Shown piece by piece: positions 1 through 64,000 of a DNA stretch of 64,000 bases (the stretch's first letter is position 1; the number at the start of each line of letters is the position of its first letter). The notes beneath the pieces were generated by a model. The model worked only from the letters and a program-made list of their open reading frames with translations. It searched no databases and was not told the origin of the DNA. Origin of the DNA: a virus; the IMG/VR virus record IMGVR_UViG_3300042389_001478, positions 96,001 through 160,000 of that record; one strand, given 5' to 3'. The translations under genes and the position numbers were made by a program.

Positions 1-856
1 ATTAACCCCTCCAGAAAATAAGAATTTTATGCAATTGCCTTACTCTGATAATATCAACAAGAGATACTCCGCATACGATCTTAAATTAGTCGAGTTTTCA
101 CAGTCCCACCCGAATCTAAATATTGATCAAAATTTTGCTGTGGCTAATAATATGAAATTTTTTGGTTTGCGTGGTCCTCTTATGGTCCATGGTTGGGGGT
201 ACGACCTAGAGGGATATCCTGTACCAAATTCATCTGGAGAACCAAAGATAGAGAATGGGCAAATCGTTAGGGATACAGCAGGAAATATTATATATAAAAA
301 TCAAGAGCTTCAATTTGATGGAACATGGACAAAGCCATATAAAGAAAATACTTTCTATAAGGGATGGGGTCAGTTGCCTGGCACCTGGCCTGTGGGTCCA
401 GTTGATCTCAGATGGGATGCTAAGGCCGGGGTATGGACAGTAGGAGCAAACTATAAGTCCGTTTGGATTCAAATTGAAACTGATTTGATAGAGAACCAGC
501 CGGTTAGAGGCGTTATGGTTGAGGATGCTTCAAATGAAGTGCTTCCAGATGGTTTAAGAAAATTAGTTTTTGTAAAAGACAACCTAGGCATTAACCCGGC
601 ACCTAGAGGAGCTCAAATATATTGTAGATATGATAGTCAAAACGGATTTTATGAACCGATCTATAATAAGCCATACATCACTTCGGGTATTATACAAAAC
701 GCAACAGCTGCGAATATTTATAAAATCTACGATACATCATTAAGCAGATATAGCACAACATATAAAAATCCTTTAGGTTTTAATGTCTCTAATGGTGATA
801 TTGGATTATTTATTTTTATGGATAAGAACTGGACACTACAATCTGTTAGGTCTTAA
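1..856 (+). CDS. 5'-truncated putative virion/tail-associated protein
   Basis: Frame is open from nt 2 (LTPPENKNF-M...), so the gene begins before the window. Motifs GPLMVHGWGYDLEGYPVPN and WPVGPVDLRWD. Directly upstream of the giant ORF; function inferred from context only. Confidence 0.5.
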   Translation, partial: LTPPENKNFMQLPYSDNINKRYSAYDLKLVEFSQSHPNLNIDQNFAVANNMKFFGLRGPLMVHGWGYDLEGYPVPNSSGEPKIENGQIVRDTAGNIIYKNQELQFDGTWTKPYKENTFYKGWGQLPGTWPVGPVDLRWDAKAGVWTVGANYKSVWIQIETDLIENQPVRGVMVEDASNEVLPDGLRKLVFVKDNLGINPAPRGAQIYCRYDSQNGFYEPIYNKPYITSGIIQNATAANIYKIYDTSLSRYSTTYKNPLGFNVSNGDIGLFIFMDKNWTLQSVRS

Positions 857-858
857 TT

Positions 859-3800
859 ATGGGATGTAACTTATATAAAAAGCCTTTTTTATTTGATGTA
901 GACTATAATCAATTTAATATTGATATTTCTAAATTAAGAGATTTAATTCCTAGGTTTGATCCAGCCACTAGTGGTCTTTGGTTTCCTGTTATTGTTAAAT
1001 CTAGTCAATCAAATACTAGTAAAGTAGACCCATTAATACCAGCACGAAGCAATGTTGTCAGCGCATCTTTTGATCCTACCAATTGTATTCCTGATACGAC
1101 CAAGGACTACGATCAGCTAGAATCAGACCCCATAGTTAATTGCCAGTACTGTTCTGTAAAAGAACCAAACTATCAGAAACAATGGCAGTTAAAAGATACA
1201 GAAGGGAATGTTAGACAGACAAGGAACGGAGACCTCCCTCTTGAAGATCAATATATTTATTCGAATTGTTGCAACGGAGCTTGTGACACCAGAATGAAAA
1301 AAGACGATTATATTCCTAAAATTCCTTTTATTAATCAAAATTATATTACTTCATTTTCTGATTTTAAATATTTAAATCAATTTCCTGCAACCAACAATCC
1401 TGGCTTGGGATTTGAGGACTTTATTACGCTAAATGAAAATGGATTATCAAGTTTTAATATCTCTCCATCTCTTATTATTGACTGGAAACTAAGAGAAACT
1501 ATTTCTGAAATACCCTACGACGAATTAACCTCTCAACATGCTAATATAGAACAGCACAATAAATCATTTAATAAGTCATTAAATACTAATAGAACTTGTG
1601 GAAATTTTATATTAACACAAATTAATCCAGCTGTTCAGGATATACATCCTGCTTATCCTATATTTTCTGGACTTATTGGAGACTCAGATCAATCAAGGGT
1701 CACTCTTCCACTAGGTCAGCTATTGCCAGTCGCCTCTAATTTTACTAATCCTTATGGTTTTTCTAAAAACACATATGATAATATATTTATCCACAATGAA
1801 AAATTGGGGTCTCACTGGAAATGGAATTATAGCTCTGGTGTTTTATGCTGGTACAGATATTTTGATACTAATTTAACAAACGACCCTCGCCCTATAAGGG
1901 GTATCGATTTATATATTTCTCCTGGAGATGTCTTTTTTGCTACTAACGATGGACCAGAACCGCTACCTGTTGCCTATGATGTAAATAGGGTGGACATAAA
2001 ACCATGTCCATCTGGAATAAAATTATTAAAGAATGGCTCTGTTGCTGGCGTTATACCTAGTGGATCAAACTTTACTTATATTTCTAGTAATATTTATAAC
2101 AAATTTATAGAATTATACGAGAGAATTAGCGAAGCAGATATTTTGGATGAAACTAATATGACACCAAAAGCTAGATTTGACTTGGCGGCCTTAATGTCCA
2201 CAGCCCCCGAGTATGATGAGATCACTGTAGATCTTTTAAAAAGAAATAGATCATATGAATATAATATAAACCAATATAAGCAGATAACTGAGCTAAATAA
2301 GGATATGACCACTAGCAAGATTGGTTCAGTATCTAAGCTAAATTTTATTGCAGACAAAGAAAGTTTAATTAATACTTTGGCAGATAAGTACGGGTGTTAT
2401 CTTTGGTTTCCTCCAGGCTCTAATAGTGAGGCCAGGACGACCACCCTTAAGTTGAGTAATAAAATTAAAAGTCAATGCCTCATAGACCTTGAGTTTGATG
2501 TTGTCTTCGATCATGAAGATACACAATTCGCTCTTGGTGCTTCATGCGACACAACGATAGACTGTGATGACAATATTTTTATAAAATCATTTGTGTATAA
2601 TCAACAATTTTCTTTAGGTAATATAAAAGTTAATACCGAAGTAGATACTAGTACCAGATATGCTACAAAATGTGCTGAAAAGGGAATAGTCAAGACTAAA
2701 TCCGCAAAAACAGCAGGAATATTTTTAAACAATGGACTAATTAAGGAAATAATCTATAATAGTGGCTGTTCAGTTTTCCAAGATAATTATCCTAGAATTA
2801 TAACAGATAGTACTCCTAATACTAGCTATTGTTCTGAGTGCGGAAGCGAGTCCAGCTATAAGCTGCCAAATGTACAAAGCGATAATATCTGTAGGGGTTA
2901 TTCTGGTGACCAAAGCTGGTGCGATGCTACACTAGCCAGATTCTATAATAACAGCGAAGGTCAAAACATAACAGGAGATAGACTATCCAGATCGATTTTG
3001 GACGGAACATTATATTTTAAGAGAACATACCCAGTAAATACATTTAATCCTCATATTGATAGACTAGCATTTCATAGTCAAGGTGGTCTTTATTATGTTT
3101 CAAATATTTTAGGAGGCATCAGCGGAACCACTATTTTTGCTAAAAATGCTTCTCAATTATTTACTGGTTCTGATGGAGACCAACTATCTATTTCTTTTAC
3201 CAATAAGAATGTTGGAATTAAACTATTTAATATTTCTATTCAAAAACTTAGAAGCTCATCAAGCGATACCTATGATTGCAAAGCTTTTCCTGTCAAAGAC
3301 TCATGTCAATGTTTTAATCTAAGCACTTTTGCAGACTATCCGTCTAAGTGTGGAGATGGAGCAATTACATACACAAACAACCCCATATTATATACTCCTG
3401 GTCTTTCTACTAATAATAGCCCTAGACTCAAAGCATATGGAGGATATTCTCTAGAAAAAATTGCAGAATTATTGGGTGGCGCTGATATAGTAGAAAATAT
3501 ATCCAGAACAGAACAACAAATTCTTGCTACTAAGAAAAAAATAGCTCTTACTGTAGATCCGGATACTTTGTCTACATTAAATAATACGCTTAGTGAACTA
3601 TTAAGAGAACTATCTGGACTTAGAGAGTCTTTATCTTTAACGTCAAGAATACCAAATCATCCAGCACCTGGGTCTTTATTGTCTCCTGTCAACACCAAAA
3701 TTGATCCATTAAATCCATATGGGTGTGAGAAGTCTGTTACTATCACATTAAATAATTATGTTGCAACTAATTGGACGGTGCTTTTGCCGTCCTATAATAC

Positions 3801-6800
3801 TATACATGCTGATGTTTGGGCAGAAGTTCTTGAAAATGTTAATTTATTTAAGTCTAATGTGTTTAGTGTAGATTTTGATAGTGGAGATATAGTATCGACA
3901 CCTAATCAAGGATATCAGAGATTCACTACTAAAGTTGTTTTAAATGAAAACATTACGATATATGATCAACAAAAAAAGGCGATTATTAACAAGGGAGGTG
4001 GACAAGCTTCTTCGGTAGTTATAGACTTGGTTAACCCATTTTTATCTGCCTTAATAGGACGAAGAGATGACGGTAATGATTTTTGTCTTTATCCACCAGC
4101 TGGGTCGTTGTGTGATACAAATAATGTTTTTGCTACTAGAGGCGATGAAATATCTAGCATTCCAATTAAATTTAGTAGAATTCCAAGAAAACAAATTTTA
4201 AATTTTTCTATACCAGCATATACCGCTATGGGAAATCTAAAAAGAGGCTTTTTCCATCCGAATAGTGGGTTGTCTTTTAATAGAGAATATTTTAATTTAT
4301 CACCAATTATTCAGGATAGGAGTAAGCATACTTCATATATAGATTACGAAAAAGAAGTCTTCAACCCAGAAGCATCATATGGAAATGGTTTGGTTTTAAT
4401 TGGAGAATTAAATAGCGATATCGAGCGAGTCTTAACGCAAGTTAATAATTTTTCAGATCACAGAAAACTCAGACTATATTTAAAGCTTGGTGACGGCTGG
4501 TATATGTATAATAATCCAAATAGTTTTGGATTTTTTAATAAAGAACAATTGTATGTTGGTGAACCATTTATGTTTGAATATTTATCTTCAGAAGATAAAT
4601 CAACAATACAAGGACCATGGACACAAACCTGCGCTAAAGAGCCCATAGAATTCGATTTTCTATATAATTATCGCCCCACCGGAACTAGTATATTAGACTA
4701 TAATACCAACAAATATCCATTATACATTGCATCTGTTAGTAAAAACCCAAATAAACAAGATACTGTTATGCTAGATGGAGCTAGACCATATTTTTATATC
4801 GGAGAAAAAGAGAATGTAGTAGTATCTAACAGTAGCTCAATCGAGGGATTGGACTCAGTAGAACAAGACCTAATCTCCACTACGAACCCAGTTGTTTTAT
4901 TAACTAATGGAGATAGATGGAAATATTTAGGGGGAAGTAAAACAAGCCTATCGTCTTATGAATTAACAGACTATAATTATTTATATAGTAATTTTAGCAG
5001 TTTACATATTGACTATGCCTTAAAAAGTAAAAAAGGATATGTATATAACACTAAAATGTTTTGTGACCAAGACGTGACAATAGTTAATAAAGCAAATCCA
5101 AAACAAAAATATACAAGTAAAATTATAGAAAAATCTATTTATTCTTTTGCTGTTGATCAATATGGAAACTCTCTGGATGCTGATTCTATAAATCCCGGAA
5201 AATATATCAAAATTTACACTAGATTAAAACTAGACAAAAAACTTAAATATGATAATGCATACCTGGATTTCTCGACCCTATATAATAATTTTCAAACACT
5301 AAACGGTATTGATTCTTTTATAGTTTATAGAGATTTTAAACCTCTCCTTAAAAATGAGACGGATGAACTTTTACGAAATTCTTTGTTTTCTACCAAATGG
5401 GGAGATGTTATTGAGTTTGACAATAGGCTTAGCTCTGAATTAAATCAATATATTAGTTCTGCTGCTTATATTAATAATAATTATCCATATTCTTTATATG
5501 ATAATTTATTTTATAAAATAATTATTAACAATACTAATATTGAAAAATTTAATTATATTATTAAGCCCAAAAATAATTCCGACATACAAGTATCATATGA
5601 CGGCCCAGTATACTACACTCTTCATCAAAAATATAATATCGGATCAAATAATTATTTGACAAAATCTGATTTTCATAGTCAGGACAATTATTTGCCTTTG
5701 ATAGATATCAATTTTATACCCACACCAGGAACAAACTCACAGTCAGTAAGAGGTCAGATATCACAGCAACTGAGCTCGTTGCAAAATCAGAGCCTATTAA
5801 ATGGAAAAATTATTATTAGCGGAGCATATAAGAACTTAGCCCCAGACCATGAATGGGGTGATTTTAAATCGCCGAATGATACAAGATATTTTTGGATCAA
5901 TATGAACCCAAGTAATAAGTTAAAATCTGCTCTTTCATTTACCAGCGAGACTCATTTTTACTCAAACACCTTAAGAGTAGACGACCCCCCATTTACATTA
6001 TCTTCCTTAAATAGCTCTATGCAATTTGGTCAATCTAATTGCTTCAGATCGTTTACTGCTTCACTTCCAAATTATAATAATTTAACTATTAGCTCTAATA
6101 ATTTAAATTTTACAAACTTTAATACTAATATATTTCAGACAGATGTTTTTGCAAGATATCCTATATATTGTGATACTGATACTGTTGGTAATTGTGCCAG
6201 TCAATTATGTGGCATTAATACTGCTGGGTGGACAACAGTAAAGGCGGATTATACAACATATACAGAAAAAGAACCAGATATTAGTAGTATTTTATCTAAT
6301 AGTATTCCTTTTATGTTGTCATATGATGCTGGCTTATATAATATTGTTGGTAATACTGGTATCAAATATATTCAAAGATTCGAACTAGAACCTAATAACA
6401 TACTATATCCCGAATCAGCTTGCGATAGTTCTGTGGGGCCAAGGCCAGCGGCAGCAAGATATTCAGTATTAAACAGCGAGTATCAGTCTTTGTTGTCTAA
6501 TAGTATTGTAAACGACCACACCAGCGTTGTTACTAATACAGATATATTAGCTAATGAAATGTTGTTTAGGTTGCTATATGGAGAACAACAACGAATTAAT
6601 TTAGACAGGATTGACGGATCAAGAGATAGAGTTACCTTAACTGATTTATTAAAGTATAGTTATCCCAAAGTAGAAGCAAAAGACGTATATAAAAATATAC
6701 CATATGATTTAGATATTGATGCCGATATTTCTAATCGTAAAACTACTGGGTCCATATCTATAGATGGCATCTTAGCAGTAGGAAAAAATATAACTATTAC

Positions 6801-9141
6801 TATAAATAATTTAGATATTAATATTAAAATATCAAGAGTGAACGGCAAGATTAAAGCAATAGCAAGTATTTCTGGTCATGACAGCTTAGAATCAATTCTA
6901 TATTCAGAAGAGGATATTTATACCACCCCCTTTGTTTCTACTCAGCCTGTTTTTCCGGCAAATGAAGATGAATACTTTGATGATCCGATACTATGTAAAG
7001 AACGACAACAAGTGAGTATTAATCTAAGTAGTAAGATTGTAAAAGCCACTATTAAAAATAGGGCATGCGATGGAACAGATGTGGAGTTTCCATACTGGAA
7101 AGCTTCGGATAATCCAAATGGTAGGCCATGTAATCCGAATGGACTTGGCGACAACATTTGGGGAGCATGCTTACCGGAGCGAGTTCACCTGGGCTGGGGA
7201 AATTATATTGATATTCGCCCAGAAGATAGGGGTCATCCAGGAATAGCTTTTGTTAATGTTGGAGGGTGTGCTGGCACAGCAACAACGCCATATAACGCAT
7301 GTACTAATCGAGGGGTTGGCGAAACACAAATACCAAATGGATGCTCGATTATAGCTGCTCCAAAGAATCCTTTTAAGGCTACCCTCAGATCTAATGGAGT
7401 ATCTAGAGGGGTTATGTATGGTTGTCATATTAATGGAGGAACTGCAACAACCCAATACGATTTAGCATATACCAATGAAGGAGGGATAGAAAGCTTTATT
7501 AGCACCAGCCTTATAGACGGTGTACGAGGTTTATCATTAAATCCCAGATACGAATCCTCAGACTGCGGCACTTGTTTTAGTTTAAATGCTAGTAGTTGGA
7601 ATAATATTCCGATATACAATAGTCTAGGTAGAGATTGGCCAGTTGTCCCCGTAACAACAAATGACGCATGTGAATGCTCCGATTACACTTATGGATACTG
7701 TAGAAGTTCTGAGAATATTCAAGGATGTGCTTGTAAATCTTTAAATTATGAGTATGCTGATTTCGATTATAATTTTGAGTATTGTAGACACTCTATCAAG
7801 CTCAAAGGATTTAAGAGAAAGCTTACAGGATATCTAAAAGATCCTAAAATGATTATTGATGATCCTCCAGATTTTGGTGGTAGAGTTGCCCCAACCACCT
7901 TAGCTAGTGGTGATATAGACAACTTAAAGATTGAAGAAGAGTGTGTGTGGTATTCTTGTCCATTGACTAATCCGATAACTTATTATGTGTATAATAGACA
8001 AAATATAATTCGTCGCAGCGCATATGCCACCAATTGTCCAACGCGTTTATGTGATATAACCTATAATAATAATAGTACTACAATAGTATTATCTGGAGCG
8101 AATGGGTTGATATCCAGATGTATTAAGAATAGTCTTGGAAGCGATTGTCCAAAAATAAGGGTGGTTGTTCCTGATGATAGTTTTAAGGTTGTTGACTCAA
8201 TTAATAGCTCATGCGACATTTGCGGATCAGAAACCGATGAAGCTATCATGATAGATCAGCATCCAGCTTGGGATATTATTACCGAGACGAGAACATGTGT
8301 CTTAGGGTATTTATTACAAAATAATCCTAATACAAATGGTCCGGTAGGAATTGGCGGATGTCAAACAATTCCTTGTGATATTTGTCTGGCATGTCCTGAT
8401 GCTAATAGCTGTAATGGCTGGTCTAGTACTCATTGTGGCCGGGGTTTGTGTGGAAAGTCCGCGCCGGAGTCTTTCCCGTGGCATGTTTGTATAAATAAAA
8501 TAGGAGGAGGAAGCGTTGGAATACCAGGCAATACAGACGCTGTACGTCTTATTGGGGAATATTTTGGTGGCCAAAACCCAAATTATAATGGCAGGACACC
8601 CACAATTATAGGATGCGACATCCCCGTGAACTTTGATCTGGCTACTTCTGGAGCAGGTAACCGACTATTGAATTCTGAGTGGGAGTCCAATATGAAACAA
8701 GCTTATGATAATATTGCTGTGTGCAAGAACAATATAGACCGATATAGGATTGAAGATATTGTAGAAGGTGTTATTCCCGGTACTTGTGGTAAGTTAACTT
8801 TCACAGAATTAATTTATCCAGGCATTAAATATAGGTCTACTTTAGGAAGCATTTCTTCTCCAGCCATACCCGATGTTGAAGATATTGACATTATAGTAAG
8901 ACTGGCATATTATACATATCAATACAGAAGACCTAAAACTATTCAAGATATTTTAAAAGGAGTAGAAACTTCTATTAAATGCAACGAACAAGCCACCTCC
9001 TGCATGACATCTAATATTAGGCTATCTTCCGCATATAAAAGCATAGATTGCAATTCAACGCCAATTTGTTATAATACAGACGCATCAAGATGCGATAGTA
9101 CTAACAGGTGTTGTCAAGCAGGCAGGATTCAATATGAATAA
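859..9141 (+). CDS. Giant 2760-aa Cys/Asn-rich protein, putative tail/baseplate or fibre component
   Basis: Uninterrupted 8.3 kb ORF. Cys clusters at the N-terminus and in the C-terminal third, plus one heptad-like segment (RTEQQILATKKK...LRELSGLRESL). The CDS is certain; the function is inferred. Confidence 0.6.
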   Translation: MGCNLYKKPFLFDVDYNQFNIDISKLRDLIPRFDPATSGLWFPVIVKSSQSNTSKVDPLIPARSNVVSASFDPTNCIPDTTKDYDQLESDPIVNCQYCSVKEPNYQKQWQLKDTEGNVRQTRNGDLPLEDQYIYSNCCNGACDTRMKKDDYIPKIPFINQNYITSFSDFKYLNQFPATNNPGLGFEDFITLNENGLSSFNISPSLIIDWKLRETISEIPYDELTSQHANIEQHNKSFNKSLNTNRTCGNFILTQINPAVQDIHPAYPIFSGLIGDSDQSRVTLPLGQLLPVASNFTNPYGFSKNTYDNIFIHNEKLGSHWKWNYSSGVLCWYRYFDTNLTNDPRPIRGIDLYISPGDVFFATNDGPEPLPVAYDVNRVDIKPCPSGIKLLKNGSVAGVIPSGSNFTYISSNIYNKFIELYERISEADILDETNMTPKARFDLAALMSTAPEYDEITVDLLKRNRSYEYNINQYKQITELNKDMTTSKIGSVSKLNFIADKESLINTLADKYGCYLWFPPGSNSEARTTTLKLSNKIKSQCLIDLEFDVVFDHEDTQFALGASCDTTIDCDDNIFIKSFVYNQQFSLGNIKVNTEVDTSTRYATKCAEKGIVKTKSAKTAGIFLNNGLIKEIIYNSGCSVFQDNYPRIITDSTPNTSYCSECGSESSYKLPNVQSDNICRGYSGDQSWCDATLARFYNNSEGQNITGDRLSRSILDGTLYFKRTYPVNTFNPHIDRLAFHSQGGLYYVSNILGGISGTTIFAKNASQLFTGSDGDQLSISFTNKNVGIKLFNISIQKLRSSSSDTYDCKAFPVKDSCQCFNLSTFADYPSKCGDGAITYTNNPILYTPGLSTNNSPRLKAYGGYSLEKIAELLGGADIVENISRTEQQILATKKKIALTVDPDTLSTLNNTLSELLRELSGLRESLSLTSRIPNHPAPGSLLSPVNTKIDPLNPYGCEKSVTITLNNYVATNWTVLLPSYNTIHADVWAEVLENVNLFKSNVFSVDFDSGDIVSTPNQGYQRFTTKVVLNENITIYDQQKKAIINKGGGQASSVVIDLVNPFLSALIGRRDDGNDFCLYPPAGSLCDTNNVFATRGDEISSIPIKFSRIPRKQILNFSIPAYTAMGNLKRGFFHPNSGLSFNREYFNLSPIIQDRSKHTSYIDYEKEVFNPEASYGNGLVLIGELNSDIERVLTQVNNFSDHRKLRLYLKLGDGWYMYNNPNSFGFFNKEQLYVGEPFMFEYLSSEDKSTIQGPWTQTCAKEPIEFDFLYNYRPTGTSILDYNTNKYPLYIASVSKNPNKQDTVMLDGARPYFYIGEKENVVVSNSSSIEGLDSVEQDLISTTNPVVLLTNGDRWKYLGGSKTSLSSYELTDYNYLYSNFSSLHIDYALKSKKGYVYNTKMFCDQDVTIVNKANPKQKYTSKIIEKSIYSFAVDQYGNSLDADSINPGKYIKIYTRLKLDKKLKYDNAYLDFSTLYNNFQTLNGIDSFIVYRDFKPLLKNETDELLRNSLFSTKWGDVIEFDNRLSSELNQYISSAAYINNNYPYSLYDNLFYKIIINNTNIEKFNYIIKPKNNSDIQVSYDGPVYYTLHQKYNIGSNNYLTKSDFHSQDNYLPLIDINFIPTPGTNSQSVRGQISQQLSSLQNQSLLNGKIIISGAYKNLAPDHEWGDFKSPNDTRYFWINMNPSNKLKSALSFTSETHFYSNTLRVDDPPFTLSSLNSSMQFGQSNCFRSFTASLPNYNNLTISSNNLNFTNFNTNIFQTDVFARYPIYCDTDTVGNCASQLCGINTAGWTTVKADYTTYTEKEPDISSILSNSIPFMLSYDAGLYNIVGNTGIKYIQRFELEPNNILYPESACDSSVGPRPAAARYSVLNSEYQSLLSNSIVNDHTSVVTNTDILANEMLFRLLYGEQQRINLDRIDGSRDRVTLTDLLKYSYPKVEAKDVYKNIPYDLDIDADISNRKTTGSISIDGILAVGKNITITINNLDINIKISRVNGKIKAIASISGHDSLESILYSEEDIYTTPFVSTQPVFPANEDEYFDDPILCKERQQVSINLSSKIVKATIKNRACDGTDVEFPYWKASDNPNGRPCNPNGLGDNIWGACLPERVHLGWGNYIDIRPEDRGHPGIAFVNVGGCAGTATTPYNACTNRGVGETQIPNGCSIIAAPKNPFKATLRSNGVSRGVMYGCHINGGTATTQYDLAYTNEGGIESFISTSLIDGVRGLSLNPRYESSDCGTCFSLNASSWNNIPIYNSLGRDWPVVPVTTNDACECSDYTYGYCRSSENIQGCACKSLNYEYADFDYNFEYCRHSIKLKGFKRKLTGYLKDPKMIIDDPPDFGGRVAPTTLASGDIDNLKIEEECVWYSCPLTNPITYYVYNRQNIIRRSAYATNCPTRLCDITYNNNSTTIVLSGANGLISRCIKNSLGSDCPKIRVVVPDDSFKVVDSINSSCDICGSETDEAIMIDQHPAWDIITETRTCVLGYLLQNNPNTNGPVGIGGCQTIPCDICLACPDANSCNGWSSTHCGRGLCGKSAPESFPWHVCINKIGGGSVGIPGNTDAVRLIGEYFGGQNPNYNGRTPTIIGCDIPVNFDLATSGAGNRLLNSEWESNMKQAYDNIAVCKNNIDRYRIEDIVEGVIPGTCGKLTFTELIYPGIKYRSTLGSISSPAIPDVEDIDIIVRLAYYTYQYRRPKTIQDILKGVETSIKCNEQATSCMTSNIRLSSAYKSIDCNSTPICYNTDASRCDSTNRCCQAGRIQYE

Positions 9142-9625
9142 TGGAACATATTGCGACTTAAAACCACTCAATGCTTTTTTTAATAATAAGCCCCTTTATA
9201 AGTGCGATTATTGTGGATTAACGGTGGGCTTAGAGATACCTGACACCAAGATTTTATGCTTTAAAAAGATGGAAGACATAACAAATAAAATTCATCAATC
9301 TCATACTGGGCAAAGTCAGAACGCGGAACATATCTCAGGCAATCAAGATGTATCCAGCGTTATTTTGGACAAGATCGCAGAAGACAGCAAAGAGAAATAT
9401 TTAAGAGAGCAAGAGCAAAATCAGAAGCAGAACCAGCCCGATAATCTGTGCTCGCCTCAACAAATAGAAGAAAGATTAAAGGTTTGTAACTCTTGCGAAT
9501 ATTTCCAAAATAATTCTTGTTTATTGTGTGGTTGTACTGTTATTAGGGATGCTAATCATCAAAATAAATTAGCTCATAAAGACCAAAAATGTCCAGCAGA
9601 TAAGTGGGGGCCTATTGTGGATTAG
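9134..9625 (+). CDS. Small Cys-rich metal-binding protein
   Basis: CDYC near the N-terminus; CNSC-x6-CLLCGC...CPADKW near the C-terminus. Start overlaps the stop of the giant ORF. Confidence 0.65.
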   Translation: MNNGTYCDLKPLNAFFNNKPLYKCDYCGLTVGLEIPDTKILCFKKMEDITNKIHQSHTGQSQNAEHISGNQDVSSVILDKIAEDSKEKYLREQEQNQKQNQPDNLCSPQQIEERLKVCNSCEYFQNNSCLLCGCTVIRDANHQNKLAHKDQKCPADKWGPIVD

Positions 9626-10652
9626 GCTTATCTATATTAAGATCTTTGGTGGAAAAGCGTATAACTTGTTGTGGTTGCTGACCAAAAACCGCCATAGCTT
9701 TTATAGTTTTAGTCCCCTTGTTTGTCTTTATTAAGACAGTAACCGGCACGGAAGGTAATCCAGACCAATTTCTAAAGTTATGTATGCCAACAATAAAGTC
9801 TCCATCAGGAGATGATCCAAAAGGCCAGAAAACATTTTCAACAGCCCGAGCAGCCAAGTTAGCGGGGTGGGCATTCATATCAACATCCAACATCCCACCA
9901 TTAATACCTGCTCTATTCATCCACGAGATATAAGAAAACTGCCCAAACTTATCTTGAAACTTAACATGAAGATCAATATCGTCCACAGAATCCCAGGCTA
10001 AAGAAATCTGAACATCTCCAGTTTTAGCTCCAGCGCCCTGTAGTCTTTGTCTAATTTTAGCAACTTCCGTAGAATCCTCAGTATCTCCGATAACATTATC
10101 AGCCCCTAGGGTTCTTTGATTTCTAAAGGGCTGTTGATTGGGGAAAGGATTCCTATGGGTTGTTCTCGCTTCGATTCTATCAGTGGTTCTGATTAGTTGT
10201 TTTGAAACCTTCTCTTTTTCTTCTGAAACTATTACTCTATTCAGGTCTTCATTTGATACTAATTCTGTAATATCTTTTTCTCTAGAAGTTTCTTTCTCAA
10301 TTTCTGGAGACTGAATATCTGAGACTTCTACCGAGGAATCTATAGCATCATCGAGAAACGAAGTGTCCTGAGCTATTTCTTCATTTTGCTGCGTTTGTTC
10401 TATCTCTATTTCTGGAATATCTTCTAGGCTCACAGCATTATTGTCGCTAGCAGATGAGAAAGACAAAGATAGCTTTACTGTTTTAGTCTGCTCATTACTG
10501 AAAATGGTTAATGCCATAATCAAAAATAAGCAGGTGTGAATAATAGTGCTATGAATTATACCGGTTTGGTATAGCTGCATTATAGCAGAATCTATTTTGG
10601 CCTGAGTTGTTTTTAGCTTTTTTCTACCTGATTTTTTTGCCATTTGTGCCAA
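9612..10652 (-). CDS. Membrane-anchored protein with acidic linker and C-terminal YfaP/DUF2135-like domain
   Basis: Hydrophobic helix IIHSTIIHTCLFLIMALTIF and an acidic low-complexity linker, then GDVQISLAWDSVDDIDLHV...GGMLDVDMN...VENVFWP. Confidence 0.65.
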   Translation of the reverse strand: MAQMAKKSGRKKLKTTQAKIDSAIMQLYQTGIIHSTIIHTCLFLIMALTIFSNEQTKTVKLSLSFSSASDNNAVSLEDIPEIEIEQTQQNEEIAQDTSFLDDAIDSSVEVSDIQSPEIEKETSREKDITELVSNEDLNRVIVSEEKEKVSKQLIRTTDRIEARTTHRNPFPNQQPFRNQRTLGADNVIGDTEDSTEVAKIRQRLQGAGAKTGDVQISLAWDSVDDIDLHVKFQDKFGQFSYISWMNRAGINGGMLDVDMNAHPANLAARAVENVFWPFGSSPDGDFIVGIHNFRNWSGLPSVPVTVLIKTNKGTKTIKAMAVFGQQPQQVIRFSTKDLNIDKPNPQ

Positions 10653-10945
10653 CCATTATTTGGTAACCAATTGTTTTCTTCATCCTTACGTCTCGGGAAG
10701 AGCGTTCCGCCCTTTTTATGCTGGCCGAAGGCCAACACCGCGCCACAATCATTACATCTTAATTCATAGTAGTCGTTACCATCGACATTTCTTACTACAA
10801 ATTTCAAATTAGATTTACCACATAAGCCACACTTTTCTTCAGAAAAAATCTCCTGAATTAAGGCTAACTCCTTAAAGATTTCTTTTTGTCCAGCGCCTTC
10901 TAGCTCAAACGACAATCTTTCATTAGCCTTATATGTTGCTTTCAT
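10613..10945 (-). CDS. Hypothetical zinc-ribbon protein
   Basis: CGLC and CNDC pairs; tightly packed in the operon. Confidence 0.6.
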   Translation of the reverse strand: MKATYKANERLSFELEGAGQKEIFKELALIQEIFSEEKCGLCGKSNLKFVVRNVDGNDYYELRCNDCGAVLAFGQHKKGGTLFPRRKDEENNWLPNNGWHKWQKNQVEKS

Positions 10946-10947
10946 AG

Positions 10948-11682
10948 TTACTTCCAGTTTGCTTGATAGCCTAATAAATCTGAAGGAATTTTACTCATAT
11001 CTTGCTGATAGGCGGTGAGTTGTTTTATGATACCCACTGCGTTCTCATGAGATATATTATATATGTTGCTTTCAGTTATGGCAAGCTGACTTATTAGTAA
11101 AATAACATTAATATTTAGCCTTTGGGCAATCACATCTATAAAGTTGATTTGGTTCACACTAATTTTAGATACCGAGTTTTCATCTGGATGATCTTCAATA
11201 TCTTTTGCTATTTCTTCAGCAGCCACAACCTTTCTTAGCTTAAGGGCTCGCCTCAAAGCCCTACCCTCAGCCCTGGTTTCTGCAACAGCGGTCGGATGGT
11301 TACGATATGTCTTATCACAATTACCCCAGTAAACGTCAGCAGAGCCGCTGACAGTCCTGAATTTAGATTCTTGGGGTAGTGTCTCATCCTTTAAAAAATA
11401 AGCCAGCCTATGGACAACCGTAGCTCTCTTTTCGTTCTCTGGAGTAGGAACTTGTGTTACGTCGCTTGTGGACTCAATCAGATCACAATTTAGAGCAATT
11501 TCAAAAATACGTCTTAGTCCATCAGTTGTTGGATTACCGGCTATTTTTTCATCGTCGGACAATAGGCTTAAAACATGATCGGTCCAACCAATATCATTAG
11601 GCGTTAGTTTAACAACCTCAACAGCTGGTGTGCTGACTGGCTCCTCGATTGATTCTGTAGCGATCTTCTTTTCCTTGGCCAT
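10948..11682 (-). CDS. Rad52/Sak-like single-strand annealing protein (putative)
   Basis: GLRR...SGSAD...AVAETRAEGRALRRAL pattern resembles the Rad52/22-superfamily core, followed by a helical C-terminal domain. Confidence 0.5.
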   Translation of the reverse strand: MAKEKKIATESIEEPVSTPAVEVVKLTPNDIGWTDHVLSLLSDDEKIAGNPTTDGLRRIFEIALNCDLIESTSDVTQVPTPENEKRATVVHRLAYFLKDETLPQESKFRTVSGSADVYWGNCDKTYRNHPTAVAETRAEGRALRRALKLRKVVAAEEIAKDIEDHPDENSVSKISVNQINFIDVIAQRLNINVILLISQLAITESNIYNISHENAVGIIKQLTAYQQDMSKIPSDLLGYQANWK

Positions 11683-11685
11683 TAT

Positions 11686-12474
11686 TTAGTCCTCTATTTC
11701 TGTAATATGACTGGTTTTATAACTATTTGTTTTTAATAAGCCTAATAATTGATCATATATTAAATTGGCTCTAGCATTTGAAAAATCTTTTTTTTGCTTA
11801 ATTCTTATCAGAGCCATACCTTTACCAATAAGCAAACCATTCTTTTTTTCGTCGTATTTCTTATTTTTAGCCAGAGCATCATCGCCCCAAATTGGAGCAA
11901 AGTGTGATGGGCCATCAACTTCGATAGCCACATTCATAGTAGGGAGAAAAAGATCAATTTGCAACTTTGTATTTGATAAGACTTGCTCTTTATGAAATTC
12001 AACAGAATATCCGTCTTTGAGTAGCTGATTAAGTAAAAACTTTTCAAGCTTTGATCCTGTTTTGCTACTTAGTCTGGCAGCGGTATTTGCTGACTTTAGG
12101 ATGTTCTCTTTGATATTCTCATCCATGCCTTCCCACAAAGCCTTGCTCTTAGCCCTCCTCTGCTTAAGTTCTTTTTCGCTTAGTTCGTCCCAGGAGTTCA
12201 TCACCGCTTTGCCAATTTTATCTTTGGTCTCTTTGGATCTTTGAGATCCTTTGGTTGGATGCTTATGCTTACCTGTTTTTAGGGCGTTTTTTTGAGCATC
12301 GCTTTTGTTCCTTATTTTAATATTTAGTCTTTTAGCATCTCTGCGAATTTGATTGGCATAAGTATCAAACTTGGATGCAATATCTTGAAAACTAAGTTTT
12401 TCTTGAACGTATAATTTCTTTAAAATATCTAGTTTTTGACTATCATTAAGAGATTTATAGTTTAGAGAGGACAT
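11686..12474 (-). CDS. Putative homing endonuclease: HTH plus basic repeats plus Vsr/DUF559-like nuclease
   Basis: Basic N-terminus (HKHPTKGSQRSKETKDKIGK, NUMOD3-like). C-terminal QIDLFLPTMNVAIEVDGPSH is a PD-(D/E)XK/Vsr-type motif. Confidence 0.6.
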   Translation of the reverse strand: MSSLNYKSLNDSQKLDILKKLYVQEKLSFQDIASKFDTYANQIRRDAKRLNIKIRNKSDAQKNALKTGKHKHPTKGSQRSKETKDKIGKAVMNSWDELSEKELKQRRAKSKALWEGMDENIKENILKSANTAARLSSKTGSKLEKFLLNQLLKDGYSVEFHKEQVLSNTKLQIDLFLPTMNVAIEVDGPSHFAPIWGDDALAKNKKYDEKKNGLLIGKGMALIRIKQKKDFSNARANLIYDQLLGLLKTNSYKTSHITEIED

Positions 12475-12922
12475 TTTGTAATTCCTTGCTATTAATTTCA
12501 GACATTAGTCCTATGGGTTTTTTCCAACAAATATCTATTATATCATGAGTTTCTTGTTTATCAGTAAGTAGCTCAATGTGGGGCTTCATGTAAATGTTAT
12601 ACCAAAACCCATATGGCAAAGAGGGATTAATTGACCATTCTGGTTCTGACATAAAAAGAATCTGTTTCTTTGGACACGGGAAGGTTTGACTCAGCATCGC
12701 ACTTTTAGTGTCAAATACAAATAACAGGCCGTCGAAATACTTTGCTTGCTGAATATGAAGCATATAGTATTTGTGTCTATGGTCTAATCTATTAAATTGA
12801 TTATTGAAGACCACTATGTTATCATATGGACGATCTTCACATAACTTATTAATTGCTGTTAAAATTTTCGTTTGTAAAACATTTTTTGCCTCTATGTCCA
12901 GTAAGTAGAATCCTATGTCCAT
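12455..12922 (-). CDS. Hypothetical protein, possible degenerate glycosyltransferase fragment
   Basis: Intact 155-aa alpha/beta ORF at the end of the GT cluster; no catalytic motif visible. Confidence 0.4.
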   Translation of the reverse strand: MDIGFYLLDIEAKNVLQTKILTAINKLCEDRPYDNIVVFNNQFNRLDHRHKYYMLHIQQAKYFDGLLFVFDTKSAMLSQTFPCPKKQILFMSEPEWSINPSLPYGFWYNIYMKPHIELLTDKQETHDIIDICWKKPIGLMSEINSKELQNVLSKL

Positions 12923-12923
12923 T

Positions 12924-13709
12924 TTATGTTGTCCTTATAATTTTTGGTGAAAATATTTTTTTGAAAAAATTATCATAAGATAGCTTATCGGCGTTTTCTA
13001 TTATCTCTTTTGTGGTATTGTTTTGAATATTTTTTAATAGATCGTCCTCTGTTGATATATTAGGAATTCCGCAAACTTGCGACTCTAATCGAAAACTATC
13101 ATCGATATCAATAAGGGCTTTGTATGTATTAAATATCACGCAAGTATCTGCTGGATTTAGCATACCTACATTTTGTGGATGTTTATATGTTGGTGAATTA
13201 AACAATACTAGTTTTTCTGATGAATTAGGATATAGCAAAGACCCTAGAGACAAGGCGCTTTTTGTATCATCAGAAGATAAAATTACAGCTATTTTATCAT
13301 TTCTAACACTATTATCTATCTGACTATAGACAGTATCATCATAGAGAGAGTCATATTGAAGCCATAAACCAGCGTCGTTAGCACCAGCGAAATAAATAGA
13401 TTTTCCTACTACCGACACGTTGTTTTCATTCCAAAACTTAAAAATATCTTTCTTATCGACATGGACGTTAAGAAATAATACTACTTTAGTACTATTATGG
13501 TATTCTGTTATAAAGTCATGAAACTCTTGAGTATATTCGCTCACTGGAAGTATAACAAACTCAGGCTTAGTTTGATAATAAATTTCGAATAAATTACCAT
13601 GTACACTGGTATTCATTAATTGAATATTATCACTTTCATTATTATAGAAAGTTTTAACAAATGACTGGTATTCCGTATGACCACAAATATGTATTAATAT
13701 TTTTTGCAT
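12924..13709 (-). CDS. Hypothetical protein, degenerate GT-B-like
   Basis: Rossmann-like pattern. C-terminal ...FRLESQVCGIPNIST resembles the GT-B 'EAxACGxPVI' motif. Confidence 0.45.
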   Translation of the reverse strand: MQKILIHICGHTEYQSFVKTFYNNESDNIQLMNTSVHGNLFEIYYQTKPEFVILPVSEYTQEFHDFITEYHNSTKVVLFLNVHVDKKDIFKFWNENNVSVVGKSIYFAGANDAGLWLQYDSLYDDTVYSQIDNSVRNDKIAVILSSDDTKSALSLGSLLYPNSSEKLVLFNSPTYKHPQNVGMLNPADTCVIFNTYKALIDIDDSFRLESQVCGIPNISTEDDLLKNIQNNTTKEIIENADKLSYDNFFKKIFSPKIIRTT

Positions 13710-13711
13710 GA

Positions 13712-14410
13712 TTACTCTTTAATTTTATGTTTATCCTTCATTCCTGTAATAATACTAATGGATTCTGGTGGTACCACAACCTGACTAAATTGTATTTGAT
13801 GGTTTGCTATTGATCTATTAATTATCTCAAACAAAAACATGTTGTCGTAAAAGGAGTTTATAGACAGCTTTAATTTAATAACATCCTTCCTACACAAATA
13901 AAAAGAATCACACCATACATGGTCTCCTATATCATAAAAAATATAGTCTATGACGCCATTTTCTGACGTTACAGATCCCATGTATTTTTTTTGAGAGGTA
14001 TTTCTTTTATTTTTGTGAGATAATACCCAGGACCTATTATCAGGAAAACCCCCATTCTTTGCATTAGAACTCTTTATTAAAGTGCCGCTATTAATAATAA
14101 AACACCCAGAGTATTTTGATATATCTATTTTTGATAATATCAGTTTTAATGCATATCCATGATTCTTATTTTCATACTCAGCATTTAGTATCGTATTTAT
14201 TTTTGCTGGTAGTTTTTTGTCTAACTTATCGGAACCAAAGCCAGAAATAATAAATATGTCTGGATTATCAAATATTCTATATAAGCTATCAATTTGACAC
14301 AAGATCAATTCTTTAGCCGAGGCGTTGGGTTTCAATAATCCTATTGGTCCAAATGATTTCATTCCTTTGGTAATTTCATAAGATAATATAAAACAAGCTA
14401 CCTTATTCAT
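13712..14410 (-). CDS. LicC/GlmU-like nucleotidyltransferase-fold protein (degenerate motifs)
   Basis: FIL...GMKSFGPIGLLK...LILCQIDSL...IFIISGFG...NAEYENKNHGYAL parallels sugar/choline-phosphate NTP transferases. Confidence 0.6.
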   Translation of the reverse strand: MNKVACFILSYEITKGMKSFGPIGLLKPNASAKELILCQIDSLYRIFDNPDIFIISGFGSDKLDKKLPAKINTILNAEYENKNHGYALKLILSKIDISKYSGCFIINSGTLIKSSNAKNGGFPDNRSWVLSHKNKRNTSQKKYMGSVTSENGVIDYIFYDIGDHVWCDSFYLCRKDVIKLKLSINSFYDNMFLFEIINRSIANHQIQFSQVVVPPESISIITGMKDKHKIKE

Positions 14411-14820
14411 TTATTTTTTTCAATTACTGCTACGGAGTGAATGTCTTCGCTATACAACTTGATCAGTTGATAGCCTTGTATCTGAGAAATTATAGCAAGA
14501 AAGTCGGGTTCTGTCCATGATGACTTTATTCCATCAACCATGTCAGCAAATCCCATCCCGTCAACCAAACCATTCTTAATCTTATTGCATACTAGTATTG
14601 GATTCAGAAATCTAATAGTTAGCTGTCCTCCCGGACCGAGCTTTTTTAGCATTTCCATAAAAAGACTATTTCTGGTATTTTTGGATATCTTGTCAGCACA
14701 ATTACATATAATTGTATTAACATATCCGTTGGTTAGTTGCGGCAATTTTTCTAAATCAATATTATTATATCCTTGAACTGCCTCATCGATATTTGTAATT
14801 ATATTTACTTGCGGTATCAT
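14407..14820 (-). CDS. Truncated class I SAM-methyltransferase-like protein
   Basis: ...LFMEMLKKLGPGGQLTI matches the MTase 'LkpGG.l.i' motif; no glycine-rich motif I. Confidence 0.45.
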   Translation of the reverse strand: MIPQVNIITNIDEAVQGYNNIDLEKLPQLTNGYVNTIICNCADKISKNTRNSLFMEMLKKLGPGGQLTIRFLNPILVCNKIKNGLVDGMGFADMVDGIKSSWTEPDFLAIISQIQGYQLIKLYSEDIHSVAVIEKNK

Positions 14821-15737
14821 AGAACAAAAGCCTCCGTATTAGCATTAATCATTAACTTGTTTATATCTCGTGAAAACGTATCGAAATTAAAAACCTTATT
14901 AGCTTCGGAAGAAAAAACTTCTTTTTCTGCATCTGGTATTGTTAATAGATCTTTTATATTCTCCACAAGATCATTAACAGAGTCTACTAATATTAATCCA
15001 GGAAGATTATAGTCGTTTGACATCATCGGAGTTTTTAGAGATACCCCAACACAACCAGAAGAGATGGCACATAATAAATTCGATATATTATGCTCCGCTA
15101 AATCAATACATATTTTATATTCGTTGAATTGATTGTTAATAAATTCTGGACTATTAACCCCAGAAGTCATTACCTCACAAGTATAACCCTTTGACATCAA
15201 GGCTTGGTAAAGCTGGTGGTTGTGGGGTAAATTTTCGAAATTTAATATGAGAACATCTTTTCTTTCTGACGGAGCCTTTGATATGGCAAAATTTTTAGGA
15301 ATCCCGTACTTCATAGTTATAGATCGACCCTGAAGGTTCCAAGAGTCCTTTGATGATTCACTAAAGAATATTTTTGTTTCTCTTGCTAGCCTCTGACCCA
15401 TTAACAAAGCATCCTCTTTTTTAATATATGGCGGCTTATATGAGTGAGTAAAAATTAAAGAATTAATATGCCATTGTTTTAGGTTTTTTGAAGTAAATTC
15501 CACAATATTACTAGTACAATATAGGTTGTAGTTATACAGATCTGTGTGGGTGGGTGGAAGATCTATGACATTTGGAAGATTATAATTGGTCTTGTTTTCT
15601 CCAAATATATAGTAGTTATGCTCAGAAAGACTCATTAGCATCACATCAAATAAATTATTTTGTGGATAGTAAACCACATTATAATTATCTTTAGAAAATT
15701 TTTGCAAAACATTCCCGGTAATAAAACTTAAATACAT
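14817..15737 (-). CDS. GT-B-fold glycosyltransferase-like protein (degenerate)
   Basis: Two Rossmann-like halves; C-terminal YKICIDL...LLCAISSGCVGVS. Confidence 0.5.
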   Translation of the reverse strand: MYLSFITGNVLQKFSKDNYNVVYYPQNNLFDVMLMSLSEHNYYIFGENKTNYNLPNVIDLPPTHTDLYNYNLYCTSNIVEFTSKNLKQWHINSLIFTHSYKPPYIKKEDALLMGQRLARETKIFFSESSKDSWNLQGRSITMKYGIPKNFAISKAPSERKDVLILNFENLPHNHQLYQALMSKGYTCEVMTSGVNSPEFINNQFNEYKICIDLAEHNISNLLCAISSGCVGVSLKTPMMSNDYNLPGLILVDSVNDLVENIKDLLTIPDAEKEVFSSEANKVFNFDTFSRDINKLMINANTEAFVL

Positions 15738-16852
15738 AACTTGCTTCCTATAGAGGAGTAACTAAATCGATCCATGCTCGAAAGACCAAGATCTCTTTTT
15801 TCTTCCAGCTTTTTTCTATTTTCCTTATGCATCTGATAAACCAGCTTCATTTTTTCAATCAAATCATAAATATTAATCCTGTACCAGAATTCATTAGCAT
15901 TATAAATATCGAAATCTTTAGATAAAGTTCTTTGATCAACAATAACTGGTGTTTTAGAACTATTAACAACAAAACCGTTTTCGCCATTGATATAGTCGAT
16001 CATACCAGTATTGTCTGTAACAATAGGAGTCTTTCCTAAACACAATGCTTCTGCTACTGGCCTACAGAATGCTTCTCCGTAAGACGGAGAGACGAGACAA
16101 TCACAAGAATTATGTAGTCCAATTATATCACTATATGATAGTTTTTCGGTGATAATAATTTCTTTTTTATATCTTTGATTAATATTAAGTTTTTGTTTAA
16201 TTTCGTTTAAGTCTTTTTCAATAGTTTTTAATGAATCATTAGGTGACATTCCCGGTATGCTAGTTTTAAGTATCAGAGATACTGGCTGATTAATGTCAAA
16301 AGCTAAATGAAATGCAGTAATTAAATCTTTAATATTTTTACGTTCTACATACTCACCAATAAAATAGAATTTAAAAGTTTTATTTACTATGGGGTTGAAA
16401 TCAAGCTTATGACTAGTATACTTCTTTATATTCTCAATATCTAGTGGTTGAGAAATTGACTTAATTGGCTTTGTTACCCCAGATTTTATTAAACATTTTT
16501 TCTCTTGTTCACTGGGAACCCAAATTTCATCCATCTGGTTGATGTTTGAGACGCATCTAGAGTTAGAAATATTATTAGTTTCTAGGACGAATAATCCGAT
16601 ATTTTTCTTAAATCTGCCATCATAAAATAAACAATGTGGAAGAGTTTTTTGTATAACAACATCGTATTGATCATACACGGAGTTTTCATACCCAAGAAGA
16701 TCACTATCTAGTTCATTAGATGCATTTCCAGCTAAAAAGATCGGTCTTGTAGTTAATTCTTTTACCTGTGTTGCAACAGCTTTGATATAGCTTTGTGTCG
16801 CTAGTCCCCAGCCGTCTTGCTGTCTATAGGGTCCTATAAAAAGTACACTCAT
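15728..16852 (-). CDS. Glycosyltransferase family 4 (GT-B)
   Basis: MDEIWVPS; YFIGEYVERKNI; DCLVSPSYGEAFCRPVAEALCLGKTPIVT (EX7E motif). Confidence 0.85.
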   Translation of the reverse strand: MSVLFIGPYRQQDGWGLATQSYIKAVATQVKELTTRPIFLAGNASNELDSDLLGYENSVYDQYDVVIQKTLPHCLFYDGRFKKNIGLFVLETNNISNSRCVSNINQMDEIWVPSEQEKKCLIKSGVTKPIKSISQPLDIENIKKYTSHKLDFNPIVNKTFKFYFIGEYVERKNIKDLITAFHLAFDINQPVSLILKTSIPGMSPNDSLKTIEKDLNEIKQKLNINQRYKKEIIITEKLSYSDIIGLHNSCDCLVSPSYGEAFCRPVAEALCLGKTPIVTDNTGMIDYINGENGFVVNSSKTPVIVDQRTLSKDFDIYNANEFWYRINIYDLIEKMKLVYQMHKENRKKLEEKRDLGLSSMDRFSYSSIGSKLCI

Positions 16853-18516
16853 TGTAGTTTTTCTTTCATATTTGCATATTCTATGAAGTCTTCGTTTCGT
16901 AATTGTCTTAAGTCGTTCTTTGCGTTTTGAGCAAGGTTGTTGTTTGAAATAATGTTATTCAAAACATCCAAAGCCTTAGAAATATTGTATGGCTCGGTAT
17001 GCATTCCATTAATAGCAAAACCATAGTCTAGATCTTTTATCATGTTTAACAAAATCATAGATGATGCCATTTGATGATTTGGCAAATGCTTAGAAACTAG
17101 TGTGGTTAAAATATCATACGCAGTATTAGCCTGTGGTAATTCTTTGATGGTGTCTAGCGTTAATAGATTTTCATGCCATTTACCTTGTAATCCAGTTAGC
17201 TTAACAGAGTCGAAGTAATCCTCCCACCTGCGAGCTATATCGTCCCAATTATAGTGTTGCTCAGTTAGTTTTCTGGTTTCGAAGCTTTTTTGCTCTCGTA
17301 AAAACTCTGGCATCTTACTAAAATCATACAATACTTCGACTAAATGATCGTTGTCGGGATATACTCTAATAGCTTTGGTTTCTAGTTCTTTAAAGTATTG
17401 ATTAATCTTAATCGGATATCCGTTTAGTTTTCTAACAACATCGCTCATAGCGCTATAGTCCACAGAAGCTATAGGAACACCACATGCTCCGGCTTCCACT
17501 TGTGGCATTCCAAAACCCTCACAAATAGCATATTGAACATAGATATCAAAGGAATTAATAATGGTGGCTAAGGTTTGTGATGTTACTCCTGAGCTAACAT
17601 TCGGCATAGAAAAAGACTTTTGGCCGCATCTTGGGCAAAAACTAACAGGATGTTGATATAAACAAGGAGCAAAATATGCGCAATTTTTACAATTATAGGT
17701 GAACAATACTCTGTTTCCTACCTTGTATTCTTTTAATAATTGCGGTAGATCCCAGCCAGCGTCGGGGTAGCTTGTATGTAGATATAGATAAGTATTCTTG
17801 CCCTTTTCGTCTCCTTCTTTTTCAAATTTCTCTAATAGGCTTTTTAAAGAAGCAAATAATTCTGGCATGAGTTTGCGTTTCTGGTTTCTCATAACAGAAC
17901 CAATAATAAATGATGATTCACTAAGACCTAGGGCCTTTTTAACGAATTGCTTATTCCCGATGATATTAAATGTTGCCAGGTCTACTCCTGGCGAAGTTGT
18001 ACTGATATATTTAATTTTATTATTGCTTTGCTGCAGCAGCGTGTCTCTGCCGAAGTCTGAGTATGTGAATATCGCATCCGCATGAAGAAATGTATCTATC
18101 CATTCTTCTTGTTGTGGTGCCGAATCAACTGTTGGCATTAGAACCCAATGATAGAAAGGTCTTAGAGGAGAAAACTGTTGATAAGAACTCATCCAGTAGT
18201 CTCTAACATCAAACACTATATCTGGTTGAAAATCTAATAGTACTCTCTCGAATCTCCATCTTCCAAACTGATTTTCGGTTGAACTGCTGTATTCTTTATG
18301 TCTAGGGTCTTTATCGTCAACAGCATTCGCGTAATATTTCCATGTTATACCAACATCCTTAGGATCATTCACTTTGCCATATGATGCAAATTCTGCTATC
18401 TCATATTTGCCAGTGGCGTGAAGTCTTTTAAGTATTTCTTTAGAGTAAGTACCAAAGCCAGAACTTAAAAAGCTAGCCTCAGAGCACATGAGAATCTTTA
18501 GTTTTTTTGATGACAT
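16849..18516 (-). CDS. Glycosyltransferase family 4 with inserted Cys4 zinc ribbon
   Basis: SGFG N-terminal loop; RNQKRK; DIYVQYAICEGFGMPQVEAGACGVP; insertion CKNC...CPRC. Confidence 0.85.
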   Translation of the reverse strand: MSSKKLKILMCSEASFLSSGFGTYSKEILKRLHATGKYEIAEFASYGKVNDPKDVGITWKYYANAVDDKDPRHKEYSSSTENQFGRWRFERVLLDFQPDIVFDVRDYWMSSYQQFSPLRPFYHWVLMPTVDSAPQQEEWIDTFLHADAIFTYSDFGRDTLLQQSNNKIKYISTTSPGVDLATFNIIGNKQFVKKALGLSESSFIIGSVMRNQKRKLMPELFASLKSLLEKFEKEGDEKGKNTYLYLHTSYPDAGWDLPQLLKEYKVGNRVLFTYNCKNCAYFAPCLYQHPVSFCPRCGQKSFSMPNVSSGVTSQTLATIINSFDIYVQYAICEGFGMPQVEAGACGVPIASVDYSAMSDVVRKLNGYPIKINQYFKELETKAIRVYPDNDHLVEVLYDFSKMPEFLREQKSFETRKLTEQHYNWDDIARRWEDYFDSVKLTGLQGKWHENLLTLDTIKELPQANTAYDILTTLVSKHLPNHQMASSMILLNMIKDLDYGFAINGMHTEPYNISKALDVLNNIISNNNLAQNAKNDLRQLRNEDFIEYANMKEKLQ

Positions 18517-18523
18517 AATGAAA

Positions 18524-18545
18524 ACGGGGGATATTTCACCCCCAT
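18524..18545 (-). terminator. GC hairpin between ssb and the GT4 gene (weak terminator or SD-bridging hairpin)
   Basis: Minus strand reads AT-GGGGG-TGAAATAT-CCCCC-GT followed by TTTC. Confidence 0.45.
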
Positions 18546-18576
18546 CTCCCGGAAATGATTGGTAGTGATAATAAGA

Positions 18577-18948
18577 TTAAAAGCTGACTACTTCTTCTGC
18601 TGATTCCTTGCTTTTCTTTGAAAGCTTAGTAATCTTAGAAAAATTATTTACACGAACCTTAAGAGAGTTATGCTTAACACCATCCTTCTCCCAAGAGTCG
18701 TTCCTTAATGAGCCTTCGACCAAAACCAAATCACCCTTCTTGAAAGACTGGCCGATGATTTCTGCTCCACTATCCCAGGCTTCACAAGGCACAAAGGTTG
18801 TTACCTTGTCCTTCTCTCCATTAGCCTTAGTGTACTCACGAGATACAGCAACAGTAAAATTGACTACTGAAGTCTGCTTGCCTGCTGTATTAACCACACG
18901 AACTTCTGGATCTCTAGCTAAATTACCGCGTAAAATGTTAATATTCAT
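18577..18948 (-). CDS. ssb: Single-stranded DNA-binding protein
   Basis: MNINILRGNLARDPEVR...VVNFTVAV...CEAWD...GDLVLVEGSLRNDSWEKDG. Start moved to 18948, behind SD AAGGAG. Confidence 0.95.
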   Translation of the reverse strand: MNINILRGNLARDPEVRVVNTAGKQTSVVNFTVAVSREYTKANGEKDKVTTFVPCEAWDSGAEIIGQSFKKGDLVLVEGSLRNDSWEKDGVKHNSLKVRVNNFSKITKLSKKSKESAEEVVSF

Positions 18949-18985
18949 TAACTTCTCCTTGAAAAAAAGACCAATGTACTGAACT

Positions 18986-19013
18986 ATTATAGCCATGACG
19001 CGACGAGCGTCAA
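18986..19013 (-). promoter_or_regulatory. Sigma70-type promoter upstream of ssb
   Basis: Minus strand TTGACG-16 nt-TATAAT; the -35 box overlaps the TGA stop of the dnaE-C gene. Confidence 0.65.
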
Positions 19014-20638
19014 GTTTTTGGAATATAAGTTTTTTCTACGATAAACGAATCGCCGTTCTTTGATCTGTTGCCTTTGACAATAATAACATTGCCTTGAAAT
19101 AAAATATTTCGATAAGCTTTGTAAGCTTCGGGAAAAAAAATAACAGAATCTAAAACACCAGTACCGTCACTCAGTGTAACAAACGCCATCTCTAATCCAG
19201 GATTTTTACCAGTCTTGGTTTTAGTAACACTTAGGTTATCAATCTCGCCACATAAGATCAGATTGTCACTCATTAGAGATGTCTTAAAATCTTTACATGT
19301 TGTATTTGTCATAGTGATATCATACATATCGACCTTAGAACAAGTAATGCTGCAGCCGAGTATCTCGTCCTCGGTGTCAGAAATCCATTCTGGATTGTCT
19401 TCCAAAGAATGCGGAGGCTTATTAAAGTTATTAATTAGTCCCAATATTATAGATTTTCTATTCTTATTAGACTTTCCGTTGTGATAAAGATCATATAATC
19501 CATCTCCAAGGGATTTATATTTATGTATATTGCCTAGAATAAATTCTGCTTCTTTTTTGGTTAGTTCAGAAGCTAGATTAAGTTCAAACAGCATACATGT
19601 CCTACTTTTATTTAAATAGGATAGCGCCCCACTTTGTATTAATGCTTTTGCGGCAATGGAGTTGATATTCATTAAAACCTGCAGCAGCATTTCTGTCCAG
19701 TTCATTGTATCAAAATCTAAATGCTTAGTATTTTTTATATTACTAAGTTTATCAAATACCGACTGTCCAAATCCTTTAATATCTGTTAGGCCAAAGTATA
19801 TCTTATCATTCTTTAAAATAAATAGTTTATTAAGGTTTCTAATGTCTGGTATTGATACTGAAACATCCATTTCGCTAGCATTTTGAACCAGTTCTTTAAT
19901 TTCTGCTTTTGGGTCAATTTTATCCTTAGCAAATCTTAAATATGAAGCGAAAAAGATCTTAGGGAAATGGGCTTTGGTAAATGCTGACAAATATGCGTTT
20001 ATAGCATAAGATACAGAGTGGGACTTATTGAATGAATACCTCTGAGATTTTTCGATCCATCCGAAAATTTCCTCTGCTTGATCAGCTGATACTGTGCCAA
20101 TTTTTTCGCACCCTTGTATAAACTTAACTTTAATTTTTGCCATTTCTTCAGGCTTCTTTTTCCCAATAGCCTTTCTTAACATGTCTGCTTCTTGCAAATC
20201 AAAGCCAGCAACAGTTTTAGCTATTTCCATTGCCTGTTCTTGATAAATCATCTCTCCATATGTTTCCTTTAAAATAGGTTCCAAAGACGGATGATAATAA
20301 TCTACAGACTCCTGCGCATTCTTCTTGTCTATAAAATGATTAGAAACAGATTTGCCATCTCTAAAAGCCTCAAGACAACCAGGTCTCATAATACTAATTA
20401 AGGCAGAGAGCTGTTCTATATTCTCTGGCTTTAATTTTTTAGCCATAGACTTGCCGAGCCTAGACTCTAGCTGAAAACATCCCTTAGTATTGCCATCAGA
20501 AAGCAATTGCCAAGTTTTTGAACAATCTAAATGAATATGTTCTATGGTTGGATCAAAATTGATATGAATATGCTCATCCGTAGAGTCTGGCATAATATCA
20601 AAAGAGCATCCACAAGAATATTGAAATGTTTTAGGCAT
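19010..20638 (-). CDS. dnaE: DNA polymerase III alpha (family C), C-terminal half: fingers, HhH, OB
   Basis: GCFQLES, LSALISIMRPG, IYQEQAM, ADMLRKAIGKK, YSFNKSHSVSYA, FGLTDIKGFG; OB-fold MAFVTLSDGTG. Confidence 0.93.
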   Translation of the reverse strand: MPKTFQYSCGCSFDIMPDSTDEHIHINFDPTIEHIHLDCSKTWQLLSDGNTKGCFQLESRLGKSMAKKLKPENIEQLSALISIMRPGCLEAFRDGKSVSNHFIDKKNAQESVDYYHPSLEPILKETYGEMIYQEQAMEIAKTVAGFDLQEADMLRKAIGKKKPEEMAKIKVKFIQGCEKIGTVSADQAEEIFGWIEKSQRYSFNKSHSVSYAINAYLSAFTKAHFPKIFFASYLRFAKDKIDPKAEIKELVQNASEMDVSVSIPDIRNLNKLFILKNDKIYFGLTDIKGFGQSVFDKLSNIKNTKHLDFDTMNWTEMLLQVLMNINSIAAKALIQSGALSYLNKSRTCMLFELNLASELTKKEAEFILGNIHKYKSLGDGLYDLYHNGKSNKNRKSIILGLINNFNKPPHSLEDNPEWISDTEDEILGCSITCSKVDMYDITMTNTTCKDFKTSLMSDNLILCGEIDNLSVTKTKTGKNPGLEMAFVTLSDGTGVLDSVIFFPEAYKAYRNILFQGNVIIVKGNRSKNGDSFIVEKTYIPKT

Positions 20639-21329
20639 GGCTAGCGGTGAAAGAGTCTTTGAATTTTATTTTATTGCTTAGATTACGATGGAGCTTAAGG
20701 AATCGAATTAGGATATCGGCGCAGTCCTTAACGTCTTTTAAGGCATCGTGTGCTCCAACCTTAGAGATTCCAAAATAGTCTCTTAATGAATCTAGGGTAT
20801 AACTCTTTAAGTCTCCATTATTTTCAAACCAATAAAAAATTAAATTCATGATATCAACAACATCTCTAGGATAAAAGATATCGGTCTTTGATTCTTTATT
20901 TACGTTACCATATTTATTGCTTAGTCTATCAACTATTGGTAGATCAAAACGATAAATATTATAGCCAGCAGCTATTGGAGCACTAAATTGACTTTTTTTA
21001 GATGATCTGCTGTGATACATTTCTAAATAGTTGGTAAACATCTTCCAAGATTGCTCTTGTGAAGGATACTGTTTCCAGTCTTTTAGAATGTCATCCTTAG
21101 AACATCCCTTAACTTTAGCATGAAAGTCCAGAATATCTGTTGTATATTCATAATTTTCGTCTTTTGCCAGAACATCTGGCTTAAAGAAAATATTAAATTC
21201 AGACTTTGGTACTATTTCGAGTTTAATAGGATCAATAATAACCGAGGCTATCTGAACCGGACTGCAAATCCTGGGATCAGATCCGTCTGTTTCAAAATCA
21301 AAAACACAGATTTTATTATAGTTAATCAT
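20631..21329 (-). CDS. DEDDh 3'-5' exonuclease (epsilon/DnaQ-like proofreader)
   Basis: VFDFETDG (ExoI), AGYNIYRFD (ExoII), HDALKDV (ExoIII). Confidence 0.9.
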   Translation of the reverse strand: MINYNKICVFDFETDGSDPRICSPVQIASVIIDPIKLEIVPKSEFNIFFKPDVLAKDENYEYTTDILDFHAKVKGCSKDDILKDWKQYPSQEQSWKMFTNYLEMYHSRSSKKSQFSAPIAAGYNIYRFDLPIVDRLSNKYGNVNKESKTDIFYPRDVVDIMNLIFYWFENNGDLKSYTLDSLRDYFGISKVGAHDALKDVKDCADILIRFLKLHRNLSNKIKFKDSFTASHA

Positions 21330-21333
21330 TAGT

Positions 21334-21531
21334 TTAGTCGTTTACTTCTACTTCTATTAGTGGTAAAACTTGGATACGTTGAGCTTGATCCGACAGCAAT
21401 GCTGCATTAATAGCCTTACAGCAACTAACTCTTTCTTCTGTCAGCTTTATATATTCATTAACCGCGCCCTGGTCATTTTTTAGTTTAAATGTCTGACCGA
21501 TAGCAACTTCCATAAACTTTTTAATCGCCAT
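21334..21531 (-). CDS. Hypothetical 65-aa protein
   Basis: Fills the gap between dnaE-N and the exonuclease exactly, on the coding strand. Confidence 0.55.
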   Translation of the reverse strand: MAIKKFMEVAIGQTFKLKNDQGAVNEYIKLTEERVSCCKAINAALLSDQAQRIQVLPLIEVEVND

Positions 21532-21533
21532 AT

Positions 21534-23408
21534 TTATTCTCCTGTTCTTAAAATATCTCGAATAGTCATAATTTTATCTAACATTGCTACGCCTAAAATA
21601 TCAAATTTAATTATACCCAATGATTCTAAATCTTGCATCTCCATGCCCGCTATCATCTGTTCATTTTTTGAATCATAAACCATCGGACACGATACGTTCA
21701 AGGGGTTGGCACTAATTGCTATACCAGCGGCGTGTTTGGACTGATTAGACTTCGTGCCCTCCAATCTTATAGCCTGCTCAAATCTTTTTGCAAGCGGGCC
21801 TTGTAGTTCATTCTTTTCGTCAATAAAGCACCATTCTTTGAGTTTATCTGGCTGATTTTCCAAAGCCCATCTTATAATTGATGCTTCGCCGGTCTCTTCT
21901 TTCATTTCTTGAAGATCATCGGCAATCTTAGACTCATCTGGGATACTTTTGGTAATTTTGTTCATCTCATCGAAAGAAATATTGCCATATACTCTTAATA
22001 CGTCTTTGATAGCTCCTCTGCCTTTAATGGTATTGAACGTTATCATCTGAGACACCTTATCTTGACCATAACATTGTTTAATATATTCAATAACATTTTC
22101 TCTTTTGTTAATTGGTACGTCAACATCGATATCTGGCATTGAGATATGATCTTTACTATTACGACCAGCATTATAAAATCTGTCAAAGAGGAGATTATAT
22201 TTAATTGGATCTATGCTAGTTATGCCAATCAAATATGAGACCAAACAACCTGCAGCACTTCCTCTTCCAGGTCCTGGCAGCCAATTATTAGATCTCACAT
22301 AGTTAACAATATCTTGGACAATTAAAAAGTAGCTTGATAAATCGGCACCCTGCAAAACATCAAGCTCGTACTTAATTCTATCAACATATTTTTGATGGTC
22401 TTCTTTTGGAATATCGTTAGCAATTTTTTCTCTCCAACCCTTTCTACATAATTCTCGTAGATATTCGGCATCATCCGAATTATTAGGACAGGGGAACGGA
22501 GGTAGTTGTGGCTTGTCTAGAATATTGTATTCTTCACATAAATTAGCCACAAAATTGGTATTTTCGATTTCCTCATCTGTATGAAATGATCGTATTTCTT
22601 CCTGGGATAATATATGAAAGTTATCAGAAGTAAAAAAGCATCCAAGAGGAACTTCCTCGTCGTTTGTGATCTTTCTGCTGATCTCTGGGAAGGTTGTTTT
22701 TAAATTATTGCACAGCAACACTCTCTGATCAATTGCATCCTCCTTACGGCAATAATGAGCGTCTGGCGTGGCTATGATCTTAGTGGCAGTCTGCTTGGAA
22801 AGTTCTCTCATCGCATCGGTCAATATCTTTTGGATTGGCGAGTTTTCTGAGTCCATGAGTTGAGCCTCAAGGAAAAAGTTGTCTTTTCCAAAGATCTCCT
22901 TATATAGACCAATTTGTTGAATACCAATTTCTTTCCAGTCTGGATTTAGGCTTTCTCCTAACATAATTTTATCGGCTATCGTGGAGCCAGCATGTCCACA
23001 AAAACCAATAATATTATTGTTGCAAAACTGGGCTAGTGTCGATAGATTAAGTCTTGGTTTATGGTAATAAAAGTCTGGCCTGTTGGATTCCGAAGTTATT
23101 CTTATTAAGCTTTTCCATCCTTCAAAGTTTTTTGCTAATATAACAAAATGACTAAGGTCTCTATTTTCTTTGCTTTGTATTGATGGGTCATCATTGCAAA
23201 TATATAGCTCACAACCTAGGATCGGTTTGATTCCATGCTTTTTCATTTCGGTATAAAACTTTACAGTTCCGGCGATATTGCCATGATCTGTTAGGGCACA
23301 GGAAGAAGCTCCAATTTCTTGACATCTTTCAGCCATTGTTTTTGGCTGAGATAATCCGTCCAATAAGCTATACATCGAATGACAATGGAGAGGGGTGTAA
23401 TTTTTCAT
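21534..23408 (-). CDS. dnaE: DNA polymerase III alpha (family C), N-terminal half: PHP, palm, thumb
   Basis: LHCHSMYSLLDG, ALTDHG, ILGCELY, GPGRGSAAG, MPDIDVD, HAAG, KFDILG; stops shortly after the third catalytic Asp. Confidence 0.95.
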   Translation of the reverse strand: MKNYTPLHCHSMYSLLDGLSQPKTMAERCQEIGASSCALTDHGNIAGTVKFYTEMKKHGIKPILGCELYICNDDPSIQSKENRDLSHFVILAKNFEGWKSLIRITSESNRPDFYYHKPRLNLSTLAQFCNNNIIGFCGHAGSTIADKIMLGESLNPDWKEIGIQQIGLYKEIFGKDNFFLEAQLMDSENSPIQKILTDAMRELSKQTATKIIATPDAHYCRKEDAIDQRVLLCNNLKTTFPEISRKITNDEEVPLGCFFTSDNFHILSQEEIRSFHTDEEIENTNFVANLCEEYNILDKPQLPPFPCPNNSDDAEYLRELCRKGWREKIANDIPKEDHQKYVDRIKYELDVLQGADLSSYFLIVQDIVNYVRSNNWLPGPGRGSAAGCLVSYLIGITSIDPIKYNLLFDRFYNAGRNSKDHISMPDIDVDVPINKRENVIEYIKQCYGQDKVSQMITFNTIKGRGAIKDVLRVYGNISFDEMNKITKSIPDESKIADDLQEMKEETGEASIIRWALENQPDKLKEWCFIDEKNELQGPLAKRFEQAIRLEGTKSNQSKHAAGIAISANPLNVSCPMVYDSKNEQMIAGMEMQDLESLGIIKFDILGVAMLDKIMTIRDILRTGE

Positions 23409-24448
23409 GCGGTGCTTCCGGGTGCTTTGTAGTGTCCAATACTATAACCCGGAGTCTGGTATTCGTCAATCACGGTTTCTGTGCCTTTTGTGTCTATATC
23501 GTGTTTTACTTGCTCACACTTGGTCATGCATTTATCTTTTGGTATTAGCTGGTTATCTCTGTATTCTTTTAGTGGAGTTACCGAGGTATTCTCAAATGTT
23601 GTTTTTCCAAAATGGCATAGCTTAGTACATTTCCAACTCTTGTTAAGTTGGGGTTTTTGTGTATTCTTTATAGTTTCAAATTTGTTCTTTAGCATGATTT
23701 CCGTTTTAAAAAGATCGCTTTTATCAAAACAAATAGTAAATGCTCCGCCATCATTAATAAAATCAATAGATATCATTACATGCTCAATCTCTGGATACAG
23801 GTGTTGTATCGCATAATGATATATTCTCAACTGAGGATCATTTTGCAATTTTTCATGAGTTTTTTCTTCTCCGGTTGCCCAATCTAGCCTTCTTCCGGTT
23901 TTCCAATCTATTACTTCTAAAGTCTTATCGTTTATTTTAGTGATAAGATCAATGGTACCCTTGATTGCTAAATTGCCTTCTAGTAATCCCTCTTTAGTAT
24001 CATATTTATAAGAAGACCATGGTTTTTTAATTTCAATGTCAAAATGCTGCTCTGGTTGCACTATGTTCCTATTCCTTGGGTCAAACATACCACCATTATA
24101 TTCTAGGGCTTTGTAAACCCATCCGTGACAATCTTTATAGTCTTTCAGATCCCATTCGTGGTGAGTAAATCTAGACGTATAATACTTATATACTTTTTCT
24201 ATGATTGTGTTTAGGCTATAGCTATTAATGTCTACGGCCCCCACAACATCATCTTCAAAAACATCTATCTTGTTTTGCTGATTAAGTTTGACATATGCCA
24301 ATATTTCTAGAACCTTATGTACTACAGTACCTTTGTCCGCTTTTTTATTAGACGGAGATCTCAAGCCAAGGATATATTCGAAAAAATATTGCTGAGGGCA
24401 CATTGAGTGGGTGCCGTAAGAACTACTTCTTAGATATGTTATTATAAT
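23405..24448 (-). CDS. PD-(D/E)XK (Cas4/AddB-like) exonuclease; start probably non-canonical
   Basis: GTVVHKVLE; KGTIDLI...EVIDWKTG; QLRIYHYA; C-terminal CTKLC. Family N-terminal motif RSSSYGTHSMCP lies upstream of the first ATG (24403). Confidence 0.8.
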   Translation of the reverse strand: MIITYLRSSSYGTHSMCPQQYFFEYILGLRSPSNKKADKGTVVHKVLEILAYVKLNQQNKIDVFEDDVVGAVDINSYSLNTIIEKVYKYYTSRFTHHEWDLKDYKDCHGWVYKALEYNGGMFDPRNRNIVQPEQHFDIEIKKPWSSYKYDTKEGLLEGNLAIKGTIDLITKINDKTLEVIDWKTGRRLDWATGEEKTHEKLQNDPQLRIYHYAIQHLYPEIEHVMISIDFINDGGAFTICFDKSDLFKTEIMLKNKFETIKNTQKPQLNKSWKCTKLCHFGKTTFENTSVTPLKEYRDNQLIPKDKCMTKCEQVKHDIDTKGTETVIDEYQTPGYSIGHYKAPGSTA

Positions 24449-25032
24449 GAGAACACCCCTCTTTTTTGTAAAAATGATACAATGAGATTATTTTGCTCTG
24501 CAATACCAATTTTCTCATTATGTACAACTAGATCAAAATGATCAGGATTATAGTTGTCTGGATCAAGAGCAGTTTCGCTCGCATGATTAGAATTATATAG
24601 ATTTCTGGTTAGCTTTATTACTATGCCACCAGCATTCTTTACGGCCTCTACTTCATTTGGAAATCTACAATCAGCGATAACAGCTAAGCCCAAATGTTCT
24701 CGATTAATTTTAGAGATTGTAGCATTTACCCAAACCCCATTATACATTTTGCGAAAAATATCCGTACCGACTATTTGCATAACTTCTCTTGCATTAAGTT
24801 TCTGCCCCTCCCACTCTATATGAGTGGCGGTGTTTTTATCCATGTCTGATCCATAGCATTGGTCATAGCTCAATCCAAGTATATTCATGCAAATATCTTG
24901 TTTTAGTGGATCAGCAAAATTATATACTTTAGATAAGCCAGAGTATTTACTATTATAGTAGTCACATATATTTTCAGAACATGTGGTTTTTCCGGACTGT
25001 TTTCTTCCAGCAAATGCAATAATTGTACTCAT
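24442..25032 (-). CDS. Deoxynucleoside monophosphate kinase (T4 gp1-like)
   Basis: AFAGRKQSGKTT (P-loop), FADPLK, REVMQIVGTD, DCRFPNE. Confidence 0.85.
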   Translation of the reverse strand: MSTIIAFAGRKQSGKTTCSENICDYYNSKYSGLSKVYNFADPLKQDICMNILGLSYDQCYGSDMDKNTATHIEWEGQKLNAREVMQIVGTDIFRKMYNGVWVNATISKINREHLGLAVIADCRFPNEVEAVKNAGGIVIKLTRNLYNSNHASETALDPDNYNPDHFDLVVHNEKIGIAEQNNLIVSFLQKRGVFSL

Positions 25033-26189
25033 ACTATACTTTCTAGATATGGTTTAATTTCAGTATTAATTTCTTCTGAGGTCATTTCTCCCACATCAGG
25101 CTTGCTGATCGATGGAATAAAAATTCGATAAGTATTTTGACACTTTGACTTAATCTGATCAGCCGCTTTTCTGCCAGCTTCATCATTATCTGTTAAAATT
25201 ACGATAGTCATAGCGCCAGATGAATCAAGAAGAATTTTTTGTCTATCGCTCAATGACGAACCAAATATTGCAACACTGTTATGAATACCGTTTTCTTCTA
25301 GTCTCCAGACATTGCCTGGGCTTTCAACAATAATAACCTGATTACTCTTCATAATGTGTTCTTTTGCAAACCAGAAGTTGTATAAAGAATTTTGGCTTTT
25401 AAAGTTTGCGCTATGTTTCCATTTTGGATAAAGCCATTTCTTTTCGTCTGGTGGGCACTTTTCGCTTTCGTTATGATATGAGGAACAGTGGCCGCATTTA
25501 TTGGAAACGCTTCTTCCGGTACATGCTATCATATGAGTATAATCATTATTGTAGATTGGCACCACTATTCTATTATACATTTCCTTGGTGGGATTATCGC
25601 ATAGTCCAACATCGTACTTGTCAAGCGTTTGTAAAGAATATCCTCTTTTTACATAGTAGTCTGGGGACATTTGTAAATGTTTTCTTACTTGCTCTCTTGT
25701 TGGTAGTTGAGCTACTTTATCTACAGTTTGATTATCTTTAGATAAATAGCTAACTGTACTAGTAAAAGATTTTTTATCTCTTTCTGTTTTTGAGATCTTT
25801 ATATTTTTTAGGTCTTTGTTGATAAACTTAAGACAAAATTCTAAAGCCTCATTAAAACTACAGGTCTTGTCTCCATTCTCTTCCCATCCGTGCTTTTGGT
25901 GCGATAATATTCCCCTAACAAATCCTATTACAGAAGACTTAAATACTTGTTCGCATCCGTGTGTTCTACACTTCCAGTTACCCCTATACCTATCTCCTTC
26001 TGGATAGAGATTAATTGCTGACATATTATCTCCTCCATGAATGGGGCAGGACATAGAGATCATTTTATTATTAGACCTATATTCCAAACCAAAAGCATCA
26101 AGCAAAGGATATATGTTGTCGCAAATGTCGTCGCAAACTATTTTAAGTTTGGTCTGATCATTATTATTCGAACGGGATTTCTTGTTCAT
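25029..26189 (-). CDS. dnaG: DnaG-type primase
   Basis: CPIHGGDN...WKCRTHGC zinc finger; TOPRIM IIVESPGNV...LTDNDEAG. Start moved to MNKKSRS at 26189. Confidence 0.88.
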   Translation of the reverse strand: MNKKSRSNNNDQTKLKIVCDDICDNIYPLLDAFGLEYRSNNKMISMSCPIHGGDNMSAINLYPEGDRYRGNWKCRTHGCEQVFKSSVIGFVRGILSHQKHGWEENGDKTCSFNEALEFCLKFINKDLKNIKISKTERDKKSFTSTVSYLSKDNQTVDKVAQLPTREQVRKHLQMSPDYYVKRGYSLQTLDKYDVGLCDNPTKEMYNRIVVPIYNNDYTHMIACTGRSVSNKCGHCSSYHNESEKCPPDEKKWLYPKWKHSANFKSQNSLYNFWFAKEHIMKSNQVIIVESPGNVWRLEENGIHNSVAIFGSSLSDRQKILLDSSGAMTIVILTDNDEAGRKAADQIKSKCQNTYRIFIPSISKPDVGEMTSEEINTEIKPYLESIV

Positions 26190-27618
26190 TTGTATTGTTG
26201 ACGATAAAACCATCTGATGATCCGCCCTTATTGTTAAGTACCTCAAGTCTAGTTTTGCCTTCTGTGATCTTGGCACACCAACCCTTCATATGACAATTGA
26301 TATAGTCATTGTCATCCAAGCCTCCTCCGTGTCTGCTGATTAGTGGCACTAATTTACGATTTCCATTATCTGGTCCATCTTCAGCTATTTCTTCTGGGGT
26401 CTTTCGCTTGAAGATACTAAAGTTACTACATAGCCATATAATACGATCAGATCCGCTAGCAGAGTCTGTGCTTTCTTTTGTGATGCCGTCTCTATTTAAT
26501 TGTATAAATGCAACAATAGGAACCTTATATCTTGTGGCAAAATTATGTAAAGAAGTCATCATAAATCCTAATACCTGATATTCTTTTAAATCTTGACTCA
26601 TGCCAGCACTATCCATTAGTTTTAGATAGTCATAAAAAATTACACATTCCTTAGCTGTGCCATCATCATTAAGACCAACTTCTTTTAGTACCCACCTTCT
26701 CATGATCGCCAGCTGATCTTCAAATGGTTGACCAGCAATGCTTTTATGAAATAGTTTAGTCTTTTTTAATTCTGTGGCCGCTGCTATTAGCTTATTCTTT
26801 TTGTCTGGGGATTCTGCAAACTTTCCGGTTTCTATAGCATTGATTTCAATTTCTGTCATCATAGCTAATATTCTATTAATATGGTCTTCTTTATTCATCT
26901 CTGTATCCATATTAAGCACTGGTATGCCTAGCTTGGCTATGTTATTGCCGATATTATCAGATAGTAATGTTTTGCCTGTTTTGGGTCTAGCTCCGATCAC
27001 ATTAACTGTTCCTTTTCTGAGACCGCCACCTATAGCATGATCATAAGCCGGAAATCCAGTAGGTATTCCAACTTGGTCAACTCTATTGTGTTCTAGGTTG
27101 TGTATATATGCGTCTAGATCATTACCGATTGGTACAGGGTTGTTGTCTGAGTCGTTAAGAAGAGAAGTGAAGTTAAATATGGTTTCTTCAGCTATGCCTA
27201 AAATAGAGCCGATAGGCTCTGTACCATTAACATCCAGTATCTTTTCTTGCGCCAACTCAAGCTGCTTGCGTAATAGTCTTGCTATTTCAAGTTTTCTAAT
27301 TTTAGCCGCAAACTTCCTCACGTTGTCAACAGCAACCGGAAAATCAATGATTGCTCTTAAATGCTGGGCTTCTTCTTTCTTTGCTAAAATATGACCAAAC
27401 CCAAGCTCTTCTGCTACAGAAAAAATAGTCGCTATATCAATATTTGGCTTCTGTTCCCTTTCACAGACGACCTTCAAGCACTTAAAGATAATAGAATTAC
27501 TATCAATTGTAAAAGAAGAGTCTTGTACAATATCTGCCACATCCAAATAAGCATCCTCTCCGTAATTACATATACCGGACAGGACAGCTCTTTCTGCTGC
27601 TGAATCACACAAAATCAT
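26164..27618 (-). CDS. dnaB: DnaB-type replicative helicase
   Basis: AERAVLSG; GARPKTGKT (Walker A); DTEM; IFYDYLKLM; FIQLNR; SRHGG. Confidence 0.93.
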   Translation of the reverse strand: MILCDSAAERAVLSGICNYGEDAYLDVADIVQDSSFTIDSNSIIFKCLKVVCEREQKPNIDIATIFSVAEELGFGHILAKKEEAQHLRAIIDFPVAVDNVRKFAAKIRKLEIARLLRKQLELAQEKILDVNGTEPIGSILGIAEETIFNFTSLLNDSDNNPVPIGNDLDAYIHNLEHNRVDQVGIPTGFPAYDHAIGGGLRKGTVNVIGARPKTGKTLLSDNIGNNIAKLGIPVLNMDTEMNKEDHINRILAMMTEIEINAIETGKFAESPDKKNKLIAAATELKKTKLFHKSIAGQPFEDQLAIMRRWVLKEVGLNDDGTAKECVIFYDYLKLMDSAGMSQDLKEYQVLGFMMTSLHNFATRYKVPIVAFIQLNRDGITKESTDSASGSDRIIWLCSNFSIFKRKTPEEIAEDGPDNGNRKLVPLISRHGGGLDDNDYINCHMKGWCAKITEGKTRLEVLNNKGGSSDGFIVNNTNEQEIPFE

Positions 27619-27619
27619 A

Positions 27620-28033
27620 TCAACCTGCTCCTGCTGAACATTTGTTACACTTATATCTATCGAGAGAATCTGTTATTAAAACCGGATTAATATCCTCTGT
27701 TCTGCCACACACCCGGCAGGTTGCCTTAAGCATTCTAAATTTTCTGGCTCTTGGTACTGGGGGTTGAATGGCTAACTTTTTATCAACAGCAATGTCTTCT
27801 CTATGCATATTTAGTTCAGCCATTTGGTCAAACTTATTTTCTCGCAATGGCTTGGCCTTGATATCATGAGTGGCAGAATTTGCCGTCTTTTTCCTTGGCT
27901 TCCTTTTCGGCGGGGTGGTGGAATTATCCGTCCCGTCAGTTGTAGTAGAGGGTTGACCGGCTGGAGGCAACATCGCTTGCAGTAACTGAATCATTTGTTG
28001 TATTTGTTGCGGATCTAGACTTATATTATCCAT
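27620..28033 (-). CDS. Hypothetical protein with C-terminal zinc ribbon
   Basis: CRVC...CNKC; coupled to dnaB. Confidence 0.55.
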   Translation of the reverse strand: MDNISLDPQQIQQMIQLLQAMLPPAGQPSTTTDGTDNSTTPPKRKPRKKTANSATHDIKAKPLRENKFDQMAELNMHREDIAVDKKLAIQPPVPRARKFRMLKATCRVCGRTEDINPVLITDSLDRYKCNKCSAGAG

Positions 28034-28517
28034 GTTTCACCATTTTTATTTTTTGAATAGAAAGAAGAATATCAGACAAGTTTTTAACAGAGTTGGCTAG
28101 ATACGACAGCCTATCGGTTCTTTGCTTCGCGTATATCCTAATTTTGTTTAATGATTGTGCTTTGTCATTATGCTTAATGGCTTGGTTAGCTTTTTCAACA
28201 TATCCATAGCCCTTATAGTTATTAATATCGTCTGCGATAACTACTTTTATGGTATCGTCTGCCCAATTATTTCTAGCAATTTCTCTATTTATGGTTCTTT
28301 GTATATGGAATGCAAATTGTCCTAATCTATAAGATATTTGTCCACAGTCTTCTGGCGTAAGTTTTTCTAGCTCATCTCTATTCATTGATAAATAGTTGTT
28401 GAGCTCTGTCTCTGGTAATATGCCGCTACTGTATTTAGGCAAACCAATACCTGATTCATATTCATCAAGTAAATCATCCCAGTCATGTAGTTCTTCTTTA
28501 GCTGTTTTGTTGCTCAT
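28026..28517 (-). CDS. Helical protein, possibly UvsY-like recombination mediator
   Basis: All-helical/coiled-coil pattern of similar size to UvsY, two genes from recA. Function is inference. Confidence 0.35.
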   Translation of the reverse strand: MSNKTAKEELHDWDDLLDEYESGIGLPKYSSGILPETELNNYLSMNRDELEKLTPEDCGQISYRLGQFAFHIQRTINREIARNNWADDTIKVVIADDINNYKGYGYVEKANQAIKHNDKAQSLNKIRIYAKQRTDRLSYLANSVKNLSDILLSIQKIKMVKHG

Positions 28518-28917
28518 TTTTTATCCTATTTAGCCATGATTCTTCATTCTCGTTAAAGGGCAACTCTATATATGAGATACCATTTATTTCACACCATTCT
28601 TTTTTTTCTTGGTCTCTCTTTTTGTGTTTTACAAAACCTAATAATGTACTATGATAAAATGGGGTAAATTTGTAGTGTTGTTCACCATGTACTTCAATAG
28701 TGCGTTTTAAAAGAGGGATATAAAAATCTAAGTATAGAGTCTCTGATCTCCTCAAAGGAACAGGTACCTCCTCCAGTATTTGCATGGTTGGGAAGCATTG
28801 ATGTATTAGCTGTCTGGCAGTCAAATGCAAAGAGGATTTATTTTTAGCGGCCCCGTGGGCTATGCCTCCAATGAGTTGCCAATTGCAAAGGTTGCCATCA
28901 AGATCTTTTATTTGCAT
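28498..28917 (-). CDS. Vsr/DUF559-like endonuclease
   Basis: YLDFYIP...IEVHGEQHY...RDQEKKEWC...IELPF. Confidence 0.75.
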   Translation of the reverse strand: MQIKDLDGNLCNWQLIGGIAHGAAKNKSSLHLTARQLIHQCFPTMQILEEVPVPLRRSETLYLDFYIPLLKRTIEVHGEQHYKFTPFYHSTLLGFVKHKKRDQEKKEWCEINGISYIELPFNENEESWLNRIKNEQQNS

Positions 28918-29933
28918 TTAATACCCATGGTCTCTTTAACTTGTGCTAATAGGCTTTCATAAATATCTGGATGATCAACTAAGTATTGTCTAACCTTTTC
29001 TGTTCCTTGAAATTTTGGCTTATCTTCCACCGAAGTTAATGTGTACCAAGCTCCCCCTTTTTGAATTAGACCAATATCGGCAGCAAGCATTAATAGCTCC
29101 ATCTGCTTATCAATGCCTTGGCCATATCTAATATAGCTAGTAATGGTACCACCAGGAGCACCAAGCGCCGAACAAACCACTTGCCACTGTATCTCTTGTC
29201 CAATTTGTTGACCATCTTCTGATGTCCCGATTTTCCATGCCCTATGAAATTGTGCCCTTAGTTTAATATCTGTTTGATAAGCAATAGCCTGACCACTCTT
29301 CTCTTTCCATTCAACATGGCCAGTCCCAGGATTACCCATAAGATGAGTAATGCCAATCACAATATTCCTATTAACAGGAATAACATTAGCCACCTTCCTG
29401 CAAAACTTAGCTAACAACTTGGCACCATCTGCTCTTTGCATCTTGCTCATATCTGACGTAATTTCTGTCTCAGTGCATAATGCAGAGTATGAGTCTATGA
29501 TTAGTACTGATCCTGGGATTTCATTAATGATTCTTTCACCAATTTGGAGATATTCTTCTGCGTGTAATATCTTTCCTTGTTGAGAGCCAATAATATGAAA
29601 TCGTTCAAGATTGAGTCCTGGAATACCTTCTAAATCTCTTTTCTTAAGTCTTCCTTCAATATTAAGGTAATATATTTCTCTTCCTTCTTTGAATCCCTTG
29701 TAAGCGTACTCTGGTTTTTGTGCTGTAGCAGCGAAATCTAAGGATGTTGTGGTTTTTCCGCATTTAGGTTGACCGGTTAAAATCATGAAGCTACCTTCCG
29801 GCACTCCACCATTTAATATGATATCTAAGGATGGGCTTACTGGGATGGTAATTAATTTCTTGTCTACAACAGCACTTGCTGTTAGCATAATTTCATTACC
29901 AAAATCTTTAATAACGTCTTCTTTTAAGCTCAT
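28908..29933 (-). CDS. recA: RecA/UvsX recombinase
   Basis: SPSLDIILNGGVPEG; GQPKCGKTT; LIIDSYSAL; GQAIAYQTDIKL; GLIQKGGAWY. Confidence 0.93.
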   Translation of the reverse strand: MSLKEDVIKDFGNEIMLTASAVVDKKLITIPVSPSLDIILNGGVPEGSFMILTGQPKCGKTTTSLDFAATAQKPEYAYKGFKEGREIYYLNIEGRLKKRDLEGIPGLNLERFHIIGSQQGKILHAEEYLQIGERIINEIPGSVLIIDSYSALCTETEITSDMSKMQRADGAKLLAKFCRKVANVIPVNRNIVIGITHLMGNPGTGHVEWKEKSGQAIAYQTDIKLRAQFHRAWKIGTSEDGQQIGQEIQWQVVCSALGAPGGTITSYIRYGQGIDKQMELLMLAADIGLIQKGGAWYTLTSVEDKPKFQGTEKVRQYLVDHPDIYESLLAQVKETMGIKCK

Positions 29934-30349
29934 TGGTCTAGATCCTTCAATTTAGAAATAATGTTTTTTGATTGAGATTTACTGCTACCAAAAGAGATAT
30001 TTTCTTTTCTCTCAATATTAAGAGTAAGATCAGTATTTTCTTGTAATATTATCTGTTCTTGGCTCTCTATCATAGCGGGAAGATGCGGCGCTCGCAAAGA
30101 ATAGATTTTTCTACCTTGATCAGTGTTCAGAGCCCTTATGATAGCTTTAGCAGAATATTGCTTAAGCAACTTGTGGGCGGAGCCTATTTGGTTTCTATAA
30201 AAAGCAGACCAGCTTTTTTCTACCCAAAATCTATAATGAAGGTCTTGCTTACTGGTTTGTGCTTTTCTTTCACAGATAATTTCTGTTATAAACTGAGCAG
30301 ATGACACAGATTTGCCGTTGGAGTACTTGGATAAATATTTATCAGGCAT
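29930..30349 (-). CDS. Hypothetical protein
   Basis: Intact ORF with 4-nt overlap onto recA. Confidence 0.6.
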   Translation of the reverse strand: MPDKYLSKYSNGKSVSSAQFITEIICERKAQTSKQDLHYRFWVEKSWSAFYRNQIGSAHKLLKQYSAKAIIRALNTDQGRKIYSLRAPHLPAMIESQEQIILQENTDLTLNIERKENISFGSSKSQSKNIISKLKDLDQ

Positions 30350-30803
30350 CAGCGTTTTGATTGTTGGTGTGTATTTCTTGGCAAGTAAGCTCTAGATTGC
30401 TGTGGAATTTTTCAAAAAATTTATCCACATAGATTCTATAGTCTTTTTGATTCCGTACTGGAATATGATAATACTTTTCAAATAGATCTTTGGTTTCAGC
30501 TAAATGTCCGTTTTCGTCTATTTCTGATACTTCTGCCTTAACATAAACCGTAATTTCATGTGGCGCATTGGTAATATGTTTAGGATGCAATATTTCCGGG
30601 TGCTTTTCGCTGAAGTCCAGGGGTTCGTCGTTATCTATATTATCTAGCTTTTTATCTTGAGCTTTTTCAAGAATTTTACCAATTTTTAGTTCGAAATTTT
30701 CGAATAGGCTTTTTTCTTCTGGGGAAAGATTTTCATAAAGTAGTCGAATCTCTTTCTCAACATCATAAGCTTCTTTATCTATTGAAGTATTTTCTTCGCT
30801 CAT
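30342..30803 (-). CDS. Hypothetical acidic protein
   Basis: Intact ORF in the operon. Confidence 0.55.
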   Translation of the reverse strand: MSEENTSIDKEAYDVEKEIRLLYENLSPEEKSLFENFELKIGKILEKAQDKKLDNIDNDEPLDFSEKHPEILHPKHITNAPHEITVYVKAEVSEIDENGHLAETKDLFEKYYHIPVRNQKDYRIYVDKFFEKFHSNLELTCQEIHTNNQNADA

Positions 30804-30811
30804 ATAATAAT

Positions 30812-31156
30812 CTATTTCTTAAAAGGTCTGAAGATACCATTTTGAGTATCTGACTTCGGACTACCCTTTTTCTTTAGTTCGTCATTTAATGAAGATGCTT
30901 GCTGGGTCATAATAGCTACACTTCTTGTTCGTGATGCGCTCTCTGTGATCATTAGATCTTTAGACTTAATTTTACCAACAGGAGAAGATGTTGTTGGAAT
31001 ACTATTGGTCTGGGTTTCAGCAATATGTATTTTATCAACCACACCCTTAACCTGCTTGTCAGTTAAAGATAATTCCTCTGCTATCTTTGTGTTATCCAAG
31101 CCCTGATGGTTTAACCACAGTACTGCATATGTTAGAGTCTTATTCATTTTAGCCAT
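30812..31156 (-). CDS. Hypothetical protein with N-terminal HTH-like motif
   Basis: GLDNTKIAEELSLTDKQV. Confidence 0.55.
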   Translation of the reverse strand: MAKMNKTLTYAVLWLNHQGLDNTKIAEELSLTDKQVKGVVDKIHIAETQTNSIPTTSSPVGKIKSKDLMITESASRTRSVAIMTQQASSLNDELKKKGSPKSDTQNGIFRPFKK

Positions 31157-31551
31157 TATTCATTCTCTCTTTCTGCGTTGTTTAGCCATGCTATATTTTT
31201 CGTATTAAGAAATTCCATATAAAACCCAAATACTTTGGCATTAACTTCTTTGAATTTACTATTGGATCTACAAACTTTATTTATGAATATGTTATCGTGT
31301 TCTTTGTCGTATATCGAAAAAGGATTTAAAAATTTCCCGTTATTACCAAGTCTTATAACATATTTAATAGATCCGTTCTTCCGAATATTCTTTTTTGCTA
31401 ATACTGATTCTCCATCGACCTCGGATCTTGAAAACCCGTTTTGATCAGTAAAGTCAGCTTTATCAGCAGTGGTAAAAAATTCAGTATCTAAAGTTTCCTC
31501 TTTTTCAGTATTGCTAAAAAGACTTTTGGGGTTGTATATGAATTCACTCAT
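31156..31551 (-). CDS. Hypothetical protein
   Basis: Intact ORF with TAATG-type coupling on both sides. Confidence 0.55.
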   Translation of the reverse strand: MSEFIYNPKSLFSNTEKEETLDTEFFTTADKADFTDQNGFSRSEVDGESVLAKKNIRKNGSIKYVIRLGNNGKFLNPFSIYDKEHDNIFINKVCRSNSKFKEVNAKVFGFYMEFLNTKNIAWLNNAERENE

Positions 31552-31904
31552 TATTTAGTCCATTTGATTTTAGTTTTTGATTTTTTAAGTCTAGACATTC
31601 CACTAGGAAGTTCTTTATTTGATTGTGTTTCTTTATAGTCGTTATGCTTATTGCTTAGTTCAATTCTCTGGTCATTGCTCATTTTGTCTCTATTTCTATT
31701 AGCGATATCTCCAATAGTAGAAAGCTCATTGTCGCTCTTCCTTACGGACGTATATAAAGAGCTAACGTCTTCTATATAGGCTCTTCTCGTATGTTTTGAG
31801 CTATGACACTCAGAGCATTCCATCTCCTCTTTATAATCCTTAATACTACAAAAGATCTCAAATTTGATCTTGCACTTATCGCAAAAATATGAATATGATG
31901 GCAT
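31551..31904 (-). CDS. FmdB-family zinc-ribbon protein
   Basis: MPSYSYFCDKCKIKFE...CSECHS; start moved to 31904. Confidence 0.8.
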   Translation of the reverse strand: MPSYSYFCDKCKIKFEIFCSIKDYKEEMECSECHSSKHTRRAYIEDVSSLYTSVRKSDNELSTIGDIANRNRDKMSNDQRIELSNKHNDYKETQSNKELPSGMSRLKKSKTKIKWTK

Positions 31905-32485
31905 TATAGATATGATTCCGGCAAATAAACCGACCACTCCAATGGTATGTCTGACCTTATCCTAAGAAGCATGTGTGTTATTGGCAAGTACTTTGGACTC
32001 TTATTTGGTGCCACAGGCAAATTTTGAAGAGGCATGTTGGCTTGTTTTGGGGTTCTATTTCTTTTTTTCCTATTACATTCCACACAAGCTGTTACTATAT
32101 TTGTCCATGTTGTTGGAGATTCTGAATTTCCTCGAAATACCGACTTAGGAATAACATGATCATAAGTTAATTTACTAAGATCTTTTTTTTCTCCACAATA
32201 TTGGCAAGTATAGTTATCTCGTATAAATAAATTCTTTCTTGAAAAATTTACTTTTTGATTATTAACTCTGAAATACTTAGCTGTTTTGACTATGCATGGT
32301 ATGGGGAATTTTTTATTATTGACACCGCAAATATAGTCATCTTTATAGAAATCAATTATCTCAATTCCTTGAGTATCATCGTTTTCATATTTGATATACC
32401 AAGTAAGGGCTTTTTTCCAATCAATAATCCCCAGAGGTGTACAATCCGCATTAAGTACAAGGCATCTACTATTTTCTGGTCTCAT
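31904..32485 (-). CDS. HNH endonuclease (McrA-like)
   Basis: LVLNAD; RDNYTCQYCG...LTYDHVIPKS...WTNIVTACVECNRKK. Start moved to 32485. Confidence 0.9.
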   Translation of the reverse strand: MRPENSRCLVLNADCTPLGIIDWKKALTWYIKYENDDTQGIEIIDFYKDDYICGVNNKKFPIPCIVKTAKYFRVNNQKVNFSRKNLFIRDNYTCQYCGEKKDLSKLTYDHVIPKSVFRGNSESPTTWTNIVTACVECNRKKRNRTPKQANMPLQNLPVAPNKSPKYLPITHMLLRIRSDIPLEWSVYLPESYL

Positions 32486-33206
32486 TTTGGTTTTCGTAAG
32501 TATCAAGTCTACTAAGAATTCTAGCAATAATTGGGTGTCTAACAATATCAGAAAACTGAAGTCTCGAAACACCGATACCTTCAATTCCTTCTAGTTGTTC
32601 TATCATCTCATAAAAACCGCCCTGTAAATGTCTTTGTAAATCTGACTGACTAATATCTCCAGTTAGTACCATCTTGCTTTCCTTGCCAAGTCTGGTAATT
32701 AACATTTTGAGTTGTTCATAAGAAGCATTTTGACATTCATCTGCTATGATAAAACAATTATTAAAATTTCTACCTCTCATCAAGCCCAATGGAACAATTT
32801 CAATTTTATTATTTAGTTTCAATGATGTATAATGAGAAAGCGGTATGAAATGATTTATTTCATCTAGAATAGGCAGTAGATATGGGTGTAATTTCGAGTC
32901 AGCATCTCCTGGTAAAAATCCTATTTTTTCACCTGCTTCAACGACAGGTCTTGTAATAATAATTTTTTTGACTTTCTCATCAAGCAGATGTTCTATGGCT
33001 AGCCCAACAGCACAATGCGTCTTACCGCTACCAGCAACGCCCTGGCAAAACGTTATGCTGTTTTCTAATATTATTCTGAGATATTCTTTTTGATTATCTG
33101 TTCTAGGCTTGAGCCTATTTCTGTATATCTCCGGAACTGGCTGTAGACTATTAGTTGCATCGACTACCTTGGTCTTTTTATTAGACCTTTTATTAGTTTT
33201 TCTCAA
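32469..33206 (-). CDS. phoH: PhoH-like ATPase
   Basis: GVAGSGKT, RPVVEAGEKIGFLPGD, MRGRNF, IADECQN, GDISQSD. Probable TTG start at 33206. Confidence 0.93.
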   Translation of the reverse strand: MRKTNKRSNKKTKVVDATNSLQPVPEIYRNRLKPRTDNQKEYLRIILENSITFCQGVAGSGKTHCAVGLAIEHLLDEKVKKIIITRPVVEAGEKIGFLPGDADSKLHPYLLPILDEINHFIPLSHYTSLKLNNKIEIVPLGLMRGRNFNNCFIIADECQNASYEQLKMLITRLGKESKMVLTGDISQSDLQRHLQGGFYEMIEQLEGIEGIGVSRLQFSDIVRHPIIARILSRLDTYENQNETRK

Positions 33207-33253
33207 AGTTTGGCCCTTCTTAATAAGTAAGAACGTCAACGCCATTACCGTTA

Positions 33254-33679
33254 TTATACACCGCTTGAGCCAAATCCTCCTATTCCCCTGCTAGACTGCT
33301 GTAATTCAACAGTTTCTTCAAAACTCATATTATAGTGAGCCTCTATTATCAATTGAGCTATCCTGTCGCCGCTTTTGATGTTGAGGGAGTTGGATCCCGT
33401 ATTCAACAATAGAACACACAACTCACCCCTGTAGGATGAATCTATAACTCCAGCCAGTACATCTATACCATTTTTAAATGCAAGGCCAGACCTAGGAGCA
33501 ATTCGCCCATAATATCCTTCTGGAATTTCTATGCTTAGTCCAGTTTTAATCAGAACTCTAGACATTGGTAATAATTCAATATCCACAATAGAGAACAGGT
33601 CTGCACCAGCATCGGTAGAATTAGCCCTTAATGGCACAATGGCTTTAGGATCTAGTTTTTTATATTTGATGGTGTTCAT
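33254..33679 (-). CDS. dut: dUTPase (trimeric)
   Basis: AGADL, RIAPRSGLA, GVIDSSYRGE, GDRIAQL, RGIGGFGSSG. Confidence 0.97.
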   Translation of the reverse strand: MNTIKYKKLDPKAIVPLRANSTDAGADLFSIVDIELLPMSRVLIKTGLSIEIPEGYYGRIAPRSGLAFKNGIDVLAGVIDSSYRGELCVLLLNTGSNSLNIKSGDRIAQLIIEAHYNMSFEETVELQQSSRGIGGFGSSGV

Positions 33680-35872
33680 TTATAGGAGACATGCTCCGCC
33701 CGCACAACTGATTTCTTCAATGCCTGCTGTATTATCTTCTGTTTCAGAAAGCTGGGTATAGTCAACCTTTTTAAAATTATCAAATAGATCACAGTAAATC
33801 TTCCAATTATAAACATCTTTCATACAATAGGTTAATCTCTTAATATCTCCTTCAAAATATTTCCCAGCAAAATTTTGCATCTTAGTCATAAACTTTAATT
33901 TGTTGTCTCCATCATCTTCTTTTGCTTGATTCATCGAAACATAATCACAGGCTGCCCATAGATTATTATTGAATGCATTTAGTCCAAGCTCAATCAAACC
34001 AGAGCACCATAACGCAGCATCTCCGTACTCTTTAACGATCTCTCTACTCGTATAAACTGTTGTAAATGGAGCTTGTGGATAATCTTTGTCTCCGCTTTGT
34101 GGAATCAAAGATATTCCTGCAAAATATTTTCGGTTGTCATAAATATATTTGGTCACAGAATCCCACTCCTCTGGTTTAACTGTGACAGTATTGCTTACAT
34201 TATGACTAAGATACTCCTGAGTGCATAACGATCTATTTTTGCCAGATTGCACCCAGTTCTTTTGGGTGTCCTTAACTACTTTGAGCATCTCTACCGCAGG
34301 TAGCTGATTTTTAAGCTTAGCTCCATCTGGAACTTCTATTGGAAACTTAACTACTTCATCAGTATTATTTGCTGACCAAACGGATTTTTCACAGGCTTGC
34401 GGATTAAATTTTTTAAAGTGTTGATATGGAGCCTCAAGAATATTAGCCTGTACATGACGAATATATCTTTTAGCATGATGGGGGTGGATACCGGAACTGG
34501 TTCCCAACATACTAGAAGAAGTACCCTCTGGCTTTAAACACGTTACTCGGGCAGCCTGATTAATATTGATCTTTAATGCAATTTTTTTATTTATTTCTAC
34601 GGCAATCTTCGCCCCCTTAGTTAAGACTTTTTCTGATAAGACAAGCTCATGTTTTTCCATTGTGCCCGTTAGTGATACGCCAAGAAGAGCTTCTCTTTCA
34701 AAAATTCTTTGACTGGTTTCTCCTAGATAGTCTAGTTTAGTAAAGCCAGCTTGAAGTGTCCCTATAATAGCTGCGGCTCGGCATGATTCATAGAAATCTT
34801 CTTCGTCTGTTACTGACGAACAGTTAATTGTTGAAAGATTGCACCCTTGCCATCCTGACTTATTCGTCTTTTCATCAATAGGCCACATGCCAATTTCTAC
34901 ACATGGATTAAAAATCATTTCTGTTGATTCACTCCAAATGAAACCCGGCTCTCCAAATTCTTTCACAGATTGCATAAGTGTGGAAAATTCTTCAAAAGAT
35001 GTTGAATCCTTCAGCAATAGTGCGGAATTGTTGCTTCTCGCTCTTTGTGGATTGTCTATATACCAATTGCCCGTTTTAGCTTTTGCCATTTCCTCATCAT
35101 CATGACTAAATAGCGCTAGTGAGGCGCTTCGACGCACCCCTCCAGACAATACAGCATCGCTACTATGCATTACGATATCGTATGCATCTATGGGTCTTAG
35201 TTTCTTTTGGCCGTCTTTAAGACATCTGTCTAGAAGTGTGCGAATTTTTTCCAAACCATTGGCCAATGGTTCATAACCAGGAGCTTTTCCTACTCCAGAA
35301 GCTAATGCTGCACCCTTTGGTCTAATGCTTGAATAATCGAATACTATGTGACTATTCTTGTACTGCTTAAATTCATCCACCGGCTTGCTAAAATATGAGC
35401 TTAATAAAACACCCAGAGCATTTGACCATCCTTCAATACTATCTTCAATCAAATACTTTGTAGCCTGTCCGTCTTCGACCTCATGTTCTAGTGATGGAAG
35501 TTTAGATACATGATGTTTTTGTACACTAAATCCCGTGCCGCTACCGCATAGCAATAGCCAAAAACATTCTTGAAAGAATCTTAGTCTATCGCAGTATGAG
35601 CTAGTGCAGTTATAAATTTTGGCGTGTCTCTTTAGAATGGGGTCTCCGCCAAACTGCAAAGCTCTTTGGCTCCCCAAAACTTTTTTCTTATACATCATAT
35701 CATAAGCCCAGTCGATTTCTTCGGAAATCCCAAAAGAATCATACTGTGTGTGCATCATCTCTCTTACTCTATCAACAGCTTCTTTCCAGGTCTCTCGTCT
35801 ATTTTGATCACTTAACCATCTAGCGTATTTGCTGACAAAGGTGTAGTTTTGAAGCTCTTGTAGTGCTGACAT
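33680..35872 (-). CDS. nrdJ: Class II (adenosylcobalamin-dependent) ribonucleotide reductase, monomeric RTPR type
   Basis: GSGTGFSV, GGVRRSA, NPCVEI, CNLSTIN, TCLKPEGTSS, C-terminal CAGGAC. Confidence 0.92.
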   Translation of the reverse strand: MSALQELQNYTFVSKYARWLSDQNRRETWKEAVDRVREMMHTQYDSFGISEEIDWAYDMMYKKKVLGSQRALQFGGDPILKRHAKIYNCTSSYCDRLRFFQECFWLLLCGSGTGFSVQKHHVSKLPSLEHEVEDGQATKYLIEDSIEGWSNALGVLLSSYFSKPVDEFKQYKNSHIVFDYSSIRPKGAALASGVGKAPGYEPLANGLEKIRTLLDRCLKDGQKKLRPIDAYDIVMHSSDAVLSGGVRRSASLALFSHDDEEMAKAKTGNWYIDNPQRARSNNSALLLKDSTSFEEFSTLMQSVKEFGEPGFIWSESTEMIFNPCVEIGMWPIDEKTNKSGWQGCNLSTINCSSVTDEEDFYESCRAAAIIGTLQAGFTKLDYLGETSQRIFEREALLGVSLTGTMEKHELVLSEKVLTKGAKIAVEINKKIALKININQAARVTCLKPEGTSSSMLGTSSGIHPHHAKRYIRHVQANILEAPYQHFKKFNPQACEKSVWSANNTDEVVKFPIEVPDGAKLKNQLPAVEMLKVVKDTQKNWVQSGKNRSLCTQEYLSHNVSNTVTVKPEEWDSVTKYIYDNRKYFAGISLIPQSGDKDYPQAPFTTVYTSREIVKEYGDAALWCSGLIELGLNAFNNNLWAACDYVSMNQAKEDDGDNKLKFMTKMQNFAGKYFEGDIKRLTYCMKDVYNWKIYCDLFDNFKKVDYTQLSETEDNTAGIEEISCAGGACLL

Positions 35873-35973
35873 TTTTTCTCCTAGAGATTATTGAATTAAC
35901 TATTGATATGATGCTATACACCATGCGACCATGTAGTATCCTAACGCAATCAATGTTATTGTAAAGAAAAAAC

Positions 35974-36777
35974 TTATTGTCTTGGAACAGTGTGCGGCTG
36001 GTCTATTCGTTTGTTAAATGCTAGACTTTTCCATAGACCATCTTGATATTTATTTTCGTCACCACAATCAAAAAGAGACAAGGATTTAGAGATATCAGAA
36101 ATTAATCCTGGCCACATTTCTAAACTTAATAAATGATTATGCGGCTTATGCCAATTTTCATTTTGTAAAAGATTAGCATCAAACCAAAAAAAAGTACCAG
36201 AATAATGAAATTTGCTATTAAAATAACAGTCACGGGTGGTTCTTAAGCAGCCAACGAATTCGTATCGATTTGATTCTATTTGTGGTTTGACAAGATTATG
36301 GAATAGGTCTATATTATATTTCCATAACGTGTTTACCCAGCAAGTCATTGCATAATTTTTTTCTGGATGACTACATCCTTTAGCATGACCAAAGAATACG
36401 AAATTTTTACTTTGGTCTTTTTTCAAAAGACTAGACATTAAAGGTGCTGATTTATAAAAAAAATGTTCTGATTCTTTTAGTTTATCAGAGTTTGATACTG
36501 GTATAATATAAATATCAGAAGATTTAAAAATATCGACTACTTTTTGAAAGATGCGATTATTATGAAATTCATTATCGGGGGACGATACTGTTATGATTTT
36601 GTATCCATTAAAAATATTTAGACTATTTTTTAGTTTTTCTATTGCATAATGTGTTTTTTCGTGATCTAAGCAATAGATATGGAATATTAGATGATAATTT
36701 ATCGCACTTTCATCTTTTTGGGATAATTCTATAAAACTGTCTTTTTGTTTTTTTTTACAAAAATATTTAAATATCAT
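35974..36777 (-). CDS. Hypothetical glycosylation-associated protein
   Basis: VFFGHAKG...FHYSGTFFWFD...EMWPG; adjacent to GT2 genes. Confidence 0.5.
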   Translation of the reverse strand: MIFKYFCKKKQKDSFIELSQKDESAINYHLIFHIYCLDHEKTHYAIEKLKNSLNIFNGYKIITVSSPDNEFHNNRIFQKVVDIFKSSDIYIIPVSNSDKLKESEHFFYKSAPLMSSLLKKDQSKNFVFFGHAKGCSHPEKNYAMTCWVNTLWKYNIDLFHNLVKPQIESNRYEFVGCLRTTRDCYFNSKFHYSGTFFWFDANLLQNENWHKPHNHLLSLEMWPGLISDISKSLSLFDCGDENKYQDGLWKSLAFNKRIDQPHTVPRQ

Positions 36778-36779
36778 AG

Positions 36780-38579
36780 TTAATATAGTTCATAGAATTG
36801 ATCTAAAGAAATAATATTGAGTATCTCTTGTCGATTATTATCAAAATATTCCCAATTATTTACTATTTCTTCAATCTTTAAAGCATCATATGTTTTCTGT
36901 GATCCGGGACGTACTACGCCAACTCCCCAGTCGGTATCAATAACACTAACTGTTAGATCCGGTCTTGTGCATCTTAGTTTGGCTATAGATTTCCAAACAT
37001 CTCCATTCCATAGTCCTGTAACGCGAGGTATTAGCTGTAGTTCATATTCTGGTGGATTACAATCATGAACAATAATAGTTCCATTCTGATTCAAGTGCTT
37101 AATAGAGTTGATTATGTCCTTATCTACCTGTATTGAATTATGCAATCCGTCTACAAAAATAATATCATATTTCTGGTTTTCGGGTATTGATGAAAAAAAT
37201 TTATCAGAAGACATGCGGTAGTTGATTTCCGGAACAAAGATTCCACCCACCTCAGACCCAGGAGATGGATCAACGCCGTCTTTGTGAGGGATTTCAATTT
37301 GACGAATGCACAAGCCATCATTAACGCCAATTTCTAAATATCTGGTATATTGATTTTTTTTAATCAAATAGTTTATTATATCCCATCTTTGTGTGCCAAC
37401 CCTATTAAGGTATTTCTCGATTGTATATTTTTTACCCACTTTTTGTTTTTCTATTGTACTCAAACTATTAATCTTAAATAATAAATTATTTATTTTATAT
37501 AATCCAATTTTATTAATTTTATGAATAATTTTTTGTATATTCTTAATGTTTTCTATATCTTCTGGATCAACTTTCTCGCAGTCTATCATCACTATGTTAG
37601 TGGTCTGATTTGATTGCAAATAATTAATATCTGTATGTAGTTTATTTTTAAGGATTATTTTTGTATTTAATTGTTCCTTGTTGATATATTCATCAATAAG
37701 TTTTGTAGCATATGGGTCGTCTATAGAAATATTTTGTGCGAACGGCTCCAAAAATGAGATGGATTCAAGAGAGCAATTTTTAGCAACTATTGAAACGTCG
37801 TATGTGGAATCTTCTGTTATAGAGCCCCATTTTCTTATATAGTTTCTAATGCTTTGATTTTCTATTTTTTCAGTACTGTCTTTGTACTCTTCAGAAAACC
37901 TAGAGGTTTTTGATATGAAATGATAACACAGAGAGTCCGAGCAAGTAAAGCAACTGATATTTTCCAGCATCTTTAATCTTTTAATAAGATCGTCGTCTTC
38001 TCGAAAAAACGGAGAAAAAAGATTATCAAATCCATCTATATGTAAAAACACTTTCCTGGATAAAGCCATAAAAAAGGTAATACCCGGCTCTGTTTTGTCT
38101 TTATCCTTTTCTATGGTAGATTTTGCAAACTGTTCGAATTTTGTTCTATTAAAAGTTGTTAGAGTATCTCCACAGTCGTAAATAATTTTTCCTGGTCTTG
38201 AATGATGTCCAAAAAGAGGATGCTCTATAGTAGTATATGATACAACATTGTTGGGGGTCAAATGTTTTGATAAATTTTCTAAAAAACTAGAATATAAAAT
38301 AATATCATTGTGTAAAAAAACTATGTATTCTTTTGTTGCTATCTGAACAGCTTTATTATATGTGTCAGAAAAAGATTTAGACTTATCATTGGCATAGAAT
38401 ATTTTTACATTAAAATCCGAAAGAGAGATTTTTTCTAGCCACTCGTTAGTTCCATCTGTGGAGTCATAGCTAGCAAAACATATCTCAGTATCTGGATAAA
38501 GATTTCTTGTTGTTGTATAGAATGACTCTGTGTATTCAAGGTTATTTTTTATAGCAACTAATAAAGAAATATTATTCAT
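36780..38579 (-). CDS. GT2 glycosyltransferase fused to a class I SAM-dependent methyltransferase
   Basis: N-terminal YDSTDGT, VFLHNDI, FREDDDL; C-terminal YLEIGVNDG, DIIFVDGLH, IIVHDC. Confidence 0.85.
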   Translation of the reverse strand: MNNISLLVAIKNNLEYTESFYTTTRNLYPDTEICFASYDSTDGTNEWLEKISLSDFNVKIFYANDKSKSFSDTYNKAVQIATKEYIVFLHNDIILYSSFLENLSKHLTPNNVVSYTTIEHPLFGHHSRPGKIIYDCGDTLTTFNRTKFEQFAKSTIEKDKDKTEPGITFFMALSRKVFLHIDGFDNLFSPFFREDDDLIKRLKMLENISCFTCSDSLCYHFISKTSRFSEEYKDSTEKIENQSIRNYIRKWGSITEDSTYDVSIVAKNCSLESISFLEPFAQNISIDDPYATKLIDEYINKEQLNTKIILKNKLHTDINYLQSNQTTNIVMIDCEKVDPEDIENIKNIQKIIHKINKIGLYKINNLLFKINSLSTIEKQKVGKKYTIEKYLNRVGTQRWDIINYLIKKNQYTRYLEIGVNDGLCIRQIEIPHKDGVDPSPGSEVGGIFVPEINYRMSSDKFFSSIPENQKYDIIFVDGLHNSIQVDKDIINSIKHLNQNGTIIVHDCNPPEYELQLIPRVTGLWNGDVWKSIAKLRCTRPDLTVSVIDTDWGVGVVRPGSQKTYDALKIEEIVNNWEYFDNNRQEILNIISLDQFYELY

Positions 38580-38582
38580 GAC

Positions 38583-39212
38583 TTATTTGATCTGATCATA
38601 TAAAGTATTTTGTAGTCTTTGTTTATCTATGTGTTTTTTATGTAAAATAGCAACTTTGCCATCATCGGAGATGACTGCGCTAGATTTGAAGCCTACTAGG
38701 TGCTCGTGTACAGGGCCCATCCATTGTATTTCTCCATTATTCTTATAGATTCTGGGTTGATAATCTGGCCAGTTTACCCAACCTCTCTCATTAACGTTCC
38801 ATGACCATTTTTTAATATCTTCTTCTGTTAATCCATCAACAATATTAATACGTGGAAGATAATATAAATCTATATCATTGCAAGCTATCTCTTTTCTTAA
38901 TGCCTGAATAGCATCCAAATGCATTTCTTCATCAGCATCAAAATTAAAAATATATGGCTGAGATGCTTGGCTAGTCATATAGTTTTTAAGTTCAGCAAAA
39001 TTATTTTTAAAATGGAAAGTGCTGTATTTATTAGAGTATCTCTGGCAAATTTCTTCTATAAGCTTATAATTGTCTGTTTCTTTTTCGGATTCGTCTCTGT
39101 ATGTTTGAATAATGACTAGTTCATCATTATCTTTTTTAGCACCATTAAGTAGCGTTATTAGCTTGATAATCTCTTTGGTTTCATTATATACTGTAACACA
39201 ATATGAGATCAT
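38583..39212 (-). CDS. Glycosyltransferase family 2
   Basis: ISYCVTVYNE; FNFDADE (DxD); WPDYQPRIY; VHE. Confidence 0.85.
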   Translation of the reverse strand: MISYCVTVYNETKEIIKLITLLNGAKKDNDELVIIQTYRDESEKETDNYKLIEEICQRYSNKYSTFHFKNNFAELKNYMTSQASQPYIFNFDADEEMHLDAIQALRKEIACNDIDLYYLPRINIVDGLTEEDIKKWSWNVNERGWVNWPDYQPRIYKNNGEIQWMGPVHEHLVGFKSSAVISDDGKVAILHKKHIDKQRLQNTLYDQIK

Positions 39213-39670
39213 ATTTTAATATTCCTAATCCATGATAAATCTGGGTCAATATATTCTATATTAATTCCGCTCATTTGTATGAACAAGTGGAATCTTTTTT
39301 GGTGTTCATCATCAAACAGATGAGTTCCGTGGTTTTTCCTCATAAATACTTTGGTAATGCCTTCTTGCCATAGAGCCATGATACAATCATTGCAGCATTG
39401 ACCAGTAACATATGCTATTCCATTTTCTGGTCTTATGGCGCAGTTTGAGAGGGCGTTCCTTTCCGCATGAATCATCCAAGGGTATTTATCTGGTCTGGTA
39501 TTTGGTAACTTGGTATCGTCTAATCCTTTTGGGAATCCATTATATCCTACTCCCAAGATCCTGTTCATGGAATCGGTTATAACACATCCATGTTGTGTTT
39601 GTATGTCGTGGCTACGAGCCGATATGGCGTGCGCCAGTCCTATAAAGTATTCCTGCCAGTTTGGTCTCAT
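39209..39670 (-). CDS. dCMP deaminase
   Basis: GVGYNGFPKG, IHAERNA, CCNDC (zinc motif). Start moved to MRPNW at 39670. Confidence 0.92.
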   Translation of the reverse strand: MRPNWQEYFIGLAHAISARSHDIQTQHGCVITDSMNRILGVGYNGFPKGLDDTKLPNTRPDKYPWMIHAERNALSNCAIRPENGIAYVTGQCCNDCIMALWQEGITKVFMRKNHGTHLFDDEHQKRFHLFIQMSGINIEYIDPDLSWIRNIKI

Positions 39671-39711
39671 GGAATATGATAGCGAGGCCAATGAACAAAG
39701 CAAGCGGATCT

Positions 39712-42700
39712 TTAATTATATGTAGGGTCTGGACATGTATTATCAGTGATTTTATCTCCAGCAATTATTCCATAATTACAAGAACCAGACATTAGTATTG
39801 CATCAGAGTTGATATTTCCAATATTATTACTATTAACAAAAATTGTCTTCTCATTAATAGTTCCTAGTTCTTCTATCAGTAGATATGATTTACTTCGTGT
39901 GGTTTTTTCGGTAGTATTGGTATATTCATTATAGTAGTAGGCTGTAATTGATTCTGGATACAAAGGAAATGGAGGAAGATAAATTACGCGCTCGGTTCGT
40001 ATAGCTTCGTATGTTTGTCCATTATAAGGATTCACTCGTTGTTCCATTGGCTTTTCATTGACAGAATCAACAAATACTGATTCTTTGTTTATGTAGTAAA
40101 AATTATTAGAGCTATAAAATAAAGCCGGGGTATTGACATTCCCTTTATTGATTGAATTATAAAAAATAGCTCCAAATGTACGAAGAGGTACAGAATCAGG
40201 AATATCTTGTTCTATAAAATAATGTTCTGTAAAATAATTACTAGATAAAGATATATTGGTATTGTTTATGCTGCCAAAATTAATAGAGTCAGAAAAAATA
40301 GCAACATTATTAATGCTTCCATTGACGGCATTAATAGAATTATTGTGTAAGACTGCCGATCCAAAGACTGAACCAAAATTGATGCTGTTGTTGAAATCAC
40401 AATTATTTCTTATGATACCACCAAAATTATTTGAAGAATTGAAAATTCCGCTACCACTAATAGTGTCGCCAGTTCTTATATTGCCCTTGAAACCTTCCGG
40501 TTCTATATTATCGGATATCCTAAATATCCAAGGATCAAAAGAATCAGATACGGACTCAAAGTAATCAAACGGTTCTGGTGCTGTAAGATCGTGGGGGTCA
40601 ACGTATGCGGGATGTTTTACAGCAGAATCAAAAAAAGCAAATGAGAAGTAGTTAGAGCTGTTAAATTCAGCATTGCCTCTAATGGAGGTTCCTATACAAG
40701 TTCCATTATTCATAAGTAAATTGCCACCAATATCGCCAGCATTGTCTGAATTAATAAAGGTTGCATTTGAACCAATAGGACCAAAATTAATAGAACGATT
40801 AGAAAACATACCACTATTATTAATTGTGCTATAATTAATAGAATGATTAAAAATGCTATATATATTTAATAAGCCGTTATTTTCAGAATTAATAAAAGAT
40901 ATTTCTGTTATACTAGGCAGGTCTACGCTTGAGCCGTTACACGCTATAGATGTGCTGGGTATTGGGCCGGAGGTTAAATTACCATAGTTGAAAGACGTAT
41001 TAAAATTAGCAAAAGACATTGATCCATAATTTGTGCTCTTTGTAAAACTTGCTCCTCCTTGTATAGCGCCATAATTAACACATCCTGAGCCATCCCCAGA
41101 AGTTGCTCCGTTGAAGATGGCTGTTGTGTGTGAGTTTGGTATTGGAGGATATGTTTTTAATGACCCATAGTTCACAAAACGACCCTCAAATTCATATCTA
41201 AAGTATCCTGCGCAATTCCCATAGTTTATGCCACTATCTTTAAAATATAGAGACGGAGGAACTGAAAAATCAAAATAGTTGTTACTATTAGTAATACTAC
41301 AATAAAACGATCCAATATAATATTGATTTAAAATTTGGTCTGAATAAAATTCTTTAGTTAAAAAATTTATTCCAGTGACAAAAATCCCACTAGAAGTAAA
41401 ATTCACAGGATAATCAATAGAAAGAGATGGTCTTAGATTATACCATTGTAAATTACCTCTATTTATAGCATAGTCATTAATATATATTAAAGTATTAATT
41501 AAATTAGCTTTATTTTCAGCATTATTATTAAGACTAATTTTTCTAATGCCAAATGTTAAATCTGGATTATTGCCTGACTTCCATGGTCTTCTCAGAGTTC
41601 CTAGATTAGTAGAGCCATTATAAAAAGATCCTGTTGTAAAAATTATTCCATTGGTTCCATTGGATGATGAATGGAAAAATACGCCGGTTTCTAAAAATCC
41701 ATTATTGTTTGAGTTATTAAGAAAACTACAGTGAATGCCGGTGGACGATATGTCATTTAATGATGAATCATAAAAATATGCTTTGCTAACATAAGCTTTA
41801 TTAATTGATTGATTATAAAATTTATATTTAGCGGTATCCGATGGGGGCTGTGATAAAACCCCAAAATTGATACTATTTCCAAGGAAATTATAGTCACAGT
41901 TTCCAGTTTCCGAAGCATAATTGATAGAATTACCAGTAAAGCTTGCTTGATAAAAAGTTAAAGAATTAATTGAATTAATAGACTTATCGTAGCATGACAA
42001 GTAATTACATTGGCTACCAGAGTTAATGCTTGTGCCAAAAAATTGCGCAGCACCTCCTGATCCATTTATATTTTGACTTTTGTTGTCGAATCTAGCATAG
42101 CCAAATAAACCGGTTAAATTACTAGATGTTTGATTGAAAAATAAAGCCTCTCCAGAACCTGTTGTTCGGTTGGATGATGAGTCATAAAATAGTCCGGTCT
42201 CATAAATTTTTCCAAAATTAATTGATTTGCCATAAAATTTACCAAAAGATATATTTCCGTTGTTAATACTATTATCATGTAAAATTCCGCTGTAGATGGT
42301 GCCATTATTAATAGCTGTATTATTTAAATTTACAAGCGCAGAATTAATATAGGTTATAGAATTTTCTATATAATTAGATATATCTTTTTGGTTGATACTG
42401 GATTGATTAAAAGATATAATTCCAGTTGATATTAGTGTCCCATTATTCTGAGAGTTGCCATTAAAATTAATAAAGGAGGATTTACATTTTCCTCCGTCTG
42501 AGTGCATAGAGTTAGAAGAAAAATTTGTTACATCAGAAAGAATAGTAAAAAAATTAATACATCCAAGACCTAGTTCGGCTAAATTTCCAGAAATATATCC
42601 TAGGTTTATAGAATTAGATTTTAATGAACATTGTGGTCCAAATAAATACCCATTATTGATAGACCCACTAGCAAGGATAGAGACGCCAGTTACAAGCCCA

Positions 42701-43698
42701 TTGTTAGTAGAACCAATAAATGTTGAATTATTAATTATGCCATTTGTATTATTAGATGAATACCAAAAACTACTATCTCCTGAAACTTGTCCCTCGTTTA
42801 TTGAGCTTACAGTAAATTCAGAATTATTAAAAACTATACCGCTGTTTATGGCCCAACCAGAAAAAAGAGCATTGCCAGAGACAATCCCACAATTTATAGC
42901 GCCATCAATAAATGAGCTATTTCCAATAATAGTTCCAGAGTTTATGCTTGACGATCCTGAAAATATTGGACTGCCATATATTTTGCCATAGTTTGTAGCA
43001 TCGGTGAAAAATCCCGAATTTAAAGTAAGTGTAGCCATATTAATTGCTCCACTATCAAAAACAAAAGATCCATTGCCGGTACCATTAATTATGCCGCTGT
43101 GGACTATAAAATTCCCATTTAGTGTCGTTTGATCAGTAAGAAATTGACATGAATCTAATATGCCTGAAACAGCTTTAATAGTTGGTATATATTTATTATC
43201 TGAAGTATCATCAAAGACTTTGATAATAGTTGTATTATTTAAATTAATAAATTGAGATTTTAAATAACAAGTATCAAAAGTAGCAAATTTACTATATATT
43301 CCTGTGCCCAAAAGAGAAGAAGAGGACATATCAATAAGTCTTGCTGTTGATCCACTGTTCATAGATAGTTCAGTAAAAGACCATTTGCAGGCTGTGTTAT
43401 TTTCCCAATGAGAGCAAGTAATATTTTTAGCAATATTTACTTTCGAGGCCTTTAGATTTTCACAATAAAAATCCGCTCTAGTATTTGGCGCTATCTGTCC
43501 TTCATTAATAATAACATCCAGATCTTTACAGTCCATGTATGAAATTTGTCGAAAACAGCCGTTTTTAACAATATTGTATATATAATGGCTATTTAGTATG
43601 TTAACATCTTCTGTAGCATTGATAGGCACTCTATTAGCGCGTATGCTCAGCTTTGAATCATAGTACCAAGAATTTCTATCACACCAATCATTTGTCAT
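39712..43698 (-). CDS. 1328-aa Asn/Ser/Gly-rich beta-solenoid repeat protein (putative fibre/adhesin)
   Basis: Dozens of ~11-aa F-x3-S-x-N-x-G-x-(I/V) repeats. Confidence 0.7.
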   Translation of the reverse strand: MTNDWCDRNSWYYDSKLSIRANRVPINATEDVNILNSHYIYNIVKNGCFRQISYMDCKDLDVIINEGQIAPNTRADFYCENLKASKVNIAKNITCSHWENNTACKWSFTELSMNSGSTARLIDMSSSSLLGTGIYSKFATFDTCYLKSQFINLNNTTIIKVFDDTSDNKYIPTIKAVSGILDSCQFLTDQTTLNGNFIVHSGIINGTGNGSFVFDSGAINMATLTLNSGFFTDATNYGKIYGSPIFSGSSSINSGTIIGNSSFIDGAINCGIVSGNALFSGWAINSGIVFNNSEFTVSSINEGQVSGDSSFWYSSNNTNGIINNSTFIGSTNNGLVTGVSILASGSINNGYLFGPQCSLKSNSINLGYISGNLAELGLGCINFFTILSDVTNFSSNSMHSDGGKCKSSFINFNGNSQNNGTLISTGIISFNQSSINQKDISNYIENSITYINSALVNLNNTAINNGTIYSGILHDNSINNGNISFGKFYGKSINFGKIYETGLFYDSSSNRTTGSGEALFFNQTSSNLTGLFGYARFDNKSQNINGSGGAAQFFGTSINSGSQCNYLSCYDKSINSINSLTFYQASFTGNSINYASETGNCDYNFLGNSINFGVLSQPPSDTAKYKFYNQSINKAYVSKAYFYDSSLNDISSTGIHCSFLNNSNNNGFLETGVFFHSSSNGTNGIIFTTGSFYNGSTNLGTLRRPWKSGNNPDLTFGIRKISLNNNAENKANLINTLIYINDYAINRGNLQWYNLRPSLSIDYPVNFTSSGIFVTGINFLTKEFYSDQILNQYYIGSFYCSITNSNNYFDFSVPPSLYFKDSGINYGNCAGYFRYEFEGRFVNYGSLKTYPPIPNSHTTAIFNGATSGDGSGCVNYGAIQGGASFTKSTNYGSMSFANFNTSFNYGNLTSGPIPSTSIACNGSSVDLPSITEISFINSENNGLLNIYSIFNHSINYSTINNSGMFSNRSINFGPIGSNATFINSDNAGDIGGNLLMNNGTCIGTSIRGNAEFNSSNYFSFAFFDSAVKHPAYVDPHDLTAPEPFDYFESVSDSFDPWIFRISDNIEPEGFKGNIRTGDTISGSGIFNSSNNFGGIIRNNCDFNNSINFGSVFGSAVLHNNSINAVNGSINNVAIFSDSINFGSINNTNISLSSNYFTEHYFIEQDIPDSVPLRTFGAIFYNSINKGNVNTPALFYSSNNFYYINKESVFVDSVNEKPMEQRVNPYNGQTYEAIRTERVIYLPPFPLYPESITAYYYNEYTNTTEKTTRSKSYLLIEELGTINEKTIFVNSNNIGNINSDAILMSGSCNYGIIAGDKITDNTCPDPTYN

Positions 43699-43701
43699 AT
43701 T

Positions 43702-45258
43702 TTACTCTCTAAAATATAGTTCAGAGGTTTTATCTAATGATTTCTTATTATTTATTGGCAAAAACTGCTTATAGTTCAATGTTCTTTTTGGAAAACCTTC
43801 TTGAGTTGATATGGCAAAAACCATTCCAAAAGCCCGTTGTCTTTCTGTACACTCAAACGGAGTGCAGCTGGTGTCGTCTCCATCTGGTACACAGCTTTTA
43901 TAAATATCGGGAAAGTAGCATGGTGGAGGACAGAATCTTTCTCTACACCCCTTAAAGCTTGGAGTTTGATTAAAAGTTATCATTGATCGTAAATGGCTTT
44001 CGGTTACTAAAAAACTTCCTTTTGGTATTGGTCCCCAAAATGGGTCGCCGCCGCTGTTCCATTCTCCCCAGCTATTTGCTAGTAAATAAACACATTCTGG
44101 ATATTGTATTTTAGTATCATCATAACCTATTATAGAATAGGAATGATACCAAATTCTATCAGGATAACTTAGCCCAGTAGAATCACGATAGTCCGGAAAG
44201 CCTACATTTGTCATTAATACTATCCCATATCCATTATAGATCAAGTCTTTAATAATAGCAATATTTTTATTCATAATGTCGTAGTTGATCATCGAAATAG
44301 TACGACAGCGTTCTATTTTTGCGATTGGATTTGATTGTGGTAAAATAGTGTCGTTTGTATAGTCATATCCATTAATACTTTGAAAATATTGTAAGAATAG
44401 ATCATCTCTACATCCATAAAAATTAGGACCACTATTATCTATAAAGTTACCATACCCACCATAGCTTTTTCTCTTTAAGATTCCTATATGCTTAAGTTTT
44501 TTACCCACAAATCCGCTTGATTGATTGCCGCTAAAATAGTTATCATCCGATGGTATCCAAAATGAAAACTCGTCTCTGTTTGTGATTATCCCCCCGCAAC
44601 ATTCATTGATGCGTTTTTCACAACTTCCACCGTCGTTACAACATGGATCGTTTTGATCTGGCGGGTCAGAAGTACACTCTCCGCAACTTCTGCATTTTGG
44701 ACGCTCTTCACCCGGTAATTTGACGCATCCGTGAGCTGTTCCAGCAGCACCAAAAGGTGGATTAGGTAAGCATGATTTCATGATGCCGCAGCCGGTAGCT
44801 CTAGATTTGGCGGTGGTTTCTGGCACCAAGTCCGGACCCAGAACCATTAAACAATCTACCAATGAGTTTCCTCCGAAATGTTCTAGGGGCTCTGGTGCTG
44901 TTCTGCTTTCCCAAGCCAAATAGTTTTTAGTTATTTCAATATCACAAGCTCTTGTAATATCAACAGCATTTCTAGTGGCGTGAGAAGATCCACTACTAGT
45001 TGCTGGCTGAATTTCCCTAAAAGCCTCAGCGTCTATTCTGCATAAAAATTTATATGGTATCCCAATACGCTGGCTTCCAGTTCCTTTGATAGTAGAAATA
45101 TGAGGAGCAGAGTCAATACAAGGATACTTAAGATGCTCTAGAAACTTAATGAGCCTTGGGAGATTATAGGGAGTTCCAAATCCAATTTCTCCATACTCGA
45201 AATCACTAGTGCATGGTCCTAGCGTATAGGATAGATAAAGTTCTCTGGGAGTAAGCAT
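43702..45258 (-). CDS. Papain-like (C1-type) peptidase paralogue lacking the catalytic Cys
   Basis: QPATSSGSSHATRNA aligns with QTTGDCVSHGTRNA of the 48673-49596 protein. HSYSIIGYDD and ANSWGEWNSGG are retained. Confidence 0.75.
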   Translation of the reverse strand: MLTPRELYLSYTLGPCTSDFEYGEIGFGTPYNLPRLIKFLEHLKYPCIDSAPHISTIKGTGSQRIGIPYKFLCRIDAEAFREIQPATSSGSSHATRNAVDITRACDIEITKNYLAWESRTAPEPLEHFGGNSLVDCLMVLGPDLVPETTAKSRATGCGIMKSCLPNPPFGAAGTAHGCVKLPGEERPKCRSCGECTSDPPDQNDPCCNDGGSCEKRINECCGGIITNRDEFSFWIPSDDNYFSGNQSSGFVGKKLKHIGILKRKSYGGYGNFIDNSGPNFYGCRDDLFLQYFQSINGYDYTNDTILPQSNPIAKIERCRTISMINYDIMNKNIAIIKDLIYNGYGIVLMTNVGFPDYRDSTGLSYPDRIWYHSYSIIGYDDTKIQYPECVYLLANSWGEWNSGGDPFWGPIPKGSFLVTESHLRSMITFNQTPSFKGCRERFCPPPCYFPDIYKSCVPDGDDTSCTPFECTERQRAFGMVFAISTQEGFPKRTLNYKQFLPINNKKSLDKTSELYFRE

Positions 45259-45259
45259 A

Positions 45260-45511
45260 TCATTTTGATGTTACTAATTTATTGTATAACACCAAAGATA
45301 TGACTGCCCCAATCACACCAGCGAATATACCGGCTGGACTTACTGTGCTATATTCACCGATCATATAAAGTAATGCTCCTCCCATATAAGAGCCTGCTAC
45401 TCCTAATGCTACGGTTTTGATAAATCCAAAGTTTTCTTCTCCAGGAACTAAGCTTTTGGCGATACTTCCCACAAATAAACCATAAACACCCCACACTAAA
45501 ATATTAAACAT
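45260..45511 (-). CDS. GlsB/YeaQ/YmgE (transglycosylase-associated) membrane protein
   Basis: GLFVGSIAKSLVPG...TVALGVAGSYMGG...GVIGAVISL. Confidence 0.85.
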   Translation of the reverse strand: MFNILVWGVYGLFVGSIAKSLVPGEENFGFIKTVALGVAGSYMGGALLYMIGEYSTVSPAGIFAGVIGAVISLVLYNKLVTSK

Positions 45512-45899
45512 TGGCTGCCTCCACTAAGGTAATAACTTCATCCTCCGTGAGAATTTCTCCTGTATCTAACAGAGCAGATAGAATTGCAAAAGAATACTTA
45601 TTATAGTCTTCTCTGCTCATCTCTTTTCTTAGAATTTTCTTAATTCTCATTTTTGTAAACCATCCACGTTTTTGGCTAAATGTTTTAACTTGTTCTCCAT
45701 ATAGATTATACTTATCGGCTTGTGTTGAGGAAGCTGATAATTTATTCTTATTACATTCTTGTAATATTCTTATACAAGTTAGTATTATACTAATAATCAT
45801 CAGAATAGTTACTATTGCAAAGCCGTAATTATCTTCTTTGGGTACGCTGGATTTTTCTAAAACTTTTATTGCTATAGATTTAAGTTTTTCGTTATTCAT
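45504..45899 (-). CDS. Hypothetical single-pass membrane protein
   Basis: Hydrophobic helix FAIVTILMIISIILTCI. Confidence 0.6.
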   Translation of the reverse strand: MNNEKLKSIAIKVLEKSSVPKEDNYGFAIVTILMIISIILTCIRILQECNKNKLSASSTQADKYNLYGEQVKTFSQKRGWFTKMRIKKILRKEMSREDYNKYSFAILSALLDTGEILTEDEVITLVEAANV

Positions 45900-45934
45900 G
45901 TAGCACCTTTTAAATAGTTAATTTTTAAAAAAGT

Positions 45935-48007
45935 TTAATAGGATAAAATTCTGTTTTCTCTTGTTGCATAGTTTAGTTTCATGTATCTATTTTTGATACT
46001 TAGCGTCATATTAGAGGTATATGTAGGTGAATTCCATACTGTATTCCCTAAGGCATATGATCCTCCTATCATATAGGTATATGTTCCATTACAGGTCCAT
46101 CTGTATGTAGATCTAACAAAACTGTATGCAGGTTGTAGACTTAAGGACAGTCCGGGCCAAATATCATAATATGAATCAGGCCATGGATCAATATCTTTCC
46201 ATAATTTTAAATTAATATTATGCAAACTATTGGGGGGATAAGAATAATAAGATAATCCTTGTGTAGGTAGATCGAATGCGAATTCTGCTTCTACGGCTTT
46301 TTCTGTTTGATCCGGTATGGATATTGGCCAAAATCCAAATGGATTCTCGTCGTAGTAGACCTGCAAATTAAGAGTAGCCGGTGAAAGATGAGTAACATAG
46401 CAAGAATTCCAGGTGATAGTATTTCCATTAATTTCTGTTGGCCTGCCTGATGTATTAACAGTAGATGGGGTGGTATTAATAATATCTATAGAAAGTATAC
46501 AATATTCTATTAAAAATCCTCTTTTTAAATAATTAGGCACAGATGGGTATTTACTAGACTTAGTAGGGATATTTGGATTTATATAAGGATCAAAATAAGT
46601 TTTTGTATCGTCTATTGTCATATTTGCATCTGCATATATAGAACGATCTAAAGTTGATATAGTATAAGCATATGGCCAATTAGGAGATATATCAACTGTT
46701 ATTCCTGTGCCTGGGATCATATTTAGTCCAGTCGTAGAAATAATACCACTTATATATTTACCTCCAGTACCACCATATGTATTAGAAGCTGGTGTGCCTG
46801 TGGCGAATTGAATTTCCATATTATTGCCAACAATAGCATTTAATCCAGTATTATATATAATACCACTACTAGGCCACGAATTATCAAAATTTAATACAAT
46901 ATTATTTTCTGTTCTAGAATTCAACCCTGTGGTAGAAATAATGCCGCTCAGATATTTACCTCCAACGCCACGGAATTTATTCGCTGCCGGAGTACCCGTA
47001 GCAAACTGAATTTCCATGTTGTTGCCTATAATTGCATTTAGTCCAGTATTATAAATAATACCGCTATTGGGCCAACTGCTTTCAAAATCTCGCACAATTA
47101 AGTTTTCGGATCGTGCATTTAGGCCGGTTGTAGAAATAATACCACTTTGATATTTACCTGCTGTGCCGCCATAAAGATTGGAGGCAGGAGTACCTGAAGT
47201 AAATTGTATCTCAATGTTATTGCCAATTATGGCATTTAATCCAGTATTATAGACTACACCACTATATGGCCATGAATTTTCAAAGTCACGAACTATTAGA
47301 TTTTCAGTACGAGTATTTAGGCCAGTTGTAGAAATAATTCCACTCTTATATTTGCCTGCAGTTCCTCCATAAAGGTTAGAAGCTGGAGTTCCTGTGGCAA
47401 ACTGAATTTCCATGTTGTTTCCGATAATGGCATTTAGCCCAGTGTTGTAAATCACCCCACTATTAGGCCAGCTACTTTCAAAATCTCGTACGATTAAATT
47501 TTCTGTTCTAGCGTTAAGTCCAGTTGTAGAGATAATTCCACTATAGTATTTATATCCAACTCCTCCAAACTTATTCGCCGCTGGAGTTCCAGCAGAAAAT
47601 TGAATTTCCATATTGTTGCCGATAACGGCGTTTAGCCCAGTAGTATAAATAACTCCACTATATGGCCATTGAGCTTGATAATCAATAGCTATAAGATTTG
47701 CTGTTTGACTATTTAGTCCTGTAGTAGATATGGTCTCATCATACGGATAAATTGTGCCATAAGTAAGATCTATTAAATTTCCTTCTTTGCTGCTTGAATA
47801 TAGAGTAATTCCATTTCTAGTTCCGCTCGATACTCCAATTCCAGATACTCCTTCTATTTTCACTAAATATTTGCGTAAACTTTGTATAGATGTTTCTTTT
47901 GAAACTAATATCGATCCATCTTTATTGTATCCGGTTACTACATATATTAAATCATCGTCTAATATAGCAAACTCAGGAGGAAGAGATAGGGGGATATCGG
48001 ATGGCAT
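45935..48007 (-). CDS. Putative fibre/receptor-binding protein with 66-aa tandem repeats
   Basis: Five full units plus one partial of GIISTTGLN...WP.SG.IYNTGLNAIIGNNMEIQF..GTPA.N..GG..GKY.S. Confidence 0.65.
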   Translation of the reverse strand: MPSDIPLSLPPEFAILDDDLIYVVTGYNKDGSILVSKETSIQSLRKYLVKIEGVSGIGVSSGTRNGITLYSSSKEGNLIDLTYGTIYPYDETISTTGLNSQTANLIAIDYQAQWPYSGVIYTTGLNAVIGNNMEIQFSAGTPAANKFGGVGYKYYSGIISTTGLNARTENLIVRDFESSWPNSGVIYNTGLNAIIGNNMEIQFATGTPASNLYGGTAGKYKSGIISTTGLNTRTENLIVRDFENSWPYSGVVYNTGLNAIIGNNIEIQFTSGTPASNLYGGTAGKYQSGIISTTGLNARSENLIVRDFESSWPNSGIIYNTGLNAIIGNNMEIQFATGTPAANKFRGVGGKYLSGIISTTGLNSRTENNIVLNFDNSWPSSGIIYNTGLNAIVGNNMEIQFATGTPASNTYGGTGGKYISGIISTTGLNMIPGTGITVDISPNWPYAYTISTLDRSIYADANMTIDDTKTYFDPYINPNIPTKSSKYPSVPNYLKRGFLIEYCILSIDIINTTPSTVNTSGRPTEINGNTITWNSCYVTHLSPATLNLQVYYDENPFGFWPISIPDQTEKAVEAEFAFDLPTQGLSYYSYPPNSLHNINLKLWKDIDPWPDSYYDIWPGLSLSLQPAYSFVRSTYRWTCNGTYTYMIGGSYALGNTVWNSPTYTSNMTLSIKNRYMKLNYATRENRILSY
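46710..47739 (-). repeat. Coding tandem repeat, 198-bp unit x ~5.2
   Basis: Unit length counted from the translation; approximate boundaries; synonymous differences between copies. Confidence 0.85.
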
Positions 48008-48021
48008 ATCGATTATTCCCT

Positions 48022-48369
48022 CTAATTAGGTCGGCATTTGCCGTTTTGACAACGAGGGACAGTAATAGTTTTTTGTGCTTCGGCTGGTAACTTGGGACTA
48101 ATAGAGGTTATTGGTCCAATAGAGACTAAACCCTTATCTGGTTCACAATATGTGCACTCTATTTTTAGAATACCGTCCCCACTCATATACCATCCTTTCC
48201 CCTTACAGACTGGACAGTCTTTTCTTTTATGTTTTTGTGATACTTCCTGTACATGCTTGGCTTTAATAATGCCGCCAACAAGAGTTACTGGAGCCGTTGT
48301 TGAGCCATAGTAATTAGATTGAGAAAATAATAAACCCACACAAAATAAACTGATAAATAGTTTATTCAT
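48022..48369 (-). CDS. Secreted/membrane protein with CxxC...CxxC zinc finger
   Basis: Signal-like N-terminus; CPVCKGKG...CTYC; C-terminal CQNGKC. Confidence 0.6.
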   Translation of the reverse strand: MNKLFISLFCVGLLFSQSNYYGSTTAPVTLVGGIIKAKHVQEVSQKHKRKDCPVCKGKGWYMSGDGILKIECTYCEPDKGLVSIGPITSISPKLPAEAQKTITVPRCQNGKCRPN

Positions 48370-48590
48370 TTTTTATCTCTCCATGGAAGAGGTATAATAT
48401 TGTCGATAGTATCCACTACTCTTTTAAGAGGTCTTGGTTTATTGGGCTTTACTGGAGAGTCTGGATTGTCAACTTTGGGTTTGGGTCCAAACTTTTCTTG
48501 AGCCTTTATGAAAAGCAGGGAAATTGTTTCAATAAGACCAATGATCATATTGATAACAGCTCTTAACTCTAATCTTTCTCTTAAATTCAT
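48366..48590 (-). CDS. Small membrane protein
   Basis: Hydrophobic AVINMIIGLIETISLLFI followed by a Pro/Lys-rich tail. Confidence 0.55.
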   Translation of the reverse strand: MNLRERLELRAVINMIIGLIETISLLFIKAQEKFGPKPKVDNPDSPVKPNKPRPLKRVVDTIDNIIPLPWRDKK

Positions 48591-48626
48591 AAAATTATTC
48601 CTGGTAGGAATTTAGGGATATAAATA

Positions 48627-48634
48627 TATACACC
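48627..48634 (-). promoter_or_regulatory. GGTGTATA motif (candidate phage-sigma promoter); one of several copies
   Basis: Exact copies upstream of genes at 33255, 35915, 48627, 51945 and 59753; variants at 53137, 54125 and 59077; all on the minus strand. Confidence 0.6.
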
Positions 48635-48672
48635 TAATAGAGATGATCAGTTAAAATAGCTAATCGGTAATT

Positions 48673-49596
48673 TTAGAGATAGTCTTCAAAGCCATAACTT
48701 GGTAGTTTTTGAAGGGGGAATCCATCAAAACCACTAAAGGCATATGATCCATTTTGACTCAACATGCCCTGAGCAATATCGGCATTTATCAAGAAAGATC
48801 CATCTGGAATTGGGCCCCATTCTGGATGACCTCCATCGTTCCATTTGCCCCAACTATTTTGAACTAGAAATGCTGGTTCGCCATTAGTATCATCACAAGC
48901 TATCCAAGCCATGCAATGACCCCAAGATCCTGACTGTTTAGCAAATCCTTTTTTGTCTCTGGTATTGCTAAAGCCATAATTAGAACAGACTGCTAAACCA
49001 TATCCATTACCTAGAGCGTCTCTAGCTTCTTCTACTGTTCTAATCAATGAAGCAGTCCTAATTTGGTGGTCGTTGGCAAGGTCTAATACTTTATCGGGGA
49101 GTCCTCTGCCGCCCCAGCCTGCTCCTAAATTGCCATTGTATTTACTAAAGTCTACAAAACCATAATTTTTTCTTACCACAAGACCGCCAACCTTGCTTAC
49201 AAATTCAGCCGCTCTTGCACAACTCATACCTTGTCCGCTGAATCCTCTGTATCCATAAATAGCCTCTGTTGCGCCCTTTGCTATCCAATCCTCTCTCTCA
49301 TTTCCTATATCTATTTCTACCGCTCGTGAAACATCGCAAGCATTTCGTGTTCCATGGCTCACACAATCCCCGGTGGTTTGTCTTTCATTATAAGGATTTT
49401 TATCAAATTTTAACACACTTTTATATGGTGTTGATAGTTTACCCTTACCACTGCCACTAATTTTTTTACTAGCATCACCAAACAATGGATACTTGGAGGT
49501 TTCCATTAAATTATCGTAAACATGCTGTTCCCACAAGCATCCACTAAATCCCTTGCGATAATTATCATATAGTTCTTTAGGAGAGAGTCTTGGCAT
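48673..49596 (-). CDS. Papain-like (C1-type) cysteine peptidase
   Basis: Q...GDCVSH (Cys), GHCMAWIACDD (His), QNSWG (Asn). Confidence 0.8.
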   Translation of the reverse strand: MPRLSPKELYDNYRKGFSGCLWEQHVYDNLMETSKYPLFGDASKKISGSGKGKLSTPYKSVLKFDKNPYNERQTTGDCVSHGTRNACDVSRAVEIDIGNEREDWIAKGATEAIYGYRGFSGQGMSCARAAEFVSKVGGLVVRKNYGFVDFSKYNGNLGAGWGGRGLPDKVLDLANDHQIRTASLIRTVEEARDALGNGYGLAVCSNYGFSNTRDKKGFAKQSGSWGHCMAWIACDDTNGEPAFLVQNSWGKWNDGGHPEWGPIPDGSFLINADIAQGMLSQNGSYAFSGFDGFPLQKLPSYGFEDYL

Positions 49597-49601
49597 TTGT
49601 G

Positions 49602-50285
49602 TTACCCTTTTGATAAAATTTTATTGCCTTTTTTAATATTGTCTATTGCCCACAATGGCTGTAGATTGGTATAATGAAAACAAATTTGTTGTTGGGTCTG
49701 ATCAGTTAAATCAAAAGTGGAACAAGGAATAATATGATCTACATGCCATCCATCCTGACCATAATTATCCCAAGTCATGCCTTCTAAAAATTTACTTTCT
49801 ATATATGTTCTTAGAAACTGAGCCGAACAACCTAACAAATCCAGTGTTTTATCTGTTTTGTGCGTTTTTAATATGCCACTAATTCGTGTTCTTTGGTTTG
49901 TGATTAATCTATACGAGTGATCTATTTTCCTTCTAAATTTTTCTCGATTTCTTCTATAAGCATTAATTTTATCTTTATTATTAATCTTGTATTTTTTAGC
50001 TGTTACTAAAATTTTATCTTTATTTTTTATTTTATATAGATTGCTTTTTTCTCTCATCTTTTCAAGATTATTCTGATAATAAATTTTAGCTTTTGCCGCT
50101 CTTGTTATTGAGTTTTGTTTTCTCTGCTTGGATATACGGTCTTTATTCTTCTCTCTATATATTTTATTAGCATCTTTTACACAGCTTTTACAATCCCATC
50201 GTTTACCATCTAAGGCTTTAGTAGCCGTTGAAAAATCTTCTAATGGTTTTGATTCTTTACATTTAGAACAAACTTTTAACAACAC
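49602..50285 (-). CDS. HNH homing endonuclease
   Basis: N-terminal CSKC...CKSC; basic repeats; WHVDHIIPC...FHYTNLQPLW...N. Confidence 0.85.
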   Translation of the reverse strand: MLLKVCSKCKESKPLEDFSTATKALDGKRWDCKSCVKDANKIYREKNKDRISKQRKQNSITRAAKAKIYYQNNLEKMREKSNLYKIKNKDKILVTAKKYKINNKDKINAYRRNREKFRRKIDHSYRLITNQRTRISGILKTHKTDKTLDLLGCSAQFLRTYIESKFLEGMTWDNYGQDGWHVDHIIPCSTFDLTDQTQQQICFHYTNLQPLWAIDNIKKGNKILSKG

Positions 50286-50776
50286 TATTTACTTCCTAAA
50301 TTACAAGCCCAAGCTAAAGCATTAAGACCTTCTACGGCTTTAGCTCTTAGCTCTTTGGATAAAAGAATTTGGTCGTCACCGATAGCTGATACTACCACTT
50401 CTTTAGTTTCTTTTGCCAGATTAGGATACTTTCCCTTAATATCTAGTCTAAGCATAACTCCAGTTAAGCTATTTGCTTGACGAATTTCTTCAGTACTTTT
50501 AATAACCTCATCTTGTCCATCAAGCTCAACAAGCTTTGCTAGATCAATATATAAGTCTCTTAATCTTTTAGCGTCTGTTTTAGCTCCAGCTTCTTTTAGA
50601 AGAGCAACAACATCATCTGCTTCTTTTTTAACAGCTTCGTCTGTTGGTGCTGATAATTCTAAAACATCTACTGTTACTGGTTTGTTTGGAACAAGAATAT
50701 TTGCGAACTGAGGTTTAAGCAAACCAATAATAATCAATAAAGTAGCTAGTCCTAGTAGTACATTTTTTTGACTCAT
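50285..50776 (-). CDS. N-terminally membrane-anchored helical protein
   Basis: VLLGLATLLIIIGLL followed by an amphipathic helical domain. Confidence 0.6.
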   Translation of the reverse strand: MSQKNVLLGLATLLIIIGLLKPQFANILVPNKPVTVDVLELSAPTDEAVKKEADDVVALLKEAGAKTDAKRLRDLYIDLAKLVELDGQDEVIKSTEEIRQANSLTGVMLRLDIKGKYPNLAKETKEVVVSAIGDDQILLSKELRAKAVEGLNALAWACNLGSK

Positions 50777-51159
50777 GATACCTTATCCTCATTTTTTTGG
50801 CATACGTTGGGGCTTAAAAATGGAAACATTTGATCAGCAACCTTAACCGCTTCAGCACAACCGCTCTGAACAGCTAAGTCACGAGTTTGTTTCCACGAAA
50901 CTACTAATTTAAAAAAGATATCTTCAGCATCGGTTCTCTTGGGAACAACCACTGGGGATACTGACGGCACCGTAACTACTGGTAAGGCAGAACCACCGGC
51001 GCCCTTGATCTTATCGACTAAGCCCACAAGGAGTTTTTGTACTGGACTAAGCTTATCCTTAAACAAAACCCATAGTACAAGACCAACACCGGCATAAAGA
51101 GCCAAATCCGTTGTGCTCAATTTACTACTAAATTCTTGGAAGCTCTCTGTAAAATTCAT
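50773..51159 (-). CDS. Single-pass membrane protein
   Basis: LALYAGVGLVLWVLF. Confidence 0.6.
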   Translation of the reverse strand: MNFTESFQEFSSKLSTTDLALYAGVGLVLWVLFKDKLSPVQKLLVGLVDKIKGAGGSALPVVTVPSVSPVVVPKRTDAEDIFFKLVVSWKQTRDLAVQSGCAEAVKVADQMFPFLSPNVCQKNEDKVS

Positions 51160-51173
51160 TTTATTTTCCTCGT

Positions 51174-51605
51174 TTATTTATCTGAAACTTTTGGAGTATT
51201 ATCAACGACAGGATCGAGTTTGGCGCTTGGATCGACAAAAATTCCACTATTTCTAAAAGTGGTAACCAAAGCATCAATTGTTGCGCTAATCAATAACATG
51301 AAAATTTGTTTCACGTACTTCTGTATAATAGGCTGTAGAATCTGTGGCACAAATGGAAAATTTATTATTGTAAATACTTGGTCGTAAAAGTTAGAGATCA
51401 TAGTCATAGCCAACGTTTTTTTGTCAGCCCCTTTAAGAGAGGGACTATTATCTTCTATACTCTGAATCACTTCTGCTGTAGCTAGTTGCAAAACTTTCCA
51501 CGCTTGCGGGATTGCTACTGCTTTGGCGTTTTTAAGGACTTCCTTAGCTTTAACTACTAAATTACCAAGATCATTTACTGACAGGCTTTGGTTTTGTGTT
51601 GACAT
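51174..51605 (-). CDS. Hypothetical helical protein (lysis-module candidate)
   Basis: Intact ORF with a hydrophobic C-terminal stretch, inside the membrane-protein block. Confidence 0.5.
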   Translation of the reverse strand: MSTQNQSLSVNDLGNLVVKAKEVLKNAKAVAIPQAWKVLQLATAEVIQSIEDNSPSLKGADKKTLAMTMISNFYDQVFTIINFPFVPQILQPIIQKYVKQIFMLLISATIDALVTTFRNSGIFVDPSAKLDPVVDNTPKVSDK

Positions 51606-51903
51606 TTTTCTTTCTCTTTTTTCTTAATGGTTCAGCGTTCTTTTTATTGGCTTCTTTTCTCTCTTCTGGAGTTGCCGTATCCCACCAGGTTTTCTTAAGG
51701 TTTGTTCTTCCATTAATATATTTAAATAATACTGTTAGTTGTCCAATAATGAGTATCGTTGCTTCTACTCCTCTGGTAGTTTCTTGAATTAGATCTTCTT
51801 TTTGGGCATTCTCGCCTATAAGACCAACAAGATATAGTCCACTAAAAATGAAGCTTACAGCGGTAAACCAAAATTCTGAACTTTTCCAACCGGGTTTGAT
51901 CAT
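51571..51903 (-). CDS. Holin-like membrane protein
   Basis: KPGWKSSEFW followed by hydrophobic helices and a highly basic C-terminus. Confidence 0.55.
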   Translation of the reverse strand: MIKPGWKSSEFWFTAVSFIFSGLYLVGLIGENAQKEDLIQETTRGVEATILIIGQLTVLFKYINGRTNLKKTWWDTATPEERKEANKKNAEPLRKKRKKNVNTKPKPVSK

Positions 51904-51953
51904 AATAGTTTATCTCCTATTTTAAAGACTGCTATTATATACTATATACACCT

Positions 51954-52649
51954 CTACAAGATCTTATCTGATTTAGCAATATTCAAATCCCACCACAACG
52001 GCTGCATATTAGTATAGTGAAAACAAATTTTTTGCTGTTCTGGATCAGAAAGGTCAAAACTGGCGCATGGAATTATGTGGTCAATATGCCATCCTTTGGG
52101 ACCATAGACTTCCCAGTTCAGTCTAGGGTCTTTATAGAATTGTGATTCCAGATGTTGTTTAAACTCTTCAATAGAACAACCCAATAATTCTGTTGTGGCT
52201 TGAGACTTATAGTACCCTTTAATACTAGCTACTATTCTTTTTTGTAAGATACTTCTTAACCTATAAGAAAGATCAGTATAATATTTTTTATGCTGCCACT
52301 TATTTGCGCTTTGTCTAATTTTTTCTTTATTATTAATCCTATAATCTTTCATATACCCAGGCTTATTTAGTCTTTGTTCTTTCTGATAAGCTAGCTTAGT
52401 TTCTCGTTGTCTTGAATATCTTTGTTTATCTATTATTTTATTGTGTTCTTTATTTTGAATTTTATAGTCTTTGGATTTTTTTATTCTATCTTCTCTATTG
52501 CTAATATATCTATTGTGCTGATTAATTTTATCACAATACTTACACTGAGCTAGTTTGCCGTATTTACCAGTTTTACTATTTGGAAAATCGTTCAGTTGTT
52601 TTGTAATATTGCATTGATTACATGTTTTTGTTTGAGTCATAATAAACAC
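51954..52649 (-). CDS. HNH homing endonuclease (paralogue of 49602-50285)
   Basis: CNQC...CKYC; WHIDHIIPC...FHYTNMQPLW. Confidence 0.85.
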   Translation of the reverse strand: MFIMTQTKTCNQCNITKQLNDFPNSKTGKYGKLAQCKYCDKINQHNRYISNREDRIKKSKDYKIQNKEHNKIIDKQRYSRQRETKLAYQKEQRLNKPGYMKDYRINNKEKIRQSANKWQHKKYYTDLSYRLRSILQKRIVASIKGYYKSQATTELLGCSIEEFKQHLESQFYKDPRLNWEVYGPKGWHIDHIIPCASFDLSDPEQQKICFHYTNMQPLWWDLNIAKSDKIL

Positions 52650-52658
52650 GGTTTAGTA

Positions 52659-52881
52659 TTATACGTTTTGGTCAACAAATCCGAAGCAAACTGTGCAGTA
52701 ATATTCGTCGGCACCATAGTTGAACGTCACGCCACTCATTGTTCCGTCGATTCTGATAATATTGAATCCTTCTTCTCCAACAAATTGTGTGTTTAGACGG
52801 ATCATCCATAAATAAGAAAACGTCATCTGAGCTTAGACTGCCACTACCTTCTGGAAATTCGTTTATTCTTTGAATACTCAT
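52659..52881 (-). pseudogene. Internally deleted / frameshifted fibre-like gene
   Basis: N-terminal MSIQRINEFPEGSGSLSSDDVFLFMDDPS is joined out of frame (+1) to a protein-like tail LNTQFVGEEGFNIIRIDGTMSGVTFNYGADEYYCTVCFGFVDQNV* (52796-52659). Confidence 0.6.
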
Positions 52882-53102
52882 TATCCACCTACTACTGTTT
52901 GGTTGCCTACTAATTCGACGAAAATACCGTTATAGAATCTATAACCATATTTAGAAGCTATGTCAGATATAGCTGGCGTATTTTTGACAGCATTGTTGCT
53001 AACAGAATATTCACCTGTAAATGTTGTAGATGTTACTAGTGTTCCATTTTTGATAGGATTAGCACTAATTGATTTTGAAATATCTGTAAAAGGTCTTGCC
53101 AT
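52881..53102 (-). CDS. Small hypothetical (possibly structural) protein
   Basis: 73-aa ORF with SD GGGAG; coupled to the downstream gene by TAATG. Confidence 0.6.
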   Translation of the reverse strand: MARPFTDISKSISANPIKNGTLVTSTTFTGEYSVSNNAVKNTPAISDIASKYGYRFYNGIFVELVGNQTVVGG

Positions 53103-53153
53103 GTTTTTCTCCCAATTAAAAGGTTATTATTTTAAATATACACTACTAGGATT

Positions 53154-53468
53154 CTAGTTTCTATCTATTCTTTCTTCCAGTGTTTCGAGAGTTTTGGTTA
53201 GTATAGTTATCTGAATTCTAAGTTCATTCATAACTTCACTATTTCTTTGTAATGCTGTAGCAAAAGCAGTCTGATTTTCTTTATTACTAGCTAATCTTTC
53301 CATAATAAACTGTCTATCTTGCAGATATGGAGAGTGGGTTTGTATTAGATTTTCTATTTCGGATTTTGTAACCATATTCCGTACTACGGTAGCCCAGAAT
53401 GTAATTAGTGTTACAATAATACCAAAAGCCGTAGTTGCTAATATTTGCCAGATATGACTTTCGTGCAT
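53154..53468 (-). CDS. Membrane-anchored coiled-coil protein
   Basis: TM ILATTAFGIIVTLITFWATVV, heptad C-terminus; SD GGAG. Confidence 0.65.
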   Translation of the reverse strand: MHESHIWQILATTAFGIIVTLITFWATVVRNMVTKSEIENLIQTHSPYLQDRQFIMERLASNKENQTAFATALQRNSEVMNELRIQITILTKTLETLEERIDRN

Positions 53469-53481
53469 AAGTATTCTCCAT

Positions 53482-53523
53482 TAACAACAAAAGCCACAGA
53501 CACTCTAGGTGTAAGTGGCCTTT
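53482..53523 (-). terminator. Rho-independent terminator-like hairpin
   Basis: Minus strand AAAGGCCAC-tt-ACAC-ctaga-GTGT-ct-GTGGCTTT, then TGTTGTT. Confidence 0.5.
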
Positions 53524-53547
53524 GGTGCTTAAAATTTAAATTAGAAA

Positions 53548-54090
53548 TCAAGATTCAGATGGATAATTCTGACCGAATGGTACAGGCTGGCCGAGCTTGT
53601 ATACGATTTGACCTGGGACGCCTCTTGTTGGTGTGGCGGCATTATCTGTTGCTAATGAGTCAACAGCTACTACCGGATATCCAGCTTCGAATTGGCCAGT
53701 AGATCTGTTATACTTGTTAGCCCTAATTGCTGTGGTAAATCTGCGTGTTCTGAGAACTCTTAGAGGATGAATACCCTCAACTAATGATGGAACATTAGCA
53801 CCGCTTTGTAAAGCATTGTTGCTAACACCAGCTAGTGTAGTGGTATATCTCATTCCCACGCCATCCCTGTCATTATAGGCAAATGCGCCAGCAGTTACAG
53901 CCTTATTTGCCCAACTGTTATCAATAACTGTTGAAGCAAATACTTCTGTATTGTATCTTGAGACAGATACGGTTGACAATGTGCTTGAAGAACCTGTTCT
54001 AGCAGCAGAACCGTGATTATTTTGGGCGCCACTAGCTTTTCTATTTGGAGGAATAGTATATGATGAACCGTTAACTTTTGCTGTTGCCAT
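53548..54090 (-). CDS. Ala/Ser/Thr/Gly-rich putative virion structural protein
   Basis: Start MATAKV at 54090 after SD GGAG; composition typical of small capsid/tail proteins. Confidence 0.5.
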   Translation of the reverse strand: MATAKVNGSSYTIPPNRKASGAQNNHGSAARTGSSSTLSTVSVSRYNTEVFASTVIDNSWANKAVTAGAFAYNDRDGVGMRYTTTLAGVSNNALQSGANVPSLVEGIHPLRVLRTRRFTTAIRANKYNRSTGQFEAGYPVVAVDSLATDNAATPTRGVPGQIVYKLGQPVPFGQNYPSES

Positions 54091-54137
54091 GGTAATCTCC
54101 ATTGTGTTAGAAAACTATTATTAGTATACCCTAAAAC

Positions 54138-54791
54138 TTAAGAAGACTGATTATTTTTAGACAATAATTTTAAAGCATTAATAGAATTAACCTTCATACC
54201 ATACAAATTGCCCTTATTTATATTATTAATTTGGCCAATATTCCAGATATTGCCATTGCAAATGATATTAATTGGGACTTTTTTGTTTATCAGTGCTGAC
54301 GCCAAAATATTATCGCTAATATCGTCTAATTGATATCCAGTAGAAGGATATATTGTATGTACTCCAAGGTCTAATAAAATTTGAGATACTTTATAGAGCA
54401 ATTCATATGTAAACACCCTATATTCTAAAGTATATCTTAATTCTACGGCATATTTATTACAAATCTCCAGATTGCTTTTAATATCATCTCTAAATTTGTC
54501 ATATTTTCTATTGCAAAAATAGTATGGCTGGGCAACTATATTAATAATTTGTGCTCCAGATTTGATGGCTGACTCTATCGCCTGATTTCGGTTTTTGGTA
54601 TCCAAAACCCCAAGAGGATAATCAATAACAGTTGAGACTAAAATATCTTCTGGCACAAGATTTTTGGTAATCTTGATATGAGGAGGTAGTAAGCAAATAG
54701 TTTTAGGCTTAAATACTATTGCTTTTTCTATGCTCTGTTTTATTTCTTGATCAGATAATGAGACGTCATATGTTGAAAATTCTATGATCAT
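54138..54791 (-). CDS. Deoxyribose-phosphate aldolase (DeoC)-fold protein lacking catalytic lysines
   Basis: STVIDYPLG (cf. CTVIGFPLG); YPSTGY (cf. KTSTGF); ICNGNI (cf. KASGGI). Confidence 0.75.
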   Translation of the reverse strand: MIIEFSTYDVSLSDQEIKQSIEKAIVFKPKTICLLPPHIKITKNLVPEDILVSTVIDYPLGVLDTKNRNQAIESAIKSGAQIINIVAQPYYFCNRKYDKFRDDIKSNLEICNKYAVELRYTLEYRVFTYELLYKVSQILLDLGVHTIYPSTGYQLDDISDNILASALINKKVPINIICNGNIWNIGQINNINKGNLYGMKVNSINALKLLSKNNQSS

Positions 54792-55459
54792 TTTTTAAAC
54801 TTATAGGATTTAAGAGAATCTATAGTTGAGTATTTCTTATCTCCTAATACACCATCTGCAAAGCCATATTCAACAGCCTCTTGAGCTTTTAGTATCCAAT
54901 CACATTTATTAGCCAGTTGTGAAGTAATGTGTTTTTTTGCCATCATTCTTTTCCAATTTTTTAATTTAGCCATCTCGCTCTGCATACATCTGTCCGTAAA
55001 AATATCAATCATCTTATCACACTCTTGTTCATTCCATTGTATGCCAGCAGCAGCAGCCTTGCTATGTTCGGCATCTACACTGAATGATCCATAATGAATC
55101 ATAACGTTCGTATTTGGCATTAGAATTCTTAGTGGGGCAGCTTGCAGTATTACACTGCTTGAGGATTCTACTTTGGCATAGGCTAAGATAATAATTTTTG
55201 CCTTAGAAAATCTTATGGTATCATAAATACCCAAGCAGTCCTGCCAGTCTCCCCCAGGAAGATGCATGTGAACTAATATGGATTCATCTGAGAGCGTATT
55301 TAGATATCTAATATTTTTTTCAAATACTACAGCCGACCTATAATCAACACCACCTTCTTCGTCTCCGTCTAAACATGAATGCAGAAAGACTTCTCTTGTT
55401 TTTGGATTGATATTAAAGTTATGAATGTCATTTAGTTCTGTGTCGTTATTGACTACCAT
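54788..55459 (-). CDS. clpP: ClpP-family serine protease
   Basis: HLPGG; VESSSS (Ser); VMIHYGS (His); CDWILKAQEAVEYGFAD (Asp). Confidence 0.88.
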   Translation of the reverse strand: MVVNNDTELNDIHNFNINPKTREVFLHSCLDGDEEGGVDYRSAVVFEKNIRYLNTLSDESILVHMHLPGGDWQDCLGIYDTIRFSKAKIIILAYAKVESSSSVILQAAPLRILMPNTNVMIHYGSFSVDAEHSKAAAAGIQWNEQECDKMIDIFTDRCMQSEMAKLKNWKRMMAKKHITSQLANKCDWILKAQEAVEYGFADGVLGDKKYSTIDSLKSYKFKK

Positions 55460-55880
55460 GTAAGTACCTATAGGCTTGATCGTTAATTTCTTTCATTACT
55501 CTAGCATCATCAAAAACCTTTCCTATAGCTATTCTAAATCTATATCTAGTAAATACATCAAGGGTTTCAACCCCATCGGTATTCTCTATAATATCAATTA
55601 TATTCTCATTGATATTGAAGTTAGAATGACCCACCCAAAAATTAAAGATCTTGCTAGAAGCAGTATTCTCTGTGTATGGAATCAAGCCCATAGGAGTAGC
55701 TATCGCTCTCATTCTTTGGGGATGAGACATATGATCATCTATTCCTTCTGCTTCTTCTGTATTGTCGTCTACATCTTCCTGGGTAATATTAGAATCTATG
55801 GAAATCTCATCGTCTGCTCCGAAAGGGTCAAACCATTTTTGCCAAACTATTAAATTATCTTCTCCATAGACATTTCTCAT
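55446..55880 (-). CDS. Hypothetical protein
   Basis: Probable ATG start at 55880 with SD AGGA; WQKWFDPFG...TRYRFRIAIGKVF. Confidence 0.6.
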   Translation of the reverse strand: MRNVYGEDNLIVWQKWFDPFGADDEISIDSNITQEDVDDNTEEAEGIDDHMSHPQRMRAIATPMGLIPYTENTASSKIFNFWVGHSNFNINENIIDIIENTDGVETLDVFTRYRFRIAIGKVFDDARVMKEINDQAYRYLHGSQ

Positions 55881-55905
55881 TTTGATCCTATTATTAGTTG
55901 ACAAA

Positions 55906-56370
55906 CTACTTGTTCATATAGTTTTTAAATACACTAGATGGTTTAATGAATGGTTTGCTATTAATTACTTTCTCTGTTTTTTCAGTTATTTCTAGCCATT
56001 TTTCCAATACTTGATGAACAAAATATGCATCAAATGGCTCATCTGAGCCCAATACATCTGAAAGTGTTTCCACTATGTCTTTTTTTAATAGGCCATTATT
56101 TACCATAAATATCATTGTAGCATACTGACTTGCAATATCGTCTATTGAAGAAGGCTCTAGTTTTTCAAAGTTCGGCCAATAGCAAATAATATTTACTGTA
56201 CCATCATAATTTAATTGTAGACTAAGACTGCATAAATAATCTTTTTCTATTTTGGTAACAATGTTATCTTCTTTAGTCTCTTTGGATATTTCTTTAGAAA
56301 CCTCTTCTGTTTGTTCTATTTGTTCTACTTGTTTAGTAGGAAATAAAAATTGCCGTAAAAATTTAAACAT
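55906..56370 (-). CDS. Hypothetical protein
   Basis: Probable ATG start at 56370 (MFKFLRQ). Confidence 0.55.
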   Translation of the reverse strand: MFKFLRQFLFPTKQVEQIEQTEEVSKEISKETKEDNIVTKIEKDYLCSLSLQLNYDGTVNIICYWPNFEKLEPSSIDDIASQYATMIFMVNNGLLKKDIVETLSDVLGSDEPFDAYFVHQVLEKWLEITEKTEKVINSKPFIKPSSVFKNYMNK

Positions 56371-56710
56371 ATAATAATGCTTTTCTCGCAAAACGATTAA
56401 TAATAGCTAGGTTCATACTACTATAATAGCAGTTTTTGAGAGGAGTGTCAGGAGGTATAATACAAGCATAGTGTATACTAATATTTTCCTTTTGTTTAAT
56501 TACATCTATTAGTCTAGTATTTACCCACCCAAAACCAAGCGAAATATTGGTTTCAAATAAAGTCTCTATAGATTGATCTATAGATAGTTCATTAGGAGAT
56601 AAATCGAGAGAGAGCGGCACAAATCTGTTTTCTAATGCTGAGATAAAACATTTCTCGTTTTTATCAAGATCAAAAGAAACTATGTATAAATATACTGTGG
56701 TATTAAACAT
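56363..56710 (-). CDS. Hypothetical protein
   Basis: Intact ORF overlapping both neighbours. Confidence 0.55.
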   Translation of the reverse strand: MFNTTVYLYIVSFDLDKNEKCFISALENRFVPLSLDLSPNELSIDQSIETLFETNISLGFGWVNTRLIDVIKQKENISIHYACIIPPDTPLKNCYYSSMNLAIINRFARKALLYV

Positions 56711-57287
56711 ATTCTCTAATTTTTGATAAACCCTTCTGAATGTTTTGTCTAATTGCTTCTCTTGTTACGCCAAAATTTACACCAATCTCTGACAGTGTTT
56801 TATCTTCAAAATAGTACTGCTTAATCTGTTCTTTCTGTTTTTCTGAGATAAGACCGCACGACAAGATATTTTCTATATTGTCTTTTAGCATTTCTTGATA
56901 TTCATTCTTTTCTGCCATCAAAGACGGATCATACTCTGGTTTGTCTTCAATATTATCCGTAAAACTAATATCTAGATCTTTATTAAGATTGTCTAAAGAA
57001 TAGTGGTTATTTTGTTTCTTATATTTATTAGACAAATATGTTTTAATAGCCCAAATGCCACACTGATTACGGTATGAGTATTTAGTCTTAGACTTACCCT
57101 CAAACCCAGTCCTGTCCTTATCCCATCTCCAGTCTCCTATCATGATTGCGGATGCTATGTCTGCTATTGCATCTTCATTAGACAACAGTTCTTGTCTTAA
57201 TGATGAATAGAATCCTGGGGCAAATTTTGATATAATCTTTTTAGCTAAAGTTATATATGTAGACAGACTATCGTATTCTTTTTCCAT
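56703..57287 (-). CDS. Phage-encoded sigma70-family factor (short; region 2-like plus region 4)
   Basis: Region 4 HTH: ISEKQKEQIKQYY...KTLSEIGVNFGVTREAIRQNIQKGLSKIR. Divergent region 2: WRWDKDR...KTKYSYRNQCGIWAI. Confidence 0.8.
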   Translation of the reverse strand: MEKEYDSLSTYITLAKKIISKFAPGFYSSLRQELLSNEDAIADIASAIMIGDWRWDKDRTGFEGKSKTKYSYRNQCGIWAIKTYLSNKYKKQNNHYSLDNLNKDLDISFTDNIEDKPEYDPSLMAEKNEYQEMLKDNIENILSCGLISEKQKEQIKQYYFEDKTLSEIGVNFGVTREAIRQNIQKGLSKIREYV

Positions 57288-57351
57288 GGTTTATCCTTTA
57301 AAAGTCCTTAAATAAAAATAAAATTCCTTAATTAACTATCAGCAGATCAAA

Positions 57352-57798
57352 CTATTTATCTTTTGGCTCTGTTAATTTTTTCCACATTTCTGGGTCTGGC
57401 CTATCCTCGTCGCCTCTTTTGGCGGGCTTATATTTCTTGCCCTCTCTTTCTTTTTTCTTTCTGATATTGTCCCACAGTCCAGGCTTGTCTGAGGCAAAAG
57501 TATCATCGTCATCGGAAGGTACATACTTCACAAAATCGTGAATAGTTCGCATGTAATCCTCTGTGATGGCAATTTTACCCTGAAGCCAGCTCTCTGTCAA
57601 GTTTTCTCTAATTTTTGGGTCGTCAACGACATCTAGTATAGACTGAGCATGAGAAACTATAGCTTTTAAAGAACCAATATTCATCTCATAAAAATCTTGT
57701 TTATAATCTTCTAGATTATCGTTAGATGAATGTGTTTTGTTGTTAGAAATTGATACAAAGGACTGTATTGAGTCTAAAATCTGATAGAATCTGTTCAT
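57352..57798 (-). CDS. Hypothetical protein with basic C-terminal motif
   Basis: KPGLWDNIRKKKEREGKKYKPAKRG. Confidence 0.6.
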   Translation of the reverse strand: MNRFYQILDSIQSFVSISNNKTHSSNDNLEDYKQDFYEMNIGSLKAIVSHAQSILDVVDDPKIRENLTESWLQGKIAITEDYMRTIHDFVKYVPSDDDDTFASDKPGLWDNIRKKKEREGKKYKPAKRGDEDRPDPEMWKKLTEPKDK

Positions 57799-58439
57799 AA
57801 TATTCTCTCTTTTAGTTTATTAAATAAGAATTTTGTTAATTTTATTGAAGCTAGGTTATCTGAGGGATAATGTACGCCTTGTAGTATTCTCGCTTTTCCT
57901 GTGTCTTTGACCAATGAATCTAATTTTTGTTTGTTTACCGTTGGGTAGTAATATTCAATAATATGAGCAACCAAACTGCTATACACCGTATGTCCAGATG
58001 GATAAGCAGCTGTATGATGAGTATCTGTAACAATAACATCAATATTTAAATCATAATATTTGGCCAATTGTGAAGGTCTTGGTCTATTCCATAGGGATTT
58101 TACGTTTAGTACAATAGGTTTAATTATATTATAGAATTCTAATATTTTGGGTTGGGGATATTCCAAACCATATTGATTAAGCAATTCGATAAAAACACTA
58201 TCAGTATCTTGGTCTATAATTTCTACTAGCTTAGTCTCTTCAAGAGTTCTATTCAGTGTTGATCGTGATACTAACTGTAATTCCAAAAAAGTTTCCTTGC
58301 TCGTATTAGGAGGGGGAGCTTCTAAAATTTTTTTCCAATCGAAATCTACTATATCAGGAACCGGTTGTTCTATATACTCAGTACCATAACCCAGTAATTC
58401 AATTTCTTTGTATTTAATTAATGAATTAAGATTTATCAT
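57795..58439 (-). CDS. Soluble PAP2-superfamily phosphatase
   Basis: K-x6-RP (KSLWNRPRP), YPSGH and R-x5-H-x3-D (RILQGVHYPSD) all present. Confidence 0.88.
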   Translation of the reverse strand: MINLNSLIKYKEIELLGYGTEYIEQPVPDIVDFDWKKILEAPPPNTSKETFLELQLVSRSTLNRTLEETKLVEIIDQDTDSVFIELLNQYGLEYPQPKILEFYNIIKPIVLNVKSLWNRPRPSQLAKYYDLNIDVIVTDTHHTAAYPSGHTVYSSLVAHIIEYYYPTVNKQKLDSLVKDTGKARILQGVHYPSDNLASIKLTKFLFNKLKERIL

Positions 58440-59020
58440 ACTTGTATGCTAAGAAAGTTATCGAGCCCCATTTGTTCGATCATCTTTAGAAAACCTTCAT
58501 ATAATACTATTCCATCTTCACTACCTTGTAGTAATGGTATCATAATATTAGCTGTCATCTCATCGCCCACTGCTCTGGCCGCAGTTATAGTTGCTCTTTC
58601 TGCTACAGCCGCTTCTTGTACTGATGCTAGGTTATATTTGATCATTGCCAACATATCATGTCTAGCCCAGGTTGGAGGAGTAACCATTAACGGCTGATAG
58701 TCTGCATTAAAAAATTCTAATCTAGTTATATTAATAATAGAGTGCTTGTGTTCTTCTTCTGCATCCTCTTTAATAACCGAGGCAAGCTTTTTGTATCCCC
58801 ATCTTTCAAGATGTACTGCTTGTGCAGATAAGGCTGTTGTCTGCTGCCAGTGAATATTTAAAGATTTTTTAAGGAGTTCAACAACTTTGTCATTGGAGTT
58901 ATTTTCAACTTCTTCGTCAGAGATTACCTCTGGATGCACAGGTTCTTCTGCCACAATAATGTCCTTTGCTTCAATAATTTCAGATTGTTCAGTCAGTAGT
59001 TCTTGAATAGTTTTAGTCAT
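58436..59020 (-). CDS. Bacterioferritin-fold protein with degenerate ferroxidase centre
   Basis: WGYKKL...EEEHKH...RLEFF...MGLDNFL collinear with Bfr; acidic N-terminal extension. Confidence 0.8.
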   Translation of the reverse strand: MTKTIQELLTEQSEIIEAKDIIVAEEPVHPEVISDEEVENNSNDKVVELLKKSLNIHWQQTTALSAQAVHLERWGYKKLASVIKEDAEEEHKHSIINITRLEFFNADYQPLMVTPPTWARHDMLAMIKYNLASVQEAAVAERATITAARAVGDEMTANIMIPLLQGSEDGIVLYEGFLKMIEQMGLDNFLSIQV

Positions 59021-59133
59021 AATTAGAATTTCTCGTATTAGTTTAATTATTTAGTTCTTATTATTTATCAATCTGTAGTACACCCCTTTGGCTTTTGCAA
59101 AATCATATTTCGTCAGATCTCCAAAAAATATTA

Positions 59134-59733
59134 TTAGTCCTTGACTGGACTATTTGACCTCCACTGAAAACAGCTCCAGTACGCGGGTGTCGTTTTGTCT
59201 TTTTGCTGATCACATTTGTGTCTTGCTCTAAAGCTCTTACGTCTTACTGGATCATCTCTTTTTATGCTCATTTCTTGTGATCCAAACCTTACAATAATAA
59301 CTTTGCCCTCTTTATTACGAACATACACGGCAAACTTCTTTTTTGCATCTGGTGTTCTGAATGGTTTGTTTAATGTTACTTTTCTTCCTTGATATTCTGA
59401 TGCTGATATTTGAGAAATATCATACTCTTCTGTTTCTTCTCCGGCGTCCATATAATCTTTTTCTTTAGGAATAACTAAATTTGATATTGTTAATTCTTCA
59501 GAATTTTCACAGTCTTCACATTCTACACAGTCTTCGCATTCAAACTTCTTCATAAAACCTAGTACTTCTAATACTTGATCCATTAGACTACTTTTTGGTT
59601 TTTGAGCTTGACCCAAGCACGCAGCTATTCTTTGTTGATTTTCTGGATAATCCTTTTTCATTATTCCATTACTCATGCATCGAGCAATAAAACTTTCTCT
59701 ATCTTCATTGTCATTGGGTTGTGGTATTGGCAT
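59134..59733 (-). CDS. Hypothetical protein with DUF6321-like C-terminal domain
   Basis: Start MPIPQP at 59733 after SD AAGGAG; GRKVTLNKPFR...VRFG...RRKSFRARHKC...AYWSC. Confidence 0.7.
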   Translation of the reverse strand: MPIPQPNDNEDRESFIARCMSNGIMKKDYPENQQRIAACLGQAQKPKSSLMDQVLEVLGFMKKFECEDCVECEDCENSEELTISNLVIPKEKDYMDAGEETEEYDISQISASEYQGRKVTLNKPFRTPDAKKKFAVYVRNKEGKVIIVRFGSQEMSIKRDDPVRRKSFRARHKCDQQKDKTTPAYWSCFQWRSNSPVKD

Positions 59734-59743
59734 AAAATCTCCT

Positions 59744-60802
59744 TTAATTCTGTATACACCTGAGTAGTTCCTTAGCCGAATTTTTCCAAGTAAATTTCCT
59801 TCCTGTTTCAACACCACTAAGATTAGTGCTGATATTATTCGTATAAATATCTCTCATATAGTGAATAATTTGTTCTTTCTGTTTAGATCCGATTTTAGCC
59901 CAATTACCTTCTCCGTGAAACCATTTATTGTCTATCGCCTTTTCGGTTTCTTCTATAGAGACCAGATGAGCATTGCTATTATTACAAAATTCTGTATGTG
60001 CTGAATAATTGGTTGCGATAACAGGCTTATTCATTGACATAGTTTCTAATAGCTCAAGATTCCATCCTTCTGCCCGTGAAACATAAATACCGCAGTCAGA
60101 ATACGAAATGGCTTGTGCTAAATCTTGTTGAGACGATAGTCTTGGAAAAACTTTGATTTTATCCTTAAGCTTAGATTTCTGAACTATACTAAGCCACTCA
60201 CCTTCTTGTTGATCATTAAGAAATGGATTATGAGTAATCATCCATAGCTCAACATTATCTTCTCTATTAAATGCGCTATTAAAGCACTCAATAACAACAT
60301 CATGCGATTTTCTAATTTCCCATTTGCCTATTGTAATAAAGATAAAGTTTTTGGGCTTGTTTTTTACTTCAATAGGATAAAAAATGTCTGGATTAACTCC
60401 GAGTGGAACAATATCTATTGGTTTGTTTATGCCGTTGTCAACCAATACTTTTTTTGCCCATTGACTACTGGCTATTATGCCGTCTGGAAAATTCAGGTGA
60501 TGCTTTTCTAGAGTATTGAAAGTATCTATTTCAAAAAAAGGATAAGCATAATATTTGCCGCTACCAGACCTATTTAGTAAATCGAATTGGTGCCATATTT
60601 TTATTGATATAGCATTATAGTCAACACTAGATTGTTTATCTATACATTTGCGAATAATTTCTTCGTCCGATTGATTCTCAATCTTGGGATTTCCTATAGG
60701 AGTTAGACAAACGTCGTGGTTTTGGTCTATCTCTTTAAGTAGATTTAATGCTGCATTGCCATAGCCCGTGGCTCCAATTGGGGCTTGAAAATGTATTTTC
60801 AT
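59744..60802 (-). CDS. Glycosyltransferase family 4
   Basis: GATGYG; FITIGKWEIRK; DCGIYVSRAEGWNLELLETMSMNKPVIAT. Confidence 0.88.
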   Translation of the reverse strand: MKIHFQAPIGATGYGNAALNLLKEIDQNHDVCLTPIGNPKIENQSDEEIIRKCIDKQSSVDYNAISIKIWHQFDLLNRSGSGKYYAYPFFEIDTFNTLEKHHLNFPDGIIASSQWAKKVLVDNGINKPIDIVPLGVNPDIFYPIEVKNKPKNFIFITIGKWEIRKSHDVVIECFNSAFNREDNVELWMITHNPFLNDQQEGEWLSIVQKSKLKDKIKVFPRLSSQQDLAQAISYSDCGIYVSRAEGWNLELLETMSMNKPVIATNYSAHTEFCNNSNAHLVSIEETEKAIDNKWFHGEGNWAKIGSKQKEQIIHYMRDIYTNNISTNLSGVETGRKFTWKNSAKELLRCIQN

Positions 60803-60808
60803 AATTAT

Positions 60809-61945
60809 TTATACTCCGAATATCGGGTTCTTATTTGAATGTATTTGGTTTGTTTTGCAGAACTGGCTGCACTTAGACATATTTTTGATTGAATTAGATC
60901 CAACATAACAACAGCAAGACCGTATGCCTCCGAGTAGCTCTTGAATTATATCTTTAGTCAACCCTTTATATTTAACTGTAATTTTTGTTCCTTCAGATGC
61001 TCTGTAATCTTTTTTGCCGTCTTCATATTGGTCTTGGGCGTGATGAGAACTCATTCCATAATATGTAAAATTAACTTTTCTAGTCTCGGTTTCATATCCT
61101 GGGTTAAATGGTTGCCAAAATTCAGCTGCTATGCCAGCCTTTGCGCATTTATACTCTACTGTCCATTCTCCTTCACAAGAATCGGTCCCGGCAAAAAATC
61201 CTCCCAGCATAATAAAGTCTGCTCCAGCACACATCGCCTTACATACGTCTCCACTATGCTTGTGTCCTCCGTCTGAGCAAATTAATCCTAATTTCTTATC
61301 TCCATTTTGCAACCCGTGCGCTACATAAGAATTGTCTAAACAACAAGATAACTGGGGATATCCGCATCCAGTAATAAATCTTGTCATGCAAGCACTGCCT
61401 CCTCCAACTCCACACTTCACAATATCTACTCCTCCATATATAAGGAGTTCTTGGGTGGACGATGGATTCGTAACATTTCCTGCAATGATAATAGATTCTG
61501 GGAAATGATCCCTAATTTTTTTACAGTATCTAACAAACACATCCATGTGACCATTAGGAACATCAATACAAATGTTGGGTTGTATGCCAGTTTTTTGATA
61601 AAATTCTAATAAGTGATTTATATCAGATTTTTTATATCCAATAGAAATCCAAACATAGTTTACAACGTTTGGGTTGGCTAGAAAATATGAAGATAATTGC
61701 TCCACTGTGTGGTATTTATGGAGACATGTTATCATCTTATATTGACTCAAAGTAGTTGCCATATCAAATGAAGCGAAGCTCATATTTGCACAGATTATAG
61801 GGATGCCAGACCAAATCCTTGGGCTGTGATAAAAGCTAAATGATCTTTCTAGATTTATCTCTGATCTGCTTGTTAGTGTGGATCTTTGGGGAACTATTAA
61901 AACATCATCAAAATCTAGTTTGATATCATCAATTATTTTGTTCAT
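60809..61945 (-). CDS. guaC: GMP reductase
   Basis: LDFDDVLIVPQRS, IDVPNG, IAGNV, GGGSACMTR, SDGG, YYGMSS, ASEG, LLGGIRS; no CBS domains. Confidence 0.9.
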   Translation of the reverse strand: MNKIIDDIKLDFDDVLIVPQRSTLTSRSEINLERSFSFYHSPRIWSGIPIICANMSFASFDMATTLSQYKMITCLHKYHTVEQLSSYFLANPNVVNYVWISIGYKKSDINHLLEFYQKTGIQPNICIDVPNGHMDVFVRYCKKIRDHFPESIIIAGNVTNPSSTQELLIYGGVDIVKCGVGGGSACMTRFITGCGYPQLSCCLDNSYVAHGLQNGDKKLGLICSDGGHKHSGDVCKAMCAGADFIMLGGFFAGTDSCEGEWTVEYKCAKAGIAAEFWQPFNPGYETETRKVNFTYYGMSSHHAQDQYEDGKKDYRASEGTKITVKYKGLTKDIIQELLGGIRSCCCYVGSNSIKNMSKCSQFCKTNQIHSNKNPIFGV

Positions 61946-62381
61946 TATTATCTATTTCTATTTTTTTCCTATCGTGAAAATAGTTTTTTCCATAGTCAAC
62001 AAAGATTTCGCTTCCAGCTTTTATATCTCTATTAGCAATTACATCTGCAATTAAATTAGTAAAATCAAATTTCCAGGTAGTATTTGCGTCATCTTGATGG
62101 TTATAAATCATACCATATCCAAGAACCATATGGAAAATAAATCCATGTGTTTTACATTCATTACAAGGACACATAGGCTGGCTATATAAAAACCGGTAAA
62201 TCTGAGGATCGCTATGATATCTAGACCTAAAAGCTAGAGGCACCATTGGGCATCTCTCTACGATATCGCCTTCTTTGATATCTTGAACAGCAAAGACTCC
62301 TCTTCCATGAATATCAGATTGTCCTAATTTAATTTTAGAATTTACTAAAAAATCTATATCTATTTGATTGTCGGTATCCAT
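61929..62381 (-). CDS. SET-domain lysine methyltransferase
   Basis: HGRGVFA; GYGMIYNH; RDIKAGSEIFVDYG. Confidence 0.9.
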   Translation of the reverse strand: MDTDNQIDIDFLVNSKIKLGQSDIHGRGVFAVQDIKEGDIVERCPMVPLAFRSRYHSDPQIYRFLYSQPMCPCNECKTHGFIFHMVLGYGMIYNHQDDANTTWKFDFTNLIADVIANRDIKAGSEIFVDYGKNYFHDRKKIEIDNNEQNN

Positions 62382-62382
62382 A

Positions 62383-62856
62383 TTATTTTTCTAATTTAAC
62401 TTGAGTTTGACCCGTTTCAACTTTGTCGTTGTTGAAGTAACAGTTTCCATAGCTTACAAAAATTTCTTGTCCAACCTGTATATCTTTAATAGCAATTACA
62501 TCACCAAGTAATTGAGTATAATTAAACTTCCACAATGCATTGGGATCATCCTGATGATTATACATCATACCATATCCTAGCGCCATATGAAATACGAACC
62601 CATGCCTTTCGCACTCATCACACGGACACAGGGGTTGAGCATACATATAAGCATAAACCTGAGAATCTATTTGATATTTAGATCTATTAGCCATTTCAAT
62701 CAAAGGACATCTCTCTATAATATCTCCTTTTTTAAAAGGCTTAAGAGCAAATACTCCTCTACCTTGTATGTCTGAATCTCCTAAAATGATATTACCAGCT
62801 GGTAAATAATCTAATTTCTTTGGGTCGTCTGGTCTAACGTAATGTTTTAAGCTCAT
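62383..62856 (-). CDS. SET-domain lysine methyltransferase (tandem paralogue)
   Basis: QGRGVFA; GYGMMYNH; KDIQVGQEIFVSYG. Confidence 0.9.
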   Translation of the reverse strand: MSLKHYVRPDDPKKLDYLPAGNIILGDSDIQGRGVFALKPFKKGDIIERCPLIEMANRSKYQIDSQVYAYMYAQPLCPCDECERHGFVFHMALGYGMMYNHQDDPNALWKFNYTQLLGDVIAIKDIQVGQEIFVSYGNCYFNNDKVETGQTQVKLEK

Positions 62857-63053
62857 AGAGTATCTTTCAGGAATTCGTCTGTATCATAACAAGTTAATTT
62901 TTTCTTCCAGCCAAGTTCACTTATGCATATTTTCAGACTAGTCACTAAGCCTCTTCCTTTATAGTGTTTTAATGTATCAATAATAGCAGTATGATGATCT
63001 TTTCTATCTATAATATATTTAATTTGTCCTGATTGGACATAATATTTTGACAT
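62853..63053 (-). CDS. Hypothetical 66-aa protein
   Basis: Fills the gap; 4-nt overlap with the SET gene. Confidence 0.55.
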   Translation of the reverse strand: MSKYYVQSGQIKYIIDRKDHHTAIIDTLKHYKGRGLVTSLKICISELGWKKKLTCYDTDEFLKDTL

Positions 63054-63057
63054 TATA

Positions 63058-63591
63058 TTATTCTATATTAAAAAAATACCATCTTTTGTGAGTATCTATA
63101 TTCTCTGAGGTGTCGATATGCAAAAGATAAGATTTAATTTCATCCCATGTAGAAAAAATCATTTGATGAGGAATAGTACCGAACAGCCAGTCCGGGGTTT
63201 GCTTTTTTCCTTGCACCATATGAACTAAAATAGGCTTCTTTTGTCTATTTGCCCAAAATATTTCTTCTAAAGTGCCGCACGGATGTACGGTAAGATCAAG
63301 ATTTACAATAATAAAATCGCTTATATCTACTAATCTTAAGTCAACAGATCGTATTGACTTCATCATAGAAGATAACTCATCATAGTTTTCTTTTTCTTTA
63401 AGCTTTGATTTTATCTTATGGGAATCTTGATCCTCAAGTCCTATATTTGATGGTTTGCTGCTTGGATTGAATACTTCAACCCCTAGAGCATTCAAAAATG
63501 GAGTGATACTATCTCTCCATGTACAACCTCTATCTGGAACTCTATCCATTGCTCCAGCAAGATAAACTCTTTGATTATGTAGTCTGTTCAT
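63058..63591 (-). CDS. Nucleoside 2-deoxyribosyltransferase-like protein
   Basis: VYLAGAMD; VFNP; DLRLVDISD; CGTLEEIFWA. Confidence 0.8.
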   Translation of the reverse strand: MNRLHNQRVYLAGAMDRVPDRGCTWRDSITPFLNALGVEVFNPSSKPSNIGLEDQDSHKIKSKLKEKENYDELSSMMKSIRSVDLRLVDISDFIIVNLDLTVHPCGTLEEIFWANRQKKPILVHMVQGKKQTPDWLFGTIPHQMIFSTWDEIKSYLLHIDTSENIDTHKRWYFFNIE

Positions 63592-63720
63592 TTAAATCCC
63601 AGGAAACAAAAAATCTAAAAGGTTCTTGGACGATTTTACTGGATATGACGGAGCATATAACTCATTCAGGCCCCGTAAAACACCAAGGATTAAACAAATC
63701 AAAAAAGCAAAGTAATACAT
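63592..63720 (-). CDS. Small membrane peptide (42 aa)
   Basis: MYYFAFLICLILGVLRG, preceded by SD GGAG. Confidence 0.5.
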   Translation of the reverse strand: MYYFAFLICLILGVLRGLNELYAPSYPVKSSKNLLDFLFPGI

Positions 63721-63733
63721 ATTATCTCCAAAT

Positions 63734-64000
63734 TTATTGAAAGTATACAAACACATGAGAATCATACCAAATATCATTTATTAAATCCGAAATGAAATTC
63801 CAATTACCCCCAGCCAGTCCACTCCCGAATTTTGGGGCATGTATTTCTATTTTAGAATCATTTTGTACTTGGAACTCTTTAGCAAAAGTTCTCACTTGAT
63901 TCATGCAATAGACTAATGCGGCATAATTTAGAGGTCTTTTGTTTTTTGAATTGAGTAGTTTATTTTGTGCGATCATGTTTGCAAATATGATGCTATGGCC
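63734..64000 (-). CDS. Macrodomain (ADP-ribose processing) protein, 5'-truncated by the window edge
   Basis: Frame open to 64000: ...FANMIAQ...LNYAAL...IHAPKFGSGLAGGNW. Confidence 0.8.
   Translation of the reverse strand, partial: GHSIIFANMIAQNKLLNSKNKRPLNYAALVYCMNQVRTFAKEFQVQNDSKIEIHAPKFGSGLAGGNWNFISDLINDIWYDSHVFVYFQ

Follow-up and report, generated by a model that had tools for sequence, protein, structure and literature searches.

Conserved enzyme-fold genes without parental catalytic residues in a lake phage and its relatives

The genome of an uncultured 192-kb lake phage contains intact open reading frames (ORFs) whose products have recognizable enzyme folds but lack key residues of the parent families, which raises the question of whether these genes are decaying, encode proteins that no longer catalyze, or encode enzymes with a changed chemistry. 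We analyzed a 64,000-nucleotide stretch of this genome (positions 96,001 to 160,000 of IMG/VR record IMGVR_UViG_3300042389_001478; hereafter, the window) together with related loci. The phage and its relatives were found to carry at least five intact and conserved genes of this kind, and the five parent folds are the DERA TIM barrel, the bacterioferritin helix bundle, the putative papain-like C1 peptidase, the LicC/MobA-like nucleotidyltransferase, and the GT4 GT-B glycosyltransferase. The reading that we favor, with a probability of roughly 75%, is that at least five separate functional genes have kept parent-enzyme folds, have lost the residues that define catalysis, and are core genes of the clade under purifying selection. 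They would be pseudoenzymes (some maybe with changed chemistry), and neither pseudogenes nor one system. An earlier, sequence-only reading had proposed that the phage repurposes enzyme folds as putative ligand sensors, decoys, dominant-negative subunits, or structural parts. It is supported only in part: the genes are not decaying, but they are old, unlinked members of the core genome shared by an entire clade of ~100-240-kb freshwater phages, and not a coordinated strategy of one phage.

The four ORFs at the center of that reading (DeoC-, bacterioferritin-, papain-, and LicC-like) were all located on the minus strand at the coordinates in Table 1, intact and, for the papain-like one at low confidence, homologous to the folds that had been named. 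Their active sites had been described as erased. The parent catalytic residues are indeed missing, but the word is too strong because in the DeoC-like and LicC-like proteins the site has been remodeled with residues that are strongly conserved, and the ferritin-like protein keeps an invariant His/Glu/His set, i.e., in two or three cases the old site is remodeled and conserved. Motif inspection agreed with the contrast that had been drawn with ClpP, PAP2, dUTPase, and the second papain, all of which keep their sites.

Table 1. Features of the window discussed in the text
Coordinates	Strand	Feature	Family match or conservation	State of the site and remarks
12455..13709	-	Two cluster ORFs, 155 and 261 aa	Conserved synteny	
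13712..14410	-	LicC/MobA-like nucleotidyltransferase fold		GxGTR...PK signature replaced
14407..14820	-	137-aa ORF, earlier called MTase-like	Conserved in 37 loci	
14817..15737	-	GT4-like GT-B fold protein		No EX7E (second Glu is Cys)
15728..18516	-	Two GT4 glycosyltransferases (contrast cases)	PF00534	EX7E intact at 260-268 and 333-341
33254..33679	-	dUTPase (contrast case)	PF00692, E 2.8e-35	Five motifs all present
43702..45258	-	Long papain-like paralog, 518 aa		Nucleophile Cys gone; Gln, His, and Asn kept; two Cys-rich inserts
48673..49596	-	Short papain-like paralog, 307 aa (the second papain)		Gln/Cys/His/Asn set complete
53548..54102	-	184-aa Ser/Thr/Gly/Ala-rich ORF, downstream module member	Present in 77/80 loci	
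54138..54791	-	DeoC/DERA-fold TIM barrel		No Schiff-base Lys (Y148); N84, R119, and I177 at other catalytic positions
54788..55459	-	ClpP-like serine peptidase	PF00574, E 2.5e-16	Ser/His/Asp kept (by eye)
55446..55904	-	152-aa ORF, upstream module member	Present in 78/80 loci	
57795..58439	-	PAP2 phosphatase (contrast case)	PF01569	KX6RP, PSGH, and RX5HX3D all intact
58436..59020	-	Bacterioferritin-like protein		Half of di-iron ferroxidase center and heme Met replaced

The DeoC-like ORF matched DERA 1mzh in a phmmer search of the PDB (E 9e-9), and its family profile matched solved DERAs at E 2e-10, collinear over ~145 residues; against TIGR00126 it reached E 6.5e-16 and 58 bits (cut-off 117). 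The phage barrel has the same length as DERA (1mzh, 5dbt, and E. coli 1jcl) and keeps the DYPLG and PSTG landmarks, but it differs at the catalytic positions. Specifically, Tyr stands in place of the Schiff-base Lys on strand 6 (K167 in E. coli), Lys137 corresponds to Arg, Asp102 falls in a variable column of Asn, Ser, Asp, Glu, or Ala in the HMM alignment, and Lys201 is replaced by Ile or Val across the family (aligned by eye past the end of the HMM alignment). Among 121 family members the Schiff-base column holds Tyr in 113, Leu in 6, Met in 2, and Lys in none, and in 25 diverse members down to 31% identity it holds Tyr, Leu, Phe, or Thr, never Lys. The barrel probably binds an anionic ligand in a remodeled pocket rich in Arg and Asp.

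A further difference from DERA is the coupling of the gene to a ClpP-like gene, whose stop shares 4 nt with the DeoC-like start. Of 80 loci, 79 have ClpP directly upstream, and the gap between the two genes is usually -26 to +7 nt; this is the only ClpP in the genome. The other two members of this four-gene module remained without a match, the 152-aa ORF in searches of Pfam, PHROG, and NCBIfam and the 184-aa ORF in family searches. The lysine-less barrel may act with the translationally coupled peptidase as its partner, regulator, or substrate; no description of such a pairing was found in the literature searched.

For the LicC-like ORF, the ESM Atlas gave TM 0.8-0.85 to NTP-transferase (NTP_transf_3) clusters, the only significant PDB match of the family profile was LicC (1jyk, E 2.5e-6), and DUF6564 was matched by 1 of 27 members. 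The family is homologous in fold and equal in size to LicC CTP:phosphocholine cytidylyltransferase, MobA-like NTP transferases, and DUF6564, but the GxG(T/S)R...PK signature is absent and YEITKGMKSxGP(I/K)GLL is found instead. K15, G16, M17, K18, S19, and G21 are invariant (n=53), and the former NTP-binding loop is among the most conserved parts of the family. Of these 53 members, 24 have Ile in the column of the PK lysine, 22 have Lys, and 4 have Arg; the clade of the window has Ile. The Asp positions also vary: in a mapping made from sequence only, the two Asp of LicC align with Ile and Ser in the family consensus, the column beside the Mg-Asp position carries Gly in the window but can be Asp elsewhere in the family, and at position 160 (the D of YDIG, kept in the window) 32 members have Asp, 17 Asn, and 3 Gly.

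The AF2 model of the GT-B-like ORF (pLDDT 91.9, pTM 0.90) matched BshA, PglA, and MshA in Foldseek (E 3e-8, prob 1.0, TM 0.55-0.67); a Pfam search gave no match. The protein shares the two-Rossmann GT-B fold of the GT4 retaining glycosyltransferases BshA (6d9t), PglA (8dqd), and MshA (3c48), but it is ~60 aa shorter and has lost EX7E. The corresponding region reads AEHNISNLLCA, and in the family (n=28) the second position is Cys in 19 and otherwise Ile, Ala, Leu, Thr, or Val, never Glu, while the first is Glu in 10, Asp in 6, Asn in 5, and Ser in 3. Three neighboring GT4s keep EX7E. As for the suggestion that both GT-B-like and MTase-like ORFs in 12455-15737 are degenerate, the first half was confirmed, but the MTase label of the 137-aa ORF found no support from any tool (Pfam, PHROG, PDB, and NCBIfam searches gave no match). 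The 261-aa ORF shares a 38-column segment with the GT-B-like protein (hhalign 91%). Within a glycosylation cluster that is joined to the replication genes, the LicC-like and GT-B-like proteins would be the non-canonical members.

The long and short papain-like ORFs are paralogs (blastp 2.5e-22). Pfam and PDB sequence searches gave no match for the long one, and a language-model search of the ESM Atlas led from it to Peptidase_C1. The AF2 model of the short one is of low confidence (pLDDT 50), and every one of its top 50 Foldseek matches is a C1 cathepsin (best E 3.6e-4). Together with the motifs, the model and the language-model search point, at low confidence, to a papain fold for the pair. 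In the short-papain family the Gln/Cys/His/Asn set is present in 98 of 152 representatives, and the nucleophile column of the papain family is Cys in 114 of 137 and Gly, Ser, Thr, or Ala in 23. In the long paralog this position is Ser in four and Ala in three of seven orthologs (MAFFT), or Gly by HMM alignment, and such variation among close relatives speaks against a Ser nucleophile. Cys-less homologs within the papain family include Plasmodium SERA5 and sponge silicatein. The long paralog resembles them in having a Cys-bearing C1-like paralog, a replaced nucleophile, and retained His and Asn; it differs in that the replacement is not fixed, the long copy has two Cys-rich inserts (~190 and 45 aa), and Pfam C1 recognizes no part of the family. 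An insect pseudo-cysteine protease (PMC8583781) is a further comparable case. The long paralog may bind the substrate of the Cys-bearing paralog without cutting it, or may regulate that paralog.

The ferritin-like ORF matched PF00210 (E 3.7e-10), and its profile matched E. coli Bfr (1bcf) at E 8e-11 over residues 6-154, with the helices of Bfr kept, helix E at the C-terminus included; against TIGR00754 it scored 27.9 bits (cut-off 125.6). It begins with a variable acidic extension of ~45 aa and is the only ferritin in the genome. The six ferroxidase ligands of Bfr (E18, E51, H54, E94, E127, and H130) are incomplete, reading H,E,H,V,S,G (H57, E90, H93, V134, S167, and G170), and all six columns are invariant among 121 members. 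The axial heme ligand Met52 is also absent, the residue being H91 in the window; 113 of the 121 members have His there, 7 have Gln, and 1 has Arg. The adjacent PAP2 ORF shares 4 nt with the ferritin-like stop and occurs at just 2 of the 11 related loci. An incomplete di-iron site is shared with vertebrate L-ferritin. In the heteropolymeric bacterioferritin of Acinetobacter baumannii, the FOC-less subunit carries His at position 18 and has been shown to lack ferroxidase activity (PMC11303784). The phage protein shares with it the Bfr fold, His18, H54, and an incomplete di-iron site. On the other hand, the phage protein keeps E51, has Val/Ser/Gly at 94/127/130, carries the acidic extension, and has His (or Gln) where Met52 of the Acinetobacter subunit binds heme. 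It may be a cage subunit that has no ferroxidase center, similar in this to the Acinetobacter subunit and the L chains of vertebrates, perhaps with a single-metal His/Glu/His site still in place.

Are these genes simply decaying, or are the missing residues an artifact of aligning very divergent sequences? The Pfam search found no family match for three of the four main ORFs, as either account would allow. Against this, the same columns were recovered from single-sequence and profile alignments for the DeoC-like and ferritin-like proteins, the replacements in both are family-wide, and, as the sequence-only reading had argued against decay, the orthologs found are all full-length. All 80 diverse loci examined for the DeoC-like ORF carry it intact, as do all 10 related loci for the ferritin-like ORF, and the LicC-like ORF is full-length at all but one of 68 loci. 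Moreover, dN/dS is far below 1, at 0.05-0.22 overall for unsaturated distances, and neighboring bona fide enzymes are similar. For pairs with dS <1, it was 0.046 for the DeoC-like, 0.086-0.22 for the ferritin-like, 0.048-0.094 for the LicC-like, and ~0.09-0.11 for the GT-B-like gene, with 0.031 for ClpP, 0.050 for GT15728, and 0.164 for PAP2 as controls. Many pairs were saturated in dS, among them every pair of the long papain paralog (dN/dS ~0.11-0.25); values were 0.016-0.13 for the short paralog, 0.02-0.15 for ORF 14407-14820, and 0.03-0.18 for the two ORFs in 12455..13709. Artifact and decay are largely refuted and very improbable. If a pseudoenzyme is defined operationally by a missing parent catalytic motif and purifying selection, the degenerate genes fall under this definition. 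Some of the proteins, most plausibly the LicC-, DeoC-, and GT-B-like ones, might nevertheless be neo-enzymes in which the catalytic residues have migrated or are different ones. In the DeoC-like and LicC-like families, conservation is strongest at the former active sites: the LicC-like loop sits exactly at the NTP-binding signature and provides two invariant lysines, and D57, R68, R119, E123, R125, N181, and W183, mostly at barrel strand ends, are invariant in the DeoC-like family. These conserved loops with new polar residues point to a remodeled ligand site, and alternative catalysis fits them equally well. Many GT-B families function without EX7E. Examples of migrated catalytic residues are given in a review of pseudoenzymes (PMC10211241). 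In the LicC-like family, however, the presumed Mg-binding Asp positions differ among members in a mosaic fashion, and the shifting nucleophile position of the long papain speaks against this account as well. Class I aldolase chemistry requires lysine, and the DeoC-like family has no invariant Lys on a barrel strand: K66 is present in 110 of 121 members, and K96, K99, and K134 align to helices. We consider surviving catalysis possible for some members, if rather unlikely.

Two further explanations concern particular proteins. The ClpP-like gene could encode a head-maturation protease, with the DeoC-like barrel and its two neighbors as head-assembly or packaged proteins that it processes. Its best PHROG matches are head-maturation proteases and NCBIfam Clp_rel_HeadMat scored 46.6 bits, but cellular ClpP models score equally, and all these models stay below their cut-offs. 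Searches of the genome found neither an S77 or S78 prohead protease nor a second ClpP, a Clp ATPase was looked for and not found, and the module is conserved across loci; yet the genes around it are early or metabolic ones (a sigma factor, PAP2, and an IMPDH-like gene), and the barrel has no N-terminal propeptide. On balance this explanation is unlikely. The ferritin-like and perhaps the DeoC-like proteins could instead be dominant-negative or modifying subunits that co-assemble with host oligomers and alter iron storage or deoxyribose metabolism. Retention of the Bfr helices and helix E, the lack of a second ferritin in the phage genome as a partner, and the natural occurrence of heteropolymeric cages that mix FOC-bearing and FOC-less subunits (PMC11303784) are in line with this. 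Nevertheless, position 52 is His, unlike the heme-binding Met of the Acinetobacter subunit, the invariant His/Glu/His set suggests that the ferritin-like protein may have a function of its own, and the DeoC-like gene is linked to ClpP and not to genes of nucleoside catabolism. This leaves co-assembly with host oligomers doubtful, and we rate it a little below the head-maturation proposal.

The modes of action of pseudoenzymes have been reviewed (PMC10211241), with 0 occurrences of phage or viral examples in that review. The phage genes resemble this class in being conserved without catalytic motifs, several of them beside an active paralog or neighbor, and differ in that several unrelated folds are found within one phage core genome. 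Pseudoenzymes are a known phenomenon that has been little studied in phages, and the pairing of ClpP with an aldolase barrel that lacks its lysine is the most interesting part of the finding.

Of about 15 enzyme-fold ORFs examined residue by residue, out of roughly 28 that were recognised in the whole window, five were found to be degenerate. The sequence-only reading had described such ORFs as full-length enzyme folds with erased active sites, serving as sensors, decoys, dominant-negative subunits, or structural parts; every function proposed for these proteins, those roles included, is an inference. The degenerate cases are physically unlinked, and no functional link between them is evident. 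The same reading held that ClpP, PAP2, dUTPase, and a second papain keep their active sites, and motif inspection confirmed this contrast set, i.e., Ser, His, and Asp in ClpP, KX6RP, PSGH, and RX5HX3D in PAP2, all five dUTPase motifs, and the motifs of the short papain. Also intact were the GT4 glycosyltransferases, the Cys loop of an IMPDH-like protein, the P-loop of the dNMP kinase, and the HAE of the dCMP deaminase. The DeoC-like, ferritin-like, and LicC-like genes occur together in several related contigs (e.g., those behind the loci L001/L014, L002/L098, and L007/L108), most of which also carry the long papain paralogue; the pattern is therefore a long-standing feature of the core genome of this clade.

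Coordinates of the features discussed, in window positions
Feature	Position	Strand	Length (aa)
Glycosyltransferase cluster joined to replication module	10948-25032	minus	
"HNH-like" ORF	11686-12474	minus	
LicC-like	13712-14410	minus	
"MTase-like"	14407-14820	minus	
GT-B-like	14817-15737		
GT4 genes with EX7E	15728-18516		
DNA Pol III alpha part 2: finger, HhH, OB	19010-20638	minus	
RNase T-type exonuclease	20631-21329	minus	
DNA Pol III alpha part 1: PHP + NTPase	21534-23408	minus	
GT2-methyltransferase fusion	36780-38579	minus	599
Second GT2	38583-39212	minus	
Long papain-like paralogue	43702-45258	minus	
PF04226 membrane protein	45260-45511	minus	83
Short papain-like paralogue	48673-49596		307
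Endonuclease VII/HNH-like	49602-50285	minus	
Endonuclease VII/HNH-like	51954-52649	minus	
Four-gene ClpP-DeoC module	53548-55904	minus	
Ser/Thr/Gly-rich ORF	53548-54102	minus	184
DeoC-like	54138-54791	minus	
ClpP-like	54788-55459	minus	
ORF upstream of ClpP	55446-55904	minus	152
PAP2 phosphatase	57795-58439	minus	
Ferritin-like	58436-59020	minus	

The DeoC-like ORF had no Pfam match, and phmmer against PDB sequences retrieved 20-odd deoxyribose-phosphate aldolases (DERAs; best 1mzh, E 9e-9). A profile of ten orthologues reached DERAs at E 2e-10, and NCBIfam TIGR00126 (deoC) matched at E 6.5e-16, but its score of 58 bits falls short of the cut-off (117). In both alignments the DERA Asp (EIDMV) corresponds to N84, the Lys of KVIIE to R119, and the Schiff-base Lys of KTSTG to Y148, while the Lys of VKASGG was aligned by eye with I177 of NIICNGN. 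The family comprises 715 clusters at E <= 1e-3, many of which carry the JGI name "deoxyribose-phosphate aldolase". Among 121 members, the Schiff-base column holds Tyr (113), Leu (6), or Met (2) and never Lys; in a set of 25 members reaching down to 31% identity, the column holds Tyr, Leu, Phe, or Thr, again without a single Lys. Seven residues (D57, R68, R119, E123, R125, N181, and W183) are invariant across the 121 members, most of them placed at strand ends by the alignment to DERA, and several persist among the more distant members. The idea that the Schiff-base lysine had migrated was considered and rejected, as no conserved Lys was apparent on a barrel strand when judged by alignment. In the dN/dS comparisons, for many pairs of which dS was saturated, the DeoC-like genes of the window and of the related locus L001 gave a ratio of 0.046 (dN 0.030, dS 0.64), and the ClpP genes of the same pair 0.031.

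The start of the DeoC-like ORF overlaps the stop of the ClpP-like ORF by 4 nt. Among 80 diverse viral loci drawn with the DeoC-like family alignment, a ClpP-like ORF lies directly upstream in 79, with a gap mostly between -26 and +7 nt, and the sole exception is interrupted by a contig end. The ORF upstream of ClpP was found in 78 of these loci and the Ser/Thr/Gly-rich ORF that follows the barrel in 77, so that the four-gene module is kept in 77-79 of them; no known family was found for either flanking ORF. The ClpP-like protein is the single ClpP of the whole genome, in which no S77 or S78 prohead protease was detected and no Clp-type ATPase above threshold. Its own matches, all under cut-off, were in part to cellular ClpP and in part to head-maturation proteases related to ClpP. 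Complex prediction for the ClpP-like and DeoC-like proteins (score 0.00, mark 0.32) counts neither for nor against binding, and a literature search for DERA with ClpP in phages returned nothing relevant. It is conceivable, at a probability of about 0.1, that the Lys-less DERA barrel serves the ClpP-like peptidase as a dedicated partner, acting either as a non-ATPase adaptor or gate or as a sensor of a deoxyribose-phosphate-like small molecule that would time proteolysis during infection.

The ferritin-like protein matched PF00210 at E 3.7e-10 and about 40 bacterioferritins in the PDB, and a profile of 11 orthologues aligned with E. coli bacterioferritin (Bfr, 1bcf) over residues 6-154 without a shift (E 8e-11). 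Reading from Bfr to the phage protein, E18 corresponds to H57, E51 to E90, M52 to H91, H54 to H93, E94 to V134, E127 to S167, and H130 to G170. In E. coli Bfr, the M52H exchange yields haem-free variants. Across 121 members, which JGI names "bacterioferritin (cytochrome b1)", H57, E90, H93, V134, S167, and G170 are invariant, and position 91 is His in 113, Gln in seven, and Arg in one. Judged from these aligned residues, the di-iron site has lost its Fe2 half and kept an invariant His/Glu/His set; "remodelled" fits the site better than the "erased" that had been claimed. Dps-type ligands (H57, H70, D86, and E90) were also tried by eye, and were set aside because two of the distances between them are one residue off and the database matches are all Bfr. 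Subunits with H18 and H54 but without the other ligands, and lacking ferroxidase activity, are known from the heteropolymeric bacterioferritin of A. baumannii, and vertebrate L chains likewise have no ferroxidase centre (PMC11303784). Unlike in these A. baumannii subunits, the haem Met is missing from the phage protein. No second ferritin was found in the phage genome. The dN/dS values were 0.086 (dS 0.68) and 0.22 (dS 0.16). Ferritin-like genes were known earlier in phages, namely Dps and Mn-catalase of "Gratiaviridae" (PMC8008677) and a ferritin-like protein of phage G (PMC12484599). The start of the PAP2 phosphatase overlaps the stop of the ferritin-like gene; since it was present in just two of 11 related loci, we regard PAP2 as an accessory gene and not as a ferritin partner.

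The long papain-like ORF had no significant Pfam or PDB match, PF00112 found nothing in the whole genome, the papain family profile gave nothing meaningful against the PDB, and ten distant family members had no Pfam match. It is paralogous to the short ORF (blastp 2.5e-22 and 5.8e-11 in two segments), which is the second papain of the sequence-only reading. ESM Atlas led to Peptidase_C1 clusters, and the AF2 model of the short paralogue, although poor (pLDDT 50, from only 16 sequences), had C1 cathepsins as all of its top 50 Foldseek hits (E from 3.6e-4). We consider the papain relationship probable. When aligned, the short group carries ERQ-TxGDCVSH, W(G/A)H, and QNSWGKWN, and the long group EIQ, YH(S/T)Y, and ANSWG, with Ser (4/7) or Ala (3/7) at the nucleophile position, a Cys-rich insert of ~190 aa, and a second one near the C-terminus. 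An exhaustive profile search returned 1075 representatives; in the best 150 of these plus the two window paralogues, Gln/Cys/His/Asn is complete in 98 of 152, and the nucleophile column reads Cys 114, Gly 14, Ser 7, Thr 1, and Ala 1 of 137. The changing Ser, Ala, and Gly at this position speak against a working Ser nucleophile in the long paralogue, for which dN/dS was 0.11-0.25 with dS saturated. Directly upstream of this Cys-less paralogue lies a GlsB/YeaQ-type "transglycosylase-associated" membrane protein (PF04226, E 2e-7), whose conservation goes along with it.

As a single sequence, the LicC-like protein had no Pfam or PDB match, and PF00483 found nothing in the whole genome. Its ESM Atlas model was confident (pTM 0.88), with NTP_transf_3, IspD, DUF6564, and LicC-type clusters as nearest structures (TM 0.81-0.85). 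The family (82 clusters, each of ~230 aa and none with Pfam domains) yielded a profile whose sole significant PDB match was LicC itself (1jyk, E 2.5e-6). The canonical N-terminal signature fails to align; in its place stands YEITKGMKSxGP, in which K15 is present in 51 of 53 members and G16, M17, K18, S19, and G21 are invariant. Where canonical PK(x)LL has its Lys, the clade of the window has Ile, and deeper branches have Lys or Arg. By sequence mapping, the column read as the first metal-Asp position holds Gly in the window, with Asp found there in some members, and D160 of YDIG is Asp in 32, Asn in 17, and Gly in three. Drift at the canonical positions together with a frozen new loop indicates a conserved, non-canonical function at this site, and dN/dS was 0.048-0.094 at dS < 1. 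In one related locus (L157; IMGVR_UViG_3300045125_000172, 1-9165), the LicC-like gene and the counterparts of the glycosyltransferases at 15728 and 16849 were found only as fragments (66, 135, and 166 aa), which could be due to frameshifts, to a different genetic code, or to genuine decay in that relative alone.

In the surrounding cluster, the replication genes are followed by two GT4 genes, the GT-B-like, "MTase-like", and LicC-like ORFs, the ORFs at 12924 and 12455, the "HNH-like" ORF, and the ORF at 10948; this syntenic order, including the junction with the replication module, is shared by about 40 to 68 viral contigs, and dN/dS of all cluster genes was 0.02-0.18. Neither the GT-B-like nor the "MTase-like" ORF had a phmmer match in the PDB. 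After weak hhalign results for the former against the neighbouring GT4 families (3.8% and below), its GT-B fold was assigned from an AF2 model built with 28 orthologues (pLDDT 91.9, pTM 0.90) and Foldseek matches to the GT4 enzymes BshA, PglA, and MshA (E 3e-8, prob 1.0, TM 0.55-0.67). Its EX7E motif reads AEHNISNLLCA, with Glu at the second position in 0/28 members, while three neighbouring GT4 genes retain the motif. No tool supports the methyltransferase assignment of the "MTase-like" ORF, in which a likeness to the LKPGG half of class I methyltransferases is seen by eye. The "HNH-like" ORF matches PHROG families named 'HNH/homing endonuclease', and its fixed place at the end of the cluster in nearly all of 68 related loci (52-90% identity) argues that it acts as a core gene and not as a mobile endonuclease.

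The virus is represented by a single record of 192,497 bp. The window has a GC content of ~34%, and nearly all genes beyond 9.6 kb are on the minus strand; megablast of 20 kb against GenBank phages gave no match. Pfam identified a replication block (a split DNA Pol III alpha, with the RNase T-type exonuclease ORF between its two parts, SSB, and a PD-(D/E)XK nuclease), nucleotide-metabolism genes (dNMP kinase, dUTPase, dCMP deaminase, class II RNR, and an IMPDH/GMP-reductase-like protein), many glycosyltransferases, a sigma-70 region 4 protein, PAP2, and ClpP. The glycosyltransferase cluster and the nearby dNMP kinase, dCMP deaminase, dUTPase, and class II RNR could form a putative DNA-base glycosylation (hypermodification) module. 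Outside the main cluster, a fusion protein joins a GT2 glycosyltransferase to a methyltransferase domain at its C-terminus, and a second GT2 comes next; both add glycosylation capacity. The endonuclease VII/HNH-like paralogue pair (phrog_1035), not found in related loci at the thresholds used, probably represents mobile insertions.

Pseudoenzymes are well described, with scaffolding, regulatory, competitive, and occasionally cryptic catalytic roles, in a review that does not mention phages (PMC10211241), and a literature search for pseudoenzymes in bacteriophages returned nothing relevant. Two abundant phage families, DeoC-like and ferritin-like, are named as active enzymes by JGI and lack the defining residues family-wide. 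These names are likely a systematic mis-annotation in viromes, so that metabolic readings in which such genes are scored as auxiliary metabolic ones are probably mistaken. The ferroxidase-less ferritin cage, the Cys-less protease beside its Cys-bearing paralogue, and the ClpP-coupled aldolase barrel offer natural test cases for the use of dead folds by phages. The pairing with ClpP provides a concrete, bench-testable hypothesis; if it is true, well over a hundred large freshwater phages would share a proteolytic module of a new type, ClpP with a dead aldolase.
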